Below are positions 1-64,000 of a stretch of DNA of 64,000 nt, piece after piece (the first letter of the stretch is position 1; each line of letters opens with the position of its first letter). The stretch is from an uncultured delta proteobacterium. Lineage in GTDB: Bacteria > Desulfobacterota > Desulfuromonadia > Geobacterales > DSM-12255. The stretch is taken from contig CAWBBV010000006.1 in assembly GCA_963787125.1 (NCBI GenBank), forward strand, positions 128,001-192,000, given 5' to 3'. Below the pieces are notes generated by a model. It was not told the DNA's origin and searched no databases. It saw nothing but the letters and a program-made list of their open reading frames with translations. Both the position numbers and the translations under genes were made by a program.

Positions 1-145
1 AATCCTTATCATCGTAAGCAATATCGATGTCGCTTGCCGTATTAGCCTCGCCAGTCAGTTGTGAGCCGTAAAGCCAGATGCGCTGAGGCTTGGCATGAAG
101 TAGTATTATAGATTTAACTTCAGTTATTATCTGTTCAATGTTCAT
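1..145 (-). CDS. Minimal nucleotidyltransferase (MNT/Pol-beta-like) protein, partial, runs off the window start
   Basis: Manual translation MNIEQIITEVKSIILLHAKPQRIWLYGSQLTGEANTASDIDIAYDDKD... has the GS-x9-SDxD motif; GAGG RBS upstream of the ATG at 145. Confidence 0.75.
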   Translation of the reverse strand, partial: MNIEQIITEVKSIILLHAKPQRIWLYGSQLTGEANTASDIDIAYDDKD

Positions 146-184
146 TTATTCCTCGTAGAAAAGCTGGAAAAAGGCAGAACAGGA

Positions 185-1066
185 TCAAAATACATTTTGC
201 TTCAGCAGTCCCAGCATATATTTACCATAACCATTCTTTGCTAAAGGAGTGGCAAGCTGATTGAGCTGCTCATCGTTGATCCATCCATGTCGCCAGGCTA
301 TCTCCTCCGGGCAGGCTACTTTCAGACCCTGACGATTTTCCAGTGTGGAAACAAACTGACTGGCTTCCAACAGGCTTTCATGGGTGCCGGTGTCGAGCCA
401 GGCGTAGCCGCGACCCATAATCTCTACAGAAAGCTGCCCCTTTTCCAGATAAAGCCTGTTCAGATCGGTAATTTCAAGCTCTCCCCGTGGCGAAGGCTTC
501 AGGTTTTTAGCCAGTTCAACAACTTGGCTGTCGTAAAAATACAAGCCGGTAACGGCATAGTTGGACTTAGGGCTTTCAGGCTTTTCTTCAAGGGAAAGAA
601 CCTTGCCTGAGGCATCAAACTCGGCCACACCATAGCGCTCCGGGTCTTGTACGTGATAAGCAAAGACACTGGCACCTTGCTCACGCTGACAAGCGTTACC
701 CAGTAAGTGATGAAAATCATGGCCGTAAAAAATGTTATCCCCTAAAACCAGCGCCGAGCGATCCTGACCGATAAACTGCTCACCAATGATAAATGCTTGT
801 GCCAAACCATCCGGACTTGGCTGAACAGCATACTGCAGGTTAAGACCCCATTGACTGCCATCGCCAAGGAGCTGTTCAAAGCGCGGCGTGTCCTGCGGGG
901 TTGAGATAACCAGTATGTCTCGTATACCCGCGAGCATGAGGGTACTGAGCGGGTAGTAGATCATCGGCTTATCGAACACCGGTAGCAGTTGCTTGGATAC
1001 AGCCAGTGTCGCCGGGTGCAGCCGTGAACCGGTTCCACCGGCAAGAATGATGCCTTTAATAGTCAT
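185..1066 (-). CDS. rfbA: Glucose-1-phosphate thymidylyltransferase
   Basis: [15 protein letters not shown]...[17 protein letters not shown] and WLDTGT motifs; start moved to the ATG at 1066, just after the rfbB stop. Confidence 0.97.
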
Positions 1067-1067
1067 A

Positions 1068-2132
1068 TTAGTGTCCAATCCTTTCGAGTTTGTATGCTCC
1101 ACTGAGTACCCGCTGCCACCACGATTCATTATCAAGATACCACTGCACCGTTTTACGCATGCCGCTTTCAAAAGTCTCTTGCGGACGCCAGCCAAGCTCG
1201 CGCTCAATCTTGGCTGCATCAATGGCGTAGCGAGCATCGTGGCCAGGTCGATCCTTGACAAAAGTAATCAGGTCGCGGTAGGAGCTAACTCCCGGTTGCT
1301 TGCGATGCGGAGCCAGCTCTTCCAGCAGATCACAGATAGTATGAACAACGTGCAGATTCGTCTGTTCATTATGTCCGCCGATATTGTAGGTCTCACCTAC
1401 CAGCCCGTTCGTAACGACCTCAACTAAAGCTCTGGCATGATCTTCCACATACAGCCAGTCACGAATCTGTTGACCGTCACCATAAACAGGCAGTGGTTTC
1501 CCGTGGAGCGCATTCAGAATAACGTGAGGAATTAGTTTTTCAGGAAAATGAAAGGGCCCGTAATTATTGGAACAGTTGGTGACCAGAGTGGGCAGACCGT
1601 AAGTACGCTGCCACGCCCGAACAAGATGGTCGCTGGCAGCCTTACTGGCCGAATATGGCGAACTGGGTGCATACGGTGTTGTCTCAGTGAAAAGATCATC
1701 AGTTCCATGCAGGTCACCATATACCTCGTCAGTACTGATGTGGTGAAAGCGAAATGCTTGCTTATCAGCTTCGTTCAGGCTGCTCCAATAGGCACGGGTG
1801 GCCTCCAGCAGGGTGTATGTTCCGACCATATTGGTTTGAATGAACTCGCCAGGGCCATCGATTGAGCGATCCACATGACTTTCTGCAGCCAGGTGCATAA
1901 CTGCGTCCGGCTTATGCTTGGCAAGGATGCTGTCAAGCGCAGATCGGTCAGAAATATCAGCTTGTTCAAAACTGTACCGGTGATTAGCCGATACTGCAGA
2001 CAACGACTCGAGATTTCCGGCATAAGTGAGTTTATCAAGATTCACTACGAACTTATCGGTATTCCGGATAATGTGACGAATAACTGCTGAGCCGATAAAA
2101 CCGGCGCCACCTGTAACTAAAATCTTTTTCAT
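1068..2132 (-). CDS. rfbB: dTDP-glucose 4,6-dehydratase
   Basis: [26 protein letters not shown] and YSASK motifs. Confidence 0.97.
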
Positions 2133-2154
2133 ATAAAATATCTACCTCGAAATA

Positions 2155-3357
2155 TTATTTTTTAAGCCCGGAAAAATTCAGCAACTGGCGCTTCATGCTT
2201 ATCAGAATCTCTCTGTCACTTTCCGGTAGTTTTTGCAGATATTCAAGAATAAATGCCAGAAAAACAGCACAGAAAAAAGCGGTGACAGACGCTAACATGA
2301 CCATCAGTGCTCGCTTAGGCTTGCTCTTTTGAAAAGGGACGACTGCTGAGTCGAGTACCTGTATTGTTGAGGAATCTTTCGCTTCATTAAGTTTTGCCAC
2401 CTCGTACTGCTTCGTTAGTTGCTCGTAAACAGCCTCCTGCACTTTCATGTCCCGCATTCGACGGGCGTACTCCAGTCCCACTCCCGGAACATTGCCGATT
2501 GATGGAATCCCCTCGCCTCCCGTGCCTGAACCGGAGATTTTTCCTGTTTCCTGCTGAAGCTTTTTGATTCCAGCCTGAAGCGCTTTTACTTCTTGGCTCT
2601 CATCAGTCTGGTAAGTACGCAGAACTGAAAGCTGCACCTCCCTGCTGGCAATCTCGGCCTTGAGTTTTGCAATCCCTTCTATGGAGGCTTTTGCCTGCGA
2701 ATCAACCTGGACAACCTTATTCTGCTGGGCAAAGGTTTTAAGTTCATCTTCGGCTTTTTTGAGATCGACTTTCACTATCTCCAGTCGTTTCTCAAGAAAG
2801 ACCCTTTCAGTACCGACTTTGGAAAGATTCAACCGCACAGTTGTCCGGCCAAGCTCTTCCACAAAAGTATTGGCAAGATCTGCTGCCTGCTTAGGATCTT
2901 TGTCATCTGCAGTTATGTTGATGATGCCGTTCTTTTCCGCATTGATCTTGACCTTGCCTGCTAATTTCATGCGGGCGATATCGGCGTTTTTTGCTTTCAG
3001 CTTGACTGCTAGATCCAGTTTTTTAATGACGTCATCAGCAACGGAGCGACTTTTGAGTATGCCTATGTAAAGGTCACTGCCACCACCCAGACCTCCAGCA
3101 GCAAGTGCGGCCAGACCGCCGGCCTGGCCAAGCAGAGCGGAGAGCCCTCCGCCAGTATCTTTCTGCGGTGGTAAAATTCTGGCGGTAGCAGTGTAGATAT
3201 TCTTAAGTGTCAGACTGTACCCAATTGACAACAAGATTGCAGCCAACGTCACGTAAATTATCAACATCTTGCGCTTCACCAGAACTTGCAGCAGTTCCAG
3301 CAGATTTATCTCCTGTTCTTCAGGTGTAGCGACCTGAGCATCCTGTATTTCAGTCAT
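2155..3357 (-). CDS. Wzz/GumC-family polysaccharide chain-length determinant
   Basis: EINLLELL N-terminal motif, two TM helices, central coiled coil, QVLDSAVVP..KSKPKR before the C-terminal TM; start placed after an AGAGGA RBS. Confidence 0.85.
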   Translation of the reverse strand: MTEIQDAQVATPEEQEINLLELLQVLVKRKMLIIYVTLAAILLSIGYSLTLKNIYTATARILPPQKDTGGGLSALLGQAGGLAALAAGGLGGGSDLYIGILKSRSVADDVIKKLDLAVKLKAKNADIARMKLAGKVKINAEKNGIINITADDKDPKQAADLANTFVEELGRTTVRLNLSKVGTERVFLEKRLEIVKVDLKKAEDELKTFAQQNKVVQVDSQAKASIEGIAKLKAEIASREVQLSVLRTYQTDESQEVKALQAGIKKLQQETGKISGSGTGGEGIPSIGNVPGVGLEYARRMRDMKVQEAVYEQLTKQYEVAKLNEAKDSSTIQVLDSAVVPFQKSKPKRALMVMLASVTAFFCAVFLAFILEYLQKLPESDREILISMKRQLLNFSGLKK

Positions 3358-3374
3358 ATCCGATCCTCTATACA

Positions 3375-5996
3375 TCAATGAATACTGATTAATACGCCGG
3401 CAGCAAGAGCAAGTTGCCCAAGGATTGTCGCAACGTCCTTAAACTCACGCATCCAGGCCACTCTCTCCAGTTTCTGTGGTGCTACAAGCGTGTCGCCGGA
3501 TTCAAGCTCCTTTGACATGAAGCCGCCAAAACCGAAGAAACTAGAAGTCATCTGCTTACTGACAACACTGCCGTCAGCCTTGATAAAGTACGCATCTGCA
3601 GTCTCTGCGTCCCGAGTATATCCACCCGACTTTGACAGATAATAAGCTACGTCAGCGCCAGCATAGTATAAAAAGCTGTTCGGATTATAAACCTGACCAA
3701 ATACTGTCACCACTTTTGGATCGGTATAAACCTCAAGCAAATCGCCGCCCATGACTTCAAAATTATAGTCACTATCCTTGAGCTTTTCTAAAGGCGGCAG
3801 ATAGATAACCATTCGCCCTTCCGCCTTCTGAGTTTTAAGCATTGCTATCGACTTCAGCATCCCTTCAAGGGCTGCCTTAGTGGCTTCAGTCTCTTCTTTT
3901 GACGCCGAAATTGAGGAGAGTTCCCCCTGCTTTCTCATGAGAGTCAGCTCTTCTCTCGCCAGCACCTCATCCATCCGCTTTTGCTGAGTCTCCCTGATAT
4001 ATTCGCGTCTTAATTTAGCCCCGGGAAGGAAAGCCTTGTCTGTAAATCCGCCAGCTCGCCTGATGATGCTGTCAAGTTTTTCCCCTTTGTAAACAGGGTA
4101 GACACCAGGGAAGACAAATTCACCCTTCAGAGTTATATATTTTTCAGTCTGCTCAGACCAGTTCGGAATTCTTCTCACTACCATCTCGTCAAAAGGGTGC
4201 AATTGAATATTATTTTTCAAATCACCTTTCATTGCCTGGTCAAGATCAATATTAATCGAATATGATGATACCGCTGTCCCGGTATTATTAATTCTTGTTA
4301 TTTCGGCACTTTTAAGGTAAGCGGTTCTCTTCGGATTACCGGCCATCACCAACAGATCCCGGACTGTCATATTCTGGTATAAACGATATTCACCCGGATT
4401 CTGAACGTCTCCATTGATTTTTACTCTGGGCATCTCCTCCATTTCCCAACGGGAGAAGATCCGGACATTATCAAACTCCTTGAGGGTCAGATTGTAGTCC
4501 TGATCGCCACTCAGCGCTTTTTCCGGATTAAAGAGTATCTTTTCAGGGTGAAGATCAGGAGGAAACAGTCGCGTAATTTCGCCGATATTCCGGTTATATT
4601 CGGGCAGGATATTATCCTGTTGCAGAATATCCCTGATCGTCATTCCCGGAGTCAGTGAATAGCTGCCAGGCCTGAGGACGTAACCTTCAAGATTGACATA
4701 GCCGCGCAAGGTAGCATCTATGGGAAAGATTTTGACCATATCCAGATCCTGGATCTTGAGGTTATCAACCAGTTCAGCTGAACTCTGTCCGGTTTTAGTT
4801 GGATCAAGATTAAAATCTGAAACAATTTTTTTCTCATGGGCTATAACCCGAGAGATCTGAATCCTCTGCAGATAACCACCCGAATTTATCCCATCAGCAA
4901 GGGTCAGCAGGTCACCTAGTGTTTTTTCACCTTTCAGTTCATAGATAGCCGGGCGACGGACATTACCGGCAACACCGACAATCGCTCCGATTGTCGGCAC
5001 AAAGATTGTGTCGCCTGATTGCAGTCGAATATCCCGGCTTTTATCACCTTTCAGAAAAAAATCATAAAGATCAACTGTATCCACCAGTTTCCCGCCCCGT
5101 TTGATCTGGATTGTGCGGAGACTGCCGTTTTTTGTCGGTCCTCCGGCAGCAGCCAGAGCGTTCAAAAGGGTTGACATGGAGGAGATATTATAATCACCTG
5201 GACTGGCTACATCACCGACCAGATACACTTTGATCAGATGAAGCTTGCCAATGTTGACATTCAGCTGAAAATCCTTGAACACTTTTGACATATGCGACTT
5301 GATGAGAGGCTGAAGCTGACCGTAGCTGATTCCGGCTATTTTCACAGTGCCGACTTTGGGGAGGATAATTTCCCCCGAACGGTTGACTTCCAGTTCATAG
5401 ATGCCATCAATACTGCCCCAGACTGTAAGGACAATGTGGTCACCAACGCCTATTACATAATCGGCGCCGACCGGCACATCTATCAACGGAGAAAACCCTC
5501 CGGCATCAGGCCTGAAAAAATTATACCCGAACTGAACTATCCGGCCGACAGCAAACGATTGCGGTTCAAAAGACTTCGTCATCGAAAGCTCGCCATCGAA
5601 AGACTTCTCTATGGCTGAAGCTTCAACGACATTAAGAGTATTGGGCAGTGCCCCTTTCCCCGCGGCAAGTTCGGCTTTAGCGCCTTCGGTTTTAGAAGTG
5701 GCACTGTTCTTATCGAGATTGGCGCCACTCTGTAAATTAGTGTTCATATTCTGCGACGTCTGCCCAGGCAAGGTACCCACCGGATTACTACCGGCAGGCA
5801 CTCCCGAAACAACGACTCCGGCAGTTTTGCCTGAGAGCGACGGCATCCCGCCAGGCGCGGCCTTTCCACCACTGCTGACAACAGTTGCGCCAGCGGGTGC
5901 TGCAGCGACATCGGCAATTGCAGGCGCTGCAGCCAGAATAGTAATTATCATGAGGGTCAAAAATCTGGATAGATTTTTTGGGCAGAGTAATTTCAT
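3375..5996 (-). CDS. Polysaccharide export protein with multiple SLBB domains (Wza/KpsD-like)
   Basis: Signal peptide, DYVIGVGD Poly_export motif, repeated V.G.V..PG.Y SLBB motifs. Confidence 0.9.
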   Translation of the reverse strand: MKLLCPKNLSRFLTLMIITILAAAPAIADVAAAPAGATVVSSGGKAAPGGMPSLSGKTAGVVVSGVPAGSNPVGTLPGQTSQNMNTNLQSGANLDKNSATSKTEGAKAELAAGKGALPNTLNVVEASAIEKSFDGELSMTKSFEPQSFAVGRIVQFGYNFFRPDAGGFSPLIDVPVGADYVIGVGDHIVLTVWGSIDGIYELEVNRSGEIILPKVGTVKIAGISYGQLQPLIKSHMSKVFKDFQLNVNIGKLHLIKVYLVGDVASPGDYNISSMSTLLNALAAAGGPTKNGSLRTIQIKRGGKLVDTVDLYDFFLKGDKSRDIRLQSGDTIFVPTIGAIVGVAGNVRRPAIYELKGEKTLGDLLTLADGINSGGYLQRIQISRVIAHEKKIVSDFNLDPTKTGQSSAELVDNLKIQDLDMVKIFPIDATLRGYVNLEGYVLRPGSYSLTPGMTIRDILQQDNILPEYNRNIGEITRLFPPDLHPEKILFNPEKALSGDQDYNLTLKEFDNVRIFSRWEMEEMPRVKINGDVQNPGEYRLYQNMTVRDLLVMAGNPKRTAYLKSAEITRINNTGTAVSSYSINIDLDQAMKGDLKNNIQLHPFDEMVVRRIPNWSEQTEKYITLKGEFVFPGVYPVYKGEKLDSIIRRAGGFTDKAFLPGAKLRREYIRETQQKRMDEVLAREELTLMRKQGELSSISASKEETEATKAALEGMLKSIAMLKTQKAEGRMVIYLPPLEKLKDSDYNFEVMGGDLLEVYTDPKVVTVFGQVYNPNSFLYYAGADVAYYLSKSGGYTRDAETADAYFIKADGSVVSKQMTSSFFGFGGFMSKELESGDTLVAPQKLERVAWMREFKDVATILGQLALAAGVLISIH

Positions 5997-6028
5997 TTGA
6001 CACTGTCTCCGTATAACTTTTTTGCTAA

Positions 6029-7060
6029 CTACTTTTGCACATCCTGCATATCTGAGTCGGTCATCATATTCACCAACTGCTCGAAACTTGTATTCAAAAT
6101 CCAGCCAAGCTCGCGCTTCGCTTTGGATGGGTCACCAAGAAGCAGGTCAACCTCAGCCGGTCGAAAATATTTAGCGTCGATCCTGATAACAGTTTTTCCA
6201 GTGACTGAATCAATCCCTGTCTCATCCAGACCTGAACCTTGCCACTGAAGGGGCATACCGAGACGAGCAAACACCATTTCGGCAAAAGTACGTACCATAT
6301 AGGTCTCGCCGGTGGCAATAACATAATCATCCGCCCTCTCCTGTTGCAGCATCAGCCACATTGCTTCAACGTAGTCGCCGGCAAAGCCCCAGTCACGTTT
6401 AGCATCGAGGTTCCCGAGATAAAGACACTCTTGAATCCCGAGTTTAATTCTGGCGGCAGCACGAGTAATTTTTCTGGTGACAAAGGTCTCGCCACGTCGC
6501 GGCGATTCATGATTAAAGAGAATCCCGTTGCAGGCGTACATGCCGTAACTTTCGCGATAATTCTGGGTAATGTAAAAGGCATACGCTTTGGCGCAAGCAT
6601 AGGGTGAGCGCGGATAAAAGGGGGTTGTTTCGGTTTGTGGCGTCTCAACGACTTTCCCATAAAGCTCTGATGAAGACGCCTGATAGAATTTAGTATCGAG
6701 GCCTGTTTCCCGGATGCCTTCAAGGATACGCACAACACCTAGCGCATCCACTTCACCGGTATATTCGGGCACATCGAATGAGACCCGGACATGACTCTGG
6801 GCACCAAGGTTGTATATCTCGTCAGGTTTGATATTCCTGAGAAGCATGTTTATGGAACTGGCATCGTTTAAATCGCCGTAATGAAGGAACATACGGACAT
6901 TTTTTTCATGGGGATCGCGATAGATGTGATCAATACGGCCGGTATTGAATGATGATGACCTGCGGATCATGCCGTGGACTTCATACCCTTTTTTGAGCAG
7001 CAACTCTGCAAGGTAGGAACCATCCTGTCCTGTGATGCCGGTAATCAGCGCCTTTTTCAT
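6029..7060 (-). CDS. gmd: GDP-mannose 4,6-dehydratase
   Basis: [43 protein letters not shown]. Confidence 0.97.
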
Positions 7061-7078
7061 CTTGAATCTCCCTGTCCC

Positions 7079-8053
7079 TTATTTCCGGAAATTATCACTG
7101 TTTTCAAGAAACCATCGGTAAGTTTTTTCAATGCCTTCATGCAAAGAGACTTTAGCGCGCCAACCGAGTGAAGTCATCCGCGCTATATCCTGAAGCTTCT
7201 GGGGAGTTCCGTCAGGCTTTGTGCTGTCAAAGCGAATCTCGCCGCAAAAACCGGTCACATCTCGCACGAGAGTGGCAATTTCTTTTATGGATGCATCAAC
7301 ACCAGTGCCAAGATTAACGAAACATGGCTTGGGATAATTGAGAAGCTCCGGCTTGAGCTCTGCTGAAGGAAGTTGCAGCAGATGTAAAGATCCGGCAGCC
7401 ATATCATCGACGAAGAGAAGTTCACGGCGTGGAGTCCCGGTTCCCCAGACCACAACTTCCGCGGCGCCACAAACTTTTGCTTCGTGAAACCTTCGGATGA
7501 GGGCGGGAAGAACATGGCTGTTTTCTGGATGAAAATTATCTCCGGGGCCGTAAAGGTTTGTCGGCATAACCGCGATGAATTCGGTGCCATACTGCCTGTT
7601 GTAGGCTTCACACATTTTTATGCCGGCTATTTTGGCAATGGCGTACGGCTCGTTGGTCGGCTCAAGGAGACCGGTAAGGAGATATTCTTCTTTCATCGGC
7701 TGGGGCGCCAAACGTGGGTAGATGCAGGACGAACCCAGGAAGAGCAGGCGCTTCACCCCACCCTTCCAGGCGTTGTGAATCACATTATTCTGAATCATGA
7801 GATTATCGTGGATGAATTCAGCAGGGTAGCTGTTGTTGGCAAGAATTCCGCCGACTTTCGCAGCAGCCAGAATCACATATTCAGGATTCTCCTGAGAAAA
7901 GAAATCTGCAACCGATTGTTGACTGGTAAGGTCTAATTGATCAATCTCGGGAAGAAGCAGATTTTCGAAACCAGCGCAGCGAAGAGCACGTACCAACGCT
8001 GAACCGACCAGACCCTTCGAGCCTGCCACGAAAATTTTTGACCCTCTGTTCAT
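7079..8053 (-). CDS. fcl: GDP-L-fucose synthase
   Basis: [36 protein letters not shown]; start taken at MNRGSKI. Confidence 0.95.
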
Positions 8054-8219
8054 ACCCTTATCGTCCTCTAAACATAAGCTGCATTCAGCTAATTTCAAAA
8101 GAGTTTTAATACCTTAACCCCACTCAAAGGTCAAGAAGAATCAACCGCAATTCAATAACATACTTGATTTAATTCACCAAAAATGTACTATTGCAAAAAC
8201 AACACACTAGGAGCTGAAT

Positions 8220-9335
8220 ATGAGCCAGATACCTTTTATTGACCTTGCAAAACAGCAGAGCAGAATTCTCCCGGAGATTGAGCGAAGAATGGCTGCCGTA
8301 CTTAAACATGGCCAGTATATTCTCGGACCGGAAATCACCGAACTTGAGAGCAAACTGGCAGCTTACACCGGAGCCAAGCACTGCATTACCGTCTCAAGCG
8401 GTACGGATGCCCTGCTTATTGCCCTGATGGCAATCGGCATAAAGCCGGGTGATGAGGTCATCACCACACCGTTCACCTTTATTGCAACTGGCGAAGTCAT
8501 AGCCCTTCTGGGCGCAAAGCCTGTCTTTGTCGACATTGATCCGAAAACTTACAATATCGACCCGACTCTTATCGAACAGGTTATCACGAAGGACACAAAA
8601 GCAATCATGCCTGTGAGCCTCTACGGACAGTGCGCAGATTTCGATGTTATTAACTCAATAGCCACAAAACACTCGTTGATCGTCATTGAGGATGCCTGCC
8701 AGAGTTTCGGGGCAACCTACAAGGGGCGCAAATCGTGCGCCCTCTCAGATATTGCCTGCACGAGCTTCTTCCCCTCGAAACCGCTTGGCTGCTATGGCGA
8801 CGGTGGCGCCTGCTTTACCAATGATGATGCCCTGGCCATAAAAATGAGGCAGGTCATGAATCATGGCCAGGACAGACGCTACCATCACCCAATGATAGGC
8901 CTTAACGGCAGGTGCGATACACTGCAGGCGGCAATTCTGCTTGCTAAATTTGATATTTTTGCAGAAGAAGTTGCACTGCGTTCCGAGATCGGCGCCAAAT
9001 ACAGCAAAATGTTTACTGAAGCTTCGAGCCACATAGTTACCCCTTACATTGAGCCTCATAACACAAGTGTTTATGCTCAATACACCATTCAGGTTGAAGA
9101 CCGTGATGCTCTGCAACAGACGTTGCAGGCAAAAGGTGTACCTTCTGCGGTTCACTACCCAGTGCCTCTGAACCTTCAACCGGCCTTTGCTTCGCTGAGC
9201 AAGCCGGCAGGAAGCTTTCCTGTTTCAGATGCTGTTGCCGGTAAGGTTATGAGTCTGCCGATGCACCCTTACCTTACTGAAAGCGATATGAAGAGAATAG
9301 TCGCTGCGGTATGCAATAAAGAGGAGTCTAATTAA
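8220..9335 (+). CDS. DegT/DnrJ/EryC1/StrS-family sugar aminotransferase (WbpE-like)
   Basis: SGTDAL, IEDACQSFGA, TSFFPSKPLGCYGDGG (PLP lysine). Confidence 0.92.
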   Translation: MSQIPFIDLAKQQSRILPEIERRMAAVLKHGQYILGPEITELESKLAAYTGAKHCITVSSGTDALLIALMAIGIKPGDEVITTPFTFIATGEVIALLGAKPVFVDIDPKTYNIDPTLIEQVITKDTKAIMPVSLYGQCADFDVINSIATKHSLIVIEDACQSFGATYKGRKSCALSDIACTSFFPSKPLGCYGDGGACFTNDDALAIKMRQVMNHGQDRRYHHPMIGLNGRCDTLQAAILLAKFDIFAEEVALRSEIGAKYSKMFTEASSHIVTPYIEPHNTSVYAQYTIQVEDRDALQQTLQAKGVPSAVHYPVPLNLQPAFASLSKPAGSFPVSDAVAGKVMSLPMHPYLTESDMKRIVAAVCNKEESN

Positions 9336-9637
9336 TGCTTAGCGGTAAACAGAAAAGACATCTGCGCAGTTTGGGGCATGGGCTGAAGCCGGTTATCAGG
9401 GTGGGGAAGAACGAATTTAATGATGCTCTGGCCGAAGAGACGGGAGCAGCTCTTGCTACCCATGAACTCATCAAGGTAAAACTATTGGAAAGTTGTGAAA
9501 TGGATCGACACGAAGTGGCCGAGAAGTTGGCTAAAGCAGCGAGCGCTGAGATAGCACAGATCCTCGGGCGAACAATTCTGCTTTATCGTCAGGGAGAAGA
9601 ACCGAAAATAGAGTTGCCAAAAGACAAAAACAAGTAG
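9335..9637 (+). CDS. yhbY: CRM-domain RNA-binding protein YhbY
   Basis: LSGKQKRHLRSLGHGLKP, HELIKVK, QILGRTILLYR; TAATG stop/start overlap with the upstream gene. Confidence 0.9.
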   Translation: MLSGKQKRHLRSLGHGLKPVIRVGKNEFNDALAEETGAALATHELIKVKLLESCEMDRHEVAEKLAKAASAEIAQILGRTILLYRQGEEPKIELPKDKNK

Positions 9638-9668
9638 CTAATGTGGTTCAGATGCTTAATTAATTCCG

Positions 9669-9706
9669 AGACCTCCGGGGCAGTTAAAACCCCGGGGGTC
9701 TTTTTT
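9669..9706. terminator. Intrinsic terminator between convergent yhbY and ferredoxin
   Basis: GACCTCCGGGG-loop-CCCCGGGGGTC followed by T6. Confidence 0.75.
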
Positions 9707-9707
9707 A

Positions 9708-9896
9708 TCAATCCTTCCAGAAAATAGCTGTAACAGGACACCCGTCGACGCACTGCTGAATTTTTGCTTCTGGTGCACCCTGCGGATTGTATGCAAGGGA
9801 AGCCCCGTTTTCGAGTCTGAATACTTCGGGGGCAACCGACACACACAGCCCACAGGCAATACACGCTTCACGATCAACTTCGACAATTTTTGCCAT
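9708..9896 (-). CDS. Single-cluster ferredoxin
   Basis: CIACGLC..APEVF...GCPVTAI; AGGAG RBS before MAKIVEV. Confidence 0.92.
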   Translation of the reverse strand: MAKIVEVDREACIACGLCVSVAPEVFRLENGASLAYNPQGAPEAKIQQCVDGCPVTAIFWKD

Positions 9897-9944
9897 AAAT
9901 AACTCCTTTGTTCTTTCGCTCAAGGTCTGGCACCAGGGCCAACC

Positions 9945-11108
9945 TCAAACTCTTTCGTACGGTTCAAACAATCTTTTATACTCATCCAAAGCAAACCTGT
10001 CGGTCATACCTGCTATGTAGTCGCATATAACCCGTTCCCTGCCGTAAAACTCCATTTTTTTCACATATTTTGCCGGAAGGAGTGACGGGTACGCTGAATA
10101 TGTCTGGAAAAGATTGGCAATATAGCGCTCAGCCTTTACTCTCATTCTCTCAACTTTATAGTGACGATAAAGATTTTCAAGCAAAAAAATCTTTAATTCC
10201 CTATTTTTCCTCACCAGTTCGGGGCTAAAACCAGCGACTATTTTATTTACCTGTCGCAGATCATCAAGAGAATTAATACTGTTCTCAGAAATCATCCTCG
10301 CTGTCTCACGAGTCAAATCATCAATAAAGAGGCCAATAAGCGAACTTATTGTCTGATGCTTCAAGCGTTCCGGGTCAGCATCCGGAAATTTATTTCTGAT
10401 CTGCTCATTAACTTCTCGCCAGAGTTGCACTTCGGACAGCTGCTCTAAAGTGATGTAGCCCGACTTGAGACCATCATCTATATCATGATTGTTATATGCT
10501 ATCTCATCTGCATGATTTATCAACTGCGCCTCAATAACCGGCACCACTCCAGGGAGAAACTCTTCTATCTGCCCGGTGGGGGTATCATAGGGGGATGAGT
10601 GCTTTATCAGCCCTTCTCTCACCTCAAAGGAGAGATTAAGCCCATTGAACCCGGCGTAACGCTCTTCCAGTTCATCCACAACACGCAGCGATTGGCGGTT
10701 ATGTTCAAACCCGCCATGATCGGTCATCAAGCGGTTCAGTACCTCTTCACCTGTGTGCCCAAAGGGGGTATGACCAAGGTCATGGGCAAGGGCCAACGCT
10801 TCTGTCAGTTCTTCGTTGAGCTGAAGTCGCCTTGCCACAGCCTTGCCGATCTGGGCAACTTCCAGAGAGTGGGTAAGGCGGGTCCTATAGTAATCACCTT
10901 CATGATTTACAAAAACCTGTGTCTTATACTCAAGCCTGCGAAAGGCGGCGCAGTGGATTATCCTGTCCCGGTCACGCTCAAAAGCAGGGCGATTATCGCG
11001 AAAATCCTCTCCATAGCGCCGACCTAGCGACAGATTGCTCTTTGCAGCATACCCGGCAAGGTCCGGACGTTCGACAGACTCCAGTTTCATCGTCACCTCC
11101 ATCTCCAT
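9945..11108 (-). CDS. dgt: Deoxyguanosinetriphosphate triphosphohydrolase (HD domain)
   Basis: RDRDRIIH..AFRRL..KTQV, RTRLTHSLEV, AHDLGHTPFGH, DYIAGMTD. Confidence 0.93.
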   Translation of the reverse strand: MEMEVTMKLESVERPDLAGYAAKSNLSLGRRYGEDFRDNRPAFERDRDRIIHCAAFRRLEYKTQVFVNHEGDYYRTRLTHSLEVAQIGKAVARRLQLNEELTEALALAHDLGHTPFGHTGEEVLNRLMTDHGGFEHNRQSLRVVDELEERYAGFNGLNLSFEVREGLIKHSSPYDTPTGQIEEFLPGVVPVIEAQLINHADEIAYNNHDIDDGLKSGYITLEQLSEVQLWREVNEQIRNKFPDADPERLKHQTISSLIGLFIDDLTRETARMISENSINSLDDLRQVNKIVAGFSPELVRKNRELKIFLLENLYRHYKVERMRVKAERYIANLFQTYSAYPSLLPAKYVKKMEFYGRERVICDYIAGMTDRFALDEYKRLFEPYERV

Positions 11109-11220
11109 AAAATACCTGTGGCTGGCATGCTGTCAATTGGAAATGTTTGCTTGACGCTTCACAAGCATCATGATAAAGAGTTAATTCTTTAAATAACACG
11201 GCTTTATCACGGTTAAGAAG

Positions 11221-12306
11221 ATGACTTTCGAAAGTTTTAAACATTACATCCCGGATCATGTAAAAACCCTTCTCGGCTCAGAGAGCAAAGTCTGCATTAT
11301 AAATGGCAGCTGCGCATTCCGCAGCACCGCAGCAATGCCTTTCATAATTATGGCCTGCAACCCGAGGATAAAGCATGTCATCCCCGGGATAATGCGTGCA
11401 GCTGAAGAGTTGAATGCTTTGGTTGCCTTTGAGCTCTCAGCTACCGAAGGAGGGCTCGACGGCGGCTACACCGGTCAAACGCCGCAGCAGTTTGTTGAGA
11501 CCGTCATTGACTACGCTGAAAGAACCAGGTTTTCCAAACCTTTCATCATTCATGCTGATCATATAACAGTCAAAAACACCACAGCAAATGAACTGAAAAC
11601 CGCAGAACTACTGATTGAAGCACAGCTCAATGCCGGTTTTACTTCGTTCGCAGTTGACGCATCTTACAACTCGATACAGGAAAATATCTGCATCGCTGCA
11701 AAACTGCTGCAAAAGCTTCAAGATATGGGAGCAGGTCTGGAGGTTGAGCTTGGAGAGGTCACTCCGGTAGGACGTGAATCCAATCTTACCACCATTGAAG
11801 ATGCTGAAGAGTTCCTTGGCGGCTTGGCAGCAAAAGGGATCACTCCACACCTTTTGGCGATAGATAACGGCAGTAAAAGCGGCAACTATCTGGATGGCCA
11901 ACTGGTAAATATTGACCTGCAAAGAACCGGCGAGATTTTTGAAACGGCGAGAAGGTTCGGCGTCTCTGGCCTGGTGCAGCACGGGATAACCGGGACACCG
12001 CTGAGGATAGTCGGAAAACTTGCCGAGTACGGTGTCAGAAAAGGGAATATCGGCACTCTCTGGCAAAATGTCGCTCATGCCGGTCTACCGCCTGACCTTG
12101 TTGATGAAATGCGGGATTGGGCAAGGGAAAAGAAGCGGGATATAAAATACGCTACTGCCGTTTTTAGCGACAAGATAAACTCTATTCCGGCTGAAGATTT
12201 GAAACTGATCGCTGATCTGGCCTACAGGGAAGCAAAAGAGTTTATCACTGCTTTTCATGCCAAGGGGAGCGTTTCTAAACTGGCTGAAACGTTGCAACGC
12301 ATTTGA
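11221..12306 (+). CDS. Class II fructose-bisphosphate aldolase-family protein
   Basis: HADH, GFTSFAVDAS, EVELGEV, QHGITG, KGNIGT motifs. Confidence 0.8.
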   Translation: MTFESFKHYIPDHVKTLLGSESKVCIINGSCAFRSTAAMPFIIMACNPRIKHVIPGIMRAAEELNALVAFELSATEGGLDGGYTGQTPQQFVETVIDYAERTRFSKPFIIHADHITVKNTTANELKTAELLIEAQLNAGFTSFAVDASYNSIQENICIAAKLLQKLQDMGAGLEVELGEVTPVGRESNLTTIEDAEEFLGGLAAKGITPHLLAIDNGSKSGNYLDGQLVNIDLQRTGEIFETARRFGVSGLVQHGITGTPLRIVGKLAEYGVRKGNIGTLWQNVAHAGLPPDLVDEMRDWAREKKRDIKYATAVFSDKINSIPAEDLKLIADLAYREAKEFITAFHAKGSVSKLAETLQRI

Positions 12307-12860
12307 GAGTAATATCCGGCTCTGCCCGCGGGAGAGTCCTGTTTCCTCCAGCAGGAAGCAGGATCAGACCGACCGCCGACAGGGTAAAAGAGGCTGTTTT
12401 CAGCGCCCTGGCAAGCAGGTTTGGGTCGTTTGAAGGCCTTGGCCTGCTTGATCTGTTCGCAGGCTCCGGTAGCCTGGGGATCGAGGCGCTCAGCAGAGGG
12501 GCAAAGAATGTGGTCTTTGTTGATTCACATCCTGAATCGATCAAACTGACCAGAAAGAACCTGGAGTCAACCGGGTTTGACAAAACAGCAACCGTTTTGC
12601 TGATGGAAGCTGCCCTGGCGATTCAGACTCTTTCCTTAAAAGGATCACTTTTTGACATAATTATTGTCGATCCGCCTTATGCAGAGAAAGAGTTAACCGC
12701 GGGAGTATTAAAACTGCTTGCCGACTCAAATCTGACCGCCCCGAACGGGGTTCTTGTTTTTGAGACTGACAACAAAAGTCAACTTATGACGCCTGAAAAA
12801 CTGCAGCTTTCCAGTAGAAAAGTCTATGGTGACACAGCAATCTGGACGTTCGAACAATAA
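12303..12860 (+). CDS. rsmD: 16S rRNA m2G966 methyltransferase RsmD
   Basis: RVISGSARG, RPTADRVKEA, LDLFAGSGSLGIEALSRGA, DPPY; precedes coaD. Confidence 0.93.
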   Translation: MRVISGSARGRVLFPPAGSRIRPTADRVKEAVFSALASRFGSFEGLGLLDLFAGSGSLGIEALSRGAKNVVFVDSHPESIKLTRKNLESTGFDKTATVLLMEAALAIQTLSLKGSLFDIIIVDPPYAEKELTAGVLKLLADSNLTAPNGVLVFETDNKSQLMTPEKLQLSSRKVYGDTAIWTFEQ

Positions 12861-12894
12861 TTTACCAGTCACACATTTATTCAAAGGCCTAGAG

Positions 12895-13377
12895 ATGCCC
12901 AGAAAAACAGCGGTTTACCCAGGATCATTTGACCCGATAACTTACGGACACCTCGATATTATCAACCGTGCCTTGAAGATTTTTGACACTATTGTTGTCG
13001 CCGTTGCCTGTAATAACTCTAAAAATGCGCTCTTCCAGGTAGATGAGCGAATCTCACTCATCCGCGAAGTACTCGCAGGCGATGACCGTGTCAAAGTTGA
13101 CACTTTCGACGGCCTTCTGGTAGATTATGTGCTTACGCAAAACGCTACCGTTATTATCAGAGGCCTCCGGGCAGTTTCAGATTTCGAATACGAATTTCAG
13201 CTGGCTCAGATAAATCGTGGCATAACGCTGGAAGTTGAAACTCTCTTCATGATGACCTCGGTACCCTACAGTTACCTGTCATCATCTGTAGTCAAAGAGA
13301 TCAGTTCGCTTAGAGGACCGGTAGACAACCTCGTGCCACCGGTTGTCAGAAAAGCTCTTGAAGCAAAGTTTTCGTAG
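12895..13377 (+). CDS. coaD: Phosphopantetheine adenylyltransferase
   Basis: YPGSFDPITYGHLDII, RGLRAVSDFEYE, SSSVVKE. Confidence 0.97.
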   Translation: MPRKTAVYPGSFDPITYGHLDIINRALKIFDTIVVAVACNNSKNALFQVDERISLIREVLAGDDRVKVDTFDGLLVDYVLTQNATVIIRGLRAVSDFEYEFQLAQINRGITLEVETLFMMTSVPYSYLSSSVVKEISSLRGPVDNLVPPVVRKALEAKFS

Positions 13378-13409
13378 TATCAGAAGTATAAACCCTCAAG
13401 GAGAAACTA

Positions 13410-14714
13410 ATGAATCCATTGGCTGTTGAACTTAATGACCTGCTTACCCAACACAACCCGTACGTCCTGGAAATGTTGTCGGATTTAGGCAAAAATCTCT
13501 TTTTCCCCAAAGGAATCCTTACTCAATCAGCAGAAGCCAAAGAAAAAGCGTACAAATTCAATGCGACCATCGGCATCGCCACCGAAAAAGGTGGTCCGAT
13601 GTACCTTCAGTGCATCCAGGACAAACTTTCCGGCTTCGATCCAAAAGATATCTTCCCTTACGCACCTCCAGCCGGGAAACCGGAACTTCGATCCCTCTGG
13701 AGAGAGAAAATGCTGCGGGAGAACCCAAGTCAGCAAGGTAAGCATTTCAGCAACCCGATCGTCACCAATGCCCTGACCCACGGACTCTCCATCGTTGCCG
13801 ACATGTTCATCAACAAAGGCGACCACCTTATTCTTCCCGATATGCTCTGGGGGAATTACAATCTGACTTTCGGCACTTGTAGCGGCGCCATTGTCAAGAA
13901 ACATCCGACTTTCACCGTCAACGGCGGCTACGATGTTGACGCTTTTAAAGCTGAATTGCAGAACACCGCTGAAGAAAAGGGAAAAGCCGTGGTACTGCTT
14001 AACTTTCCCAACAATCCAAGCGGCTACACGCCAACAGTTGCCGAAGGAGATGCACTCGTAGCTGCAATTCTGGAAGTGGCTGAAGCAGGTTGCAATATTG
14101 TTGCTATAACTGACGACGCCTATTTCGGTCTCTTCTATGAAGACAGTCTTAAAGAGTCATTGTTTGGCAAGCTCGCCAACATTCACCCGCGCATTCTGGC
14201 GATCAAACTGGACGGTGCCACCAAGGAAGAGTTCGTCTGGGGCTTCCGTACCGGTTTCATCACCTTTGCCGACGGCAACAGCTACGAAAACACTCCGGTT
14301 ATAACCGCTCTTGAAAAGAAGACAATGGGTATCATCCGTGCCCGCATCTCCAACTGCCCGCACCCTTCTCAGACTTTTGCAGTTGAAGCTCTCCGTTCAC
14401 CAAAATTCCTCGAACAGAAAGAGGAGAAGTTTCAGATTCTCAAGGGCCGTGCCATTAGGGCAAAGGTCGTTCTTGACAGCGGCAAGTACGACGAAGCCTG
14501 GAGCTATTATCCGTTCAACTCCGGCTATTTCATGTGCCTTAAACTCAAAAAAGTTGATGCCGAAAAATTGCGTCTGCACCTGCTCGATAAATATGGTGTT
14601 GGTGCTATCTCCATCGGCAAGACTGATCTGCGGATAGCCTTCTCCTGTATTGAGGAACCGAACATTTCAGAACTCTACGACATAATTTTCCAGGCTGTTC
14701 AGGATCTGACTTGA
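13410..14714 (+). CDS. Class I/II PLP-dependent aminotransferase
   Basis: LNFPNNPSGY, DDAYFG, GATKEEFVWGFRTG. Confidence 0.9.
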   Translation: MNPLAVELNDLLTQHNPYVLEMLSDLGKNLFFPKGILTQSAEAKEKAYKFNATIGIATEKGGPMYLQCIQDKLSGFDPKDIFPYAPPAGKPELRSLWREKMLRENPSQQGKHFSNPIVTNALTHGLSIVADMFINKGDHLILPDMLWGNYNLTFGTCSGAIVKKHPTFTVNGGYDVDAFKAELQNTAEEKGKAVVLLNFPNNPSGYTPTVAEGDALVAAILEVAEAGCNIVAITDDAYFGLFYEDSLKESLFGKLANIHPRILAIKLDGATKEEFVWGFRTGFITFADGNSYENTPVITALEKKTMGIIRARISNCPHPSQTFAVEALRSPKFLEQKEEKFQILKGRAIRAKVVLDSGKYDEAWSYYPFNSGYFMCLKLKKVDAEKLRLHLLDKYGVGAISIGKTDLRIAFSCIEEPNISELYDIIFQAVQDLT

Positions 14715-14786
14715 TAAATCGGGGAATGTACCGGATCGGGACAGAAACAGCAAGCTGACGGAAGCATCTAGAATATTATTATTTTC

Positions 14787-14816
14787 AAGGCGGGTGGCCA
14801 ACACCTGCCTTTTTTT
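14787..14816 (+). terminator. Intrinsic terminator after the aminotransferase
   Basis: AAGGCGGGTG-loop-CACCTGCCTT followed by a T run. Confidence 0.8.
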
Positions 14817-14900
14817 GCTCCCTGCCCTTCCTGAGGCAAAAGCTTCAACGCAGGCATGCTGGTAGCGCGGGTGAATTAAGCCGTACTTGACCTTGCGGCG

Positions 14901-15122
14901 CTACGCCATCATTGCCGTTGATTGACGAGACACGATCAGTGCCTTGTCTGCCCGGTTCAGACTCTTGATCTGCGCCTCTCTCTTGGCGGCGCTGCTACGG
15001 TTGTGGCCGCTCTCAAGATAGACCACCTTGAGCGGCTGCCGACCGCGGAAATACCTTGCTCCCCTCCCTGCTGCATGCTGGCGAAAGCGGCGGTCAATAT
15101 CTGTGGTTATCCCGGTATAGAG
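14901..15122 (-). pseudogene. 5'-truncated GIY-YIG nuclease (YhbQ/UPF0213 family)
   Basis: Manual translation LYTGITTDIDRRFRQHAAGRGARYFRGRQPLKVVYLESGHNRSSAAKREAQIKSLNRADK...*; the N-terminal VYIL strand and a start codon are absent. Confidence 0.8.
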
Positions 15123-15554
15123 GTGAGAAAGAGAGATTCATTGTGGGAGTTTGAAGGTGATGTAACGCATTTGAGGCTTCTCGAACTGTTCAAGTATCGG
15201 AGCAGAATTGTTGAAGACGGTTATGTTGGATTATCCAATTTCCCCGGGGCTCGAGGGTTCATTAATCCTATGATCAAAGTTTACTTTAACCTCAATAAAA
15301 TTACCACAGAACAGGTTCTGCATGTGGGAATGACCTCTGACCCGGAGAAGTTAACAAGAGCAGAGAAAAGCTCGTTTTTTGTACTGGACGACGATTTGCG
15401 ATTACATGATCTTAGCGACCAGGTCAAAAACCTGCTTTTGCTCTGCAGACAGGCAAATCTTAATCCGTCGATGCCGGAATATATCAAGGAAATCAATAAG
15501 ATTACGATACAGACAAATCTAAAAATTGATGAGATTACCCATAAGGTCCAATAA
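15123..15554 (+). pseudogene. Probable 3' remnant of an AT-rich hypothetical gene
   Basis: Open frame to the TAA at 15554, visibly more AT-rich; the first third of the listed ORF is the antisense of the GIY-YIG gene. Confidence 0.45.
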
Positions 15555-15693
15555 AAATACTGCCGAATTTATCAACCCCGAAAATTCATCGGCACAATCC
15601 GGGTACCAGGCCCCTTCTCACCCCTCGCCAGCCGGAATTCTCGCCGGTTAGCGAGTATGGATTGCCCCAGAGCCTCTTCCCATATCCCGCTTT

Positions 15694-16098
15694 TCAGTGA
15701 TCCCGATACCCCAGCACCACCAGTATGCAGCTTCCATCGGCAATTACATTTACACCACTGTCAATGCACTGCTTAACGGCGGCAGCACTCTCTGCTCCCG
15801 GCTGCATCCAGATATTGCTAATACCTTTTGCTATCGCCTCAGCAACCACTTTCTCTGTCACATGCGGCGGTGTAATTACCGAGATACTCTTGACGTCATC
15901 CGGCAACTCAGAAACTGTAGCAACCGTTGCCAACCCTTCAATGATTTTTTCTTTCGGGTTTACCGGTACGACCTCAAGACCGTTCATCTGATAGCATCTT
16001 AAAACTTTGTTGCCGTATTTACTTCTGTCAGCAGAAGCACCAACAACAGCAAACCTCTTCTCTGCAAGGAATAAATCCAACCGCTCATCTCCGCTCAT
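15694..16098 (-). CDS. CoA-binding protein (YccU-like)
   Basis: AVVGAS....KYG, PVNP, IWMQPGAES. Confidence 0.9.
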   Translation of the reverse strand: MSGDERLDLFLAEKRFAVVGASADRSKYGNKVLRCYQMNGLEVVPVNPKEKIIEGLATVATVSELPDDVKSISVITPPHVTEKVVAEAIAKGISNIWMQPGAESAAAVKQCIDSGVNVIADGSCILVVLGYRDH

Positions 16099-16211
16099 TT
16101 AATTCCCCCTAAATATTTTAATGAACAACCTAACTGACTGATAAACTGAAGTATTAAATAAATTTATTTTGATTTGTCCAGCTGAAACACTTATTGTAGA
16201 TTCATATCTTA

Positions 16212-16544
16212 ATGAGAGAGTGGGAAATGGCCAGATTCGTAATAAGAAAGCTTGATCGCTTCATCAACTTCCTAACCATAGCCGTTATGATCAGTGGTGG
16301 ACTGTTTATTCACATTTTGACTGCCCTGACAATAAAGAGCTACTACGGCTCACCCTGGGGGTATGTCTCTTTTTTCCTGCCCGGTATTGCCGAATTTTAC
16401 CTGGTTGCGCTCCAGTTAAGTGAGAGTATGTATAACTACATGATTCTCCTTGCCGGCTTTATCTCTGTAGTAACTGCTCTGTGTGTAATCCGGCACATCA
16501 AGAATATTTGCAAATCCAGAATGGAAACTGCTGTAGAGTTTTAA
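16212..16544 (+). CDS. Hypothetical membrane protein
   Basis: 110 aa ORF with about three hydrophobic segments filling the intergenic space. Confidence 0.6.
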   Translation: MREWEMARFVIRKLDRFINFLTIAVMISGGLFIHILTALTIKSYYGSPWGYVSFFLPGIAEFYLVALQLSESMYNYMILLAGFISVVTALCVIRHIKNICKSRMETAVEF

Positions 16545-16569
16545 TTTTGACTTTCCGCTTTTCAAACTC

Positions 16570-18189
16570 CTAACGTTCTTCCAACTGCTCCTTCTGCGGT
16601 ACATACCATTTGACGAAATTATGGCCTATCCCCGCCGGAGCAGGCTCAATGCCTCTGAATCTGGCGCTTATTACCGGCAGTGCAGCCGGTACATAAAGAA
16701 ATGTGTATGGCTGTTCATCAGCAATAATCTCCTGCATTCTGAAATAGCATTTCTTGCGTTTATCCTTGTCAAAAGTCCCTCGCCCCTCTTCCAGTAACCG
16801 GTCAACCTCCGCATTTTTATAACCGATGAAGTTCAGCTCTTTGGCGCCGGTCTTTGACGAATGCCAGATGTCGTACTGATCAGGATCCTGAGAAATACTC
16901 CACCCCATCAAAACCACGTCAAAGTTCCGTGTATCAATATAGTTAGTCAGGAGTGATGCCCACTCAAGAACCCTGATATTTACATCAATACCGATCTTTT
17001 TAAGCCGGTACTGAACTATCTGGGCGGTCTTGATGCGTTGCTCGTTCCCCTGATTGGTGAGGATGGTAAACCTGAAGGGCTTGCCTTCTTTTGAGAGCAG
17101 CCCATCTTCACCTTTGAACCAACCGGCTGAAGCAAGAAGTTTTTCTGCTCGCGCCGGATCATAAGGAAAAGGCTTCAAATCGGGGCTGTTAGCCCATGTC
17201 CCGGGCTGAAACGGTGTATGTCCAGCCAGCCCAAGCCCGAACAGTACCCCCTGAACCAACTCTTCCTTATTGATAGCGCAGGTAATGGCCTGCCTGACTC
17301 TCTTGTCGGTAAAGAGCGGGTTTTTGAGATTGTAGCCGAGATACGTATAAGACGGGACAGGATAGGTGAATTTGTTAAAACGCTCAAGAAAGTCGCGGGA
17401 ATTTGTCTGCCTTTGATACTGGACAGGAGTCAGACTCATCATGTCGAGACCGCCGGCCTTCAGCTCCATGTACATGGTAGATGTATCCGGGATTATTCTG
17501 AAGATCCGCCGCTCTATGTATGGTCGCCCCTCAAAATAGTTATGATTGGCTTCGAGAACAACACGCTGCCCCGCAGTCCACTCACCGAACTTATAGGGAC
17601 CTGTTCCGACTGGATTTCTGGCAAGGTCACTCTTGGTGATATCTTTGCCTTCAAGGAGATGTGCAGGCAGGATGTTTAGCCCCCAGGAAGCAAGTGCCGG
17701 CGCAAAGGGTTTGGCATAGACAACTCTGAAAGTGTAGCGATCAAGCTCCTCGGCTTTTTTAACCTGGAGGAAATCCTCTGCATAGGCGGTAGGGGTTTTG
17801 GGGTTGATAATGGTTTTGTAGGTATAAAGAACGTCATGAGCCGTGAATTCATGGCCATCATGCCACTTGACACCTTTCCTCAGGAAAAAGGTGATGGTCA
17901 AGCCATCGCGCGAGACTTCCCAGCGCTCGGCAAGATCGCCGATCAGATTAAGGTTTTTATCGTACTTGAGTAAACCGTTATATATGAGTGAAGCGACTGA
18001 GTGTGAGGCGGAATCGGAAGCCAGTATCGGGATAAGGGTTGAAGGTTCGCCAATAGAGCCTTCAACCAGAGAGTCACCATAGGCAGGGGTGCCCGGCTCC
18101 CTGGGAACAGCTTTGAAGGATTCGTCGCTGACTGTACAGGAAATCAGCAAGAGCAGCAGCAAGGGTAAGAGGGCAAAAAGCCGACTCAT
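16570..18189 (-). CDS. ABC transporter peptide-binding lipoprotein (SBP family 5)
   Basis: Lipobox LISC, LRKGVKWHDG, PVGTGPYKF, VRQAI..AIN. Confidence 0.92.
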   Translation of the reverse strand: MSRLFALLPLLLLLLISCTVSDESFKAVPREPGTPAYGDSLVEGSIGEPSTLIPILASDSASHSVASLIYNGLLKYDKNLNLIGDLAERWEVSRDGLTITFFLRKGVKWHDGHEFTAHDVLYTYKTIINPKTPTAYAEDFLQVKKAEELDRYTFRVVYAKPFAPALASWGLNILPAHLLEGKDITKSDLARNPVGTGPYKFGEWTAGQRVVLEANHNYFEGRPYIERRIFRIIPDTSTMYMELKAGGLDMMSLTPVQYQRQTNSRDFLERFNKFTYPVPSYTYLGYNLKNPLFTDKRVRQAITCAINKEELVQGVLFGLGLAGHTPFQPGTWANSPDLKPFPYDPARAEKLLASAGWFKGEDGLLSKEGKPFRFTILTNQGNEQRIKTAQIVQYRLKKIGIDVNIRVLEWASLLTNYIDTRNFDVVLMGWSISQDPDQYDIWHSSKTGAKELNFIGYKNAEVDRLLEEGRGTFDKDKRKKCYFRMQEIIADEQPYTFLYVPAALPVISARFRGIEPAPAGIGHNFVKWYVPQKEQLEER

Positions 18190-19925
18190 TTTTCTCCACT
18201 CTCACCCTTGATTTTCTTGATTTTGTCGGCAATGTCCTTACGCTCAGGTTCTACAAGAAGAATCTGCTTGTAGACCTTGACTGCATTCTTATTGTCATGA
18301 ACCGCAAGATACGCATCGGCCAGATGACTTTTGATGGTCATATCGTCATCAACTATTTCAGCGGCTCGCTCAAGCTCTGAGACAGCATCTCTGTAGCGTT
18401 TCAGCTTGTAATACACCCAGCCAAGACTATCAAGAATGAAACCGTCATTGGGGCGAAGTGCTGTCGCCCGCTGAAGTAGCAACAGAGCTTCTTCAAGATT
18501 GGTTCCTGTCTCGGCATAAGTGTAGCCCAGATAATTAAGAGCCTGGGGGTCATCAGGAGTTATGCTGAGAGTTTTTCTCATCCGTTCAACAAGTTTATCC
18601 CTCTCGCCAAGCTTGTCGTGAAGTAGTCCGATTCTGAAATGAATTCTGGCGTCATTGGGGAATTCGCCTTCAACGGCAAGAAGAGTATCAAGAGCCTCTC
18701 TGTAGCGCTTCTGCCCCTCGTAGACTCCGGTAAGATGAAGATAAAGATCAAATTTGCTCTTGTCGGCGGCAATAGCGTCTTTAAGCAAAGCAATACCTTT
18801 GTCGCCGTTACCTGTTTCCAGATAAAGATAAGCCATATGCCCAAGTGCATCAGTGTAGTTAAAGGCGCTCGACGGGATCTTGGCAAACTCATCAATCGCC
18901 AGTTGCAGATCACCCTTATCTTCAAGTGCCGAGGCAAGATAAAATCTCACCTGACTCGCCTTTGGTTCCTGAGCAAGGATAAATTCGAACTCCCTGATGG
19001 CGTCAGCATACTGCTCCATTTCGAGATATACCAGACCGGCCTTGCGGCGGGTATCAAGCCCCCCGACACCTCTGGAAATAAGAGTTTTGAGTATCTTAAG
19101 AGCATCATCCAGGCGCTTTTCCTGAATATAAAGCTGCACAAGGTGCTGCATGACAGAAAAGTTGTGTGGATTTACCTGCAGTAGCGCTTCAAAAGAACGG
19201 ATCGCCTCACTTCTTTCCCCTTGTGCCTCAAGAGAGAGACCAATATCAAGATAGACGGGCTCAAAATCCGGCTTAAGCTCCAACACGCGCCGGTAGTAGA
19301 CCAGAGCCTCTTTGGGAAGCTTCATCTGTTCATAACTCTTGCCGAGGTAATAATATGCCAGAGGGGCGTCCGGAGTCTTCTCAAGGAGCGCCTTCAAGGT
19401 TTTAACAGCCTCTTCGTATTCAAAAATCCGCAGGTAGGTAATGGCAAGCTGCAGATAAGCCTCTTCCTTGTCAGGCAGAAGCTCGATCCCGCGTTTATAA
19501 TGTTCGATGGATCCTCTCTCCTGTTTAAGCCCGGAAAGTATATTGGCAAGAAGAAGCTCTGCTTCACCCAGTTTGGGATTAAGGGCAATAGCAGTACGGC
19601 AGGCGTTTATCGCTTCCGGTATCCGGTTTAGTTTCAGATAAAGATCGGCAACCGAGGCGTGCAGAAAGGCACTCTGGGGGTCAGCTTCAACAGAAGCCTG
19701 GAGGAGGGTGACAGCACCATCATAATCACCTTCAAGAGCGTGAAGCCTGGCTAGCGAGAAGAGGTACATCGAGCGGGACTCAATAATATTGAACACCGGC
19801 GGAGCATCGACAGGCCTCTCAAACGTATCCGGCATGACGTAACGCTCAGTCGCACAGCCGACCAGCAGAAAGAGGAGCAAACTCAAATTGAAAATTAATC
19901 TTGACATTAAATCCTGCCCTTTCAC
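18186..19925 (-). CDS. TPR-repeat lipoprotein
   Basis: LVGC lipobox, many TPR repeats, ALNYLGY...DSLGWVYY. Confidence 0.88.
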   Translation of the reverse strand: MKGQDLMSRLIFNLSLLLFLLVGCATERYVMPDTFERPVDAPPVFNIIESRSMYLFSLARLHALEGDYDGAVTLLQASVEADPQSAFLHASVADLYLKLNRIPEAINACRTAIALNPKLGEAELLLANILSGLKQERGSIEHYKRGIELLPDKEEAYLQLAITYLRIFEYEEAVKTLKALLEKTPDAPLAYYYLGKSYEQMKLPKEALVYYRRVLELKPDFEPVYLDIGLSLEAQGERSEAIRSFEALLQVNPHNFSVMQHLVQLYIQEKRLDDALKILKTLISRGVGGLDTRRKAGLVYLEMEQYADAIREFEFILAQEPKASQVRFYLASALEDKGDLQLAIDEFAKIPSSAFNYTDALGHMAYLYLETGNGDKGIALLKDAIAADKSKFDLYLHLTGVYEGQKRYREALDTLLAVEGEFPNDARIHFRIGLLHDKLGERDKLVERMRKTLSITPDDPQALNYLGYTYAETGTNLEEALLLLQRATALRPNDGFILDSLGWVYYKLKRYRDAVSELERAAEIVDDDMTIKSHLADAYLAVHDNKNAVKVYKQILLVEPERKDIADKIKKIKGESGEK

Positions 19926-20111
19926 GATAGCCTTGTAAGTTCTCAGAAATTAACACAAGTATGCAGAGTCGTCAAACGAGTTTGTTGCGATTATTGATAA
20001 CTACTGAATAAACATCCTATTGCTTTTGAGATGAAAATATCCTATTATTTCAAACTTCCTTAAAGACGGATTATGCCGTCAAAATAACTGGAAAAGGAGT
20101 AATACCGGAAA

Positions 20112-21698
20112 ATGCTCGGCATAATGAGGAAATATAAAGAGTCGATTGTAATCAAGATTGTATTTGTCGTAATTGTTCTCTCTTTCATCGGAACAATATT
20201 TCTGGTCTGGGGGAAAGGTGGCGACGGTGCTGGCGGTGCAACGGGCTACGCTGCCAAGGTTGACTCAACTAAAATCGGTCTGGATGATTTCCAGCAGTCC
20301 TACTATCGCCTCAGAGGCATCTATGAGCAGATTTATCAAAAGTCACTCCCGCCTGAAGTCGAAAAACAGCTCGGCATAAAGAAAATGGCACTGGACAATC
20401 TGATTGAATCGCTTCTAGTCCGCAAAGCTGCCAAGAAAATGGGGATATCCGTCAGCAAGGATGAAGTTACTGCAGCAATTGCAGCTGTACCTGCTTTCCA
20501 GAAAAACGGAGCTTTTGACTTTCAGCAGTACCAACAGACCCTTAAAGGAAACAGGATGACCCCTGGCGATTTTGAGGAATCACAAAAGAATGAATTGATG
20601 ATAAAGAAGGCTCGTAAAACCATTCAGGACAAGGCAACTGTATCAGATACAGATGCAGAGAGTTATTTCCATAAGAAAAACGACAAGATTGAACTGCAGT
20701 ACACAATTATTTCGCCTGAATCGGTTATTTCTGACGTCAAGCTTTCTGAACAGGATCTCACCGGCTACCTGCAAACTCACCAGGAGCAGTTCAAGACAGC
20801 AGAACAGATCAGCATCCAGTACATCCTCATAGATCCGTCAGCTCTTGCTACCAACGTGTCTGTTTCTGATGAAGAGATAAACAGTTACTATCAGAAAAAT
20901 ATTGACCGCTATCAGGGCAAAGGTGGCATCCTTCCTCTTGCCGAAGTTAAAGATAAGGTAAAGGTCGATGCCGTAAAACAAAAAGCCGGCAAAGAGGCTT
21001 ACGAAAAGGCTGCTGACACTATCAACAAAAACATAGCCGCTGCAAACCTTCAGGGGACCGCGTCGGCTCTCGGCGGAAAAATCGTGGAATCGCCGCTCTT
21101 TACAGCAAAAAACCCACCGGCAAATCTGGCCACCGAAACAGCTCTCCTCAAGAAAGCTTTTCTCCTCAAAGCAGGGGAGATGGCTGGCCCGATAGAGACG
21201 GCAAAAGGTATTTACGCAGTCAAACTGAAAGAGCGCAAAGCAGCTGAAGTACCCCCTCTTGCTCAGATCAAGACAGCTGTTGAAGCTGTTGCAAGGATGG
21301 ATAAGGCCAAGGAACTTGCTGCCAAGCGGGCTGAAGAGACTCTGGCCAACCTTGCCAAGAGTCCGACTGCCGTAAAGATGCTGGAGACCGGCAGTTTTTC
21401 CTTTAACGACCAGAACAATCTTCCTGGCATCGGCGTTTCCAGGGATCTGCTGGAAGCGGCTTTCACCCTCACCACTGCGGCACCACTACCTAAGACCGCC
21501 ACAAAAATTGACCAGAAATGGGTTATTGTTAGGCTCAAGAACAGGACTGCAGCAAGTAGTGATGCTTTCCAGAAGAGCAAAGAAGATATCAAAAAAGAGA
21601 TGCTCCCTAAAAAGCAGCAAGAAGCGCTTGATGCCTGGATCAAAGAGTTAAAGGCTGCTGCAAAGATTGAAATCAATAAACAACTTATCGCCGATTAA
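20112..21698 (+). CDS. SurA N-terminal/PpiD-like periplasmic chaperone
   Basis: N-terminal TM anchor, SurA_N-like [10 protein letters not shown] segment, degenerate rotamase region (AGPIETAKG). Confidence 0.85.
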
Positions 21699-21714
21699 CC
21701 TGAAGGAGCGCTAC

Positions 21715-22605
21715 ATGTCAATACTTGTTCTAAATACCGAATTTAACGATCTCAAACTGGCAGCCCGCGGCAAGGTTCGAGATATCTATGACCTTGGCGA
21801 TACGCTTCTACTGGTTACTACTGACCGGATTTCAGCCTTCGACGTTATCATGAATGAAGGCATTCCTGACAAGGGGTATGTTCTCAATCAAATATCAAGC
21901 TTCTGGTTCAAAATGATGGAAGATATAATCCCTAATCACATTATCTCTACTGATGTTAATGACTATCCGGAAGTTTGCAAAAAATACTCTGCAGAGCTTG
22001 AAGGACGCTCGATGCTGGTTAAAAAAGCGAAACCCCTCGCTGCAGAGTGCATCGTCCGTGGCTATCTGTCAGGTTCCGGCTGGAAAGATTATTCAGCAAA
22101 CGGCTCGGTGTGCGGCATAAAGCTCCCTGCCGGCCTTGTCGAGTCAGACAAGCTCCCTGAACCGATCTTTACCCCCTCAACAAAAGCTGAACTGGGTACT
22201 CATGACGAAAACATCTCCTTTGATGAGATGGTGAAGCTCTGCGGTAAAGACCTTGCCGAACAGGTTCGTGATGTCACCATCAAGATTTATGGCAAGGCAA
22301 GGGATTACGCTGAAACAAAAGGGATTATCATTGCTGATACTAAATTTGAGTACGGCATTTTTGAGGGTAAGCTTATCATAATCGATGAATGTCTCACCCC
22401 TGACTCCAGCCGCTTCTGGCAGCAAGATCTTTATAAACCGGGCGGCGCCCAGCCAAGCTTCGACAAGCAGTTCCTCAGAGACTACCTTGAAACACTCGAC
22501 TGGGGGAAAACAGCTCCTGCCCCGCCGCTCCCTGACGAGATTGTCAGAAAGACCGGAGAGAAGTACATGGAAGCTCTGGTCAAGCTGACAGGCAAAGGCA
22601 GATAG
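21715..22605 (+). CDS. purC: SAICAR synthetase
   Basis: [43 protein letters not shown]. Confidence 0.97.
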
Positions 22606-22614
22606 ATTAAACAG

Positions 22615-22640
22615 GCCCCGGAAGCGATTCCGGGGTTTTT
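22615..22640 (+). terminator. Intrinsic terminator after purC
   Basis: CCCCGGAA-GCGA-TTCCGGGG followed by T5. Confidence 0.8.
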
Positions 22641-22732
22641 ACTTTTAGTAGGTTAGAAGTATTTTTTTGCGCATTACCAGCAGATAATTACTTCATTAGC
22701 GCACTTACCCTGTTTAACGGGTTCAGGAGTCA

Positions 22733-24124
22733 TTGATGCAAGATAAAATAAGACTGATCGATTCCCATGCTCACATTTACGGCAAAGAGTTCGCTGCTGA
22801 TTTCGACCTAATGATGCAACGGGCAGTTGATGCGGGGATAGAGACAATAATAGTCGTCGGGGCAGATCTTGAGTCAAGTATTCAGGCAGTGACGTTGGCG
22901 CAGAAATTTACGAATCTTTATGCTGCAGTAGGTATTCACCCTCATGACGCCAATCGTGTTACCGAAGAGTGTTACAAAAAGATTATAGCTCTTGCCGAAA
23001 ACAACGATAAAGTTGTGGCCATCGGTGAGATCGGCCTTGATTTTTATCGTGACCGTTCACCACGGCCCGATCAAGAGCAGGTTTTCCGCAGGTTCATTCA
23101 GATTGCCAGAAAGCTTTCCCTGCCGGTCATCATCCATGATCGTGATGCTCACGAACGAGTCATGAGCATCCTTCGCGAAGAGTGTGCCGCTGAAGTTGGC
23201 GGGGTACTGCACTGCTTCTCCGGTGATCTGCAGATGGCACAGGAGTGCATTGATCTTGGCTTTTACATTTCCATTCCAGGGACCGTTACTTACCCCGGCA
23301 ACCTCGCCCTCCACGAGATAGTCAGAAGTATCAAGACTGAGCATCTCCTGGTAGAAACCGACTGTCCCTATCTCTCGCCGGTCCCTTATCGCGGCAAACG
23401 GAATGAACCTGCCTATGTGAGACTTGCCGCTGAAAAAGTTGCCGAGCTGAAGGGGCTCACCCTTGCTGATGTTGCGAGGATCACAAAACTCAACAGTGAA
23501 AGGCTTTTCCGGCTGGGAAATATATCAGGCAACGAAACTATCGCCTATAAAATACGCAACTCTCTTTATCTGAACATCACCAATCGCTGCTCCAACAGCT
23601 GCACTTTCTGTGCAAAGTTCGAGGATTTTACTGTTAAAGGTCATCATCTTCAGCTGCAGCACGAACCCTCGGCACAAGAAGTACTTGAGGCTATCGGGGC
23701 GAGAGTCGATTTTGACGAAGTAGTTTTCTGCGGTTATGGTGAGCCGCTTATCAGGCTGGATGTTGTCAAAGAGGTGGCAGCAGAACTCAAGCGAAGGGGA
23801 AGCAGGGTCAGGATCAACACTGACGGCCAGGCAAATCTCGTTCACGGTAGAGACATTCTCCCTGAACTTGCAGGAATAGTTGACACCATCTCGGTCAGCC
23901 TGAATACAGCTGACCCGGCACAATATCAAAAACTCTGCCGGACACCGTTCAAGGATGCCGGATTCAGGGGGGTCTGCGATTTCCTTAAAGGCGCCACCCA
24001 GTATATTCCGGAAGTTGTCGCAACGGCGGTGACAGTCCCCGGGGTAGATATCAGCGCAGTTAAAAAGCTGGCGGAAGCACTCGGGGTAAGTTTCCGCGAG
24101 CGGGAGTATGCTGAGGTAGGCTAG
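22733..24124 (+). CDS. TatD DNase fused to a TatD-associated radical SAM domain
   Basis: DSHAH, GEIGLD, HCFSG, ETDCPY, then YLNITNRCSNSCTFC and FCGYGEP. Confidence 0.92.
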   Translation: MMQDKIRLIDSHAHIYGKEFAADFDLMMQRAVDAGIETIIVVGADLESSIQAVTLAQKFTNLYAAVGIHPHDANRVTEECYKKIIALAENNDKVVAIGEIGLDFYRDRSPRPDQEQVFRRFIQIARKLSLPVIIHDRDAHERVMSILREECAAEVGGVLHCFSGDLQMAQECIDLGFYISIPGTVTYPGNLALHEIVRSIKTEHLLVETDCPYLSPVPYRGKRNEPAYVRLAAEKVAELKGLTLADVARITKLNSERLFRLGNISGNETIAYKIRNSLYLNITNRCSNSCTFCAKFEDFTVKGHHLQLQHEPSAQEVLEAIGARVDFDEVVFCGYGEPLIRLDVVKEVAAELKRRGSRVRINTDGQANLVHGRDILPELAGIVDTISVSLNTADPAQYQKLCRTPFKDAGFRGVCDFLKGATQYIPEVVATAVTVPGVDISAVKKLAEALGVSFREREYAEVG

Positions 24125-25428
24125 GAAGACACGGAGAGTTCCAGAAGCTTCTGGTAAAACCCTTCTGGTGAAGCATTAAAAACATTCGGTTCACACTGAA
24201 GTTCTTTTGCAATATCATCAAGGGTCACTTCATCCAGAAACAACCCTTCACCCTCCTTGAGCATCACATCAGGGATGAGCAGTAAAGAACCCGTTTCCAG
24301 CCCTTGCAACTCTTTGAGAATATCTGCACCTGTGACAAGTCCGGAAACGGTAACCTCTTCACCGAAAAAACGGTTCCTTATCGGAATAAGATTGATACTT
24401 ATGCCGGTCACAACAGCCAGTTTCCCTATGAACTCGGCAATGAAACGATAGGGAGAAAGCCCGGTGACAACCGTTACCGGCGGCAGTGATATTGCCATTG
24501 CAGATTCCAGAACGTCGCCACTCTCTACAATAAAAAGCGGAATCATCCCCACACCATTCTCAAACTGGGGCAGCTCCCCGTAACTTGCAAGGTGCGGGAA
24601 GCTGCGTCCACCCTTTATAAAAAATTCGTCGGCGAGATAGAGAAAACCCCTTCCAAGCCTCTCTTCAAGCTGATACTGCTTAGGTAGCCACTCATCGACG
24701 AAAGCAGCAGCATACACCTCGCTAACGGGCAGAAGAATCTCAAGTCCACTTCTATGCTGAGTCAGACCAAGCGGCACAATTGCCACAGACTCAACCATTG
24801 GATAAAATGCAGCAAGATCTTCCACCGTATTTGCCAGAATTTCGCCATCATTTATACCAGGGCAGAGAACTATTTGCGTATGCATGACAATACCTGCATC
24901 TGCCAGGGTTTTTATTGTTGCCAGAATCGGGACAAGGTTATTGCGACCGAGCAGCCGCTCCCTTAAAGCATTATCAGTGGCATGTACCGAAACGTACAGG
25001 GGAGAGAGGCGCTGCTCTTTGATTCTTTCGATCTCTTCAGGAAGGATATTGGAAAGAGTTACATAATTGCCATAAAGAAACGACAGTCGATAATCTTCAT
25101 CTTTGACGTAAAGAGGGCTCCTGAGACCTCTCGGGAGTTGATGAACAAAGCAGAAAATACAGTTATTGCCACATGAAGCCGGCAAAGGCGGCGGAAACGA
25201 TATCCCCAGACCTGAATCAGGTCGGTCGAACTCGATCTCCCAAAGCTCATCATCAGGTTTTTTTATGAGAAAAACCAGTTCATCATCACCAGCGTAGAAA
25301 TTATAATCGATGATATCTCTGACAATGGCACCATTAATCATCAGCAGCCGGTCACCCGCCTCAATTTCCAACTCTTCAGCGATACTGCCTTTTACAACTT
25401 CTTCAATAAGCAGACCATCGGCAAGCAT
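24121..25428 (-). CDS. PDZ + DUF512 radical-SAM-like protein
   Basis: N-terminal PDZ (SIAEELEIEAGD), CGNNCIFCFVHQLP, KDEDYRLSFLYGNY, QFENGVG. Confidence 0.9.
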   Translation of the reverse strand: MLADGLLIEEVVKGSIAEELEIEAGDRLLMINGAIVRDIIDYNFYAGDDELVFLIKKPDDELWEIEFDRPDSGLGISFPPPLPASCGNNCIFCFVHQLPRGLRSPLYVKDEDYRLSFLYGNYVTLSNILPEEIERIKEQRLSPLYVSVHATDNALRERLLGRNNLVPILATIKTLADAGIVMHTQIVLCPGINDGEILANTVEDLAAFYPMVESVAIVPLGLTQHRSGLEILLPVSEVYAAAFVDEWLPKQYQLEERLGRGFLYLADEFFIKGGRSFPHLASYGELPQFENGVGMIPLFIVESGDVLESAMAISLPPVTVVTGLSPYRFIAEFIGKLAVVTGISINLIPIRNRFFGEEVTVSGLVTGADILKELQGLETGSLLLIPDVMLKEGEGLFLDEVTLDDIAKELQCEPNVFNASPEGFYQKLLELSVSS

Positions 25429-25455
25429 TAACTCTCCTGACTCCGGAACAGAGTA

Positions 25456-25579
25456 ATTCCATTTCTAAATCAAAGCGCCATCTTCGTTGGCTCGTCTTCA
25501 GCTCCTCAGCGTACTGATGTACTGCTCCGTCGCTTCAATCCTCGCCGCCTTGATTTCAGCTTCGATTTAGAATTGGAAT
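25456..25579. repeat. 124-bp intergenic element bounded by 21-bp imperfect inverted repeats (MITE/REP-like)
   Basis: ATTCCATTTCTAAATCAAAGC (25456-25476) matches the reverse complement of 25559-25579 at 19/21 positions. Confidence 0.65.
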
Positions 25580-25593
25580 AAGTTTTACCTTAA

Positions 25594-25626
25594 TAAACAG
25601 AAAAGGGCTCCCGAGGAAGCCCTTTC
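25594..25626 (-). terminator. Intrinsic terminator of hfq
   Basis: Minus strand AAAGGGCTTCC-loop-GGGAGCCCTTTTCTGTTT. Confidence 0.75.
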
Positions 25627-25649
25627 AATCGAATTATCAAGTACAAAGA

Positions 25650-25874
25650 TTACTGATGCAGTCTGAACTGGCCGTCAGTCGAGGTCAATGAGGCCACCGA
25701 ATGTTTATATATGAGGATATCGCCTTGAACTTCAAGTAGAATTGAGAAATTATCAAAAGACTTAATATAACCCTCTATAACATCACCTGACATCAGTTTA
25801 ATGGAGATCTTTACGCGCTCCTTACGGGATTGGTTCAGAAATTGATCCTGAATATTGAACGGCGCCTTTGTCAT
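25650..25874 (-). CDS. hfq: RNA chaperone Hfq
   Basis: NIQDQFLN..RKE, G.IKSFDNF, IYKHSV. Confidence 0.95.
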   Translation of the reverse strand: MTKAPFNIQDQFLNQSRKERVKISIKLMSGDVIEGYIKSFDNFSILLEVQGDILIYKHSVASLTSTDGQFRLHQ

Positions 25875-25954
25875 AACATCTCCTCTAAGATAATAACGTT
25901 CTCAAGCTTCGTAATAATAGCAGAAGTTTTGAGATAATCAAGAACATTGAAGCG

Positions 25955-27169
25955 TCAGGCAGCAGGTCCGTAGCCACCCATCTTGAAACTGAATACCCCT
26001 TTAACCAGGTATTTAGGCGCTGGAGACACCGAAGAGTCGTAATCAGTCAGAACTACATCGAAAGTTCCGCTGACACTATCAGACATAACGGAATCCTGAG
26101 TAAAGATAATTGTCCCTTTTTCAACCTTTTTGGCAGTAGATTGGAGGCCATCAAGGACAGAGAAGGTGCCTGGAAACTGTTCATGGAGGCCGCCCGCTTC
26201 AATGGAAAAAGGCTTGTTCAGGTCTGGTAAATGAACAGAATCTGTTTTAGGGATATCTATTCGAAGGACAGTCCGGGAATTAATGTCTGTCAGGGAGGTA
26301 GCTACATTGGCCTGAATCGACCAGAAACTCTGATTGTCCGTTGAGTAGTAGAAGTTCGGGGCAACCGAAAATTTATAGTCGCTCTCCGAAATCTGCAGAT
26401 AATTTGTTTTGATGAGATTGGAAACAGCTTGATGAACCGGAGTGGAAGTTGACACTGCCACTGAAATGGAAGGAGCAGCAATCTGTGGGCTACCACCACC
26501 GCCGCCACAACCCTCAAAAGAGAGCGCTGAAAGTGATACAACCGTCACAAGAACAGCTCTTAAAAGTTTTCGCTGAAGATTGATCCCGCGGTTTACCTGA
26601 TGAGGATGCGCATACCCCTCCTCAACCAGCACTTCGCCAAGTTTCTTACGTGATTGTTGTTGTTTCTGCAGAGCGTCTGATAATTGTACCCGGGTGATAT
26701 ACCCTGAAGATATAAGAATTTCGCCAAGCCTCAGAGGTGATGGCTGAGTCTGACCAAGCTCCTGATTCTGCTGAAATCTTAAAACCGAATCAACCTGAGG
26801 CTCAGACAACAGCCCCATTTTTACAAGAATGTCCCCCAGCCTTTCTCCGGTAATTTTCTGTTCTTCAAGAGCGAAATCAAGCTGCTCAGGCGTCACCTTA
26901 CCAGTCATAAGGAGAAGAGAACCCAGCATCTTTCTGATACCGGCTGCCGACCTGACCGCATCTTCCAGACTCGAGAGATGATCCTGAATCGACAGGGCTG
27001 CATCAAGATCAGTCTTGTCAAGAACACCCATATTGACAAGCACCTGGCCGAGTAGCTCATTAGAGTGCTTCTGCACTTCAAGTGCAAGCTCAAGATGATC
27101 GCTTTCTATAAAGCCGCCATCTATGAGTATCTGGCCTAGCGGTCGCCTTGATTTAGCTGTATTTAACAT
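25955..27169 (-). CDS. Protein with six MshEN-like (c-di-GMP-binding) motifs, an internal lipoprotein-like signal and a C-terminal beta-rich domain
   Basis: Six (R/K)LGxxLxxxGxxxxxxLxxxLxxQ-like motifs, then RKLLRAVLVTVVSLSALSFEG-CGGGGGS. Confidence 0.75.
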   Translation of the reverse strand: MLNTAKSRRPLGQILIDGGFIESDHLELALEVQKHSNELLGQVLVNMGVLDKTDLDAALSIQDHLSSLEDAVRSAAGIRKMLGSLLLMTGKVTPEQLDFALEEQKITGERLGDILVKMGLLSEPQVDSVLRFQQNQELGQTQPSPLRLGEILISSGYITRVQLSDALQKQQQSRKKLGEVLVEEGYAHPHQVNRGINLQRKLLRAVLVTVVSLSALSFEGCGGGGGSPQIAAPSISVAVSTSTPVHQAVSNLIKTNYLQISESDYKFSVAPNFYYSTDNQSFWSIQANVATSLTDINSRTVLRIDIPKTDSVHLPDLNKPFSIEAGGLHEQFPGTFSVLDGLQSTAKKVEKGTIIFTQDSVMSDSVSGTFDVVLTDYDSSVSPAPKYLVKGVFSFKMGGYGPAA

Positions 27170-27242
27170 GGCCGTTTCCTTATGAAAGGTGGAGCATTAT
27201 GGATATCATAACGCTTCTGTTCAAAAAAAGTACACTAAAAAA

Positions 27243-28202
27243 TTACCAATCAATTCCGCTGCTCAAAAACTTGGTCACACAAGCTGAGACGTCTTCACGA
27301 ATTAATGGAAATTTAAACCACTTCACTTCTTGATCGCTATTAAACCAGGTAAGTTGCCTTTTGGCATAATGCCTGCTCTTCTGCTTTATAAGCTCTATTG
27401 CGGCAGAAAGACTGTATTTGCCGGCAAGATATTCGCAAATCTCCCTGTAGCCAATGGACGCCAGTGACTTGGTTTCAGGAGAATACCCCTTTGCAAGGAG
27501 CAACTCGACTTCTGCAACAAGACCGGCGGCGATCATCAGGTCAACCCTGGCATTAATCCGCCGATAAAGTTCTGCCCTTTCAACATTTATTCCAATTTTC
27601 AATGAGTTATACCATTCTAACGTGAATCGGTGCTCACTCTGGAGCGCAGAGATTGGCTGTCCGGTCTGCCTGAACACCTCCAGTGCCCTGATAACCCTCA
27701 CCCGGTTGTTAGGGTGGATCTTTGCTGCGGAAGCCGGATCAACCGCCCGGAGAGATTCAAGCAGTTGCTCATTACCGAGCTGATCCGCAAGATTATTGTA
27801 CTCGGCTCTGGCGGCATCATCCGCACCTGGAACCTCTGCAAGCCCGTGCAGAAGTGCTTTTATATAGAGACCGGTGCCACCAACAATTATCGCAGTTCTA
27901 TCTCTGGCGCAGATCTCATTAACTACGTTTCTGCCAAGTTCGCAATAATCAGCAGCAGTAAACTCCTCGTCTGGATCAACAATGTCGAAGAGGTGATGGG
28001 GAATATGCTGCATAATCTCAGATGAGGACTTTGCCGTTCCGATATCCATCCCCCGGTAAACCTGCATGGAATCGGCGTTGACAATTTCACCGGCAAACTT
28101 TTCAGCCAGATTTACAGCCAGATCACTTTTACCGGAAGCGGTCGGGCCGACAATTATAATAATTTTCTGTTTTTTGGTTTTGGGAAATTCGCTAACGGTC
28201 AC
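27243..28202 (-). CDS. miaA: tRNA dimethylallyltransferase
   Basis: GPTASGKS, DSMQVYRGMDIGTAK, VGGTGLY, YAKRQLTWF. Confidence 0.97.
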   Translation of the reverse strand: MTVSEFPKTKKQKIIIIVGPTASGKSDLAVNLAEKFAGEIVNADSMQVYRGMDIGTAKSSSEIMQHIPHHLFDIVDPDEEFTAADYCELGRNVVNEICARDRTAIIVGGTGLYIKALLHGLAEVPGADDAARAEYNNLADQLGNEQLLESLRAVDPASAAKIHPNNRVRVIRALEVFRQTGQPISALQSEHRFTLEWYNSLKIGINVERAELYRRINARVDLMIAAGLVAEVELLLAKGYSPETKSLASIGYREICEYLAGKYSLSAAIELIKQKSRHYAKRQLTWFNSDQEVKWFKFPLIREDVSACVTKFLSSGIDW

Positions 28203-28331
28203 AAAGTCTCTCCGTCTGAGCCTGATAACAGGATAAATGCTATAAAAAAGTAATTTTCTAAAACTGAGTAGAATAAATCGAACTTACTAAAAAATTACTA
28301 CAGATTCATTCTTGTCGCAATTTCTTAAAAA

Positions 28332-30572
28332 ATGAATATCATACAAAATATGTATTTTAACTTAACCCCCTACATAATTTTGCCACTCCTCTCAGCCTTG
28401 ATAAATGCCATACTGGCAGGGATTGCACTTCGTGAGAGGAAAGTTGCCGCTGCTACCCCAATCTTCTGGATGACACTCAGCCTTTGTATCTGGTCTTTGG
28501 CATTTTCCATCGAAACCGCATCCAACGTTTTAGAACTTAAAATTATCTGCCGTAAAATCGTGGCAACATCCAACTGCCTCATTGCCCCTGCCCTGATCGC
28601 ACTTGCCCTGGAAGTAACCAGCCTCAAAAATTTACTAACCAGACGTCTTATTCTACTCCTCAGCGTAATCCCGCTACTGTCAACACTGCTTTTGTGGACG
28701 AGTGACCTGCACAACCTGCAACTCTACAGCTTCCATACTCACCGTAGCGGGGCACTACAACTGCTTGACTATGCCCAGGGAAATTTTTTCACCCTGGGGC
28801 ACTATTATTACATTCTGGCCCTCTATTTCATAGCCATCGCCATCTTCTTTTCCGGCTACTGGCGCTCGCCCCGCAGTGAATGGATTCGCTTTACCTACCT
28901 TATCAGCGCAGCACTTATTCCCCTTTTGATTGAAGTTTTCAAGATAACTCCGCTTGAGGGTTTTAACTTCACCTCCTCAACTTTTTTTATCTCGGGAGCT
29001 TTATACTTTACCGCAATATTCCGTTACCGATTGCTTGACCTCGTCCCGATTGCCCGCGAAACGCTCATTGAGCTAATGGCTGATCCGGTTATCGTTGTTG
29101 ATCGCTATGGCCAGGTTGCTCTGGCCAATCAGGCCGCGCGGACAATGTTCATGCTCCCCAAAGACCCGACCGGCGTTTCATTCGCGTTATTGGAAAATCA
29201 CTACCCGCTCATCGCGGAATTTATTTCTGATCTTGCTGATCATGGTGAAGAATGCATCTTAAAGGATGGGCCGGAGCAACGTTCCTGGCAATTCATCAAG
29301 AGCCCCATAGCGCCGCAGGGCGTTCATCAAGGCTGGATAATCACCCTGAAAGACATCACCACGCTCCGAAGCGCCAACGAAGCTCTCCAGAAAAGTAATG
29401 AGCTTCTCACCACACTGTCGCTGGCAGTGGAGCAGAGTCCAATTTCCATAGTCATCACCGACTTGAATGGCAATATTGAGTTTGTTAACCCGACATTTAC
29501 CCAGGTAACCGGCTATAGTCAGGAAGAAGCATTCGGACTTAATCCACGCATTCTCAAGACTGAGCTAACCTCGCCGGAACTGCACAAGAACCTCTGGGAA
29601 ACCATAATTGTCGGCAGGATTTGGGAAGGCGAACTCATTAACAAAAAGAAAAACGGAGAAGTTTTTACCGAGCAGGCAAAAATAGCACCTATTAAGGACA
29701 GAAAAGGAAACATCCGACATTATATCGCCTTCAAAGAAGATATAACGGCGCGAAAACTGGTTGAAAAAGAACTTAATCAACTCAACACATCCCTGTTGGG
29801 ACGGATAGACGAAGAGTCAAGGCGGCGGATGGAGCAGGAACGCTTACTGGCAAATCAGGCCCGGCTGGTAGCCATGGGCGAGATGATCGGTGCTATTGCC
29901 CATCAGTGGCGGCAACCTCTTGCCACCCTGGCGATGATTGTCCAGCGGATGCATGCTGTCGGTACCATGCAGAAGTTGACTGTTGAACAGCTCACTGAGT
30001 TCAAAGATAATGCCATGCGACAGATAAAATATATGTCTGACACAATTGAAGAATTTCGCAGCTTTTACAGTAAAGACAAACATACTGAAAAATTCTCTCC
30101 CTACACCTGCATAACTAATGCAGTGCGGCTCTTTGAGCCTCAGTTTTCCGGCAGCAACATCAAGGTAGAGATAAATGCGGCAAACACTTTCGATCTGCAA
30201 GTCATGGGCTTTCCCAACGAATTCAAACAGGTTGTTCTCAATCTGCTCGGCAACTCTCGTGATGCAATTGCCGAGTCCCGCACAACTGCGGGAAGGCCAC
30301 AGAATGGGCGCATCGTCATAGACATCTCCATACCGGCTGATAATCTGATGCAAATTGACGTTAGAGACAACGGCGGCGGCATTCCGGATACGATCGCCAA
30401 TCGAATATTCGACCCCTATTTTACCACCAAGGAAGACCGTGGCGGTACCGGCATCGGCCTCTACATGTCGCGCATGATCATGCAGGAAAGCCTTGGCGGT
30501 TCGCTCAGGCTCATTAAAACAAAAGAGGGCGCCGTCTTCAGGATAAAACTGCCGCTGGGAGAATTAACATGA
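28332..30572 (+). CDS. Sensor histidine kinase (7TM N-terminal domain, two PAS domains, HisKA, HATPase)
   Basis: About 7 TM segments, PAS motifs, H-box AIAHQWRQPL, N-box, DNGGGI, FDPYFTTK, GTGIGL. Confidence 0.93.
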   Translation: MNIIQNMYFNLTPYIILPLLSALINAILAGIALRERKVAAATPIFWMTLSLCIWSLAFSIETASNVLELKIICRKIVATSNCLIAPALIALALEVTSLKNLLTRRLILLLSVIPLLSTLLLWTSDLHNLQLYSFHTHRSGALQLLDYAQGNFFTLGHYYYILALYFIAIAIFFSGYWRSPRSEWIRFTYLISAALIPLLIEVFKITPLEGFNFTSSTFFISGALYFTAIFRYRLLDLVPIARETLIELMADPVIVVDRYGQVALANQAARTMFMLPKDPTGVSFALLENHYPLIAEFISDLADHGEECILKDGPEQRSWQFIKSPIAPQGVHQGWIITLKDITTLRSANEALQKSNELLTTLSLAVEQSPISIVITDLNGNIEFVNPTFTQVTGYSQEEAFGLNPRILKTELTSPELHKNLWETIIVGRIWEGELINKKKNGEVFTEQAKIAPIKDRKGNIRHYIAFKEDITARKLVEKELNQLNTSLLGRIDEESRRRMEQERLLANQARLVAMGEMIGAIAHQWRQPLATLAMIVQRMHAVGTMQKLTVEQLTEFKDNAMRQIKYMSDTIEEFRSFYSKDKHTEKFSPYTCITNAVRLFEPQFSGSNIKVEINAANTFDLQVMGFPNEFKQVVLNLLGNSRDAIAESRTTAGRPQNGRIVIDISIPADNLMQIDVRDNGGGIPDTIANRIFDPYFTTKEDRGGTGIGLYMSRMIMQESLGGSLRLIKTKEGAVFRIKLPLGELT

Positions 30573-31950
30573 ACGATCTGAAACAACTGAGCATACTGCT
30601 GGCTGAAGATGAGGACGAACTGCGTCGGGAGACCGCCGCCTTTTTAGAACTCTACTGCGGTAAAGTCTATCAGGCGGCAAATGGTCGTGAAGCGCTGCAA
30701 CTCTTTGAGCAGAACAGGCCGGATCTGGTTATCAGTGACATCAGAATGCCGGTCATGGATGGACTTGAACTTGCTACCAAACTGAAAAACCTTGCGCCGG
30801 AAACACCTTTCATCTTCTGTACCGCCTTCTCCGAAACTGTTTACCTGCTGAAAGCCATTGAGCTTGGTGTAGCGGCCTTTATCCGCAAGCCGGTAGATAC
30901 TGATCAGCTCCTGGACATAATCTCCAAAGCGGCGCTACCGACACTCCAACGCCGGGAAATCAGGGAGCTTTCCGAAGAATTGATAACGTCAATAGCCGCT
31001 CAGCTTGGCGGTGGTACCGCGCAGGAAGCTGTTGCCACACAGGCTGCCAGGGTAGCGCAAAGCCCGTTTTCCATTCTTCTCCAGGGTGAAACCGGCACCG
31101 GCAAATCCCGCCTGGCAGGTATCATTCACTCTCTTAGTCAAAGACGTAAGGGCCCGTTTGTCACGGTACAACTGGGCGCAACTCCTGAACAGCTGGTGGA
31201 AAGCGAGCTTTTCGGTCATATCAAAGGATCATTTACCGGCGCTGATCGCACCAGAACCGGCTTGATCGAAACAGCCGCCGGTGGCACCCTTTTTCTCGAC
31301 GACATCGAAACCACTCCAGCCGCAGTACAAGCTAAACTTCTCCGGTGCGTCGAGGAAAAACGCTTTACCCCGGTTGGCAGCAGTAGTGAAAAAATTGCTG
31401 ATGTCCGCATCATTGCCTCCAGCAATCGGAACCTCAAAGAGTTGGCCCTTAACAGGCTGTTTCGCGAAGACCTGTACTACCGCCTGGCAGACTTTACCCT
31501 CCGACTCCCGCCGTTACGGGAGATGCCCGAGAGTGTTCTGCCGATGGCTCTTACTTTTCTGCGTGATACCTGTGGCGAACTGGAAAGAGATGTCCCTCTC
31601 ATTGACGACGCCGCAGCCTTTCTCCTTACAACCATGCCGTGGCCCGGCAACATTCGCCAACTCAAAAGCGTCATCCGGCAAGCCGCCCTCTCAGCCGGAG
31701 ATATCCTGACTTCAGCTGATATTGCCGTTGATATTGATTTCCATGCCGCGCTCAATACTTCTCCCCCCCCTCCGACCTCGCCACCCCGCCACCCTTTCCC
31801 TGTGAAATGGACGTCCTTGAAAAATGGTCACTGGAGCAGGCGCTGCTTTTCTGTGGCGGCAAAAGAATGAAAACTGCCACCATGCTCGGGATGAATTACT
31901 ACACCTTCCGCAGACGCCTGGAAAAACATGGCATTGCTGAGAGTGAGTGA
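30569..31950 (+). CDS. Sigma54-dependent response regulator (REC-AAA+-Fis HTH), frameshifted near 31763-31770
   Basis: REC (SDIRMP), GETGTGKS, ESELFGH..GSFTGA, WPGNIRQL; the Fis-type HTH LEQALLFCGGKRMKTATMLGMNYYTFRRRL lies in the -1 frame and ends at the TGA at 31950. Confidence 0.88.
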
Positions 31951-31973
31951 AAAAACCTCACCAATCTGCTGAG

Positions 31974-32278
31974 TCAATGAAATGGGGACTTGAGACGAAC
32001 ACGCACCCAGGCAGGGCTTCTGCGACAATCAAGAATCGCATGAACAATTGCAACAGAGTTTCCACTGAGTAATAGATCGCAAAGGGGAATCTTTTGGAGA
32101 GCATACGATAAAAATCAGAATGAACGAGCTGGTGAATACCGGCAAATAAGCGCAGTGAATCGATATCAGAATAAAGCGTATCAAGGAAATAGTTGCCAAG
32201 ACCCGACTCCTGAGCTTCATAAAAACGATGCCCATTAATCAGGTCATGCTCAGCGGAAGAGAGTATCTTGATATTCAT
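31974..32278 (-). pseudogene. RelE/ParE-family toxin with an apparent 1-bp frameshift near 32060
   Basis: FYEAQESGLG.YF.D.L..DI..L and KRFPFAIYY; the typical tail VAIVHAILDCRRSPAW lies in the adjacent frame. Confidence 0.75.
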
Positions 32279-32493
32279 TTGACAAATGCTCTAATTCGCT
32301 CTTTTGACTCCTCCCAATCAGTTAAACTCTCTTCTCCTGCAAGAAGAGCATTCTTTCGCTCTGCAAGCAAATCAAGATGCCAGTCAGGAACTGCCACCTC
32401 CTCTACCCGATGACAAAAATCATCCCAAATACTCTCCATAACCTGGAATTTCTCAGAAACAGTCATCTTATCCAAATGAAGAGAAACCGGCAT
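32275..32493 (-). CDS. Addiction-module antitoxin
   Basis: MTVSEKF..ME.IWDD, PDWH..LL.ER, DWEESKERIR; ATGA overlap with the toxin gene. Confidence 0.85.
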   Translation of the reverse strand: MPVSLHLDKMTVSEKFQVMESIWDDFCHRVEEVAVPDWHLDLLAERKNALLAGEESLTDWEESKERIRAFVK

Positions 32494-32593
32494 ATACACC
32501 CCCACATAAACAGATTAATTCACATAATTCAGTACTTTATCATCCAATAGCAATACAAATCAATCGGCAATTCCACCCCCTCCCCCACTTTTA

Positions 32594-32622
32594 CTATCTA
32601 TTTCAGCTATCTGTTTTAGCTA
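32594..32622. repeat. 13-bp tandem repeat, candidate upstream activator site
   Basis: CTATCTATTTCAG / CTATCTGTTTTAG / CTA about 100 bp upstream of the sigma54 motif. Confidence 0.4.
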
Positions 32623-32664
32623 CCCACCAACAACAAAATCCGCCACACCTCACACTGCCACAGG

Positions 32665-32677
32665 CAACATACTGATA
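32665..32677 (-). promoter_or_regulatory. Candidate IHF binding site
   Basis: Minus strand TATCAGTATGTTG fits WATCAR-N4-TTR, between the candidate enhancer and the sigma54 motif. Confidence 0.5.
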
Positions 32678-32703
32678 TAGCAGCACTTTTTACTATTATC
32701 GCA

Positions 32704-32720
32704 TTGGCACGGTTACTGCT
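32704..32720 (+). promoter_or_regulatory. Sigma54 (-24/-12) promoter of the DUF11 operon
   Basis: TTGGCACGGTTACTGCT (GG-N10-GC) downstream of a sigma54 activator gene. Confidence 0.8.
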
Positions 32721-32723
32721 CTC

Positions 32724-32933
32724 ATGAAAGCTATGGACAAGCCAACCAAAACATCAAGCAACGACCTGGCGCTTCACTTGTGTGTCTATGCCGTCATGCC
32801 TTTTATGGACTGTTACTGCCAGAAAATCACCGGCAGCTCTATCCCTAAAATAGCTAAATTCTGCATGACAGGTAATAGTGACTGCCCGGTTTTCGAGAAA
32901 ATAGTTGCCAAAAAAGTCAGGCAGGCGGCGTAA
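32724..32933 (+). CDS. Small Cys-rich hypothetical protein (start may be 32733)
   Basis: Five cysteines, C-x9-CYC-x14-C-x6-CP, directly after the promoter. Confidence 0.55.
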   Translation: MKAMDKPTKTSSNDLALHLCVYAVMPFMDCYCQKITGSSIPKIAKFCMTGNSDCPVFEKIVAKKVRQAA

Positions 32934-33043
32934 GAACTGACGATCTTTCAACCCCTCCACGGGGGTACAAAAGATCATCATTTTCAGCCGAGCGACCTCT
33001 TGATTTCTTGGCAGCTCAATTAACTAATTAGAAGGAGCAGCAG

Positions 33044-33154
33044 ATGGAAGGATACAGAATTTCAAATAAAAACAGACTGAACCAGCGTCACCCCCCCGTC
33101 CCCGGAGGTGGCGGGAGGCCGCCGAGCTGTGCCGGAGATGCTGCTCGCCGGTAG
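33044..33154 (+). CDS. 36-aa leader ORF MEGYRISNKNRLNQRHPPVPGGGGRPPSCAGDAARR
   Basis: Strong GAAGGAG RBS at 33031-33037; manual translation; below the ORF-track size cutoff. Confidence 0.5.
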   Translation: MEGYRISNKNRLNQRHPPVPGGGGRPPSCAGDAARR

Positions 33155-33227
33155 CAAGATGCACATAATCAATTTGATTGCGGGTAAATATACTTTAAGT
33201 AAAGAAACAGTATGAAGGAGACAAAAT

Positions 33228-33728
33228 ATGAACAAAAATTTCGGAAAAATTCTTTCAATATTTGTAGCGCTTACCCTTTTGGCTCTACCGCTGGCAGCCT
33301 GGGCAGAACCGAAGGTCGCCATCTCCGTCAAGGCGGAAAAAGAGGTTACGGTTACGGTGAAAGGTAAAGCAGTTAAAAAGAAGATTGTGGCCAAAGGTTT
33401 TCTGCCTGGAGAAGAGATTATCTACACTCTGAGCTATGTCAATTCAGGAACTGAGCCGGCTAAAGATGTATTCATCACCGATCCGATACCGGCAGGCACC
33501 AGCTTCATCCCCGGCAGCGCCAGCGATGCAGACAAGGCGACTTTTTCGATCAACAACGGCAAAAGCTACAGTAAACCGACTCTGTTGACCTACGAGATCA
33601 AGTCTGCTGATGGAAAATTTCAGAAAAAAGTAGCAGCGCCTGAAGAGTATACCGACATCCGCTGGACGATCCCATCTGTCCCGGCAGGCGGGAAGGGTTC
33701 AGTCAATTTCAGGGTAAAAGTGAAGTAA
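33228..33728 (+). CDS. Single-domain secreted DUF11-like protein (putative chaperone)
   Basis: Signal peptide ending AWA, PGEEIIYTLSYVNSG, ITDPIPAG, ends GSVNFRVKVK. Confidence 0.85.
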   Translation: MNKNFGKILSIFVALTLLALPLAAWAEPKVAISVKAEKEVTVTVKGKAVKKKIVAKGFLPGEEIIYTLSYVNSGTEPAKDVFITDPIPAGTSFIPGSASDADKATFSINNGKSYSKPTLLTYEIKSADGKFQKKVAAPEEYTDIRWTIPSVPAGGKGSVNFRVKVK

Positions 33729-33777
33729 TCACCATTAAAAGAAACAGTACCGATGAAAGGAGACTCTTATGAACTGT

Positions 33778-33861
33778 AGAAGCAGAGCCAGACCGCCGAC
33801 GAATACTTCAGGCATCGGATCGACAACGGAGAAAAGAAGCAGGGCGCGACCACCGACGAAT
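33778..33861 (+). repeat. 27-bp direct repeat encoding RSRARPPTN twice
   Basis: 33778-33804 vs 33835-33861: four differences, all synonymous. Confidence 0.85.
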
Positions 33862-33942
33862 TTGCAGGAACGAGGATCACCGATGAACAGAAACCATGAA
33901 ACATACACAGACAGTACAAAGAAAATCACAAAGGAGAACGTC

Positions 33943-35436
33943 ATGAGAAGCACACAAAGCAGTTTTCTTCACAAGCAGCGAGCCCTGCTGGGCCTCCTGG
34001 CACTGGCAGCAACAGCTGTTGTCGGCATGCCGGTCAGCGCCTCAGCCAGCTCGACCGCAGGCACGACCATCATGAACCACGTCACCGTCAACTACAAGGA
34101 TGCCGGCGGGTTCAACACCTACAACGCCGACGCCACCACCATCGTCACCGTCAACCTGGTTATGGCGCCTCTCACCCTCAGCGCTGCACCAGTAGGCAAC
34201 GCAGCACCCGGAGCTCTTTCCTGCACATCCATCGCCACCAACTACGCATCCGGCAGCACGATCAATTTCCTCTATGCTATGAGAGCAAATGCCAACGGTG
34301 CTGACACCACCGGCGGCGGCACCAAGCTCTCCATGGCGAACACGCCGGCCAACACCAACAACGTCACGGTCAACTACTCAACCCTTGACTACACGGGGGG
34401 GAGCCCGGTTGCAAATCCGGCAACCCGGATTTTCGGCGCTGCCATTCCGACCGCCGTCCTCAGCGAAACACAACTGCAGTTCCCGGGCGGCGCCCTGTCA
34501 GGCTTTGCAGTCAATGACCTCGTTGCCGTGCCCACATCTGCCGGCGTAAGAGTCTACCTGGTAACCGCTGTCAGCGTCGGAGCAGCACCGGTATACAGCC
34601 ATACCGGCAATACCACCTATACCGACGTCGGCACTTTTGTAGGCGGCGCTAATCACGTCGAAACCAAGGGAACTCTGACCCTTGGCGCCTGGGCTACCCA
34701 GTCGATCACCCTGAACGGATCCGCCACAAGCTTCGGCGGCACCCCGGCTCCGACCCTTGCCACTGGCAACACGTTAACCCCCAATACCCCGATCGGCGAA
34801 ATGGTACTTGTCAAGGTTGACGTCTCAGCCAACAACAGCAACCTGCTCGCCGGAACCGTCGACTTCACCCTGACCACGACCGACAGCGCAAGCGGCAACC
34901 CCGCAACTGCTCCATGTACTGCCGGCACGTTCCAGGCGCCGACGCTCAGTATCAAGAAAGAGGCCAGCAACTTCACTGCAGCACCCGGTACTTTTGGTGC
35001 AACCGCAACCGGTAACCCCGGCCAGATCCTCGAATACCGCGTGACCGTCACCAATGCCGGTGGTCAGGCAAGCCTGGTAAATGTCTCCGATGCAGTGCCG
35101 TCATATACCTCCCTGGTTACCGGGTTAACGTACGGCACCGGCGCAGGGACGATCTTCGCAAAAGTAACTGACAATGCTGCACGAACCGTCGAACTGACCA
35201 CAACCGTCGATTCGGAAACACAGCCGGTCGGCAACAAGCTGTCCTACGGCGATGCTGCCGGGACAGCTGCACTCTCTGCGTTGAAATTCTGGATGGGAGA
35301 CACCGCAACCAACGCAGCAGGCGGTAAGCTCCCCTACTGCAGCTCCGGCGCTTTCACCACTTCAGCAACCTGCACCGGCGGTGGCGGAACCTGGATAACA
35401 ACCCTGACGATCCTCTACCAGGTAAAAATAGACTAA
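33943..35436 (+). CDS. Secreted DUF11-like fibre subunit 1 (alternative in-frame start at 33769)
   Basis: AAGGAG RBS, signal peptide ending ASA, N-terminal AGTTIMNHVTVNY, C-terminal LSIKK...PGQILEYRVTVTN...VSDAVP...ILYQVKID. Confidence 0.85.
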   Translation: MRSTQSSFLHKQRALLGLLALAATAVVGMPVSASASSTAGTTIMNHVTVNYKDAGGFNTYNADATTIVTVNLVMAPLTLSAAPVGNAAPGALSCTSIATNYASGSTINFLYAMRANANGADTTGGGTKLSMANTPANTNNVTVNYSTLDYTGGSPVANPATRIFGAAIPTAVLSETQLQFPGGALSGFAVNDLVAVPTSAGVRVYLVTAVSVGAAPVYSHTGNTTYTDVGTFVGGANHVETKGTLTLGAWATQSITLNGSATSFGGTPAPTLATGNTLTPNTPIGEMVLVKVDVSANNSNLLAGTVDFTLTTTDSASGNPATAPCTAGTFQAPTLSIKKEASNFTAAPGTFGATATGNPGQILEYRVTVTNAGGQASLVNVSDAVPSYTSLVTGLTYGTGAGTIFAKVTDNAARTVELTTTVDSETQPVGNKLSYGDAAGTAALSALKFWMGDTATNAAGGKLPYCSSGAFTTSATCTGGGGTWITTLTILYQVKID

Positions 35437-35449
35437 ACAGACCATCAGC

Positions 35450-35473
35450 CCCGCCCCTATAAAAAGGGGCGGG
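35450..35473 (+). other. GC-rich hairpin without a U tract between the two subunit genes
   Basis: CCCGCCCCT-ATAAAA-AGGGGCGGG, perfect 9-bp stem. Confidence 0.6.
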
Positions 35474-35492
35474 CAGCAAAAGGAGAAGACAG

Positions 35493-36770
35493 ATGAAAAA
35501 GTCGATGCAAATATTAATAACTGCGCTGTTCCTGTCGATTATGACACTTTCAGCGAGCACCGTTCTGGCGTATACAACTGCGTCCAACACCCAGATCATA
35601 AACACTGCAACGCTTAACTTTACCGGCGGCACGGCAACAGCCAGCGTCGTTGTAACTGTTGGCCTGATTCCGTCTGCGCCGGCACTCGCCATCACTAATG
35701 GCACTTCCGCCTATACTGCCGCCAACACTCCAGCCATTATTGACAGCCTCTCAATCACCTCCAGCGCCAACGGCCCGGCGCAATACACTGTCAGTGCTCT
35801 GGCAAGCGCAGTTGCCAACTCTAATCTGGCACTCAACTCAGCGATAACTGTTGCGCTGCCAAATCCGATCACCATCGGCGCAACCATCACTAATGCCAGC
35901 ACCACATGGGGAACCCTTAAAGTCCCTTCCGACGGCACTGCCGACTCAATAGTCAACAATATCCAGCTCAACTCCTGGATCACCTTTAACGTCGGCACCG
36001 GCAACATTACCAGACAGGTACTTTCTGTAACTGACCCTGGCACAACAGGGACTGCAACCATAACCTTTGTCACAGCCGGTGGAGATCCTGCCACAGTCCC
36101 GGCCGGTACGCCAATCTATGAGAAGGTTTTTGTAAATCTCACGGTTGTTCCCGGAACAGTCGCTACCCCCGGAACTCCGATCGACGTGACCGTAACTGCA
36201 ACAGTTGCAACACCAGGCGTAGCAGTCAGCCCAACGATTACAAATGGTGCACCCAACCATTGGACAACCCCCCCTGCCGGCGTAACAATCGACAAATATG
36301 TGCGTAACGCCACAACTGATGCGTCTACTTTTTTCATAGCACCAGGAGTAGCGCCGTCACCATACAGCACCACTATTAACGGGGCAACCCACAACTACTA
36401 CAGAAGTACTTCTACCTCCGGTGTCAGTGCCAAACCGGGTGAAGTTCTCGAATACCTCGTTGAAGCTACCAATACAAGCGGCCCACCATCTGCAGTCCCT
36501 GCCATGGATATTGCCGGCTGTTTCATCACCGACGCACTCCAGACAACCTATGTCACTCTTACCCTCGGCCAAATGTCCGGCGGCAAAGACCTCTGGTACA
36601 TTCCACCTGCTGGCGGAGTTGGCGCTAACTACAACATAGCCGATCTCGGCTCTTTTGTGTCGCCGACACTCTCCGTGAACGTTGGCAACGGCGCCGGGGC
36701 AGGAGCAGCTACAGGAACCATTCCGGCCGGAAAGAAAGTCTCGATTCTTTACCGTGTAACCGTGCTCTAA
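35493..36770 (+). CDS. Secreted DUF11-like fibre subunit 2
   Basis: Signal peptide ending VLA, N-terminal SNTQIINTATLNF, C-terminal TIDKY...PGEVLEY...ITDAL...ILYRVTVL. Confidence 0.85.
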   Translation: MKKSMQILITALFLSIMTLSASTVLAYTTASNTQIINTATLNFTGGTATASVVVTVGLIPSAPALAITNGTSAYTAANTPAIIDSLSITSSANGPAQYTVSALASAVANSNLALNSAITVALPNPITIGATITNASTTWGTLKVPSDGTADSIVNNIQLNSWITFNVGTGNITRQVLSVTDPGTTGTATITFVTAGGDPATVPAGTPIYEKVFVNLTVVPGTVATPGTPIDVTVTATVATPGVAVSPTITNGAPNHWTTPPAGVTIDKYVRNATTDASTFFIAPGVAPSPYSTTINGATHNYYRSTSTSGVSAKPGEVLEYLVEATNTSGPPSAVPAMDIAGCFITDALQTTYVTLTLGQMSGGKDLWYIPPAGGVGANYNIADLGSFVSPTLSVNVGNGAGAGAATGTIPAGKKVSILYRVTVL

Positions 36771-36804
36771 AAAGAGTTTTTTCAAGTAAAGGAAAGTCAA
36801 CAAC

Positions 36805-39800
36805 GTGCTTATAACCCGGACTCAAAATTTCTGTAGCAGGATCAGCGGCTCATTCGCCGCTGCCCTCCCCCGTATATCGGGTGGCAACGACGCAACTGCG
36901 CCTCGCCATGCTACAGAGGTTCGTCCGGTTCATTCGCACGGCAATAACACCATGAAGTGGCTCTGGACGGCGCTCTTCCTCATCTGCCTCGCGCCGTTCC
37001 AGGCCATTGGAGCAAGTAATAACACCCAGATCGTAAACAGAGCACAGCTCAATTCTGACGCCCCTGCAGCAATCGCAACCAATGTGGTAACGCTGCAGAC
37101 GGGCCGCACAGCCTCAACAGTAGAATTCCTCAAATATGCGCCCGGGGTTGCAGGCACCGTCAACACTCACGTCGGCAACAGCTATTACAAGGACTCTTCC
37201 GCTGCATTTACTCCGGTAAATAACCCGGTTGCGGTCGGTACAGGCACCCCCATAGACCTGTCAGCCCCTGTGCCACTTATGAAAACAACCATGTATCACG
37301 CCGGTGAACCGCTTTTTGTCAAGGTAACCGACCTGGATCAAAACCTGGATAGAACCGTCGCGGAGACCGTTCTGGTAACCCTCACAGACAAAACCACCGG
37401 AGACACCGAAGTTCTCAGAATCACTGAAACCGGCCCCGATACGGGCATCTTTATCGGCTACATCCAGACAGCATCTACCGCTGCTAACGGCGCCGGCAAC
37501 GGAGTGCTGACTGTTTCCGAGTCAAGTTCCATCGATGCTCATTATGTCGATACCGTTGACGGCACGGACAGCTCCGCTGACGCAGCGCTTGTAGACCCGT
37601 TCGGGATACTCTTTGACACCATGACCGGCAATCCGGTTGACGGCGCAACGATAGAACTTTTGAACGCCGACGGCACAGCTGCCACTGTTTATGGTGACAA
37701 CGGCCAACCAACCAACAGCTATCCGAACAAGGTAATATCCGGCAGCACGGCAAAAGACGCCGAAGGCAACACCTACACCTTCACTCCGGGTGGCTACAGA
37801 TTCCCCTACGTAAATCCGGGGAGCTACATCCTGAAGGTAACTCCGACCAATAACTACAGCTCCCCTTCAACAGCCACTACCCAGTCCATCCAGGTGCTGC
37901 CGGGCGCTCCTTATGTCATCCTTGAGCCGGGTTCACGGGGTGAAACCTTTACCGTACCTGCCGGCCCGGCCATACGGGTTGATATTCCGCAGGACCCAAA
38001 AATCGGCACTCTCTGGCTCACCAAAAGTCCCGGCAAAGGTATCATCTCCGCCGGAGAGCGCCTTAACTACGACCTTACTCTCGAAAACAACTCTGCCGTG
38101 GGAACAATTTTTTCTCCGGTGATTACCGATATACTTCCACCAGGCTTCCGCTATGAAAAGGGCTCTACCAGAATCAACGGCACCGCTGCCCCTGACCCAT
38201 CAATCTCGCCGGACGGCAGCAGCATGACTTTTGCTCTCGCCACTATCCCGCCAGCAACTACCATCACACTCCGCTATGTGGTTGGTATCGGCGCCGGCGC
38301 CAAAACCGGTACAGCAACAAACATCGCTTTTGTCAATGCCGCCGCGGCGGTGAAATCCAATATTGCCAAAGCTGCGGTTCTTGTCCAGGAACCGTTCATG
38401 CAGAGCCGCAACATTATTATGGGGCGGGTTTCAGTAGGCGTTTGCGGTGACAACGGTGATGACAACAAAAAAGGGATGGCAGACATCGGCATCTATCTTG
38501 AGGATGGTACTTTTGTCATGTCCGACAGGTTCGGCATGTTCCACTTTGAAGGGGTACAATCCGGCTCGCACGTTGTCCAGTTGGACCTGGACTCTATCCC
38601 TGAAGGGTACAAAATCCTGCCATGTGAGCAGAACAGCCGCTTCGCAGGTCGCGCTTACTCCCAATTCGTTGATCTGCAGGGTGGGACAATGTGGCGCACA
38701 GACTTCTATCTTGGCAAAGATCTGCTCACACAACCTACGGCAGTTGCGTCAACAGAAAAAAGCACAGCAGCAGGCAGGGGTGCTGAAGCGCAGCCTGCCA
38801 CTGAGGTTGCCACTCAGATTGCTTCTGTAGAGAAGAGCTCGGCAGCAGATTCAAAGCTGGCCGCAGCCAGCGTTAAAGGTTCTGACACTGCCACGCCGGT
38901 AAATTACAAAGGTGAGATTAGTCTGGAGATGATCAGCAGCCAGAGCGGAGACTTCATCGATTACCGTATTCCGCTACAGACAGCAACAGTGCCGTTAACC
39001 AATCTACGCCTCACGGTTACGCTGCCGGCGGGAGCCATTTATGTCAAAGGGAGCAGCAGTCTTGACAGCGCTGCACTCACCGACCCCACAGTCATTGCCG
39101 GCAGAATCCTCGCCTACCAGCTCGGCGCTACCGGCGCCGACTCGCAGCAAGAGCTCCGTTTCCGGGTAACTATCGACCGGAAAGCCAGGGGTGGCGAACT
39201 GCAGACAAAAGCCGGCCTTACTTTTGACAGCCCGGCGACCAAAGACATTACGGCGCCCGCTGTAGACAATCTTCTTTCTCTCGTTAAAGAAGAAGGCCGG
39301 CTGGCACTGCCGAAAATAGTTATCCGGCCTCAATTCCCGACCTTTGGCGCCGAATTGAGTGAGGAAGATCGCAAGCAGCTTGATGAGCTTGCCCAGATGC
39401 TCGCTCGCTTTAAAATTGACCACATTGACGTAGTCGGTCATACAGATATAGTCAGGATCGCACCACGCAGCCGTAACATTTACGCTGACAATACCGCCCT
39501 CTCCTTTGCCAGAGCAAAAAGCGTCGGCCGTTACCTGACCGCAGCTCTCCATCTTCCACCCGAAAGCCTCAACCTGAGCGGCAGCGGCGAAAGAGAGCCG
39601 ATTGCGACCAACAAAACCGCTGAAGGCCGGACCCTGAATCGGCGTGTAGAGGTTAATGTCTCGGCAGCGCAAACTATCGAAACTTCCAGACTCACGATTA
39701 CCAAGGAAAGAAGTGGGCTGAAAAAACAGGATACCACCGGCGTAACTATGAAGCAGACCGGTGAAGAGCTGAACAACCTCTCCCCGCTGCAGCCGAAATA

Positions 39801-42800
39801 TGAAACCATGGTTGTGCAGCCAGCGTCCAATGCCACAGAAACCGTCATTGCTGCCGGGAATTCAGCCTCAGCAGCCCCACTGCAGCAGGTTGCCCGGCAG
39901 GAAAAGATGGCAAAGCAGGAAACAACCAGCACACAGAAAAACACCTCTGCTTTAATCCCTGCAAAAAGTGAAGAACACGTTGCACTGTTCTCGGCCATCA
40001 ATGAAGGGGTTGTGCACTACCGGCTCAAACTGGTCAACATTAAAGAGCCGCTGAAAAATGTTACCGCGACCCTGATAACACCAAAGAGCTTCCTCTACGT
40101 GACCGGCACCAGTAAGCTTGCCGGGCTCTCTATAGCCGATCCGGCCTCAACTGAAGCGGTAGTCAGCTACAGTTTCACCCAGCTGCAGGATGCGAAGACG
40201 TTTGACGTTACTCTCCAGGCACTGATTGACGGCGATGACAGAAATGAAGCGCTTGGCAGCAGTGTCACGGTTGTCATAGCAGACAAAGATGGCAAGCCTC
40301 TGAAAACCTACACAGCTACAGCTGAACTCTCTGACAACATGGAGGATATCAATAAGCAGGATATTCCGGTCACAGCGCCTGTAAATGCGGCTGCAGCGGA
40401 GAATAACGAGAAAGAACCCGGCATTAAAACCAATGAGCAGCTTTACGAGTATATCGAGAAAGTCGCTTTAAAAACAAAGGACGCAAAAACAGATGCAGCA
40501 GTTACTGATAGCGGGCTCCATGTAAAAGAGATGGAGGGGATCCTTTCACCGGCTGACACCTCTATTCTCGCTACCAGGATCAACGCGGTCAGGATTGTTC
40601 TGAACTCTGCCTTGACTCCGGTTTTAACCGTTGACGGCAAAGAGGTTTCCGCCGAACGGATCGGTTTCAGCATGAAGGATAAAGAGTCCGGCAAATCCCT
40701 TTATACCTATATCGGCGTTGATTTTGGTGAGGAGGGGGAACATCTTCTTCAGCTTAAAGGGGTGGACGGCTTCAATGTTGCCCGGTTTGACAAAACCGCT
40801 AAAATCACCAGAACCGGCGAGATTGCCTCAATCAGGCTTGTTTCTGCCGAAAATAACATTGCTGACGGTAAAACCCCGGTCCGGGTCAGAGTCCAGCTGT
40901 TTGACAAACTGGATAAACCTGTCCCGGCAAACGCCGAACTTTCTATCAAGGGTGGTGATCTGAAGGTTATCACTATTGGCGAAAGCTATTCCAGAACAGC
41001 CGGCAACGCCACGGTAACTGTTGCTGAAGATGGCTGGATCAGCTTTGCACCGGTCACTTCCAGCGGTCTATACCGGACACACCTCGCCTACAACAAAGCT
41101 GAGATTGACATCGAGACCTACGTCAAACCGAAGATGCGTGACTGGATTCTCGTTGGTTTGGCTGAAGGCACTGCCGGTTATAACACTGTCTCCGGCCATA
41201 TGGAAAACCTGAAAAACTCGGGTGAGGAAGACCATCTTTACGACAAAGAGCGGCTGGCGCTGTATGCCAAAGGGACGGTCAAGGGTGAATGGCTCATGAC
41301 CATGGCTTATGACAGCGCCAAGAAAAACACCGGCGTCGTCGGAAACGGGCTCTTTCAGACCATCGACCCTAACTCCTACTACACTATCTATGGCGACTCT
41401 TCAGCACAGATGTACGATTCTGCCAGCCAGAGGAAACTTTACTTAAAGATCGAACGTGAGCAGTTCTATGCCATGTTCGGCGATTACGATACGGGTCTGA
41501 CCTTTACCGAACTATCACGTTACAGCCGCAGAATGAACGGCGTCAAATCGGAATACCGCTCAAAAAATTACGACGTTACGGTTTTCGGCAGTGAAACCGG
41601 CCAGTCATTTGTCAAGGATGAGCTCCGCGGCGACGGCACTTCCGGTCTGTATCGGCTCAGCAAACAAGGGATTGTCCTTAATTCCGAGAAGATCACTATC
41701 GAGTCCAGGGATAGATTCCATAGTGAAGTTATCACCGAGACCAGACAGATGAACCGTTTTGTCGACTACAGCATTGATTACGACACCGGCGCCATTTTCT
41801 TCAAGAGTCCGGTTCCGAACAGAGACGAGAAACTTAACCCGGTTTACATTATTGTCGATTACGAGATCCTGAATGCAGGTAAAGATGCCTTAACCTACGG
41901 TGGCCATGCAGCCACCAGACTGATGAACGGCAAGCTGCAAGTCGGCGGCACCTATGTCCATGAAGGCCACATCAGCGGTTCAGGCAATTTATATGGTGCG
42001 GATGCAACAGCCATTCTGGCGCCAGGGACAAAGGCAAGAGCCGAGTTTGCCGCCACAAATGACGATACCGGTGTCAAGAAGAGCGGCAATGCATATCTGG
42101 CAGAAGTTGTTCATACCGGGAAATCGATTGATGGCAAGGTCTACTTCAGGGAGCAGGAAGAGGGCTTCGGCCTTGGCCAGCAGAAAGCCAGCGAAGGGGG
42201 CACCCGTAAATTTGGCGTCGAAGCCGCTTACAGGCTGAACAATAAAGTTACGTTGAATTCCCAGGGGTATCGGCAGTACAACCTGTCTACCGGCGCAGTC
42301 AGGGACTTTGCAGAAACGCTTGCCTCCTACAATGAAAAACAGTACACCTTGAGAACCGGAATCCGCTATGCAAACGACACCCTCCCTGACGGCACCAATG
42401 CAACATCAGTTCTGGCAACTGCCGGCGGCAGCTGGAAATCTGCCGATCAAAAATTGACCCTGCGTGCCGACCATGACCAGGCTCTTTTCAGTAAAAATAT
42501 CAACACTGACTTCCCTACCAGAAGCGTTCTCGGCGTTGATTACCAGGCAACAAAAGCTGTCACGCTCTTCGCCCAGGAAGAGCTTACCTACGGCGCCGCC
42601 GCCAATACCAACACCACCAGAGTCGGAGTTAAATCTACCCCCTGGAGCGGCGGCACCGTTAACTCTTCAGTTGTGAATGACATACGGGAAAATGGTGAAA
42701 GAACTTTTGCCAATGTAGGTTTAACCCAGAAATGGCAGCTCAACCCGCACTGGGCTGTAGATGGTGGTCTGGATCACAGTGAAACCATCCATAAAAAGAT

Positions 42801-43578
42801 CGGCTATACCATGAATGCCAATGTTCCACCGGCTTCAGGCGGAGAGGACTTCACCGCCGTCTCTTTAGGCGCAAACTACACCGAGAAAAAACTCACCTGG
42901 TCAAACAGAGCCGAATACCGTAACAGTCGCACTGATGACAAATGGGGACTGGTTTCCGGCCTGATTAACGAGCAGGGGCTCAACTGGGGTTGGACAACCA
43001 GATTGCAACTGTTCCATACTCAGTCTGTCGGCGGCAACAGCAACACTAATGCAGACTTGAGATTCGGCCTTGCTTACCGGCCACCGGTGACAAAGTGGAT
43101 AATTCTCGATCGCCTCGACCTTCTGGCAACCGATACGAAGACCGCCACTTCTTCCACTCTGGGGAAACGTCTCGTCAATAATTTAAACGCCAACTACAAA
43201 CCGGACAAGAAAACACAACTCTCGATCCAGTATGGCGCAAAATATGTGCTGGAGAGTATTGATGACAAGGATTACAGCGGCTACACCGATCTGATCGGAC
43301 TTGAAGGTCGCTATGACATCACCAAGGAGTGGGATATCGGTTTAAGAGCTTCACTGCTCCATACCTGGGCAATTGACCAGTTCAAATACAGCCTCGGCTC
43401 TTCCGTCGGCTACAATGTCACGGAAAACGCCTGGCTCAGCCTCGGTTACAACTTTGCCGGTTTCACGGACAAAGACTTTTCAGCGGCAAATTACACAGCA
43501 CAGGGGCCTTTTGTCCAGTTCCGCTTCAAGTTTGACCAGAACTCGGTCAAGGACGGCTTAAAGTCGTTGAACCAGTAA
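36805..43578 (+). CDS. Very large outer-membrane protein with DUF11 domains, an OmpA-like peptidoglycan-binding domain and a C-terminal beta-barrel region (likely start 36952)
   Basis: Signal peptide MKWLWT...AIG, one complete DUF11, VVGHTD...LSFARA..V...NRRVEV OmpA motif, long amphipathic beta-strand C-terminus ending QFRFKF... Confidence 0.88.
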   Translation: MLITRTQNFCSRISGSFAAALPRISGGNDATAPRHATEVRPVHSHGNNTMKWLWTALFLICLAPFQAIGASNNTQIVNRAQLNSDAPAAIATNVVTLQTGRTASTVEFLKYAPGVAGTVNTHVGNSYYKDSSAAFTPVNNPVAVGTGTPIDLSAPVPLMKTTMYHAGEPLFVKVTDLDQNLDRTVAETVLVTLTDKTTGDTEVLRITETGPDTGIFIGYIQTASTAANGAGNGVLTVSESSSIDAHYVDTVDGTDSSADAALVDPFGILFDTMTGNPVDGATIELLNADGTAATVYGDNGQPTNSYPNKVISGSTAKDAEGNTYTFTPGGYRFPYVNPGSYILKVTPTNNYSSPSTATTQSIQVLPGAPYVILEPGSRGETFTVPAGPAIRVDIPQDPKIGTLWLTKSPGKGIISAGERLNYDLTLENNSAVGTIFSPVITDILPPGFRYEKGSTRINGTAAPDPSISPDGSSMTFALATIPPATTITLRYVVGIGAGAKTGTATNIAFVNAAAAVKSNIAKAAVLVQEPFMQSRNIIMGRVSVGVCGDNGDDNKKGMADIGIYLEDGTFVMSDRFGMFHFEGVQSGSHVVQLDLDSIPEGYKILPCEQNSRFAGRAYSQFVDLQGGTMWRTDFYLGKDLLTQPTAVASTEKSTAAGRGAEAQPATEVATQIASVEKSSAADSKLAAASVKGSDTATPVNYKGEISLEMISSQSGDFIDYRIPLQTATVPLTNLRLTVTLPAGAIYVKGSSSLDSAALTDPTVIAGRILAYQLGATGADSQQELRFRVTIDRKARGGELQTKAGLTFDSPATKDITAPAVDNLLSLVKEEGRLALPKIVIRPQFPTFGAELSEEDRKQLDELAQMLARFKIDHIDVVGHTDIVRIAPRSRNIYADNTALSFARAKSVGRYLTAALHLPPESLNLSGSGEREPIATNKTAEGRTLNRRVEVNVSAAQTIETSRLTITKERSGLKKQDTTGVTMKQTGEELNNLSPLQPKYETMVVQPASNATETVIAAGNSASAAPLQQVARQEKMAKQETTSTQKNTSALIPAKSEEHVALFSAINEGVVHYRLKLVNIKEPLKNVTATLITPKSFLYVTGTSKLAGLSIADPASTEAVVSYSFTQLQDAKTFDVTLQALIDGDDRNEALGSSVTVVIADKDGKPLKTYTATAELSDNMEDINKQDIPVTAPVNAAAAENNEKEPGIKTNEQLYEYIEKVALKTKDAKTDAAVTDSGLHVKEMEGILSPADTSILATRINAVRIVLNSALTPVLTVDGKEVSAERIGFSMKDKESGKSLYTYIGVDFGEEGEHLLQLKGVDGFNVARFDKTAKITRTGEIASIRLVSAENNIADGKTPVRVRVQLFDKLDKPVPANAELSIKGGDLKVITIGESYSRTAGNATVTVAEDGWISFAPVTSSGLYRTHLAYNKAEIDIETYVKPKMRDWILVGLAEGTAGYNTVSGHMENLKNSGEEDHLYDKERLALYAKGTVKGEWLMTMAYDSAKKNTGVVGNGLFQTIDPNSYYTIYGDSSAQMYDSASQRKLYLKIEREQFYAMFGDYDTGLTFTELSRYSRRMNGVKSEYRSKNYDVTVFGSETGQSFVKDELRGDGTSGLYRLSKQGIVLNSEKITIESRDRFHSEVITETRQMNRFVDYSIDYDTGAIFFKSPVPNRDEKLNPVYIIVDYEILNAGKDALTYGGHAATRLMNGKLQVGGTYVHEGHISGSGNLYGADATAILAPGTKARAEFAATNDDTGVKKSGNAYLAEVVHTGKSIDGKVYFREQEEGFGLGQQKASEGGTRKFGVEAAYRLNNKVTLNSQGYRQYNLSTGAVRDFAETLASYNEKQYTLRTGIRYANDTLPDGTNATSVLATAGGSWKSADQKLTLRADHDQALFSKNINTDFPTRSVLGVDYQATKAVTLFAQEELTYGAAANTNTTRVGVKSTPWSGGTVNSSVVNDIRENGERTFANVGLTQKWQLNPHWAVDGGLDHSETIHKKIGYTMNANVPPASGGEDFTAVSLGANYTEKKLTWSNRAEYRNSRTDDKWGLVSGLINEQGLNWGWTTRLQLFHTQSVGGNSNTNADLRFGLAYRPPVTKWIILDRLDLLATDTKTATSSTLGKRLVNNLNANYKPDKKTQLSIQYGAKYVLESIDDKDYSGYTDLIGLEGRYDITKEWDIGLRASLLHTWAIDQFKYSLGSSVGYNVTENAWLSLGYNFAGFTDKDFSAANYTAQGPFVQFRFKFDQNSVKDGLKSLNQ

Positions 43579-43733
43579 GTCGTCGTGGGTAACAGCACAG
43601 GGGTACGGCTGGCAGGATTTCGCCACCAGTGCACTGCCGGAATGAGTAACCACCTGATTGTCAGTCGTTCATTTCAAAGGCTCACCATGCAACAAGGCAA
43701 TAAAAAAAAATATCTGCATCTCAGCTGACAGCT

Positions 43734-46700
43734 ATGGGCAGACTGTCTAACCGGGCAGCCGGGGCCATCAAACCAGCCCTGAAGTGTCTTGCGGGCATGG
43801 CCTTCACCGCTTTGTTGATCGTGATGATAACGAGCCTTCCGGCGCACGCGGTCCAGCGCAGCTTCCTCAACAACGGTTTCGAGTCGATCTGGGGACCATT
43901 GGTCGGCGCGAACACTAACTATTGCTGGGTATACGATGGTTCTGAGTACCCTTGGTTATCAAACGACAACTCAGCTGCTGGCACCGGCCCATGTAATGGT
44001 TACAACGGCGGCAGCTATGGCAGCGGAACCAACATTGTCGAAATCTGGTTCAACAATTTTAATGGGGTTCCAGCACGCGCGGGGAATGTCCACGCCGAGC
44101 TCAACGCCAACACCGCTTCCACCCTCCATCAGAATGTCTGTGTGCTGCAGAACGAGGATATAACCTGGCGGCTCAGCCATCGGGGAAGAGATGGCGTAGA
44201 TCAGATGCAATACTACATCGGCAACGCCGTGACCGGCATGGTGCTTGACGCATCCACCGGCAACACCGGCGCGACGACTATCAACGCCTGCCAGACCGGA
44301 ACTTCTGTAACTACCACCAGCGCCTGTACACAGTCCACAGTTAACACCTGGGGAGATTATGGCGGCGTCTTCAAGTGGTTGGGCCCTTCAGCTGTCACCT
44401 CTGTCAACTTCCAGGCGATCAGCACCAATGGGGGGGCCGGATCGCTCACCGTCGGCAACTTCCTCGACGAGGTCTATTTCTACCTCAAGCCCATCGTCGA
44501 GTTCTCTGCCAGCAACAGCAGCGGTCTGGAGTCGGTCGCGACGCCGGCTTCGCCCAAATTGCGCGTGGTCGGTGCGCTGACCTCCCCTCTCACCGTTTCC
44601 GTTTCGATCACCGGCGGCACGGCAGTGCGTGGAATCGATTATACCACCCCCAACGGATCAGCAGATTTCACGGTCACCATCCCGGTCGGCAATTACGTTG
44701 AAACCGATTCGTTCAACACCGGCATCCAGATCATCAATGACAAGATCGCCAATGGTGACAGAACCATCATCATGAAGGTCAACGCCGATTCCGCCTACAT
44801 CATCAGTTCTTCTGCGACCTGCGGCGGGGCAGTCAATAACCCGGCCACCTACACCATCCTCGACGACGACGCTAACATCCGGCTTATCAAGACCACCATC
44901 GGCGGCACCGGCACCTTCACGTACACCCTCACCAACGTCGACACCAATCTGGTCACCGCCGGCAACCAGACTGCCGCCAGCATCACTACAACCGTAGCGG
45001 GAACGCCGGTAGAGTTCGACGCCGACAGCGGCACGGCCGGGATCCAGCCGATCTTGGTGGCTGCCGTCGGTACGAGAGTGGACATCACTGAAACGATCCC
45101 TGGTGGGTGGTCCTTGTCCGGCAGCTGTTCAGTGACCGGCGGCACCAACCCGACCGCCGCGCCTATCGCCATCAACTCCACAACAGGCTTTGTGAGGATA
45201 CCGTCCGCAAATTTGACAGCGGGCTCGACTGCGACCTGCTTTTTCAATAACACCAATAGTCTAAGCCTGACCAAGGGCTTCAGCACCGGCACCATAGGTG
45301 TCGGCCAAACCGCCAGGTTGACCTACACTATTACTAATCCGGCAGGGGGGACAGCCAAAACCGGCCTCAGCTTTACCGACTCATTCCAGTCAAACCTCGT
45401 TGTTGCGGCAACGCCGAACGTTGTGAACAACTGCGGCGGCACGACGCCAACAGCTACTGGAGGTAACACATCGTTCGCAGTTACCAGCGTCAACGCCGCG
45501 GCCGGCACTTCCACCTGCACCATCTCCGTGGATGTGACCAGCACTATTGCCGGCAGTTACGTAAACGGCTATGGGCAGGTTTCGACGACTGCCCCTCTGG
45601 TTAACGGCGTTACCGCCCAGACGCTGAACGTCGTCCAAGCCGGCCTGACAAAATCCTTCAACCCCACCACCATCGACCCGGGCGGCACCAGTACGCTGAC
45701 CTTCACCCTGGCCAACGGCAGCGGTAACCCGGCCCAATCCGGCATTAACTTCAAAGACACCCTGCCTGCCAATGTCGCGGTGGCGGGAACGCCGGCAATC
45801 ACATCCACCTGTTTATCAGGAACAGGCGTTGTGACGACCACTGCCGGCCCTCCCGGCACCATCACCGTTACCGGCGCGTCCATGAGTAACGACATGGCCA
45901 CCTGCACGATCACAGTCAACGTAACAAGCAACGTGCCGGGCGGCCCTTACAGTAACACCAGCGGCAGTATCTCCGGACTGGCAAGGTTGACCAACAATGT
46001 CACCCAGAGCGACCTGTACGTCCGGGGCGTTAACCTGACCAAATCCTTCAATACCGGGACCATCGCCGTCGGCCAGACCGCCAGACTGACCTTCGCCATC
46101 CAGAATCCGGCAGGGTCCGCGGCAAAAACCGGCCTCAGCTTCACCGACTTGTTCCCAACCGGCCTCGTCATTGCTGCGACGCCGAATGTGGTCAATACCT
46201 GCGGCGGGACGACACCATCGGCTAGCGGCGGAGCCACATCGTTTGTCGTTAACAGTGTCAACTCCGCAGTGGGCCCCTCAACCTGCACCATCGCCGTAAA
46301 CGTGACCAGCAGCAGTGCCAGCAACGGCTATGTCAACGGCGCCGGCCAGCTGACGGTCACTGCACCGCTGTTGAACGGCGTTACCGACCAGACACTGAAG
46401 GTGCTCGCCCCGCCGACCATCGCCAAGGCCTTCGGCGCAGCCAGCATCAGCCTGAACGGGACAACCTCACTTAACCTCACCGTGACCAACCTCAACACCG
46501 GCACCGCCATCAGCGGCATTGCCTTCACCGACACCCTGCCGCCCGGCCTCACTGCCGCTAATGGCACCACGGCGGCCTGCAACGGCGGTTCGCTGGTTAT
46601 TTCGGGCAGTAACCTGCTGACTTTCACTGGCGGCACTCTGGCAGCCGGCGCCAACTGCGTCATCTCCGCCACCGTAACCGGCACCTCCACCGGTGCCAAG

Positions 46701-47840
46701 AACAACACCACCGGAGCAGTTTCTGCCAGCGGGCCGATTACCCTCAACGGTCTAGTCTCCAACACTGCCACGGTAACTGTCCGGCCGATTCCGACGGTAC
46801 AGATACAGAAAACCTCCACCAACGGCACCGGCGCTTTTGGCTATACCATGACAAACCTGGCAGCTGCTACCGCAACTATTACCACAGTAACTGCCGGCAC
46901 TGCAGTGAACGGCACAGCCAACAATGTGACGTTGACGACGAGCAATGTCACCATCACCGAGGGGACCGTCCCGTCAGGCTGGCCCGCCAATCCGGTCTCT
47001 GCGTCCTGTTCCGATTCCAACAGTGCGGTCACCGGTAACCCTGCTTCTTTCGGCTCACTGGCAGGAAACGTACTCACGATCCTTTCGGCCAATCTTCTGC
47101 CAGGGGGGGTGATCACCTGTTCGTTCGTGAACACGGCAACCGCCACCATCACCGTCAACAAAACGCTCTCCCCTTCATCAAGCGGCGGCACCTTTAATCT
47201 ACTTGTCGGGGCCGCCACGGTTGCCTCAGCAGTCGGCAACGGCGGCAGCGGCGTTGCAACAGTGCCGGTTGGCGTGACAGTGTCTGTCAGTGAAACTGCT
47301 GCCGGCACAACCAATCTGGCTGATTACGATTCATCCTATAGCTGTACCGGAGGGGTTACCGGTTCGGGAACCAGTGTCAACATTACACCGACCATTGGCC
47401 TGGCAGTTACCTGCACTTTCACCAACACTCTCAGGATGCCGCTCCTCTCCATACTCAAATCTGCCAACAGAGCAACCGTTAACCCCGGACAAGTCATCGT
47501 CTATACCGTGCAGGTCGTCAATTCCGGCGCCGGAGTGGGCACCAATGTCGTCCTGACTGATGACCTCAGTCCTTACTCATCGTTTGGCCTGAACAGTTAC
47601 GGAGCTGGCGTCCGTTTCGCCTTTACCGACAGCACTCCGACACCATCAGGACTCTCGCTCGGCACGCCGGAGTATTCCTACACCAATGGTTCAAGCTGGT
47701 TCACAGCGCCTCTCACTGATCAAGGCGGCGGTGCTCCAAGCGGCTATGACGGCCTCGTCACCAACTGGAGAATCCCAATGACCGGCACCATCAGGGCAGG
47801 TGGCAGCTTTATTCTCAATTACCAGGTGATTGTGAAGTAG
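43734..47840 (+). CDS. Large secreted adhesin 1 (Cys-containing N-domain, Calx-beta-like domain, CnaB-like and DUF11-like repeats, terminal truncated DUF11)
   Basis: Signal peptide ending AHA; YTILDDD; four (L/I)xKxF repeats; three K..E..TC.F.N domains; ends NYQVIVK. Confidence 0.85.
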   Translation: MGRLSNRAAGAIKPALKCLAGMAFTALLIVMITSLPAHAVQRSFLNNGFESIWGPLVGANTNYCWVYDGSEYPWLSNDNSAAGTGPCNGYNGGSYGSGTNIVEIWFNNFNGVPARAGNVHAELNANTASTLHQNVCVLQNEDITWRLSHRGRDGVDQMQYYIGNAVTGMVLDASTGNTGATTINACQTGTSVTTTSACTQSTVNTWGDYGGVFKWLGPSAVTSVNFQAISTNGGAGSLTVGNFLDEVYFYLKPIVEFSASNSSGLESVATPASPKLRVVGALTSPLTVSVSITGGTAVRGIDYTTPNGSADFTVTIPVGNYVETDSFNTGIQIINDKIANGDRTIIMKVNADSAYIISSSATCGGAVNNPATYTILDDDANIRLIKTTIGGTGTFTYTLTNVDTNLVTAGNQTAASITTTVAGTPVEFDADSGTAGIQPILVAAVGTRVDITETIPGGWSLSGSCSVTGGTNPTAAPIAINSTTGFVRIPSANLTAGSTATCFFNNTNSLSLTKGFSTGTIGVGQTARLTYTITNPAGGTAKTGLSFTDSFQSNLVVAATPNVVNNCGGTTPTATGGNTSFAVTSVNAAAGTSTCTISVDVTSTIAGSYVNGYGQVSTTAPLVNGVTAQTLNVVQAGLTKSFNPTTIDPGGTSTLTFTLANGSGNPAQSGINFKDTLPANVAVAGTPAITSTCLSGTGVVTTTAGPPGTITVTGASMSNDMATCTITVNVTSNVPGGPYSNTSGSISGLARLTNNVTQSDLYVRGVNLTKSFNTGTIAVGQTARLTFAIQNPAGSAAKTGLSFTDLFPTGLVIAATPNVVNTCGGTTPSASGGATSFVVNSVNSAVGPSTCTIAVNVTSSSASNGYVNGAGQLTVTAPLLNGVTDQTLKVLAPPTIAKAFGAASISLNGTTSLNLTVTNLNTGTAISGIAFTDTLPPGLTAANGTTAACNGGSLVISGSNLLTFTGGTLAAGANCVISATVTGTSTGAKNNTTGAVSASGPITLNGLVSNTATVTVRPIPTVQIQKTSTNGTGAFGYTMTNLAAATATITTVTAGTAVNGTANNVTLTTSNVTITEGTVPSGWPANPVSASCSDSNSAVTGNPASFGSLAGNVLTILSANLLPGGVITCSFVNTATATITVNKTLSPSSSGGTFNLLVGAATVASAVGNGGSGVATVPVGVTVSVSETAAGTTNLADYDSSYSCTGGVTGSGTSVNITPTIGLAVTCTFTNTLRMPLLSILKSANRATVNPGQVIVYTVQVVNSGAGVGTNVVLTDDLSPYSSFGLNSYGAGVRFAFTDSTPTPSGLSLGTPEYSYTNGSSWFTAPLTDQGGGAPSGYDGLVTNWRIPMTGTIRAGGSFILNYQVIVK
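47487..47836 (+). repeat. 3' segment of adhesin 1 shared with adhesin 2 (copy 1)
   Basis: 47487-47542 is identical to 53378-53433 (56 nt); 47778-47836 matches 53660-53718 at 58/59. Confidence 0.9.
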
Positions 47841-48022
47841 GCACGTAGCCAACTTAGTTAAACTCTGGATATATTATCCCGGTGATAAATGACTCTAATT
47901 GAGATGGTACCCACTACAGGCTGCTAATCCCGGTCAACCGGGAAATTTTTGATATATTTGCATAGAAGAATTTTTGCGGAGATGCTCAGATTGTAATCGC
48001 AATGATTTGCGGAGAAACAGCA

Positions 48023-51000
48023 ATGCTAAATATTTCAAAATCACTTCTTACCATTCCCTCCCCGGCGAAATTTTATTGCCGTCGTTTTCTGCTGCTATTC
48101 TATCAACTATTACTCGCTTATCTGATCCTCCCGCTCTTCAGTATTTGCGTGGCTCACGCCGCTGTCATCAACGAACCGATGACCAATGCCACTGCGCCAT
48201 CCTGGGTTATCGGCGGTTCAGCCTTCCTGACCGCCAGCTCCGGTCTTGACCCGAACGGCAACGGCTGGCTGCGGCTGACAGATCTCAACACGAATCAGGC
48301 CGGCTTCGCTTATCTTGACTCCGGTTTCAGCATCTCCTCCGGCGCAGTGATTTCTTTTGATTACACGTCATGGGGGGGGGCTGGTGACGGCGGATTCGGC
48401 TGCGGCAACACCGGTGCCGATGGCTACAGCGTGTTCCTGTTTGACGGCTCGCAAAGTTTTTCGGTCGGCGCCACGGGCGGATCACTCGGCTATGCGCAAA
48501 AGACAGTTGCACCGGTCAATACAGGCCTTGCCTATGGCTATATCGGTATCGGCGTTGACGAGTGGGGTAACTTCGCCAACCAGACAGAAGGGCGGATCGG
48601 CGGTGTGGGGGGTATTTGTAACGGCGTAGCAGTGCGCGGCCCCTACAACCATCCATCCGGCAAATACAACTATCTTGGCGGCAACGCCAGTGGAGCCGTG
48701 CTCGCCTATCCAGGACTGGCCTTCCGCCCCCAGCAGGATGGCGGCCAGTACCGCAAAGTTCTCATCTATCTCACCCCCCAGGCAGCGCCCAACTACCTGA
48801 AAGTAGACGTCTACCTGCAATCAGGCTACAGTAGCTTCCCGGTTCAGGTAGTCAATGGACTCATGGTCGCCCAGCCCATTCCGGCAACGGTCAAGATCGG
48901 CTATGCCGCCAGCACCGGCGGGTCGAACAACTATCATGAGATTCGTAATCTGATCATCGATCCGCTCCCCACTTCCGATATCGACCTGACAATGGCAAAA
49001 ACCGTTTCCTCTTCTACGGTGACGCAAGGGGGGGCGATCTCGTATGGCCTTATCGTGCGCAATACCGGCCCGCTTAATGTTACCGCCACCAACGTGCCGA
49101 TCACCGACACAATTCCTGCAGCCATAACCGGGGTCACCTGGACCTGCGCCGGCTCAGGCGGCGCAACCTGCGGTGCGGCGTCAGGCAGCGGCAACAGCAT
49201 CAACACCACAACAACACTCCCCCTGAACGGCTACGCGACCTACACCATCAGCGGTACCGTCAGCGCGGCAACCCCGCTCGGCACGGTTATCAACAATACT
49301 GCCACCCTGACCCCGCCGGCAGGGATCACCGATCTGAACGCCGGCAACAACAGCGACACAGCAACCACGACTGTTACCAGCGGCACTGTTGCCCTGTCAG
49401 GAAACATCTTCATTGACAACGGCGCTGGCGGCGGCACCGCCTACGATGGCATCAAAAACGGCACTGAAGCCAATGTTACTGCCACGACCATCGGCAATAC
49501 CTACTATGTCAAGGTCTACCGGTCCAGCGACCTCACCACGCAGGTCGGGATTGCGACAGTGGCGGGCGGTGCAAGCACCTATTCCATCAACGTTCCTGCT
49601 TACGGCACGTATACGGTCATTCTCAGTTCAGACAATACGACTAACTTTACCCCCTCCTTACCAAACGTTCAGTATATCTATACTTTGCCCCTGAACTTCA
49701 CCCTGACGAATGTAGTAACAAGCGGCGCCGCCCTGCCCAATCAGAACTTCGGTGTATTTCGTGGCAGCCGCATCAGCGGCAAGGTCATCCGTGACACCGG
49801 CTTGAACGGCAGCATTGCCAATGCCAACGATGGCATACTCAACGCCGCCGAGACCGGCATTTCCGGCGTTACCGTTACCTTGCGCAACAATACCGGCGGA
49901 ACTACTTATGATACCGAAATTACCGATGCTAATGGTAATTTTACCCTTTATACCAATCTTGCCACCACTCCCCTGCGCATTTATGAAGCAAACCCGGTCG
50001 GCTACACGTCGGTGAACGCAAATATCGGTACCACCGGCGGCACCTACACCATCGGCACCGATTTCATCGACTTTCCCGGCTACACCCGGTATACCGATTA
50101 CAGCGGCATCATTTTCAGTGATGTTCCTAACAACACCTTCCTTCCGACACCGCAAAGCGCCGGCGGATCGTCACAAGCCCCGGTATACTTCCCCCATACC
50201 TTCACCCCTGGCAGCGGCGGCAGCGTCACTTTCGCCACCACCGGGCGAACCCAGACGACCTGGCCGGCGATAGTCTACTATCGCGACACAAACTGCAGCG
50301 GTACCTATAACCCGGGCGAACCGGTCATCAGCGGGGCAATTACCGCCTCGGCCAACACCCCGATCTGCATCCTGGTAATGGATACTGTTCCCGGTGGCAC
50401 CACCCCCCCCGCAACCGACACCATTACCACGACGGCAACCTTCACTTTCACCAACTCTGTCGGCCCGGTAACTTCAACGCATGCGGTTATTGACACCCTG
50501 AACGTCTATACACCGCCGACCCTCACCAAGACCTTTGGAGCGTCGAGCATCCTTGCCGGGGGCAACACGACCCTGACCTTGACTCTAACCAATCCGGCCG
50601 CCAATCCTGCCGCTATCACCACCGTCAGCATGGATGACACCTTCCCCGCCGGGCTGACCCTGCAGAACAATACAATCACCTTCACCCCGGCTTTCTGCGG
50701 TACGGTCACCAGGATCTCCGGCGCTGCTTCGGCAGCCGGCGACAACAATGTCCGCTTTACCGCCGGATCCATAGCTTCAGCAGCCACCTGCCGGGCGGTA
50801 ATGAATGTTACCAGTTCGACCGCCGGCAGTATCACCAACACCACCACAGCGCCGACAGCGGCCGGACCGGCAACAACCACCGGCACTGCGGCTTCGGCGG
50901 TGCTGATCATCTATGCCAAACCGACGGTCAGCAAAGCTTTCGGCTCTTCCACCATTTCCAGCGGCGACAGCACCACCATGACCCTGACACTCACAAACCC

Positions 51001-53722
51001 GAATGCTCTGCCGCTGAGTGGCGTCGCCATCGCCGACACCTATCCGACCAACCTGCGCAACCTCAACACAACCACCGGCGGAACCTGCACCGGCACCAAG
51101 ACCGCGTCCGCCACCGCCACCAATCCCGGCACCCTTACCCTGACCGGCGGCAGTCTCGCCGCCAATGCCAACTGTACCATCACCGTCACCGTAACGTCGT
51201 CAGTCGTCGGCGCCTACACCAACACAACCGGCGCCCTCACCTCAACCGAGACTCCGACTGCCGACAACACCGCAACTGCCCCCATGACTGTAGCGGCTAC
51301 CGGACTGGCGCTTACCAAAACTTTCAGCCAGTCTCAGGTGCAGGCAGGTCCCGCAGCAGCCGGTCTCGACATGATCTTCACCATCACGAACATATCGCTT
51401 ACCACTGCGGCGCAACAGATCGTCTTCAGCACACCTGACACCATGCCGACTGCTGGCGGCTCACAGATGACGCTTAATACCATCCCCAACGCCTGCACAA
51501 TCACTGCTGCCAGCCCGGTCGGTTCCTGCGGTTTCAACGGCGTTACTGCCCTGGGCACCGCCGTTCCGAATACGCAGGCAAATACTGCGCTGCAATTTGC
51601 TACTACCGGCACCGGCCTGAGCCTGGCCCTTAACTCGTCCTGCACCATCACCTGCCCGGTAACCATTGCAGCCGCCACCACCGGCGGCACCTACACTAAC
51701 AGTGCACCAGTGCTTGCCTCCGTCGGCGTTCCGGGTGTTACCGGTAGTTCGGCGTCGGTTGTCGCCCTGAAGCCGCCAACCATCACCAAAGCGTTCTCAC
51801 CCGACACGATCGGTACCGGCCTGACTTCAACCATCACCTTCACGCTTGGCAACACTGCTGCCAGCACCGTTGCCTACAGCAGTTCCACCTTCACCGACAC
51901 ACTCACCAACATGAGTATCTCCGGAAATCAGACAGCAGGGGGCACTTGCGGCGGCGTTGCCGGTAACAGCTTTACCAGCGGCCAGACCGGACTGCTCACC
52001 CTGACCGGGCTGACGATTCCTGCCGGCGGCAGTTGCACGGTGACGCTGCTGGTCACCAGTTCAACTGTCGGCGCCAATGCCAACACCACCAGCGGCATTA
52101 CCACCACCCAGACACCTGCGGCCGGAGCAGGCGCGACCCCGGTTAACCTGACTGTTGTCGGTACCGACCTGACCAAGGTGTTTTCACCGGCTACAGTCAG
52201 AACAGGGCAGAAATCCACGGCAACTTTCACCATTACCAACGGCGCCAGCGCGCCGGCCCAGTCCGGCTTCGCTTTTACAGAAACTTTCCAGTCCAACCTG
52301 GTTCTGGCCACCCCTGCCAACCTCTCCACCACCTGCGCAAGCGGCGCAGTCAGCGGCACTTCCGGCACCAGAATCCTTACTTTCAGCAGCGGTAGCATGA
52401 CACTCGGACAGACGAGCTGTACGGTTACAGCAGACATCGTCAGTTCGGTTGCCGGCAACTACTCGAACCCGACTGGCAACATAACCGGAAAATCAACCGG
52501 CATGACCTACAGCAGTAACCCGTCACTGGCTGTATTCAACAACCCGGTACTGACCAAAGCCTTCGCCACCAACCCGATCGGTGTCGGCCGGGTATCAACT
52601 CTTACTTTTTCAATCGCCAACCCGGCAGGAGCCCCGGCCAGCAGCGGCCTGACCTTTACTGACACCTTTCCGGGCGGGCTGGTGATCGCCGCAACACCGA
52701 ATGTGGTTAACAACTGCGGCGGTACTCCCACCATTACCGCCACTGCCGCCAGCGGCGTTTTCACCATCGGCGGCAGCGGCGTTGTCACAACGGTTGGTCC
52801 GTCAACCTGTACTATTTCGGTTGACGTCACCAGCAACAGTGTCGGAAGCTACACCAATGGTGCAGGCCAGATTACCCCTATCTCCGGAACCCTGTCGAAC
52901 GGCGTCACCAATCAGACCCTTTCCGTGGTAGGCACAAAACTGACCAAGGCGTTCGGACTCGCAAGCGTCGGTGTCGGCGGCTCCAGCACGCTCACCTTCA
53001 CCATTACCAATGATGCTACCCACCCGGCGCAGTCTAACTTGACTTTTACCGACACCCTGACTATCGGTGCAGGCCTTTCCATTACCGGTGTCACTCCCCT
53101 GTCAGGAGCCAACTGTTCTGCCACAATGCCGACATTCAACACCACCAGTAACCCTTCAGTGACCCTGACCGGGGCTACGATGGCTGCAGGAGCAACAACC
53201 TGTACCTTTACTGCTACGGTCAGAGGCAATACTTCCGGCACATACAGTAACAATAACAGTAACTTCAGTGCTACTTCTCCGGCAGTTGATACCTCCGGTG
53301 TAAATGCCACACTGACTGTTTATGATCTACCGTTGATCTCCATTTTAAAGTCAGCCAATGTTGCAACCGTTAATCCAGGACAAGTCATCGTCTATACCGT
53401 GCAGGTCGTCAATTCCGGCGCCGGAGTGGGCACAAGTGTACTTCTTACCGATGACATGAGCCCCTACGGAGCACTTAGAATCAACAGCGGGGCGCCATTT
53501 ACCTTTACAGATACCAGCACCCCTACCCTATCAGGACTTACACTCGGCACCCCTGAGTATATCCACAATTACAGCGGCACTTGGGTTACAACGCTTACTG
53601 ACGGCGGCGGCAACGCTCCGGCAGGTTATGACGGCACTGTCACCAACTGGCGGATTCCGATGACCGGCACCATCAGGGCAGGTGGCAGCTTTACTCTCAA
53701 TTACCAGGTGATTGTGAAATAG
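48023..53722 (+). CDS. Large secreted adhesin 2 (L-type lectin-like N-domain, DUF11, SdrD-B-like domains, seven DUF11-like repeats, terminal truncated DUF11)
   Basis: GGAG RBS; signal peptide ending AHA; WLRLT, GADGYSV, GVDEWGN and GYAASTGGSNNYHEI lectin motifs; ends NYQVIVK. Confidence 0.87.
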   Translation: MLNISKSLLTIPSPAKFYCRRFLLLFYQLLLAYLILPLFSICVAHAAVINEPMTNATAPSWVIGGSAFLTASSGLDPNGNGWLRLTDLNTNQAGFAYLDSGFSISSGAVISFDYTSWGGAGDGGFGCGNTGADGYSVFLFDGSQSFSVGATGGSLGYAQKTVAPVNTGLAYGYIGIGVDEWGNFANQTEGRIGGVGGICNGVAVRGPYNHPSGKYNYLGGNASGAVLAYPGLAFRPQQDGGQYRKVLIYLTPQAAPNYLKVDVYLQSGYSSFPVQVVNGLMVAQPIPATVKIGYAASTGGSNNYHEIRNLIIDPLPTSDIDLTMAKTVSSSTVTQGGAISYGLIVRNTGPLNVTATNVPITDTIPAAITGVTWTCAGSGGATCGAASGSGNSINTTTTLPLNGYATYTISGTVSAATPLGTVINNTATLTPPAGITDLNAGNNSDTATTTVTSGTVALSGNIFIDNGAGGGTAYDGIKNGTEANVTATTIGNTYYVKVYRSSDLTTQVGIATVAGGASTYSINVPAYGTYTVILSSDNTTNFTPSLPNVQYIYTLPLNFTLTNVVTSGAALPNQNFGVFRGSRISGKVIRDTGLNGSIANANDGILNAAETGISGVTVTLRNNTGGTTYDTEITDANGNFTLYTNLATTPLRIYEANPVGYTSVNANIGTTGGTYTIGTDFIDFPGYTRYTDYSGIIFSDVPNNTFLPTPQSAGGSSQAPVYFPHTFTPGSGGSVTFATTGRTQTTWPAIVYYRDTNCSGTYNPGEPVISGAITASANTPICILVMDTVPGGTTPPATDTITTTATFTFTNSVGPVTSTHAVIDTLNVYTPPTLTKTFGASSILAGGNTTLTLTLTNPAANPAAITTVSMDDTFPAGLTLQNNTITFTPAFCGTVTRISGAASAAGDNNVRFTAGSIASAATCRAVMNVTSSTAGSITNTTTAPTAAGPATTTGTAASAVLIIYAKPTVSKAFGSSTISSGDSTTMTLTLTNPNALPLSGVAIADTYPTNLRNLNTTTGGTCTGTKTASATATNPGTLTLTGGSLAANANCTITVTVTSSVVGAYTNTTGALTSTETPTADNTATAPMTVAATGLALTKTFSQSQVQAGPAAAGLDMIFTITNISLTTAAQQIVFSTPDTMPTAGGSQMTLNTIPNACTITAASPVGSCGFNGVTALGTAVPNTQANTALQFATTGTGLSLALNSSCTITCPVTIAAATTGGTYTNSAPVLASVGVPGVTGSSASVVALKPPTITKAFSPDTIGTGLTSTITFTLGNTAASTVAYSSSTFTDTLTNMSISGNQTAGGTCGGVAGNSFTSGQTGLLTLTGLTIPAGGSCTVTLLVTSSTVGANANTTSGITTTQTPAAGAGATPVNLTVVGTDLTKVFSPATVRTGQKSTATFTITNGASAPAQSGFAFTETFQSNLVLATPANLSTTCASGAVSGTSGTRILTFSSGSMTLGQTSCTVTADIVSSVAGNYSNPTGNITGKSTGMTYSSNPSLAVFNNPVLTKAFATNPIGVGRVSTLTFSIANPAGAPASSGLTFTDTFPGGLVIAATPNVVNNCGGTPTITATAASGVFTIGGSGVVTTVGPSTCTISVDVTSNSVGSYTNGAGQITPISGTLSNGVTNQTLSVVGTKLTKAFGLASVGVGGSSTLTFTITNDATHPAQSNLTFTDTLTIGAGLSITGVTPLSGANCSATMPTFNTTSNPSVTLTGATMAAGATTCTFTATVRGNTSGTYSNNNSNFSATSPAVDTSGVNATLTVYDLPLISILKSANVATVNPGQVIVYTVQVVNSGAGVGTSVLLTDDMSPYGALRINSGAPFTFTDTSTPTLSGLTLGTPEYIHNYSGTWVTTLTDGGGNAPAGYDGTVTNWRIPMTGTIRAGGSFTLNYQVIVK
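53378..53718 (+). repeat. 3' segment of adhesin 2 shared with adhesin 1 (copy 2)
   Basis: Blocks of 56/56 and 58/59 identity with 47487-47542 and 47778-47836. Confidence 0.9.
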
Positions 53723-53814
53723 CCAAGGCATTAACCGTCCTTCGGCTGACTGCAGCCTTGCAGCGGAGCTTTTGTCTCTTTTTTGACTTTTAGCGCTCTC
53801 CCGGTTAAGCCTGC

Positions 53815-53842
53815 TTGACGACAAGAAATTTTAATGTAATAT
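53815..53842 (+). promoter_or_regulatory. Candidate sigma70 promoter of the TonB-receptor operon
   Basis: TTGACG-N16-TAATAT. Confidence 0.35.
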
Positions 53843-53902
53843 GGATTAGCAAAATCTGCATTTTAATGACTTTAATCACTTGGCAATCATGAGGGCGCCG
53901 CT

Positions 53903-56017
53903 ATGAAAGTTGCAATGACCCTGTTATCTGGAATTTTAACTGCAGCGACCACCAAGTCCCTTATTTTCGGCTTAACAATCTCTGCGGCACTCTCACTCCC
54001 CATTGTGGCGCTCTCTGCTGATAAAGAGCTACCGTTGATACTCGCCCAGGCTGACCTGACAACCTTCGGGATTGAAGAGCTGATGGAAATTACCGTCACC
54101 TCGGTATCAAAGAAATCTCAAAAAATTGCCGATGCTGCGGCAGCGATTTACGTTATTACCCAGGACGACATTCGCCGCTCCGGCGTCACCAACATCGCTG
54201 ATGCCCTTAAAATGGCTCCAGGGGTGCAAGTGGCGCGGATAGACAGCAATAAGTGGGCGGTGACTTCACGTGGGTTTAATGGGCGGTTTGCCAATAAACT
54301 CCTGGTCCTGATGGACGGCAGAAGTCTATACAACACTTTTTTTCTGGGAGTCTACTGGGAAGTTCAGGACACTGTCCTGGAAGATATCGACCGGATTGAG
54401 GTCATTCGCGGCCCCGGAGCAGCTCTTTGGGGAGCTAATGCAGTCAACGGAGTTATCAACATCATCACTAAATCAGCTGAAAAGACAACCGGGACTCTCA
54501 TCAGTGCCGGTGGCGGGAACTATGAAAAAGCCTTTGCCACTGCCAGGCAGGGAATAGCGATTAATGACGACACTCATCTAAGAATTTATGGCAAGCATCA
54601 GGAGCGGGGTGGGTTTGTTGATGCCGCCGGTCAGGATTCCTATGATGACTGGCACACCACTCAAGGCGGATTCCGGCTCGACTCACAACTGACAAGTCAA
54701 AACACACTGACCGTTCAGGGTGATTATTACGACGGGAAAATCAAGGAAACCTATCTTTTCTACAATCTGCCGTCCCCCGCAAATCCGGAATATTCGCGTT
54801 ACGTGCAAAGCAGATCAGGGGTCAGCGGCGGCAATCTGCTCAGTCGTTTCCAGCGAACCCTTTCCGCTACAGATAGTTTTTCGCTGCAGTCATACTATGA
54901 ACATAGCAACTACGGCATGATCGTTGCGCCGGAAGAATTCAACACTTTTGATCTGGAATTTCAACACCGTTTTTCGTTTACGAACTATCAGGACATTATC
55001 TGGGGAGCCGGCTATCGCTTCAGCCAGTATGATGTGAAAAATTCTGCAACGCTCTCTTTTGCGGAGCAGCGGGTCAACAACAATCTTTACAGCTCCTTTA
55101 TTCATGATGAAATCACGCTCATCCCCAACTCCCTATCCCTGATCATCGGCTCGCGCTTTGAACAGAACGATCACTCGGGTTTTGATGTACAACCCAACGG
55201 TCGCCTGCTCTGGGCGATAACACCTCGCGATTCTCTCTGGGCCGCAGCTTCACGAGCAGTCCGCGCCGCTACCAAAAGCGAGCATACTATCCAGTACAAC
55301 TATCGCACCATTCCGCCGAATACAGGTCTCAATACAACGCCAATTCCCCTCAGGCTGGAAATTGTCGGCAACCCGAACTTTAAATCCGAGGAGGTTATCG
55401 CTTATGAACTCGGTTATCGGACAGAAGTTAAGCCGCACCTCTCTTTTGACGTTGCCACATATTACAATTCATACAAGAAACTGCGGGTAATCAGCCCGGG
55501 AACGCCGTATACCGAACCGATTGGAGGTCCGCCGGCAAATGCTGTTATCCCTTTTGTCTTGAGCAATGATATGCATGGCCATGCAGTCGGAGTCGAGCTT
55601 TCAACCGACTGGCGCCCCTTCGACTGGTGGCGGCTTCAGGGGACCTACAGTTACCAGAACCTCACCATGCACCTGGACGGCAGCAGCAGAGACACAATCA
55701 ATAAAGGCAACGCCGAAGGCGATGTTCCGCAAAACCAGTTCAGTCTCCGCTCGGGTTTTGACATCGGTAAGCAGATAACTCTCGATCTCTGGCTGCGCGG
55801 CGTCGATCATCTGGCCTCTATCGATGGTAATCAGATTCCTGGTTACATAACAATGGATACCCGCCTTGCCTGGAAACCGTACAAAGATCTTGAACTGGCG
55901 CTGGTCGGCCAGAATATCTTTAATCATCATCACCCGGAATTCATTCCTGAATATGTCAATACTGTTCCAACCGAAACGGTAAGAAGCTTTTACGGCAAGC
56001 TGACCTGGCAATACTGA
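53903..56017 (+). CDS. TonB-dependent receptor
   Basis: Plug motifs (LVLMDGR, IDRIEVIRGPGAALWGANAVNGVINIITK), beta-barrel ending LTWQY. Confidence 0.93.
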   Translation: MKVAMTLLSGILTAATTKSLIFGLTISAALSLPIVALSADKELPLILAQADLTTFGIEELMEITVTSVSKKSQKIADAAAAIYVITQDDIRRSGVTNIADALKMAPGVQVARIDSNKWAVTSRGFNGRFANKLLVLMDGRSLYNTFFLGVYWEVQDTVLEDIDRIEVIRGPGAALWGANAVNGVINIITKSAEKTTGTLISAGGGNYEKAFATARQGIAINDDTHLRIYGKHQERGGFVDAAGQDSYDDWHTTQGGFRLDSQLTSQNTLTVQGDYYDGKIKETYLFYNLPSPANPEYSRYVQSRSGVSGGNLLSRFQRTLSATDSFSLQSYYEHSNYGMIVAPEEFNTFDLEFQHRFSFTNYQDIIWGAGYRFSQYDVKNSATLSFAEQRVNNNLYSSFIHDEITLIPNSLSLIIGSRFEQNDHSGFDVQPNGRLLWAITPRDSLWAAASRAVRAATKSEHTIQYNYRTIPPNTGLNTTPIPLRLEIVGNPNFKSEEVIAYELGYRTEVKPHLSFDVATYYNSYKKLRVISPGTPYTEPIGGPPANAVIPFVLSNDMHGHAVGVELSTDWRPFDWWRLQGTYSYQNLTMHLDGSSRDTINKGNAEGDVPQNQFSLRSGFDIGKQITLDLWLRGVDHLASIDGNQIPGYITMDTRLAWKPYKDLELALVGQNIFNHHHPEFIPEYVNTVPTETVRSFYGKLTWQY

Positions 56018-56024
56018 TGCGCTG

Positions 56025-56609
56025 TTGTTATCCGATGGGTATCCAATCATGATCAAGTTTATTGCGCAAACGCTCCTGTTGATAACTGTGCTGACGCTCT
56101 GCTCACCGCAGACCGGCGCTGCCGGGTCAAGCAGGCTGAGCGAACATGAGGTAAAAGCCGCCTATCTTTATAATTTTGCCAAATATGTCGAATGGCCTGC
56201 AAACACCCTTCTGCTTGAAAACAGCCCCCTGACTTTTTGTATTATTGGTCAAAGTCCCTTAAATTCGGTCATGGAGTCCTTTGGAACAAATACGATCAAG
56301 AATCGCCAACTGGCAATGCAACAACTCGGCTATAATGAAGATCTGAGCAAATGTAATATCCTTTTCATCAGTAGTGATTACAAAACATCTCTCCATAAAA
56401 TATTGGCGGCAACCGTTCACCGCTCAATTCTGACCGTCAGCGATATTAAAGGCTTTGCAGCGGCAGGAGGGATCATCGAATTTGTCCCTGTCAACGACAA
56501 GATCCGCTTCGCAATCAATAACAGAGCCGCCAGACAAGCAAATCTCAGAATAAGCTCCCATTTATTAAAATTGGCAACAACCGTAACTGACTCTACGGGG
56601 AAAGAATAA
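56025..56609 (+). CDS. YfiR/DUF4154-family periplasmic regulator (likely start 56049)
   Basis: EHEVKAAYLYNFAKYVEWP, CNILFI, LTVSD, ISSHLLKLA. Confidence 0.92.
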   Translation: MLSDGYPIMIKFIAQTLLLITVLTLCSPQTGAAGSSRLSEHEVKAAYLYNFAKYVEWPANTLLLENSPLTFCIIGQSPLNSVMESFGTNTIKNRQLAMQQLGYNEDLSKCNILFISSDYKTSLHKILAATVHRSILTVSDIKGFAAAGGIIEFVPVNDKIRFAINNRAARQANLRISSHLLKLATTVTDSTGKE

Positions 56610-58705
56610 TGTTCGCATCTATCCGCAACAATTCAATCCGCCGTAAACTCATGACCATCATGCTCATCACCGCCGGTACAGTGCTGCTGATGGTTTCTTT
56701 GGTATTTTTTATCAATTCGGCACTGTCGTTCCGCTCGATGATGCTGAAAGACCAACAGATTCTGGCAACTATCGTTGGCAGTAACACAGCCGCAGCAGTT
56801 ACTTTTGACGATCAGAAAGCGGCCGGCGAAACGCTTGAAAAGCTTTCCGTAAATAAGCATCTGCTCGCAGCTGCGGTTATTAACTCTTCAAACAGACTTT
56901 TCGCCTTGTACCTTCGCAGCGGGGTTGATGCCGACGCCTATGGGCTTAAAATCATCACAGATGGTGCAACCAACCCGATCGCAGCTGCAGACCTGGTAGC
57001 GCTGGAATCGAAACAAGTCCCACTATGGTCTCGAAATGCCAACATCAAAACAGTCGTCCCGTTCCTGAGCGACAATCAACAACTCAGCACCATTGTCATT
57101 GTCTCCGATACCGGTGAGCTCAATTCTCGACTGTTACGAACGCTGCTTTTGCTGGGGGCGGTTTTTGTCTGCGCCCTCCTCCTCGCCTACTTAATTTCGT
57201 CCAGGCTGCAGGGAATTATCACCGAACCGGTGCTCCTGCTTGCCGCAACCATGAAAAGGGTATCGCGGCAAAAAGATTACACCATTCGAGCTGATTTTAC
57301 AGTTGAGGATGAAATTGGCGATCTGGTCAACGGATTTAACGAGATGCTGGGGCAGATAGAGTTGCGCGATGAGCAGTTAAAGCAGTATCACCTTGAATTG
57401 GAAGCGGAGGTGAGTTTACGTACCGGTGAGCTCTCCAGCGCCAAACTGCAGCTGGAAAGCAGTATTGTTAATCTGCAGCAGGCAACAAAGGCAGCCGAAG
57501 CAGCCAACCTTGCCAAGTCACAGTTTCTGGCTAACATGAGTCATGAAATTCGTACGCCGATGCATGGCGTGCTCGGCATGACAGAGCTGCTGCTGGAGAG
57601 CAATCTTTCGCTTGAGCAGAAGCACTTTGCTGAAACAGTACATAATTCGGCCCATACAATGCTCGCTATCATCAACGACATTCTCGATTTTTCAAAGATA
57701 GAAGCAGGTAAACTTGAGCTGCAGACAGCGCCATTTTCAATTTCAGCTACTGTGATGAATGTTGTGGTTCTTTTCAGCGCAATTTCGCAGAAAAAAGGTC
57801 TCAAACTCAGTTGCAATATGGATCCGCAACTGCCGGAACTGCTGCTTGGCGATGTCGGTCGCATTCGACAGATACTGACCAATCTCGTCAACAATGCCTT
57901 GAAATTTACCGAACAGGGCGAGATTCTGGTCTCTGCCATCCTGAAAAAGCAGGACGAAGCCAGCATCGAACTATACGTGGAGGTGACGGATTCGGGAATC
58001 GGTATCCCTGTCGACGCTCAGGATCTTATTTTTGAGCGTTTCTCACAAGCCGATGGAGAGATGAATCGCAAATTTGGCGGAACCGGACTTGGATTGACAA
58101 TCGTCCGCCAACTTGTGGAGTTGATGGGTGGCACTATCGGCTTAACCAGTCAACCTGGGCAGGGGTCCTGTTTCTGGCTCACAGTCCGGCTGCAAAAAAC
58201 CCATCCTGAACAGACTGGCAGCCTGCAAGCCAGTGCCGGTCTGCAGGTTTCAGAGCCTGCAAACCTCCAGCAGGACCTGATAAAACCATTACCGCCACAA
58301 AAACAGGTGCCCTCCGAAAAAGCCCTGAATATTCTGGTCGCTGATGACAATCCGGTCAATCAGGATCTTATGAAAATCACCCTGAACATGTTGAACCACG
58401 AGGTTGACATTGTTGCCAATGGAGAAGAGGCGCTGGCTGCCTGGTCGCAAAAAAGCTACGATATAATCCTCATGGATGGTCAAATGCCGATAATGGATGG
58501 CTTTGAAGCTACCCGTCTGATCCGGACACAAGAAAAAACCGGGTCACTTTCCCGGACGACAATAATTGCCATGACCGGCCAGGCTTTGGAAGGAGACCGC
58601 GATCTGTTTATCGCTGCCGGTATGGATGATTACCTTCCCAAACCGTTCAACACAAAACAGTTACGCAATCTCCTCAATCTCTGGTTGCCGACTGACAGCC
58701 GCTGA
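56609..58705 (+). CDS. Hybrid histidine kinase (periplasmic CHASE8-like, HAMP, HisKA, HATPase, REC)
   Basis: AAVTFDDQ.AA.E.L, DEIG.L..GFNEML, FLANMSHEIRTP, GGTGLGL, LMDGQMP.MDG. Confidence 0.93.
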   Translation: MFASIRNNSIRRKLMTIMLITAGTVLLMVSLVFFINSALSFRSMMLKDQQILATIVGSNTAAAVTFDDQKAAGETLEKLSVNKHLLAAAVINSSNRLFALYLRSGVDADAYGLKIITDGATNPIAAADLVALESKQVPLWSRNANIKTVVPFLSDNQQLSTIVIVSDTGELNSRLLRTLLLLGAVFVCALLLAYLISSRLQGIITEPVLLLAATMKRVSRQKDYTIRADFTVEDEIGDLVNGFNEMLGQIELRDEQLKQYHLELEAEVSLRTGELSSAKLQLESSIVNLQQATKAAEAANLAKSQFLANMSHEIRTPMHGVLGMTELLLESNLSLEQKHFAETVHNSAHTMLAIINDILDFSKIEAGKLELQTAPFSISATVMNVVVLFSAISQKKGLKLSCNMDPQLPELLLGDVGRIRQILTNLVNNALKFTEQGEILVSAILKKQDEASIELYVEVTDSGIGIPVDAQDLIFERFSQADGEMNRKFGGTGLGLTIVRQLVELMGGTIGLTSQPGQGSCFWLTVRLQKTHPEQTGSLQASAGLQVSEPANLQQDLIKPLPPQKQVPSEKALNILVADDNPVNQDLMKITLNMLNHEVDIVANGEEALAAWSQKSYDIILMDGQMPIMDGFEATRLIRTQEKTGSLSRTTIIAMTGQALEGDRDLFIAAGMDDYLPKPFNTKQLRNLLNLWLPTDSR

Positions 58706-58728
58706 CAATCTTCGCAGTTGCCACTCTC

Positions 58729-59193
58729 TCAGCTGACTCTTTTTCCTCGCACCATTTTCGTCAGAATTCTATCCAGAGAAGAGGCAAACTTCTGCCGGTC
58801 TGTCATGTTGAATTGAGCTGGGCCGCCCTGAACCAGCCCTCCGGAGCGAAGTTCCATCATCAGATCACGGATGGAGAGCCGCTCACCGACATTTTCCTCA
58901 GTATAAAGCTCCCCGCGCGGATCCAGCGCAACCCCGCCGTTAGCAACAATTCTTGCGGCTAACGGGATATCAGCCGTTATCACCAGATCTTCCGCTGCCG
59001 CATGTTCGGCAATATAATCATCCGCAATATCAAAACCATCGGCAACGACAATCGCTTCAATCAGCTTATTGTTATGCTTGGCAAGGCTACTGTTTGCCAC
59101 CAGCAAGACCGGAATATGCAGCCGCTCTGATGCCCGGAAGATGATCTCTTTTATGACTCGTGGTGCGGCATCGGCATCAATCCATATTTTCAT
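58729..59193 (-). CDS. YaiI/YqxD (UPF0178) family protein
   Basis: [23 protein letters not shown]. Confidence 0.9.
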
Positions 59194-59633
59194 TACGGCA
59201 ACACCACCAACAGCGCGCCACCAGCCAGCACCGTCAGATTGCAGACCGCAGAAACAGCATGAAGTTTGGCAAACTGCTGCCGGAGCGGATGATCCTTTGG
59301 AGTTGCCTCGAAGGAACCGATCTGCAGTTTCAGCTCTGCTGCACGGGGCTCAACGTAAAATGCCTGAAAAGATGTCACTACAAGCATGCTTAACAGGACA
59401 ATTAAAGGCAGCCTCAGTGTCAGTCCACGACCGCAAAGACGACAGACAAGCGCAATTACCCCGCAAGCCAGCCCCCAGCGAAAATAGCCGGGAAAAAGGT
59501 TACCGACTATGCGGGCCGCAGTGTCACGGCTCTCGGTTTTGAAGAGTATCGGCGTTAGCATCAGGGTGAAAATGGCGTTACCGCCCGCCCAGAGGCTGAC
59601 AGCCAATCGATAAAGCATGTCTATGTACTGCAT
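59193..59633 (-). CDS. DUF4149/TMEM205-like membrane protein
   Basis: Four TM segments, W.GG...F...P.LF, FAKLH..S...N. Confidence 0.8.
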
Positions 59634-59642
59634 ACACTCCTC

Positions 59643-60290
59643 CTATTTTTCCAGTGCACCACTTTTCTTGAGCAATTCGGCCAAAGCTTCGGCCAAGAGC
59701 CGGTAACCGGCGGCGTTTGGATGGATATGATCCGACTTCAGCACACTCTTCCCCAAAATATGCGGCAGGACTTTAAGTTCGATCGGAATATTAAATTCTT
59801 TGGCCACTTCCGCGTACAGATTCGGCGGTTTCAGCGTTAGGTCCGGCGCCGGCACCGCCACCAGTAACACTGCAACACCCCGCTCTCCGGCAGCGCGAAT
59901 CATGGCCCGCAGATTGTCGGCAAGCAGCTGCTGACTCTGGCGGGCAAGAAGATCATTGCCGCCGTGGCAGAGGATCAGCAGGGCAGGATGCTCCCTGTCA
60001 AGCAGTTCAGGCAGACGCTGCAGACCACCGGCCGAAACCTCCCCCGGCACCCCGGCATTGACAACTTTTCTGCCGGCAAGCTGGGCCAGCTGCATGGGAT
60101 AACTCTCGTTAGCGCCTGCGCCGTTACCGGCTGTGATGCTGTCGCCAAAGGCCAGGATCGTGGCATCAGCGGCAAGTAGCGGCAGCTGAGCCGGTTTGCT
60201 GCAAGCTGACAAAAGCAGCAGGGTTGCAACTAAGGCCAGGGGAATCAATCTGCCCGGTTTAGCAATAAGTTTTCTAGCAGACAGCAACAA
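59643..60290 (-). CDS. GDSL/SGNH arylesterase lipoprotein
   Basis: LSAC lipobox, FGDSIT, NAGVPG, GGND, DHIHPN. Confidence 0.92.
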   Translation of the reverse strand: MLLSARKLIAKPGRLIPLALVATLLLLSACSKPAQLPLLAADATILAFGDSITAGNGAGANESYPMQLAQLAGRKVVNAGVPGEVSAGGLQRLPELLDREHPALLILCHGGNDLLARQSQQLLADNLRAMIRAAGERGVAVLLVAVPAPDLTLKPPNLYAEVAKEFNIPIELKVLPHILGKSVLKSDHIHPNAAGYRLLAEALAELLKKSGALEK

Positions 60291-60753
60291 TATCGTACTC
60301 CATACTTTTTGTTCCTGCTTCTATTGCCACCGAATCACCGGCGCTCTTGCCGAGCAGTTCCCTGCCCACCGGTGATACGGGGGTTATAACGACAATTTCC
60401 TCCCCTTCATGCTCTATCTTCAAGCCACCTTCTGCCGGACCGATAAACACCTTCCTGGTCACCCCTTCTGCATCTTCAAGGGTGACCAGTGAGACCAGAC
60501 GAATGGTATCATCAGCTACTTTTCGGCTTTCAAGCTGCTTGTAGATCTCAAGAGAGGTGCGAATCTGGTTGGCACGGTTAGCCTGCCCCTGAGCAACATA
60601 TGACGCCTCCAGGGCCATGGTATCGTACTTGTTGTCAGGAACATTCTCTGCGTGCCGTGAAGCTTCATGAGCCGTTTTAGCCGCGCTGAAGAGAATTTCC
60701 AGATCATGGGAGAGTTGCGTAATAATTGCCTGCAGAATTGATGTTTTGTTCAT
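60274..60753 (-). CDS. GreA/GreB-family protein
   Basis: NKYDT.ALEASY.A.GQ, ITPVSPVGRELLGK..GD. Confidence 0.85.
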   Translation of the reverse strand: MNKTSILQAIITQLSHDLEILFSAAKTAHEASRHAENVPDNKYDTMALEASYVAQGQANRANQIRTSLEIYKQLESRKVADDTIRLVSLVTLEDAEGVTRKVFIGPAEGGLKIEHEGEEIVVITPVSPVGRELLGKSAGDSVAIEAGTKSMEYDIVAVC

Positions 60754-60756
60754 AAG

Positions 60757-61290
60757 TCACTTCAGTCTGGTTATGACTGTCTCTACGGTATGCTCTCCAC
60801 AGGTCAGATACAGGGAACCCTCAGTTATGGTAATCGACCAGACAATAGCGCGCTCAAGAAAAGAGGCCAGCCGGGAGATAAACGCCTGATCAAGACAGAT
60901 TACTCTCAGGTTGGCAACTCTGCTCAGTTTAGGCAGGGATTGCTGCTCCCAATTCTGAAAAGTTCTGCCAAAAGCAAGGAGAGCCGCTCGTTCAGCATGA
61001 CGGCTGGCCTTAACAAGCTTTTCCGGTTCGGGCAGACCAACTTCAACCCAGAGAAGCAACCGCCCATCCGGCCCTTTAAGCCAAAGATCCGGCTCATCAC
61101 CGGCACCGATACCTTTGGTAAAGGAAAGCTCCGGCTCAAAAAAGAGTGCGTAGGCCAGCAGCCTCGCTATCAGGCGCTCTTCAGTCTCCGAAGGATGGCG
61201 GGCTGCCGTCGCCTGCAATGTTTCGTAAATGCCTCTGTCAATATCAGCAAGGGTGATATTGACCCGATAAATGGTAGAAGGTAGTGCCAT
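60757..61290 (-). CDS. yaeQ: YaeQ-family protein
   Basis: MALPSTIY, ARHPSETEER...RLLAYAL, DEPDLW, WVEVG.P. Confidence 0.92.
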   Translation of the reverse strand: MALPSTIYRVNITLADIDRGIYETLQATAARHPSETEERLIARLLAYALFFEPELSFTKGIGAGDEPDLWLKGPDGRLLLWVEVGLPEPEKLVKASRHAERAALLAFGRTFQNWEQQSLPKLSRVANLRVICLDQAFISRLASFLERAIVWSITITEGSLYLTCGEHTVETVITRLK

Positions 61291-61353
61291 ATTGAATATA
61301 TTTCCTTGGATGCAGGCAAGCTACCTGTCAAAAGATATTTGCCTGACTCTGTT

Positions 61354-61971
61354 TCAAATAATCTGCTGACGCATTTCTGCCAGTTCAGACAGTGAAGTTA
61401 CCTGCAGGTCAGCCAATTCACGCCAGCGAAACTGGCCTGCAGGATCGACGTGGACCGTCCCTGCGCCGATGCTCCTGCCACAAAGTAAATCGTATAGATA
61501 ATCACCTGTCACAACCATATCCTGCGGCAGCACCCCCCACATCGAAGCCAGCTGCAGCGCCCCTTCCGGAGCAGGTTTTGGCGCCGCCTCGTTTCTGCCG
61601 ATTATGTATGACGTCTCCGGGAAAAACCCGGACAACCCTGTCAGTTCCAGGGTCAGACGGGCAATTTTGTTCGTATTGCGGGTCAGGATTCCGATCAGGC
61701 AATCATCGCCGGCAAGCATTGCAAGCAGTTCATAAGCTCCGCTTGCAGCAGTCGTCTTTCTGGAAAGTTCTTGCTCGATACTGTCAAGCTGCTTGTGGAG
61801 CGGTGCAGCGTCTACCGGAGGGAGCGCTTCAAGATAGGCCAGAATATCGGCTTCAGGAGGTATTCCCAGTGCCTCCTTGATAGCTTTAAAGTCGTGTACC
61901 GCAACAGTCAGAGTTCCATCAAGATCAAATATCCAGTGTTTTCTGGAGAGGATTGCTTTCATATCAGTCAC
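61354..61971 (-). CDS. HAD-family hydrolase
   Basis: FDLDGTL, LTRN, KPAP, GDYLYD. Confidence 0.92.
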   Translation of the reverse strand: MTDMKAILSRKHWIFDLDGTLTVAVHDFKAIKEALGIPPEADILAYLEALPPVDAAPLHKQLDSIEQELSRKTTAASGAYELLAMLAGDDCLIGILTRNTNKIARLTLELTGLSGFFPETSYIIGRNEAAPKPAPEGALQLASMWGVLPQDMVVTGDYLYDLLCGRSIGAGTVHVDPAGQFRWRELADLQVTSLSELAEMRQQII

Positions 61972-63542
61972 TGTTTATCCTTACGCTCCTTATTCTTGTG
62001 CTCAATTATCTTTGAATCGCTCTCTCTGCCCCCCTCCGGGGTTTTCACTCTCCAGATTTTTTTCTGTTTCTGTTCTCGCTGAGCCGGTCTTTGGCGAGAC
62101 ATTTCTCCCGGTTGGATGTTTGTCTGCTGCGGTGCGCTTGGTGGTGACTTGACATGTTGCTCCGGCACGCTCTTTTGAGGATTTATGCCAGGTGGCGCCT
62201 GCTGAGACTGCTGCCGTGAATCGGTTTGCGGTATGACTCTTGGGAAACGCTGCCGCAGTTCACTGTTTTTCCGCTGCTCTATCCGGGGAGCAGGGGGAAC
62301 TGTCATCTTTGGTGCTGTCTGCCTGCCGACAGGCGAGTGTGCATCCTTCACTGGCCTGATTCTTGGACTGCCGACAGCAACAGGGATTGAAACCGGAGAA
62401 TTCACTGCCGCATGTGACGTAACGATCACCCCGCGGAGAAAATCTTGCTGCGGCAGAACGGTCAAGCCGCCGCGATGGTGACTATTCCTGTAATCGACAC
62501 TGTTGATGTTGACCTTCGCGGTTGAGATATTAACGCTTTGGCGGCCATGGTTTCCATAGCCGTAATATATTTCCCCCGGGGCTAGCGGTGTCCAGCCGAC
62601 ATGATTGCCATTACGATACCAGCCGACATACCCCGGCCCCCAGTAAACATCTCCGCGCACAGGTGGAATCCAGCACCAGCCATAATTACTTACAACAGTC
62701 CAGCGACCGTAATGATACGGCGCCCAACCCCAGCTTTCAGAAGAGATCCAGACGTAGTCGGACCCTTTCCAGATCCAGCGGCCGCTGCGATAGGGCGCCC
62801 ACTCGTCCGACAGAATAACCGTCGGTCTCCAGACCATACCATATTCCGGGATCCTTACCCAAATACCGTTGGCTTCCATTTCTGTTGAATAGCTGCGCAG
62901 TTCATCAGGCAGAGTAGCATCGGTTTTAGCTACAGGCGACTGCAGCCGGTCCCGGTCCATGTTCCAGGTTTCCCAGTTATCAGGCGCGTTGAGCGGCAAA
63001 AGCTCACTGTGCCACTCCTCAAGTGCAATATGCTCACCGGCACGAACTTTTGTGCGATTGCCGTTACCCTCAACATAAGCAGAACCCTTGAAAATTGAGA
63101 CATCTTCCTGGGAATTAGCCAGCATATCAAGGCGAAGCCTTGTCCGTGGAGCCGGCAGGACGGTTGTGTCATCGGCATCAATCTGCAGCGAATTCGGGGT
63201 ACTATATGGCGAAGTTTTTAAATAGAGTCTGCCACTGGCCAGATTGAGGTGAATGAAATTATCCTCATTGGCGACCAGATTTAGCTGAGAATCGCCATCA
63301 AGCCTCACTATACTGCCATCCGGGAGCTGAACCTCGGCTTTTGTCCCGACCGGACACCAGAGAGCATCACCTTCGTCGAGCGAAGTATTGGCCGATACAG
63401 ACATCCAGTCATCTGCGTCAGCAGCCCGGAGCATGACCTCGCCATCAACAAGATTTACCCTGGCAGGCGCTATAACAGCCGCGACAGCATATACAGGAAT
63501 AACCAACAATATTGTGAGCGCTATTAAAATGATTGGCTTCAT
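61968..63542 (-). CDS. FecR-domain / DUF6600-like secreted protein with a low-complexity tail
   Basis: Signal peptide, FecR-like AEVQL.DGS.VRL, Trp-rich WAPY..GRW repeats, Pro/Gln/Arg-rich C-terminus. Confidence 0.8.
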   Translation of the reverse strand: MKPIILIALTILLVIPVYAVAAVIAPARVNLVDGEVMLRAADADDWMSVSANTSLDEGDALWCPVGTKAEVQLPDGSIVRLDGDSQLNLVANEDNFIHLNLASGRLYLKTSPYSTPNSLQIDADDTTVLPAPRTRLRLDMLANSQEDVSIFKGSAYVEGNGNRTKVRAGEHIALEEWHSELLPLNAPDNWETWNMDRDRLQSPVAKTDATLPDELRSYSTEMEANGIWVRIPEYGMVWRPTVILSDEWAPYRSGRWIWKGSDYVWISSESWGWAPYHYGRWTVVSNYGWCWIPPVRGDVYWGPGYVGWYRNGNHVGWTPLAPGEIYYGYGNHGRQSVNISTAKVNINSVDYRNSHHRGGLTVLPQQDFLRGVIVTSHAAVNSPVSIPVAVGSPRIRPVKDAHSPVGRQTAPKMTVPPAPRIEQRKNSELRQRFPRVIPQTDSRQQSQQAPPGINPQKSVPEQHVKSPPSAPQQTNIQPGEMSRQRPAQREQKQKKIWRVKTPEGGRESDSKIIEHKNKERKDKQ

Positions 63543-63711
63543 CCAAACCCCCCTGGCGATCTATTCACCTATCCTGACAGTCGCAATCTGACTGTTTCTA
63601 CTTTGCGAGGATTGTGCCAATGAAAACAACATGATTATCAGGATGTTAGACATTTGACGTTTCAGAAAAAACCGCAAATAAGGCAGCTTGTAGATTATAT
63701 GCAACCTGAGC

Positions 63712-64000
63712 CTATCTTTTATCAATCAGCAGCGAGTGCAGCTCAGCTATCGCTCTATTTTGTGCTTCCAGGATCTCCATTATAGCCCTGATCTCTATTT
63801 CCGCTTTCTGATTTATCTCATAATCGTTGTGTGCTTCGATACGATCCCTGGCCGCCTGCCGGTTCTGGCTCATCATGATCATGGGGGCCGTGTACGCGGC
63901 CTGAAGCGAAAGCACAAGGTTCATGAGGATGAAGGGATACGGATCCCAGTGATTGATCCAGGCGGTAACATTAAGGACGGCCCAGATCCCGAGCAGACTT
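63712..64000 (-). CDS. DUF1003 membrane protein, partial (5' end beyond the window)
   Basis: WDPYPFILMNLVLSLQAAYTAPMIMMSQNRQ. Confidence 0.9.
   Translation of the reverse strand, partial: SLLGIWAVLNVTAWINHWDPYPFILMNLVLSLQAAYTAPMIMMSQNRQAARDRIEAHNDYEINQKAEIEIRAIMEILEAQNRAIAELHSLLIDKR

Follow-up and report, generated by a model that had tools for sequence, protein, structure and literature searches.

What is assembled from the products of the operon at 33228..53722 of this window (the whole stretch of 64,000 nucleotides analysed, GCA_963787125.1 CAWBBV010000006.1:128001-192000)? Its six secreted proteins (P1 to P4 and adhesins 1 and 2), from a Geobacter-like bacterium, look made for head-to-tail joining onto a giant outer-membrane barrel protein. 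The products are likely to be components of a surface fibre whose subunits are joined through a split CLIPPER (DUF11) domain, the joints probably being locked covalently. The split-DUF11 donor-strand reading of the original prediction is supported as a whole, and each of its testable parts held.

The coordinates that had been claimed for codons, starts and C-termini were compared with the sequence, and every one checks out (Table 1). The starts at 33943, 35493, 36952, 43734 and 48023 are ATG codons, each followed by a signal-peptide-like stretch as judged by eye. Five proteins (P1, P2, P3 and the two adhesins) had been said to lack the end of a DUF11 domain, and they do: each stops once strand seven of this DUF11/CLIPPER domain is complete, with the C-termini VNFRVKVK, ILYQVKID, ILYRVTVL and, twice, NYQVIVK preceding the stop codon; these ends are beta-strands and carry no sorting tail. 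The missing piece is indeed the mature N-terminus of P2, P3 and P4, as had been proposed. It is a two-strand hairpin instead of the single donated strand originally envisaged, and it occupies roughly the first 30 mature residues, directly after the signal peptide. The Asn codons of the three hairpins (34075, 35601 and 37036) are all AAC and lie within AGTTIMNHVTVNY, SNTQIINTATLNF and NNTQIVNRAQLNS. First-strand Lys is specified at the four expected codons (34957, 36294, 47457 and 53348; AAA or AAG), within LSIKKEA, TIDKYVR and SILKSAN (two copies), and P1 additionally keeps a first-strand Lys and Asp. Given its conservation across the family (below), this split-domain pattern is far beyond chance.

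Table 1. Features of the operon and of the region directly upstream (window positions)
Feature	Position	Strand	Remarks
Sensor histidine kinase	28332-30572	+	Pfam HisKA_7TM, PAS, HATPase_c; directly upstream of operon
Sigma-54-dependent response regulator	30569-31870	+	Pfam Response_reg, Sigma54_activat; directly upstream of operon
Candidate -24/-12 (sigma-54 type) promoter	32705..32720	+	one mismatch to the consensus used as pattern
P1	33228..33728	+	166 aa, secreted; single truncated CLIPPER/DUF11 domain; acceptor only, no donor hairpin
P2	33943..35436	+	secreted; donor hairpin and truncated CLIPPER end domain (donor and acceptor)
P2 donor hairpin	about 34048-34150	+	Asn codon 34075
P2 end domain			Lys codon 34957; ends ILYQVKID, stop; TIGR01451 in P2 25.5 bits (cut-off 24)
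P3	35493..36770	+	secreted; donor and acceptor
P3 donor hairpin	35571-35672	+	Asn37, codon 35601
P3 middle beta-sandwich			about mature residues 33-235
P3 truncated CLIPPER end domain	36270-36767	+	Lys268 (codon 36294), Glu320, Asp347
P4	36952..43578	+	open frame from 36805; donor only
P4 donor hairpin	about 37015-37110	+	Asn codon 37036
P4 Ig-like stalk domains	after hairpin		include a complete CLIPPER (by eye and TIGR01451)
P4 OmpA-like peptidoglycan-binding domain	39346-39642	+	residues 848-946; further Ig-like domains follow
P4 C-terminal outer-membrane beta-barrel	about 41134-43527	+	confident strands from about 41839
Adhesin 1	43734..47840	+	1368 aa; acceptor only; 4 DUF7933, SpaA_4, SpaA_3
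Adhesin 1 truncated CLIPPER end domain	47445-47837	+	Lys codon 47457
Adhesin 2	48023..53722	+	open frame from 48002; acceptor only; SdrD_B, 6 DUF7933
Adhesin 2 complete CLIPPER	48983-49366	+	Pfam DUF11 79.2 bits, profile positions 1-113
Adhesin 2 truncated CLIPPER end domain	53351-53719	+	Lys codon 53348

Among the domain families, TIGR01451 scores above its cut-off in P1 (52.1 bits), P2, P4 (two stretches) and both adhesins, and DUF11 (PF01345) is found in P1 (35.4 bits, cut-off 24.6; profile positions 4-75 of 114), adhesin 1 (35.0 bits, positions 2-51 of 114) and adhesin 2. The 40-residue donor hairpins are unrecognised by Pfam. P3 lacks any Pfam match; nonetheless the end-domain profile of its family matches complete tandem CLIPPER repeats (hhalign probability 98.4, E-value 5e-15), and this match stops at column 120 of 142. 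The hairpin profile matches columns 123-140 of these repeats, directly after the end-domain match, and is weak when taken alone (E-value 0.002, probability 13). The end domains of adhesin 1 (E-value 8.8e-11) and adhesin 2 (E-value 1.9e-8) match the P3 end-domain profile up to their final residues. None of the terminal domains is a complete nine-strand sandwich within one chain; complete copies lie inside adhesin 2 and P4. Among 189 collected proteins of at least 600 aa, nine natural fusions were found in which one chain carries a P3-type end domain and, 5-8 residues after it, a P4-type hairpin. Comparison at the sequence level thus supports the truncated end domains and the N-terminal hairpins as the two halves of one CLIPPER domain.

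The arrangement is conserved. A search with the P3 profile collected 1232 cluster representatives at E<=1e-3, 289 of them at E<=1e-30, and 150 members were aligned, with 19% mean column identity; all 150 end 5-7 residues past the conserved aromatic residue of the last strand. The operon is kept in four genomes of the same genus, and the truncated-domain and donor ends recur there and in 27 further loci, from Geobacteraceae to Alcanivoracaceae. Twenty-three of these loci were evaluable, the contigs of the other four ending too early, and in all 23 the order P1, P2, P3, giant barrel gene is retained, with the P4 gene directly downstream; 26 of the 27 loci have a P1-like gene. The predicted polarity likewise recurs in the homologous operons, the adhesins and P1 being acceptor only, P2 and P3 both donor and acceptor, and the barrel protein donor only. 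From their position, the histidine kinase and the response regulator are possible regulators of the operon. The promoter match at 32705..32720 is not significant by itself, since four one-mismatch sites occur in the window with 3.15 expected by chance; a pattern search with the consensus gave no exact match in the window.

The joining of subunits was modelled with two mature copies of P3, the single chain of which is predicted with a pLDDT of 86 (AlphaFold2). The pair gave ipSAE values of 0.58, 0.51 and 0.50, and all three controls gave 0.00; the score is the model's own confidence and may also reflect simple completion of a known fold, and high scores can, according to the fold tool, be obtained with a close relative of the true partner as well. 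When the tool was calibrated, 20 of 30 proteins with structures solved as pairs attained the mark, as did 1 of 23 solved as single chains; these counts apply roughly because our own alignment was used. In the predicted complex (mature numbering) residues 2-33 of copy 2 lie against the end domain (236-399) of copy 1, non-reciprocally; Lys242 is in contact with residues 12 and 24 of the donor, whose residues 12-15 meet the stretch 319-322 around Asp321. At least 89% of contacts were common to all runs, and the partner pLDDT was at least 87. The expected insertion into the partner's end domain was thus obtained; as to the accompanying expectation, that Lys and Asn be brought together, the distance between them was not seen, Asn11 not being among the 25 best-defined contact pairs. 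These models support strand exchange between P3 copies. In the natural fusions the partner of the P3 end domain is a P4-type hairpin and not P3's own, so that the evidence for self-polymerisation of P3 is the fold.

This bears on an alternative in which the proteins form a covalently stitched adhesin stalk of fixed length, with one copy each of an adhesin (or P1), P2, P3 and P4 and no repeating shaft. The split-domain joining would be unchanged, each hairpin would fit a single acceptor, and the parts would follow gene order. The fixed order of P1, P2, P3 and P4 in the examined loci would then mirror the order in the chain; the three hairpin types are unlike in sequence, the fusions show the P3 end domain pairing with a P4-type hairpin, and two P2-like genes occur in some of the 27 loci, as expected of extra modules. 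Against this stand the passing of controls by the two-copy P3 fold (0.51 against 0.00), the example of chaperone-usher pili, in which the groove of the major subunit takes the terminator's extension as well as its own, and the lack of an obvious gain from a split into four genes unless some part repeats. We regard such a stalk as unlikely.

The covalent part of the fibre reading draws on the chemistry of the domain. The Lys-Asn isopeptide bond of DUF11 and its catalytic Asp were demonstrated in 2025 (PMC12617251), which upholds the earlier statement that DUF11 is an isopeptide domain using an acid residue. The crystal structure 9IFR contains a K715-N806 bond with D748 nearby (PMC12617251, section 2.4), and the K715A variant is described there as less stable and the CLIPPER fold as nine strands with the bonded Asn preceding the last. 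By order and spacing the donor Asn, acceptor Lys and acceptor Asp of the operon map to N806, K715 and D748. In the P3 family the acceptor Lys is found in 148/150 members, the Asp in 147/150 (Glu in two more) and the donor Asn in 144/150; the three residues, among them the Lys and Asn on whose conservation the original prediction had staked itself, are thus kept in 96-99% of P3 relatives. A further Glu-Tyr pair is also conserved (Glu 139/150, Tyr 149/150). Both Lys and Asp are present in 30/30 P2-like end domains and in 15/15 end domains of adhesins. Of 92 aligned P4 homologues, 84 retain the donor Asn, three have Asp there and five Ser or Thr. The triad is less strict in the P1 family (Lys 22/27; Asp 20/27, Asn in the other seven). 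These conserved residues suggest that an intermolecular Lys-Asn lock is probably formed.

Improbable, in our estimation, is a donor-strand fibre or chain of non-covalent type, in which Lys, Asp and Asn would be structural leftovers of the CLIPPER fold with no interchain bond. Chaperone-usher pili show that high stability needs no covalent links, and the seven Asn-bearing P1 proteins would fit such a scheme, as would the absence of the bond-forming residues from some DUF11 domains that is mentioned in PMC12617251. The retention of the three residues at the above frequencies in P3 relatives, despite 19% mean column identity, and in the end domains of P2 and the adhesins speaks against it, as does their correspondence to the bonded positions of a solved CLIPPER domain. 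It is scarcely credible that these are separate surface or periplasmic proteins, each hairpin closing the end domain of its own chain and the gene order reflecting common function only: single-chain models do often fold a donor strand into its own groove, and a self-closed form is described in the Tafi paper, but P1 and the adhesins have an open end domain without a hairpin and P4 a hairpin without an open domain, so that completion inside one chain is impossible for them, and the two-copy P3 fold chose interchain, non-reciprocal insertion.

Computation here has shown that the domain is split, that the split is conserved and that fused forms occur, and has given a supported head-to-tail model of P3. 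For the fibre as a whole the following scheme is proposed. The subunits would leave the cytoplasm via Sec signal peptides. P1, P2, P3 and the adhesins would expose an open, seven-stranded CLIPPER end holding the first-strand Lys and the catalytic Asp, and P2, P3 and P4 would begin with the eighth and ninth strands as a hairpin bearing the Asn. By donor-strand complementation this hairpin would enter the end domain left open in the subunit before it. In the rebuilt domain Lys and Asn would probably react, unaided save by the Asp, so that an isopeptide bond would link the two chains in the manner of a natural tag-and-catcher pair. The result would be a polar chain with an adhesin or P1, a candidate minimal tip or cap, at the far end, P2 and P3 between, and P4 at the base; repetition of P3 (or P2) may generate a long shaft. 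P4 would terminate and anchor the chain, fixing it to the cell through its barrel and its OmpA-like domain, and the fibre may pass through or beside the barrel. No export route or chaperone is evident for the operon.

The OmpA-like domain of P4 (PF00691; 52.8 bits, cut-off 27.2) is predicted to bind peptidoglycan. An AlphaFold2 model of the last 918 residues (pLDDT 69) contains about 32 consecutive strands by our own count of the strand list, and its fold matches are large outer-membrane barrels; the similarity to FimD (Z 11.3, rmsd 5.6, 307 residues aligned, rank 28) is that to other large barrels. The order of domains in P4 is awkward and speaks against the model: the peptidoglycan-binding domain follows the presumed outer stalk and precedes the barrel, so that the chain would have to cross the outer membrane in between.

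As had been stated, no sortase, usher, type IV pilin or curli family was detected among the 40 ORFs of the window to which the Pfam scan was applied. Neither PapD_N nor Usher (PapC/FimD) was matched in these ORFs, the only genomic copy of each lying on another contig (C14); the Sortase family gave no match in the whole genome (99.96% complete). All families that Pfam and NCBIfam recognise in the subunits are of DUF11 type or related Ig-like ones, with no sign of a TasA-like fold, and the operon contains no signal peptidase gene of the SipW or another type. Chaperone-usher pili (Fim, Pap) have an acceptor-only tip adhesin, a terminator at the base and an association with an outer-membrane barrel. 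[quoted passage not shown] It differs in fold, in lacking two strands instead of one, in the reactive Asn borne by the missing piece, in the absence of an usher and a PapD-like chaperone from the operon and its vicinity, and in a base protein itself fused to a barrel and an OmpA-like domain. SpyTag/SpyCatcher is an engineered split CnaB2 in which a peptide with a reactive residue completes a truncated domain and bonds spontaneously; it differs in being man-made, with a CnaB fold, a Lys-Asp pair and a single ligation instead of a polar chain.

Of the known systems, BsaA and the archaeal threads come closest. In BsaA of Clostridium perfringens (TasA family), an N-terminal strand inserts into the sheet of the next subunit, as proposed here. 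The exchanged strand is then locked by an isopeptide bond between Lys and Asn with an acidic residue close by, a lock that in the operon is predicted; variants in the Lys, Asn or acid residues lost oligomers of these 'exchange and lock' fibres (bioRxiv 10.1101/2024.11.04.621531). As described in the preprint, BsaA is TasA-like and not CLIPPER/CnaA-like, donates one strand and not a two-strand hairpin, comes from a Gram-positive bacterium, with a SipW peptidase and secretion linked to type IV pili, and lacks the outer-membrane barrel protein and the polarised tip, shaft and base set of the operon. The Sulfolobus acidocaldarius thread (Saci_0406) is likewise built head to tail by donor-strand complementation; its subunits are apparently linked covalently, and the product of a gene next to that of the thread is proposed as a cap without acceptor site (PMC9715654). 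The bond runs from the N-terminal amino group of Asp24 to Asn57 two subunits further on, and the thread, as described in that article, is archaeal and, unlike the operon, has no Lys-Asn-Asp triad, CLIPPER domain or outer membrane. The intramolecular CLIPPER adhesins (9IFR) belong to the same family, with Lys, Asp and Asn at the same positions, and the adhesin of PMC12617251 also has an OmpA-like anchoring domain, like P4; its bond is within one chain, whereas the domain of the operon is divided between two proteins. In the text of PMC12617251 that was searched, 'split' and 'truncated' do not occur, and the five occurrences of 'intermolecular' all concern other systems.

Consistent with the original remark that no characterised pathway was recognised, no description of the operon system was found in the literature searched. 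We tentatively suggest, as a possibility somewhat short of likely, that it represents a new and widespread class of surface fibre in two-membrane bacteria that needs no chaperone, usher, sortase or ATPase. If so, subunits would polymerise because each bears the reactive hairpin that ends the isopeptide domain of its neighbour, self-ligating as a natural tag-and-catcher chain; one giant protein would combine an outer-membrane conduit (a barrel of at least 30 strands), the terminating hairpin and the peptidoglycan anchor; and export would be driven by folding and bond formation. The P4 gene is fragmented in two of the loci (L018 and L026). The N-terminal domain of adhesin 2, judged by eye, is lectin-like.

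The operon comprises six genes in a single orientation, encoding proteins P1 to P4 and two adhesins, and the N-termini of all six products resemble Sec signal peptides by eye. When read against the window sequence, every codon and C-terminus named in the original prediction proved correct as stated. Pfam and NCBIfam detected DUF11/TIGR01451 in five of the six proteins; the adhesins also carry DUF7933, SpaA_3 and SpaA_4, with SdrD_B slightly under the cut-off, and an OmpA-like domain lies in the middle of P4.

Coordinates of the operon genes and of other features discussed in the text
Feature	Sequence	Coordinates	Remarks
Operon	window	33228-53722	
P1	window	33228-33728	166 aa
P2	window	33943-35436	
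P3	window	35493-36770	
P4	window	36952-43578	about 2200 aa
Adhesin 1	window	43734-47840	
Adhesin 2	window	48023-53722	
Conserved stretch of P4	window	41134-41800	P4 residues about 1444-1566
Cysteine-rich ORF	window	32724-32933 (+)	69 aa
Copy of cysteine-rich ORF	genome G003, locus L011	18688-18861	
Polysaccharide genes	window	2155-5996 (-)	
Chaperone and usher pair	contig C14	3865-6604	outside the window
P3-module-P4 fusion	locus L017	11174-18847	
P4-type gene in several frames	locus L018	14581-17972	metagenome-assembled genome
P4-type gene in several frames	locus L026	12379-17027	metagenome-assembled genome
Second system	contig C11, locus L039	7882-20000	outside the window

In a 2025 survey, which gave DUF11 the new name 'CLIPPER', one solved domain is reported (9IFR; PMC12617251) with nine strands, a Lys715-Asn806 bond, an adjacent Asp748 and the Asn preceding the last strand; the substitution K715A destabilises this domain, and DUF7933, SpaA_3, SpaA_4 and SdrD_B are also counted as isopeptide families. 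The DUF11 isopeptide bond on which the original prediction relied is thereby published. In the operon the acceptor is a C-terminal CLIPPER end domain with Lys and Asp and the donor is an N-terminal hairpin with Asn; P1 and the adhesins are acceptors only, P2 and P3 are both, and P4 is a donor only. A 5697-residue protein contains complete CLIPPER repeats in tandem; the P3 end-domain profile matched these (probability 98.4, E-value 5e-15) and stopped at column 120, while the hairpin profile, in a match weak on its own (E-value 0.002, probability 13), fell on columns 123-140 directly beyond it. The donated piece therefore corresponds to the final pair of strands, in keeping with the nine strands of the crystal structure; the DUF11 domain is split as had been proposed, and the part supplied is not the single strand envisaged. 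The three 40-residue hairpins matched no Pfam family at E-values up to 10. Sequence searches against solved structures gave chance-level matches only for the complete CLIPPER domain of adhesin 2 and none for the P3 family profile, and 9IFR was consequently missed by this route.

Sequence search returned 29 relatives of P3, of which none bears a functional name (seven are 'hypothetical protein', the others nameless) and none contains a Pfam domain. Against 1.84 billion cluster representatives the P3 profile matched 1232 at E<=1e-3 and 289 at E<=1e-30, nearly all of them about 400 residues long with the alignment reaching the final residues; the protein atlas labels the clusters merely 'hypothetical' or 'DUF11 domain-containing'. 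The single P3 protein as a locus query gave 92 pattern matches and no relative. Across an alignment of 150 family members, with a mean column identity of 19%, 144 proteins retain the Asn of the donor, 148 the Lys of the acceptor and 147 the Asp (two more have Glu), and a Glu-Tyr pair is kept in 139 and 149, respectively. Ala occupies the position preceding the mature N-terminus in 141 of the 150, and every one of the proteins ends 5-7 residues past the conserved aromatic residue of the last strand.

Evidence that needs no structure predictor comes from natural fusions. In nine of the 189 collected proteins of at least 600 residues, the chain that contains a P3-type end domain continues after 5-8 residues with an Asn-bearing hairpin of P4 type and then runs on into the remainder of P4. 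The domain is whole in these organisms, whereas in the window a stop codon, intergenic sequence and a further signal peptide break up the same junction. At the sequence level these fusions show the P4 hairpin to be the part missing from the P3 end domain, and computation based on them shows that the two pair. Smithella-like and some other organisms have one to three entire P3-type modules fused ahead of P4 (L017 and proteins P0290, P0292, P0296, P0297 and P0036), giving complete tandem CLIPPER domains where the window uses separate genes.

Four other genomes of the genus contain the identical gene set, order and protein ends. Scanning a single genome for each species, with alignment A1 as seed, yielded 27 loci from Geobacteraceae, Desulfuromonadales, Smithella/Syntrophaceae, Pseudomonadales, Alcanivoracaceae, Spongiibacteraceae and others; the records of Geomonas silvestris and Geomonas limicola (L014 and L015) are among those containing the operon. 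Of the 27 loci, 26 have a P1-like gene, the remaining contig beginning too late. All 23 loci that could be evaluated carry a P4-type barrel gene immediately 3' of the P3-like genes, four contigs stopping earlier. Both Lys and Asp of the acceptor were found in all 30 P2-like proteins and all 15 adhesin end domains; the P2 set carries no Asn count, since its selection pattern demanded that residue. P1 is less strict, with Lys in 22/27 and Asp in 20/27, Asn standing instead in seven. The N-terminus of P4 was alignable in 92 of 105 homologues of at least 1850 residues, and here the donor position is occupied by Asn (84), Asp (3), Ser (3) or Thr (2). The donor/acceptor pattern, for which the original prediction had proposed a check in homologous operons, is conserved there. 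Computation shows a CLIPPER domain divided between consecutive proteins; this division is conserved, as are the reactive residues and the set of genes. A role for P1 as a chaperone-like cap for the hairpins was set aside as the less likely reading, Lys and Asp being kept in most P1 proteins. The broken P4-type frames at L018 and L026 reflect either faulty assembly or a decaying system.

The model of mature P3 (pLDDT 86, pTM 0.70) begins with a hairpin, continues with a sandwich and closes with the end domain, and fold searches with it returned only generic Ig-like, Gram-positive pilin or AgI/II-type proteins (Foldseek TM<=0.28, VIA Z<=9.1). Two copies of mature P3, folded with a 150-row alignment, were placed head to tail with ipSAE values of 0.58, 0.51 and 0.50, versus 0.00 in each of three controls. 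When the tool was calibrated, 20 of 30 proteins with structures solved as pairs attained this mark, against 1 of 23 solved alone; these counts apply only roughly to the P3 pair, for which we supplied an alignment of our own. Contact overlap between the runs was at least 89%, and partner pLDDT at least 87. As had been anticipated for such a co-fold, the N-terminal residues of one chain enter the end domain of the other: the modelled interface is one-way, with residues 2-33 and a few middle-domain residues against 236-399 of the partner, Lys242 contacting donor residues 12 and 24 and the Asp321-region strand contacting 12-15. P3 can, by computation, be modelled head to tail with P3, and the model may in part reflect completion of a known fold.

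We consider it likely that the operon specifies a split-CLIPPER, probably covalent surface fibre. Strand complementation between chains, taken alone, is highly probable, and the covalent lock is reasonably so. Hairpin insertion would be followed by spontaneous Lys-Asn bonding, in chains running from an adhesin or P1 at the far end through P2 and P3 to P4 at the base, where P4 would terminate the chain and anchor it to outer membrane and peptidoglycan. More speculatively, growth might occur at the open acceptor end with passage through the wide P4 barrel, and folding and bonding might drive export through it. A fixed stalk stitched from four parts would agree with a gene order that is fixed, with hairpins of distinct types and with fusions that join P3 to P4, not P3 to P3; the P3 models support strand insertion between P3 chains in an open-ended geometry compatible with a polymer, and we regard such a stalk as unlikely. 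Complementation that is solely non-covalent appears decidedly improbable. Closed monomers are contradicted by the existence of acceptor-only and donor-only proteins and by the one-way P3-P3 interface, and merit very little credence.

The proposed base, P4, is arranged as hairpin, Ig-like stalk, OmpA-like domain, further Ig-like domains and giant barrel. Its last 918 residues gave a moderate model (pLDDT 69) with about 32 consecutive strands by our own count from the strand list. Fold searches with this end matched only large outer-membrane barrels, among them MtrB (Z 15.9), TonB-dependent receptors (about 14), FimD (11.3), LptD and SlpA, with no stand-out and FimD indistinct from the rest. One stretch of P4 has many invariant residues across 37 homologues and an AlphaFold2 pLDDT of 21-27; a small beta domain (model residues 239-330) lies between it and the confident barrel strands, and the two might be the initial strands of the barrel and an insert resembling a plug. 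P4-like proteins, mostly labelled 'OmpA family protein', number more than 2186 at E<=1e-5 among roughly 8000 candidates tested. Judged from the names of its nearest homologues, the organism belongs to the Geobacteraceae.

Closest in working principle are BsaA of Clostridium perfringens ('exchange and lock'; bioRxiv 10.1101/2024.11.04.621531) and the archaeal thread (Saci_0406; PMC9715654), and chaperone-usher pili have a like layout of tip, shaft, terminator and barrel. The operon system falls outside all three classes because it has another fold and lacks chaperone, usher, sortase and SipW. As the original prediction stated, no sortase, PapC usher, type IV pilin or curli protein was found by Pfam among the 40 window ORFs scanned, nor was a PapD-like chaperone; the whole genome has no sortase. 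Its only PapD-like chaperone and usher pair, on contig C14, presumably forms part of a separate, conventional chaperone-usher pilus cluster and is unlikely to serve this operon, since P4 is the partner retained across taxa.

The domains belong to the CLIPPER family, whose defining paper, in its accessible text, makes no mention of a divided form (PMC12617251); a term search of it gave no occurrence of 'split' or 'truncated', and its five mentions of 'intermolecular' concern other systems. Full-text search of main texts, with few subscription journals among them, turned up no account of a CLIPPER fibre that is split or intermolecular. Two candidate papers were discarded: the Tafi paper mentions DUF1102, not DUF11, and is unrelated, and the Syntrophobacterium paper deals with methanogen DUF11 proteins. 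The system would belong with donor-strand fibres that carry an isopeptide lock, although its route of assembly has a substantial chance of being categorically new. If correct, the proposal would add another way of pilus building in Gram-negative bacteria, ranging over iron-reducing Geobacteraceae, syntrophs and marine oil degraders (289 subunit-family clusters at E<=1e-30, over 2000 relatives of the barrel protein), and the first natural CnaA-type isopeptide domain divided between proteins. It would also offer ready orthogonal self-ligating peptide/domain pairs for protein engineering, a testable function for many 'OmpA family' giants and 'hypothetical' 400-residue proteins, and an unstudied adhesive fibre with a possible role in attaching Geobacter-like organisms to minerals, electrodes or partner cells.

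By Pfam, the operon is preceded by a sensor kinase and a sigma-54 activator and followed by a TonB-dependent receptor and a YfiR-like/kinase pair. The exact sigma-54 consensus is absent from the window, and one-mismatch sites occur at chance frequency. Between the activator and P1 lies the cysteine-rich ORF, which matches no Pfam family and sits a short way downstream of a -24/-12-like site; a 55%-identical copy is located upstream of a P1-like gene in another genome, G003. About 27 kb upstream there is a surface polysaccharide locus with no evident link to the operon; it encodes a chain-length determinant of Wzz type and a Wza-like protein for polysaccharide export, flanked by sugar-nucleotide enzymes. 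Elsewhere in the genome under study, contig C11 carries a second, divergent system encoding, in order, a 169-aa P1-like protein, a 958-aa protein with a hairpin-like N-terminal start and strand-like end, a 2010-aa barrel protein with 31% identity to the P4 barrel and a hairpin-like start, and a separate 377-aa protein whose C-terminus is, by eye, OmpA-like.

Follow-up and report, generated by a model that had tools for sequence, protein, structure and literature searches.

Ahead of the major subunit gene of a DUF11/OmpA-domain surface-fibre operon, an upstream ORF of 38 codons (33769-33882, plus strand) was found which we regard, with a probability of roughly one half, as a translated member of an old family of short leaders that acts in cis as a ribosome-pausing leader without a secretion sensor. 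The parts of this reading differ in strength. That the leader is translated and that selection acts on its peptide is very probable, as the pattern of base changes suggests; judged by comparison of related loci, bona fide arrest cores occur at the homologous place in other members of its family. Pausing at its own RARPP motifs, with an effect on subunit synthesis or on mRNA life, we infer by analogy. All positions refer to the window, i.e., the whole stretch of 64,000 nucleotides that was analysed; L, G and P numbers denote loci, genomes and protein records, respectively.

The features of the leader all lie on the plus strand. Its Shine-Dalgarno sequence, AAAGGAG (33756-33762), was read directly and is separated by a 6-nt spacer from the ATG at 33769-33771. 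This start is in frame, with no stop codon between, with the ATG at 33943, where the signal peptide begins and which has an AAAGGAG of its own (33930-33936). A third in-frame start, absent from the original prediction, lies at ATG 33883 behind GAGGA (33872-33876); three modules of RBS and ATG therefore stand in series, each with a spacer of 6 nt. Sequence comparison indicates that the leader ORF proper is a doubled 19-codon unit whose last residues are ERGSP. The codons of RGSP (33871-33882), which is the third R-[A/G]-x-P unit of the leader, double as the Shine-Dalgarno sequence of ATG 33883, and ERGSP runs straight into that ATG with no stop codon after the Pro. The second module (33883-33942) consists of 20 hydrophilic codons ahead of the signal-peptide Met. 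Counterparts of 16-20 residues with a similar sequence are found in frame in five other lineages (P0002, P0003, P0044, P0097 and P0099/L093), and the true N-terminus of the subunit may lie at ATG 33883, or two starts may be used. Subunit 1 itself (33943-35436) has 497 aa and comprises a signal peptide and a DUF11-type repeat (TIGR01451, 25.7 bits). Public collections hold this form as P0001 and also a 555-aa form starting from ATG 33769 (33769-35436) as P0052 (sources NCBI and ENA), which is probably a fusion of leader ORF and subunit. By itself, the open frame says little: T is scarce in the leader (18 in 174 nt), and 9.8% of shuffles with matched composition lack stops as well.

The nonapeptide RSRARPPTN is encoded twice, at 33778-33804 and at 33835-33861. 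A script comparison placed the differences between the copies at repeat positions 9, 12, 13 and 18 (AGA/AGG, GCC/GCG, AGA/CGA and CCG/CCA). All four are synonymous in the leader frame, and in none of the other five frames are all four silent. The chance that four random substitutions are all silent in the leader frame is 0.0032 without transition bias and 0.0040 with kappa 3, or about 0.02 once six frames are allowed for. Identity is 23/27 inside the block compared with 12/30 in the 30 nt after each copy (Fisher P = 0.0009, with block edges that were chosen post hoc). In the whole 4.2-Mb genome, no site beyond the two copies matched the 27-mer with up to 6 mismatches, and a six-frame scan of the genome found RSRARPP at no other position. 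The distance from copy to copy is 57 nt, or 19 codons, and the 38 codons of the leader are exactly twice the 19-codon unit. The second copy of the motif is absent from the other motif leaders examined (L005, L003/L093, L047, L054, L055, P0003, P0050 and P0037). The motif occurs twice in the window because the 19-codon unit was duplicated. From the comparison of loci, the ancestral ORF appears to be one of 18-22 codons, of which the window holds a tandem doubling of 19 codons. Other leaders of the family contain repeats of their own: in Geomonas-type leaders (L006/L081, L082, L085, L088, L034 and L035), tandem 9-nt units of the CAGCAGTAA, CAGCAGTAT and CAGCACTAA kind, about 3 to more than 12 per leader, lie between a mini-ORF of 3-4 codons and the subunit start, and 6-nt repeats occur in the leaders of other lineages (L009 and L038). 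The leader region of the subunit gene thus appears to be a hot spot of tandem duplication, the 57-nt doubling of the window included.

Relatives provide the single-unit versions. A genome of the same genus (G001, loci L002 and L005), whose subunit is 60% identical to that of the window (55% over the best segment), shares this layout but contains the motif only once. The ORF of L005 reads M-N-N, then RSRARPP and, four residues on, ERGSP; this ORF extends over the start of the subunit gene in a different frame. In the blocks that the window shares with L005 (MN, RSRARPP and ERGSP), there are five base differences and all five are silent. In a third genome of the genus (G003, L003/L093), a 22-codon leader carries RIRARQP, and its stop codon overlaps the ATG of an in-frame 19-codon module that is the counterpart of the 33883 module. 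Since three topologies occur within one genus while the peptide start is kept, the leader is a separate ORF rather than a mere N-terminal part of the subunit; the RARQP of L003 also means that neither Pro-Pro nor R-A-x-P is strictly conserved. Two proteins with subunits 73% identical to that of the window (P0003 and P0050) share an identical start of 19 residues up to ERGSP and diverge right after it, and P0037, whose subunit is 45% identical, retains SRARPP at its beginning. L005, P0003 and P0050 are all single-unit versions of 19 residues to ERGSP. For RGSP, the codons differ in L005, L009 and L043.

Subunit 1 has 49 homologues in a large protein collection, with Geomonas and Desulfuromonadaceae among the named sources. 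A protein search with the leader alone gave no match, one with residues 1-60 of the long form matched P0003 only (E 0.027), and in an exhaustive search of representative proteins, none of 109 matches aligned from the first 20 leader residues. The N-terminal extensions of the homologous proteins were found by reading their sequences.

The observations on which the original prediction was built stand. The strong AAAGGAG at ATG 33769, in frame with the RBS and ATG of 33943, was confirmed by direct reading, and the duplicated RSRARPPTN with its four silent-only differences by script. Selection on the peptide, which had been deduced from these differences, is borne out by relatives in which the upstream ORF retains both frame and peptide while its codons change silently, even where it takes a different frame relative to the subunit gene. 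This is the opposite of conserved nucleotides without a conserved frame, the pattern that had been named as counter-evidence. The claim that the leader is not a SecM-type secretion monitor also holds, as its 58 residues (up to the signal-peptide Met) contain no hydrophobic stretch.

The family extends well beyond the genus. Sixty-five loci, the window included, were grouped into 36 clusters at 70% subunit identity, one of which has truncated leaders. The most widely kept feature is an RBS-led upstream ORF as the first element after the small DUF11 gene, found in 32 of the 35 clusters with a complete leader; by a looser test on representative leaders, a comparable RBS and start codon were present in 24/26, against 8.8 expected from shuffles. 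The ORF has at least six codons in 24 clusters. Many of these ORFs are free-standing, with 18-22 codons and a gap of 45-126 nt to the subunit start; others continue into the subunit gene or end on its ATG. The leader frame is continuous with the gene in P0003, P0050, P0037, L009, L044, L004 and L066. In three loci with subunits only 34-37% identical to that of the window (L047, L054 and L055), ORFs of 19 codons carry RSRARP or RSRTRP at the same codons, 4-9. The opening of the peptide, M-x-x-RSRARP, recurs both in the same-genus genome and in these distant lineages. Leaders of 19-22 codons that end with Pro-stop were found in L010, L011, L016, L043, L047, L054 and L055, and one of them ends with GSP-stop. 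Across lineages, the codons of the motif vary silently: Arg is AGA, AGG, CGA or CGG, Pro uses all four codons and Ala three.

The most serious alternative is that the leader serves to load ribosomes or to stabilise the mRNA, as a 5' stabiliser or a stand-by site, with a peptide that is not active in the exit tunnel and a conservation that reflects nucleotide or codon constraint. The wide retention of RBS and start agrees with this, and in eight clusters only a mini-ORF of 2-5 codons is present; these come mostly from 16 genomes of one genus, with loci that match named Geomonas records. As such mini-ORFs cannot act through the exit tunnel, ribosome loading itself is suggested to be part of the function. 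The window and the very distant L054 share 17 consecutive nt within the motif, and GGA is the only codon used for its Gly; some selection may therefore act on the nucleotides as well. The leader RNA folds worse than shuffled sequences in both the window and L005 (z = +1.2 and +1.8), which also agrees with this alternative. However, nucleotide constraint does not account for the silent-only differences between the copies and between the window and L005, nor for the free variation of Arg, Ala and Pro codons across lineages, and RAGP and RGPP, which proteomes avoid, are enriched in these leaders. We consider this alternative unlikely.

The same folding results, together with a search of 32500-35000 against Rfam at a permissive threshold that returned five chance-level matches only (E 2-10, far below the gathering scores), make an RNA-structure switch unlikely in this clade. 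A riboswitch or attenuator was dropped for this clade, as no stable fold was obtained. SecM-like unmasking of a hidden RBS is likewise unlikely here, given an unstructured leader RNA and the lack of an Rfam family. Binding of Hfq through (A-R-N)n or of CsrA through GGA was set aside, as both leave the silent-only substitutions unexplained. In some relatives, the upstream ORF is followed by C-rich, G-poor repeats, for which a Rho-loading (rut) role was considered. In two distant groups of leaders, A2 (L043, L011, L048, L053 and L058) and A3 (L047, L054 and L055), the last codons of the ORF and its stop codon lie in a small G+C-rich hairpin, with a second conserved hairpin about 25 nt after the first; compensatory changes were seen in only 3/22 pairs (A2) and 1/52 pairs (A3).

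The peptide-level signal in the family is the R-[A/G]-x-P unit. It recurs as RARP, RGRP, RGQP, RGHP, RGKP, RASP, RGSP and RAGP, often two per leader, and was found in 15 of the 24 clusters with longer ORFs (RAGP or RGPP in 4, another form in 11). An earlier count of 9/14 against 0.65 expected is biased, because the pattern had been defined after the peptides were viewed. An unbiased test was made with cores defined in the literature (RAGP, RAPP, RGPP and RAPG), the expectation being taken from within-peptide shuffles. Such canonical cores occur in 4/24 clusters against 0.17 expected (Poisson P = 3e-5, for relatives that are not fully independent), namely L044/L045, which has both RAGP and RGPP, L052, L100 and L004. 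RAGP was also seen in the pre-signal parts of two protein records from two lineages (P0105 and P0116). From the signal peptide onward, the proteins of the family contain none in 48,454 residues, and the long ORFs of this genome contain two in about 717,000 residues. The window has RARP-P twice and RGSP, none of which is one of the canonical tetrapeptides RAPP, RGPP, RAGP or RAPG. R-A-R-P and R-G-S-P do match the RAGP register, with Arg at position 1 and Pro at position 4. The ORF stands on the same strand immediately before the subunit gene. Its RARP units occupy codons 6-9 and 25-28; RGSP closes the ancestral 19-codon unit, after which no stop precedes the gene. RARP and RGSP of the window are candidate variants, not validated arrest cores.

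How far these variants resemble known cores can be judged from the excerpts of PMC12992588 used here. According to these, ribosomes stalled on RAPP-type peptides have the third core codon in their P site, and Pro occupies the A site. The core Arg is irreplaceable; Ala can be changed to Gly, and Ser, Asp or Pro is partly tolerated in its place. The third core position of ApdP accepts only Gly, and that in part. The same excerpts state that RAPP-like motifs are depleted from proteomes, that the small ORFs carrying them lie upstream of diverse genes beyond sec/yidC, and that these ORFs usually have a signal or membrane segment, with the motif near the C-terminus. The leader resembles SecM (RAGP), ApdA/ApdP (RAPP), ApcA (RAPG), the RGPP variants and CruR in being an upstream ORF on the strand of the gene that it would control. 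As in RAPP-like peptides, its Arg stands two or three residues before the prospective A-site Pro, and the exact cores RAGP or RGPP stand in homologous leaders of other lineages. Unlike those peptides, it lacks a signal or membrane segment on which a force could pull to release the arrest. The ancestral ORF has 18-22 codons, whereas the peptides in the literature mostly have 100-200 residues, and the motif stands at codons 6-10 rather than only at the C-terminus, with several motifs per leader.

Two further classes of leader share some of these features. TnaC is arrested at termination after a C-terminal Pro. The Pro-stop leaders of the family recall this class, and the one that ends in GSP-stop resembles the NSP-stop type; the excerpts of PMC10987492 describe leader classes ending in NSP-stop or NAP-stop (uA_NSP-stop and uDF_NAP-stop) that arrest at termination. 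In contrast, the frame of the window continues past ERGSP into ATG 33883 and the subunit gene. The short, drug-dependent leader peptides of erm and cat genes stall at a +x+ motif (Arg/Lys-x-Arg/Lys). The leader has in common with them that it is very short, that a stall would be expected within the first ten codons and that it contains overlapping R-x-R (RSRAR). It differs in that the downstream gene encodes a structural surface subunit and not resistance, and no drug dependence is implied. A search of full-text literature found no link between DUF11/TIGR01451 genes and leader or arrest peptides; the supplementary uORF lists of PMC12992588 and PMC10987492 could include the family.

Another explanation is that the leader senses EF-P or the supply of Pro-tRNA and so couples fibre production to translation capacity. 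Like sites of EF-P-dependent XPP/PPX pausing, the leader has Pro-Pro pairs, two in number; Pro-Pro-Asn occurs in L005 and P0037, where the window has Thr after Pro-Pro, and the genome has two EF-P family genes. In the part of PMC4176338 drawn on here, Arg directly before a proline run of three gives the strongest stall (RPPP). However, in the CadC reporter of the same excerpt, APP stalls and RPP does not, and RAPP-type arrest is described as refractory to EF-P in the excerpts of PMC12992588. Most homologous leaders lack Pro-Pro altogether, with a single Pro at that place in L047, L054, L055, L043, L011 and L003, so Pro-Pro is not conserved across the family. We therefore think that such a sensor is quite improbable. 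EF-P coupling is, for the same reasons, the most weakly supported part of the original prediction, which had classed the motif as Arg-x-Pro-Pro: in that register, RARPP reads A-R-P-P and lacks the first-position Arg that is irreplaceable according to PMC12992588 (excerpts). The more general claim of a stalling leader fared differently, as it gains from RAGP and RGPP in homologous leaders but not from the window's own motifs, which are not validated cores.

A start at 33769 or 33883 could instead yield a longer precursor, so that the repeat would be part of the subunit protein. The open frame, the 555-aa record, the in-frame arrangements in other lineages and the recurrence of the 33883 module are in line with an N-terminal extension of this kind. 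However, the same peptide is found out of frame in L005 and is ended by a stop codon in L003, and many lineages have the free-standing ORF that ends well short of the gene; a stop-free frame is also expected in about 10% of shuffles. We think that an extension is quite improbable as well. A neutral relic, i.e., a decaying duplicate of the 5' end of the gene with its RBS, ATG and basic signal-peptide start, is highly improbable, since the peptide is kept with only silent changes in two copies and across genera and RAGP or RGPP was acquired in several lineages, even though the three identically spaced modules, the tendency of family leaders to tandem repeats and the basic stretch MRTRAPSF that opens the subunits of L005 and P0004 and resembles the leader motif would all suit a relic.

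Returning to a pausing leader, the most economical mechanism would be pausing at R-A-R|P(-P), twice, and at R-G-S|P, because arrest cores sit in homologous leaders. The family appears to occupy one position, between the small DUF11 gene and the major subunit gene of the fibre operon. Its conserved element would be R-[A/G]-x-P near the peptide start, in the form of RAGP or RGPP in some lineages and of RARP with a second Pro here, and the nascent peptide is expected to slow peptide-bond formation to the incoming Pro. The register of the pause is set by analogy with the RAGP/RAPP cores in the excerpts of PMC12992588. In copy 1, the Arg codon 33790-33792 would occupy the P site and the Pro codon 33793-33795 the A site, or the pause would come one codon later; in copy 2, it would fall at codons 33847-33855. 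Ribosomes would then be parked at codon 8-9, at codon 27-28 and perhaps at codon 37, at sites 57 and 30 nt apart. The first site would be so near the start that a parked ribosome may block more loading at ATG 33769. Parked ribosomes may also limit read-through into the in-frame subunit gene, i.e., synthesis of the N-terminally extended protein. A short queue would cover the A-rich, unstructured leader to about 33895, with ATG 33883 covered and the RBS of 33943 left free, and the message would possibly be protected. A more elaborate version can be put forward only tentatively, although it is a real possibility. Here, ancient SecM-like R-A/G-x-P leaders of 18-22 codons without a secretion signal would be present in Geobacterales-type and distant lineages, and the doubling of the unit in the window would create three parking sites, from which a queue of ribosomes shields the message and gates the three in-frame starts.

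Most known SecM/RAPP-type arrest peptides are secreted or reside in membranes; the secretion machinery releases their stall and is, for the most part, also what they control. The family would place the same kind of core in tiny peptides without a localisation signal, before a structural surface-fibre gene, and the core in the leader appears to be conserved more deeply than the fibre protein itself. If the peptides stall, something other than a pulling force would have to release or tune the arrest, and the question is what. With RAGP, RGPP, RARP, RGRP, RGHP, RGSP and RARQP, nature would offer a ready mutational series for the third-position residues that permit arrest. The leader also offers a handle on the expression of an unstudied DUF11/OmpA-domain fibre operon.

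The small DUF11 gene (33228-33728, plus strand, 166 aa; Pfam DUF11 and TIGR01451) ends 40 nt before the leader ATG and lies directly upstream in most related loci that reach far enough; a scan for promoters and terminators between this gene and the leader found nothing. Downstream of subunit 1 are a second subunit-like gene (35493-36770), a 2257-aa protein (36805-43578) with DUF11 repeats, a central OmpA peptidoglycan-binding domain and a long C-terminal part, and, as a further member, a 1368-aa DUF7933/SpaA-like/DUF11 protein. The two subunit-like genes and the two large proteins together look like an uncharacterised surface-fibre assembly operon. Upstream, at 28332-31870, a histidine kinase is encoded together with a sigma-54 response regulator (30569-31870, with Sigma54_activat and Response_reg domains). 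A motif scan found a sigma-54-type -24/-12 promoter-like site with one mismatch to the consensus (32705-32720, plus strand) downstream of the regulator gene and about 0.5 kb upstream of the small DUF11 gene. As a possible operon promoter, this site is a lead only, because sites at up to two mismatches from the consensus are no more frequent in the window than expected (10 found against 12). A Cys-rich ORF of 69 codons (32724-32933) comes after the promoter-like site.

A second small ORF of 36 codons (33044-33154), with a AGAAGGAG site, lies upstream of the small DUF11 gene and contains HPP and RPP. Inside it, a G+C-rich block of about 23 nt (33095-33117) is identical in the same-genus genome G001 (L002 3793-3808, minus strand). 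Among 79 loci, this block occurs only in the window's own locus (L001) and in the two G001 loci, L002 and L005, and the ORF or the block may be another leader or RNA element.
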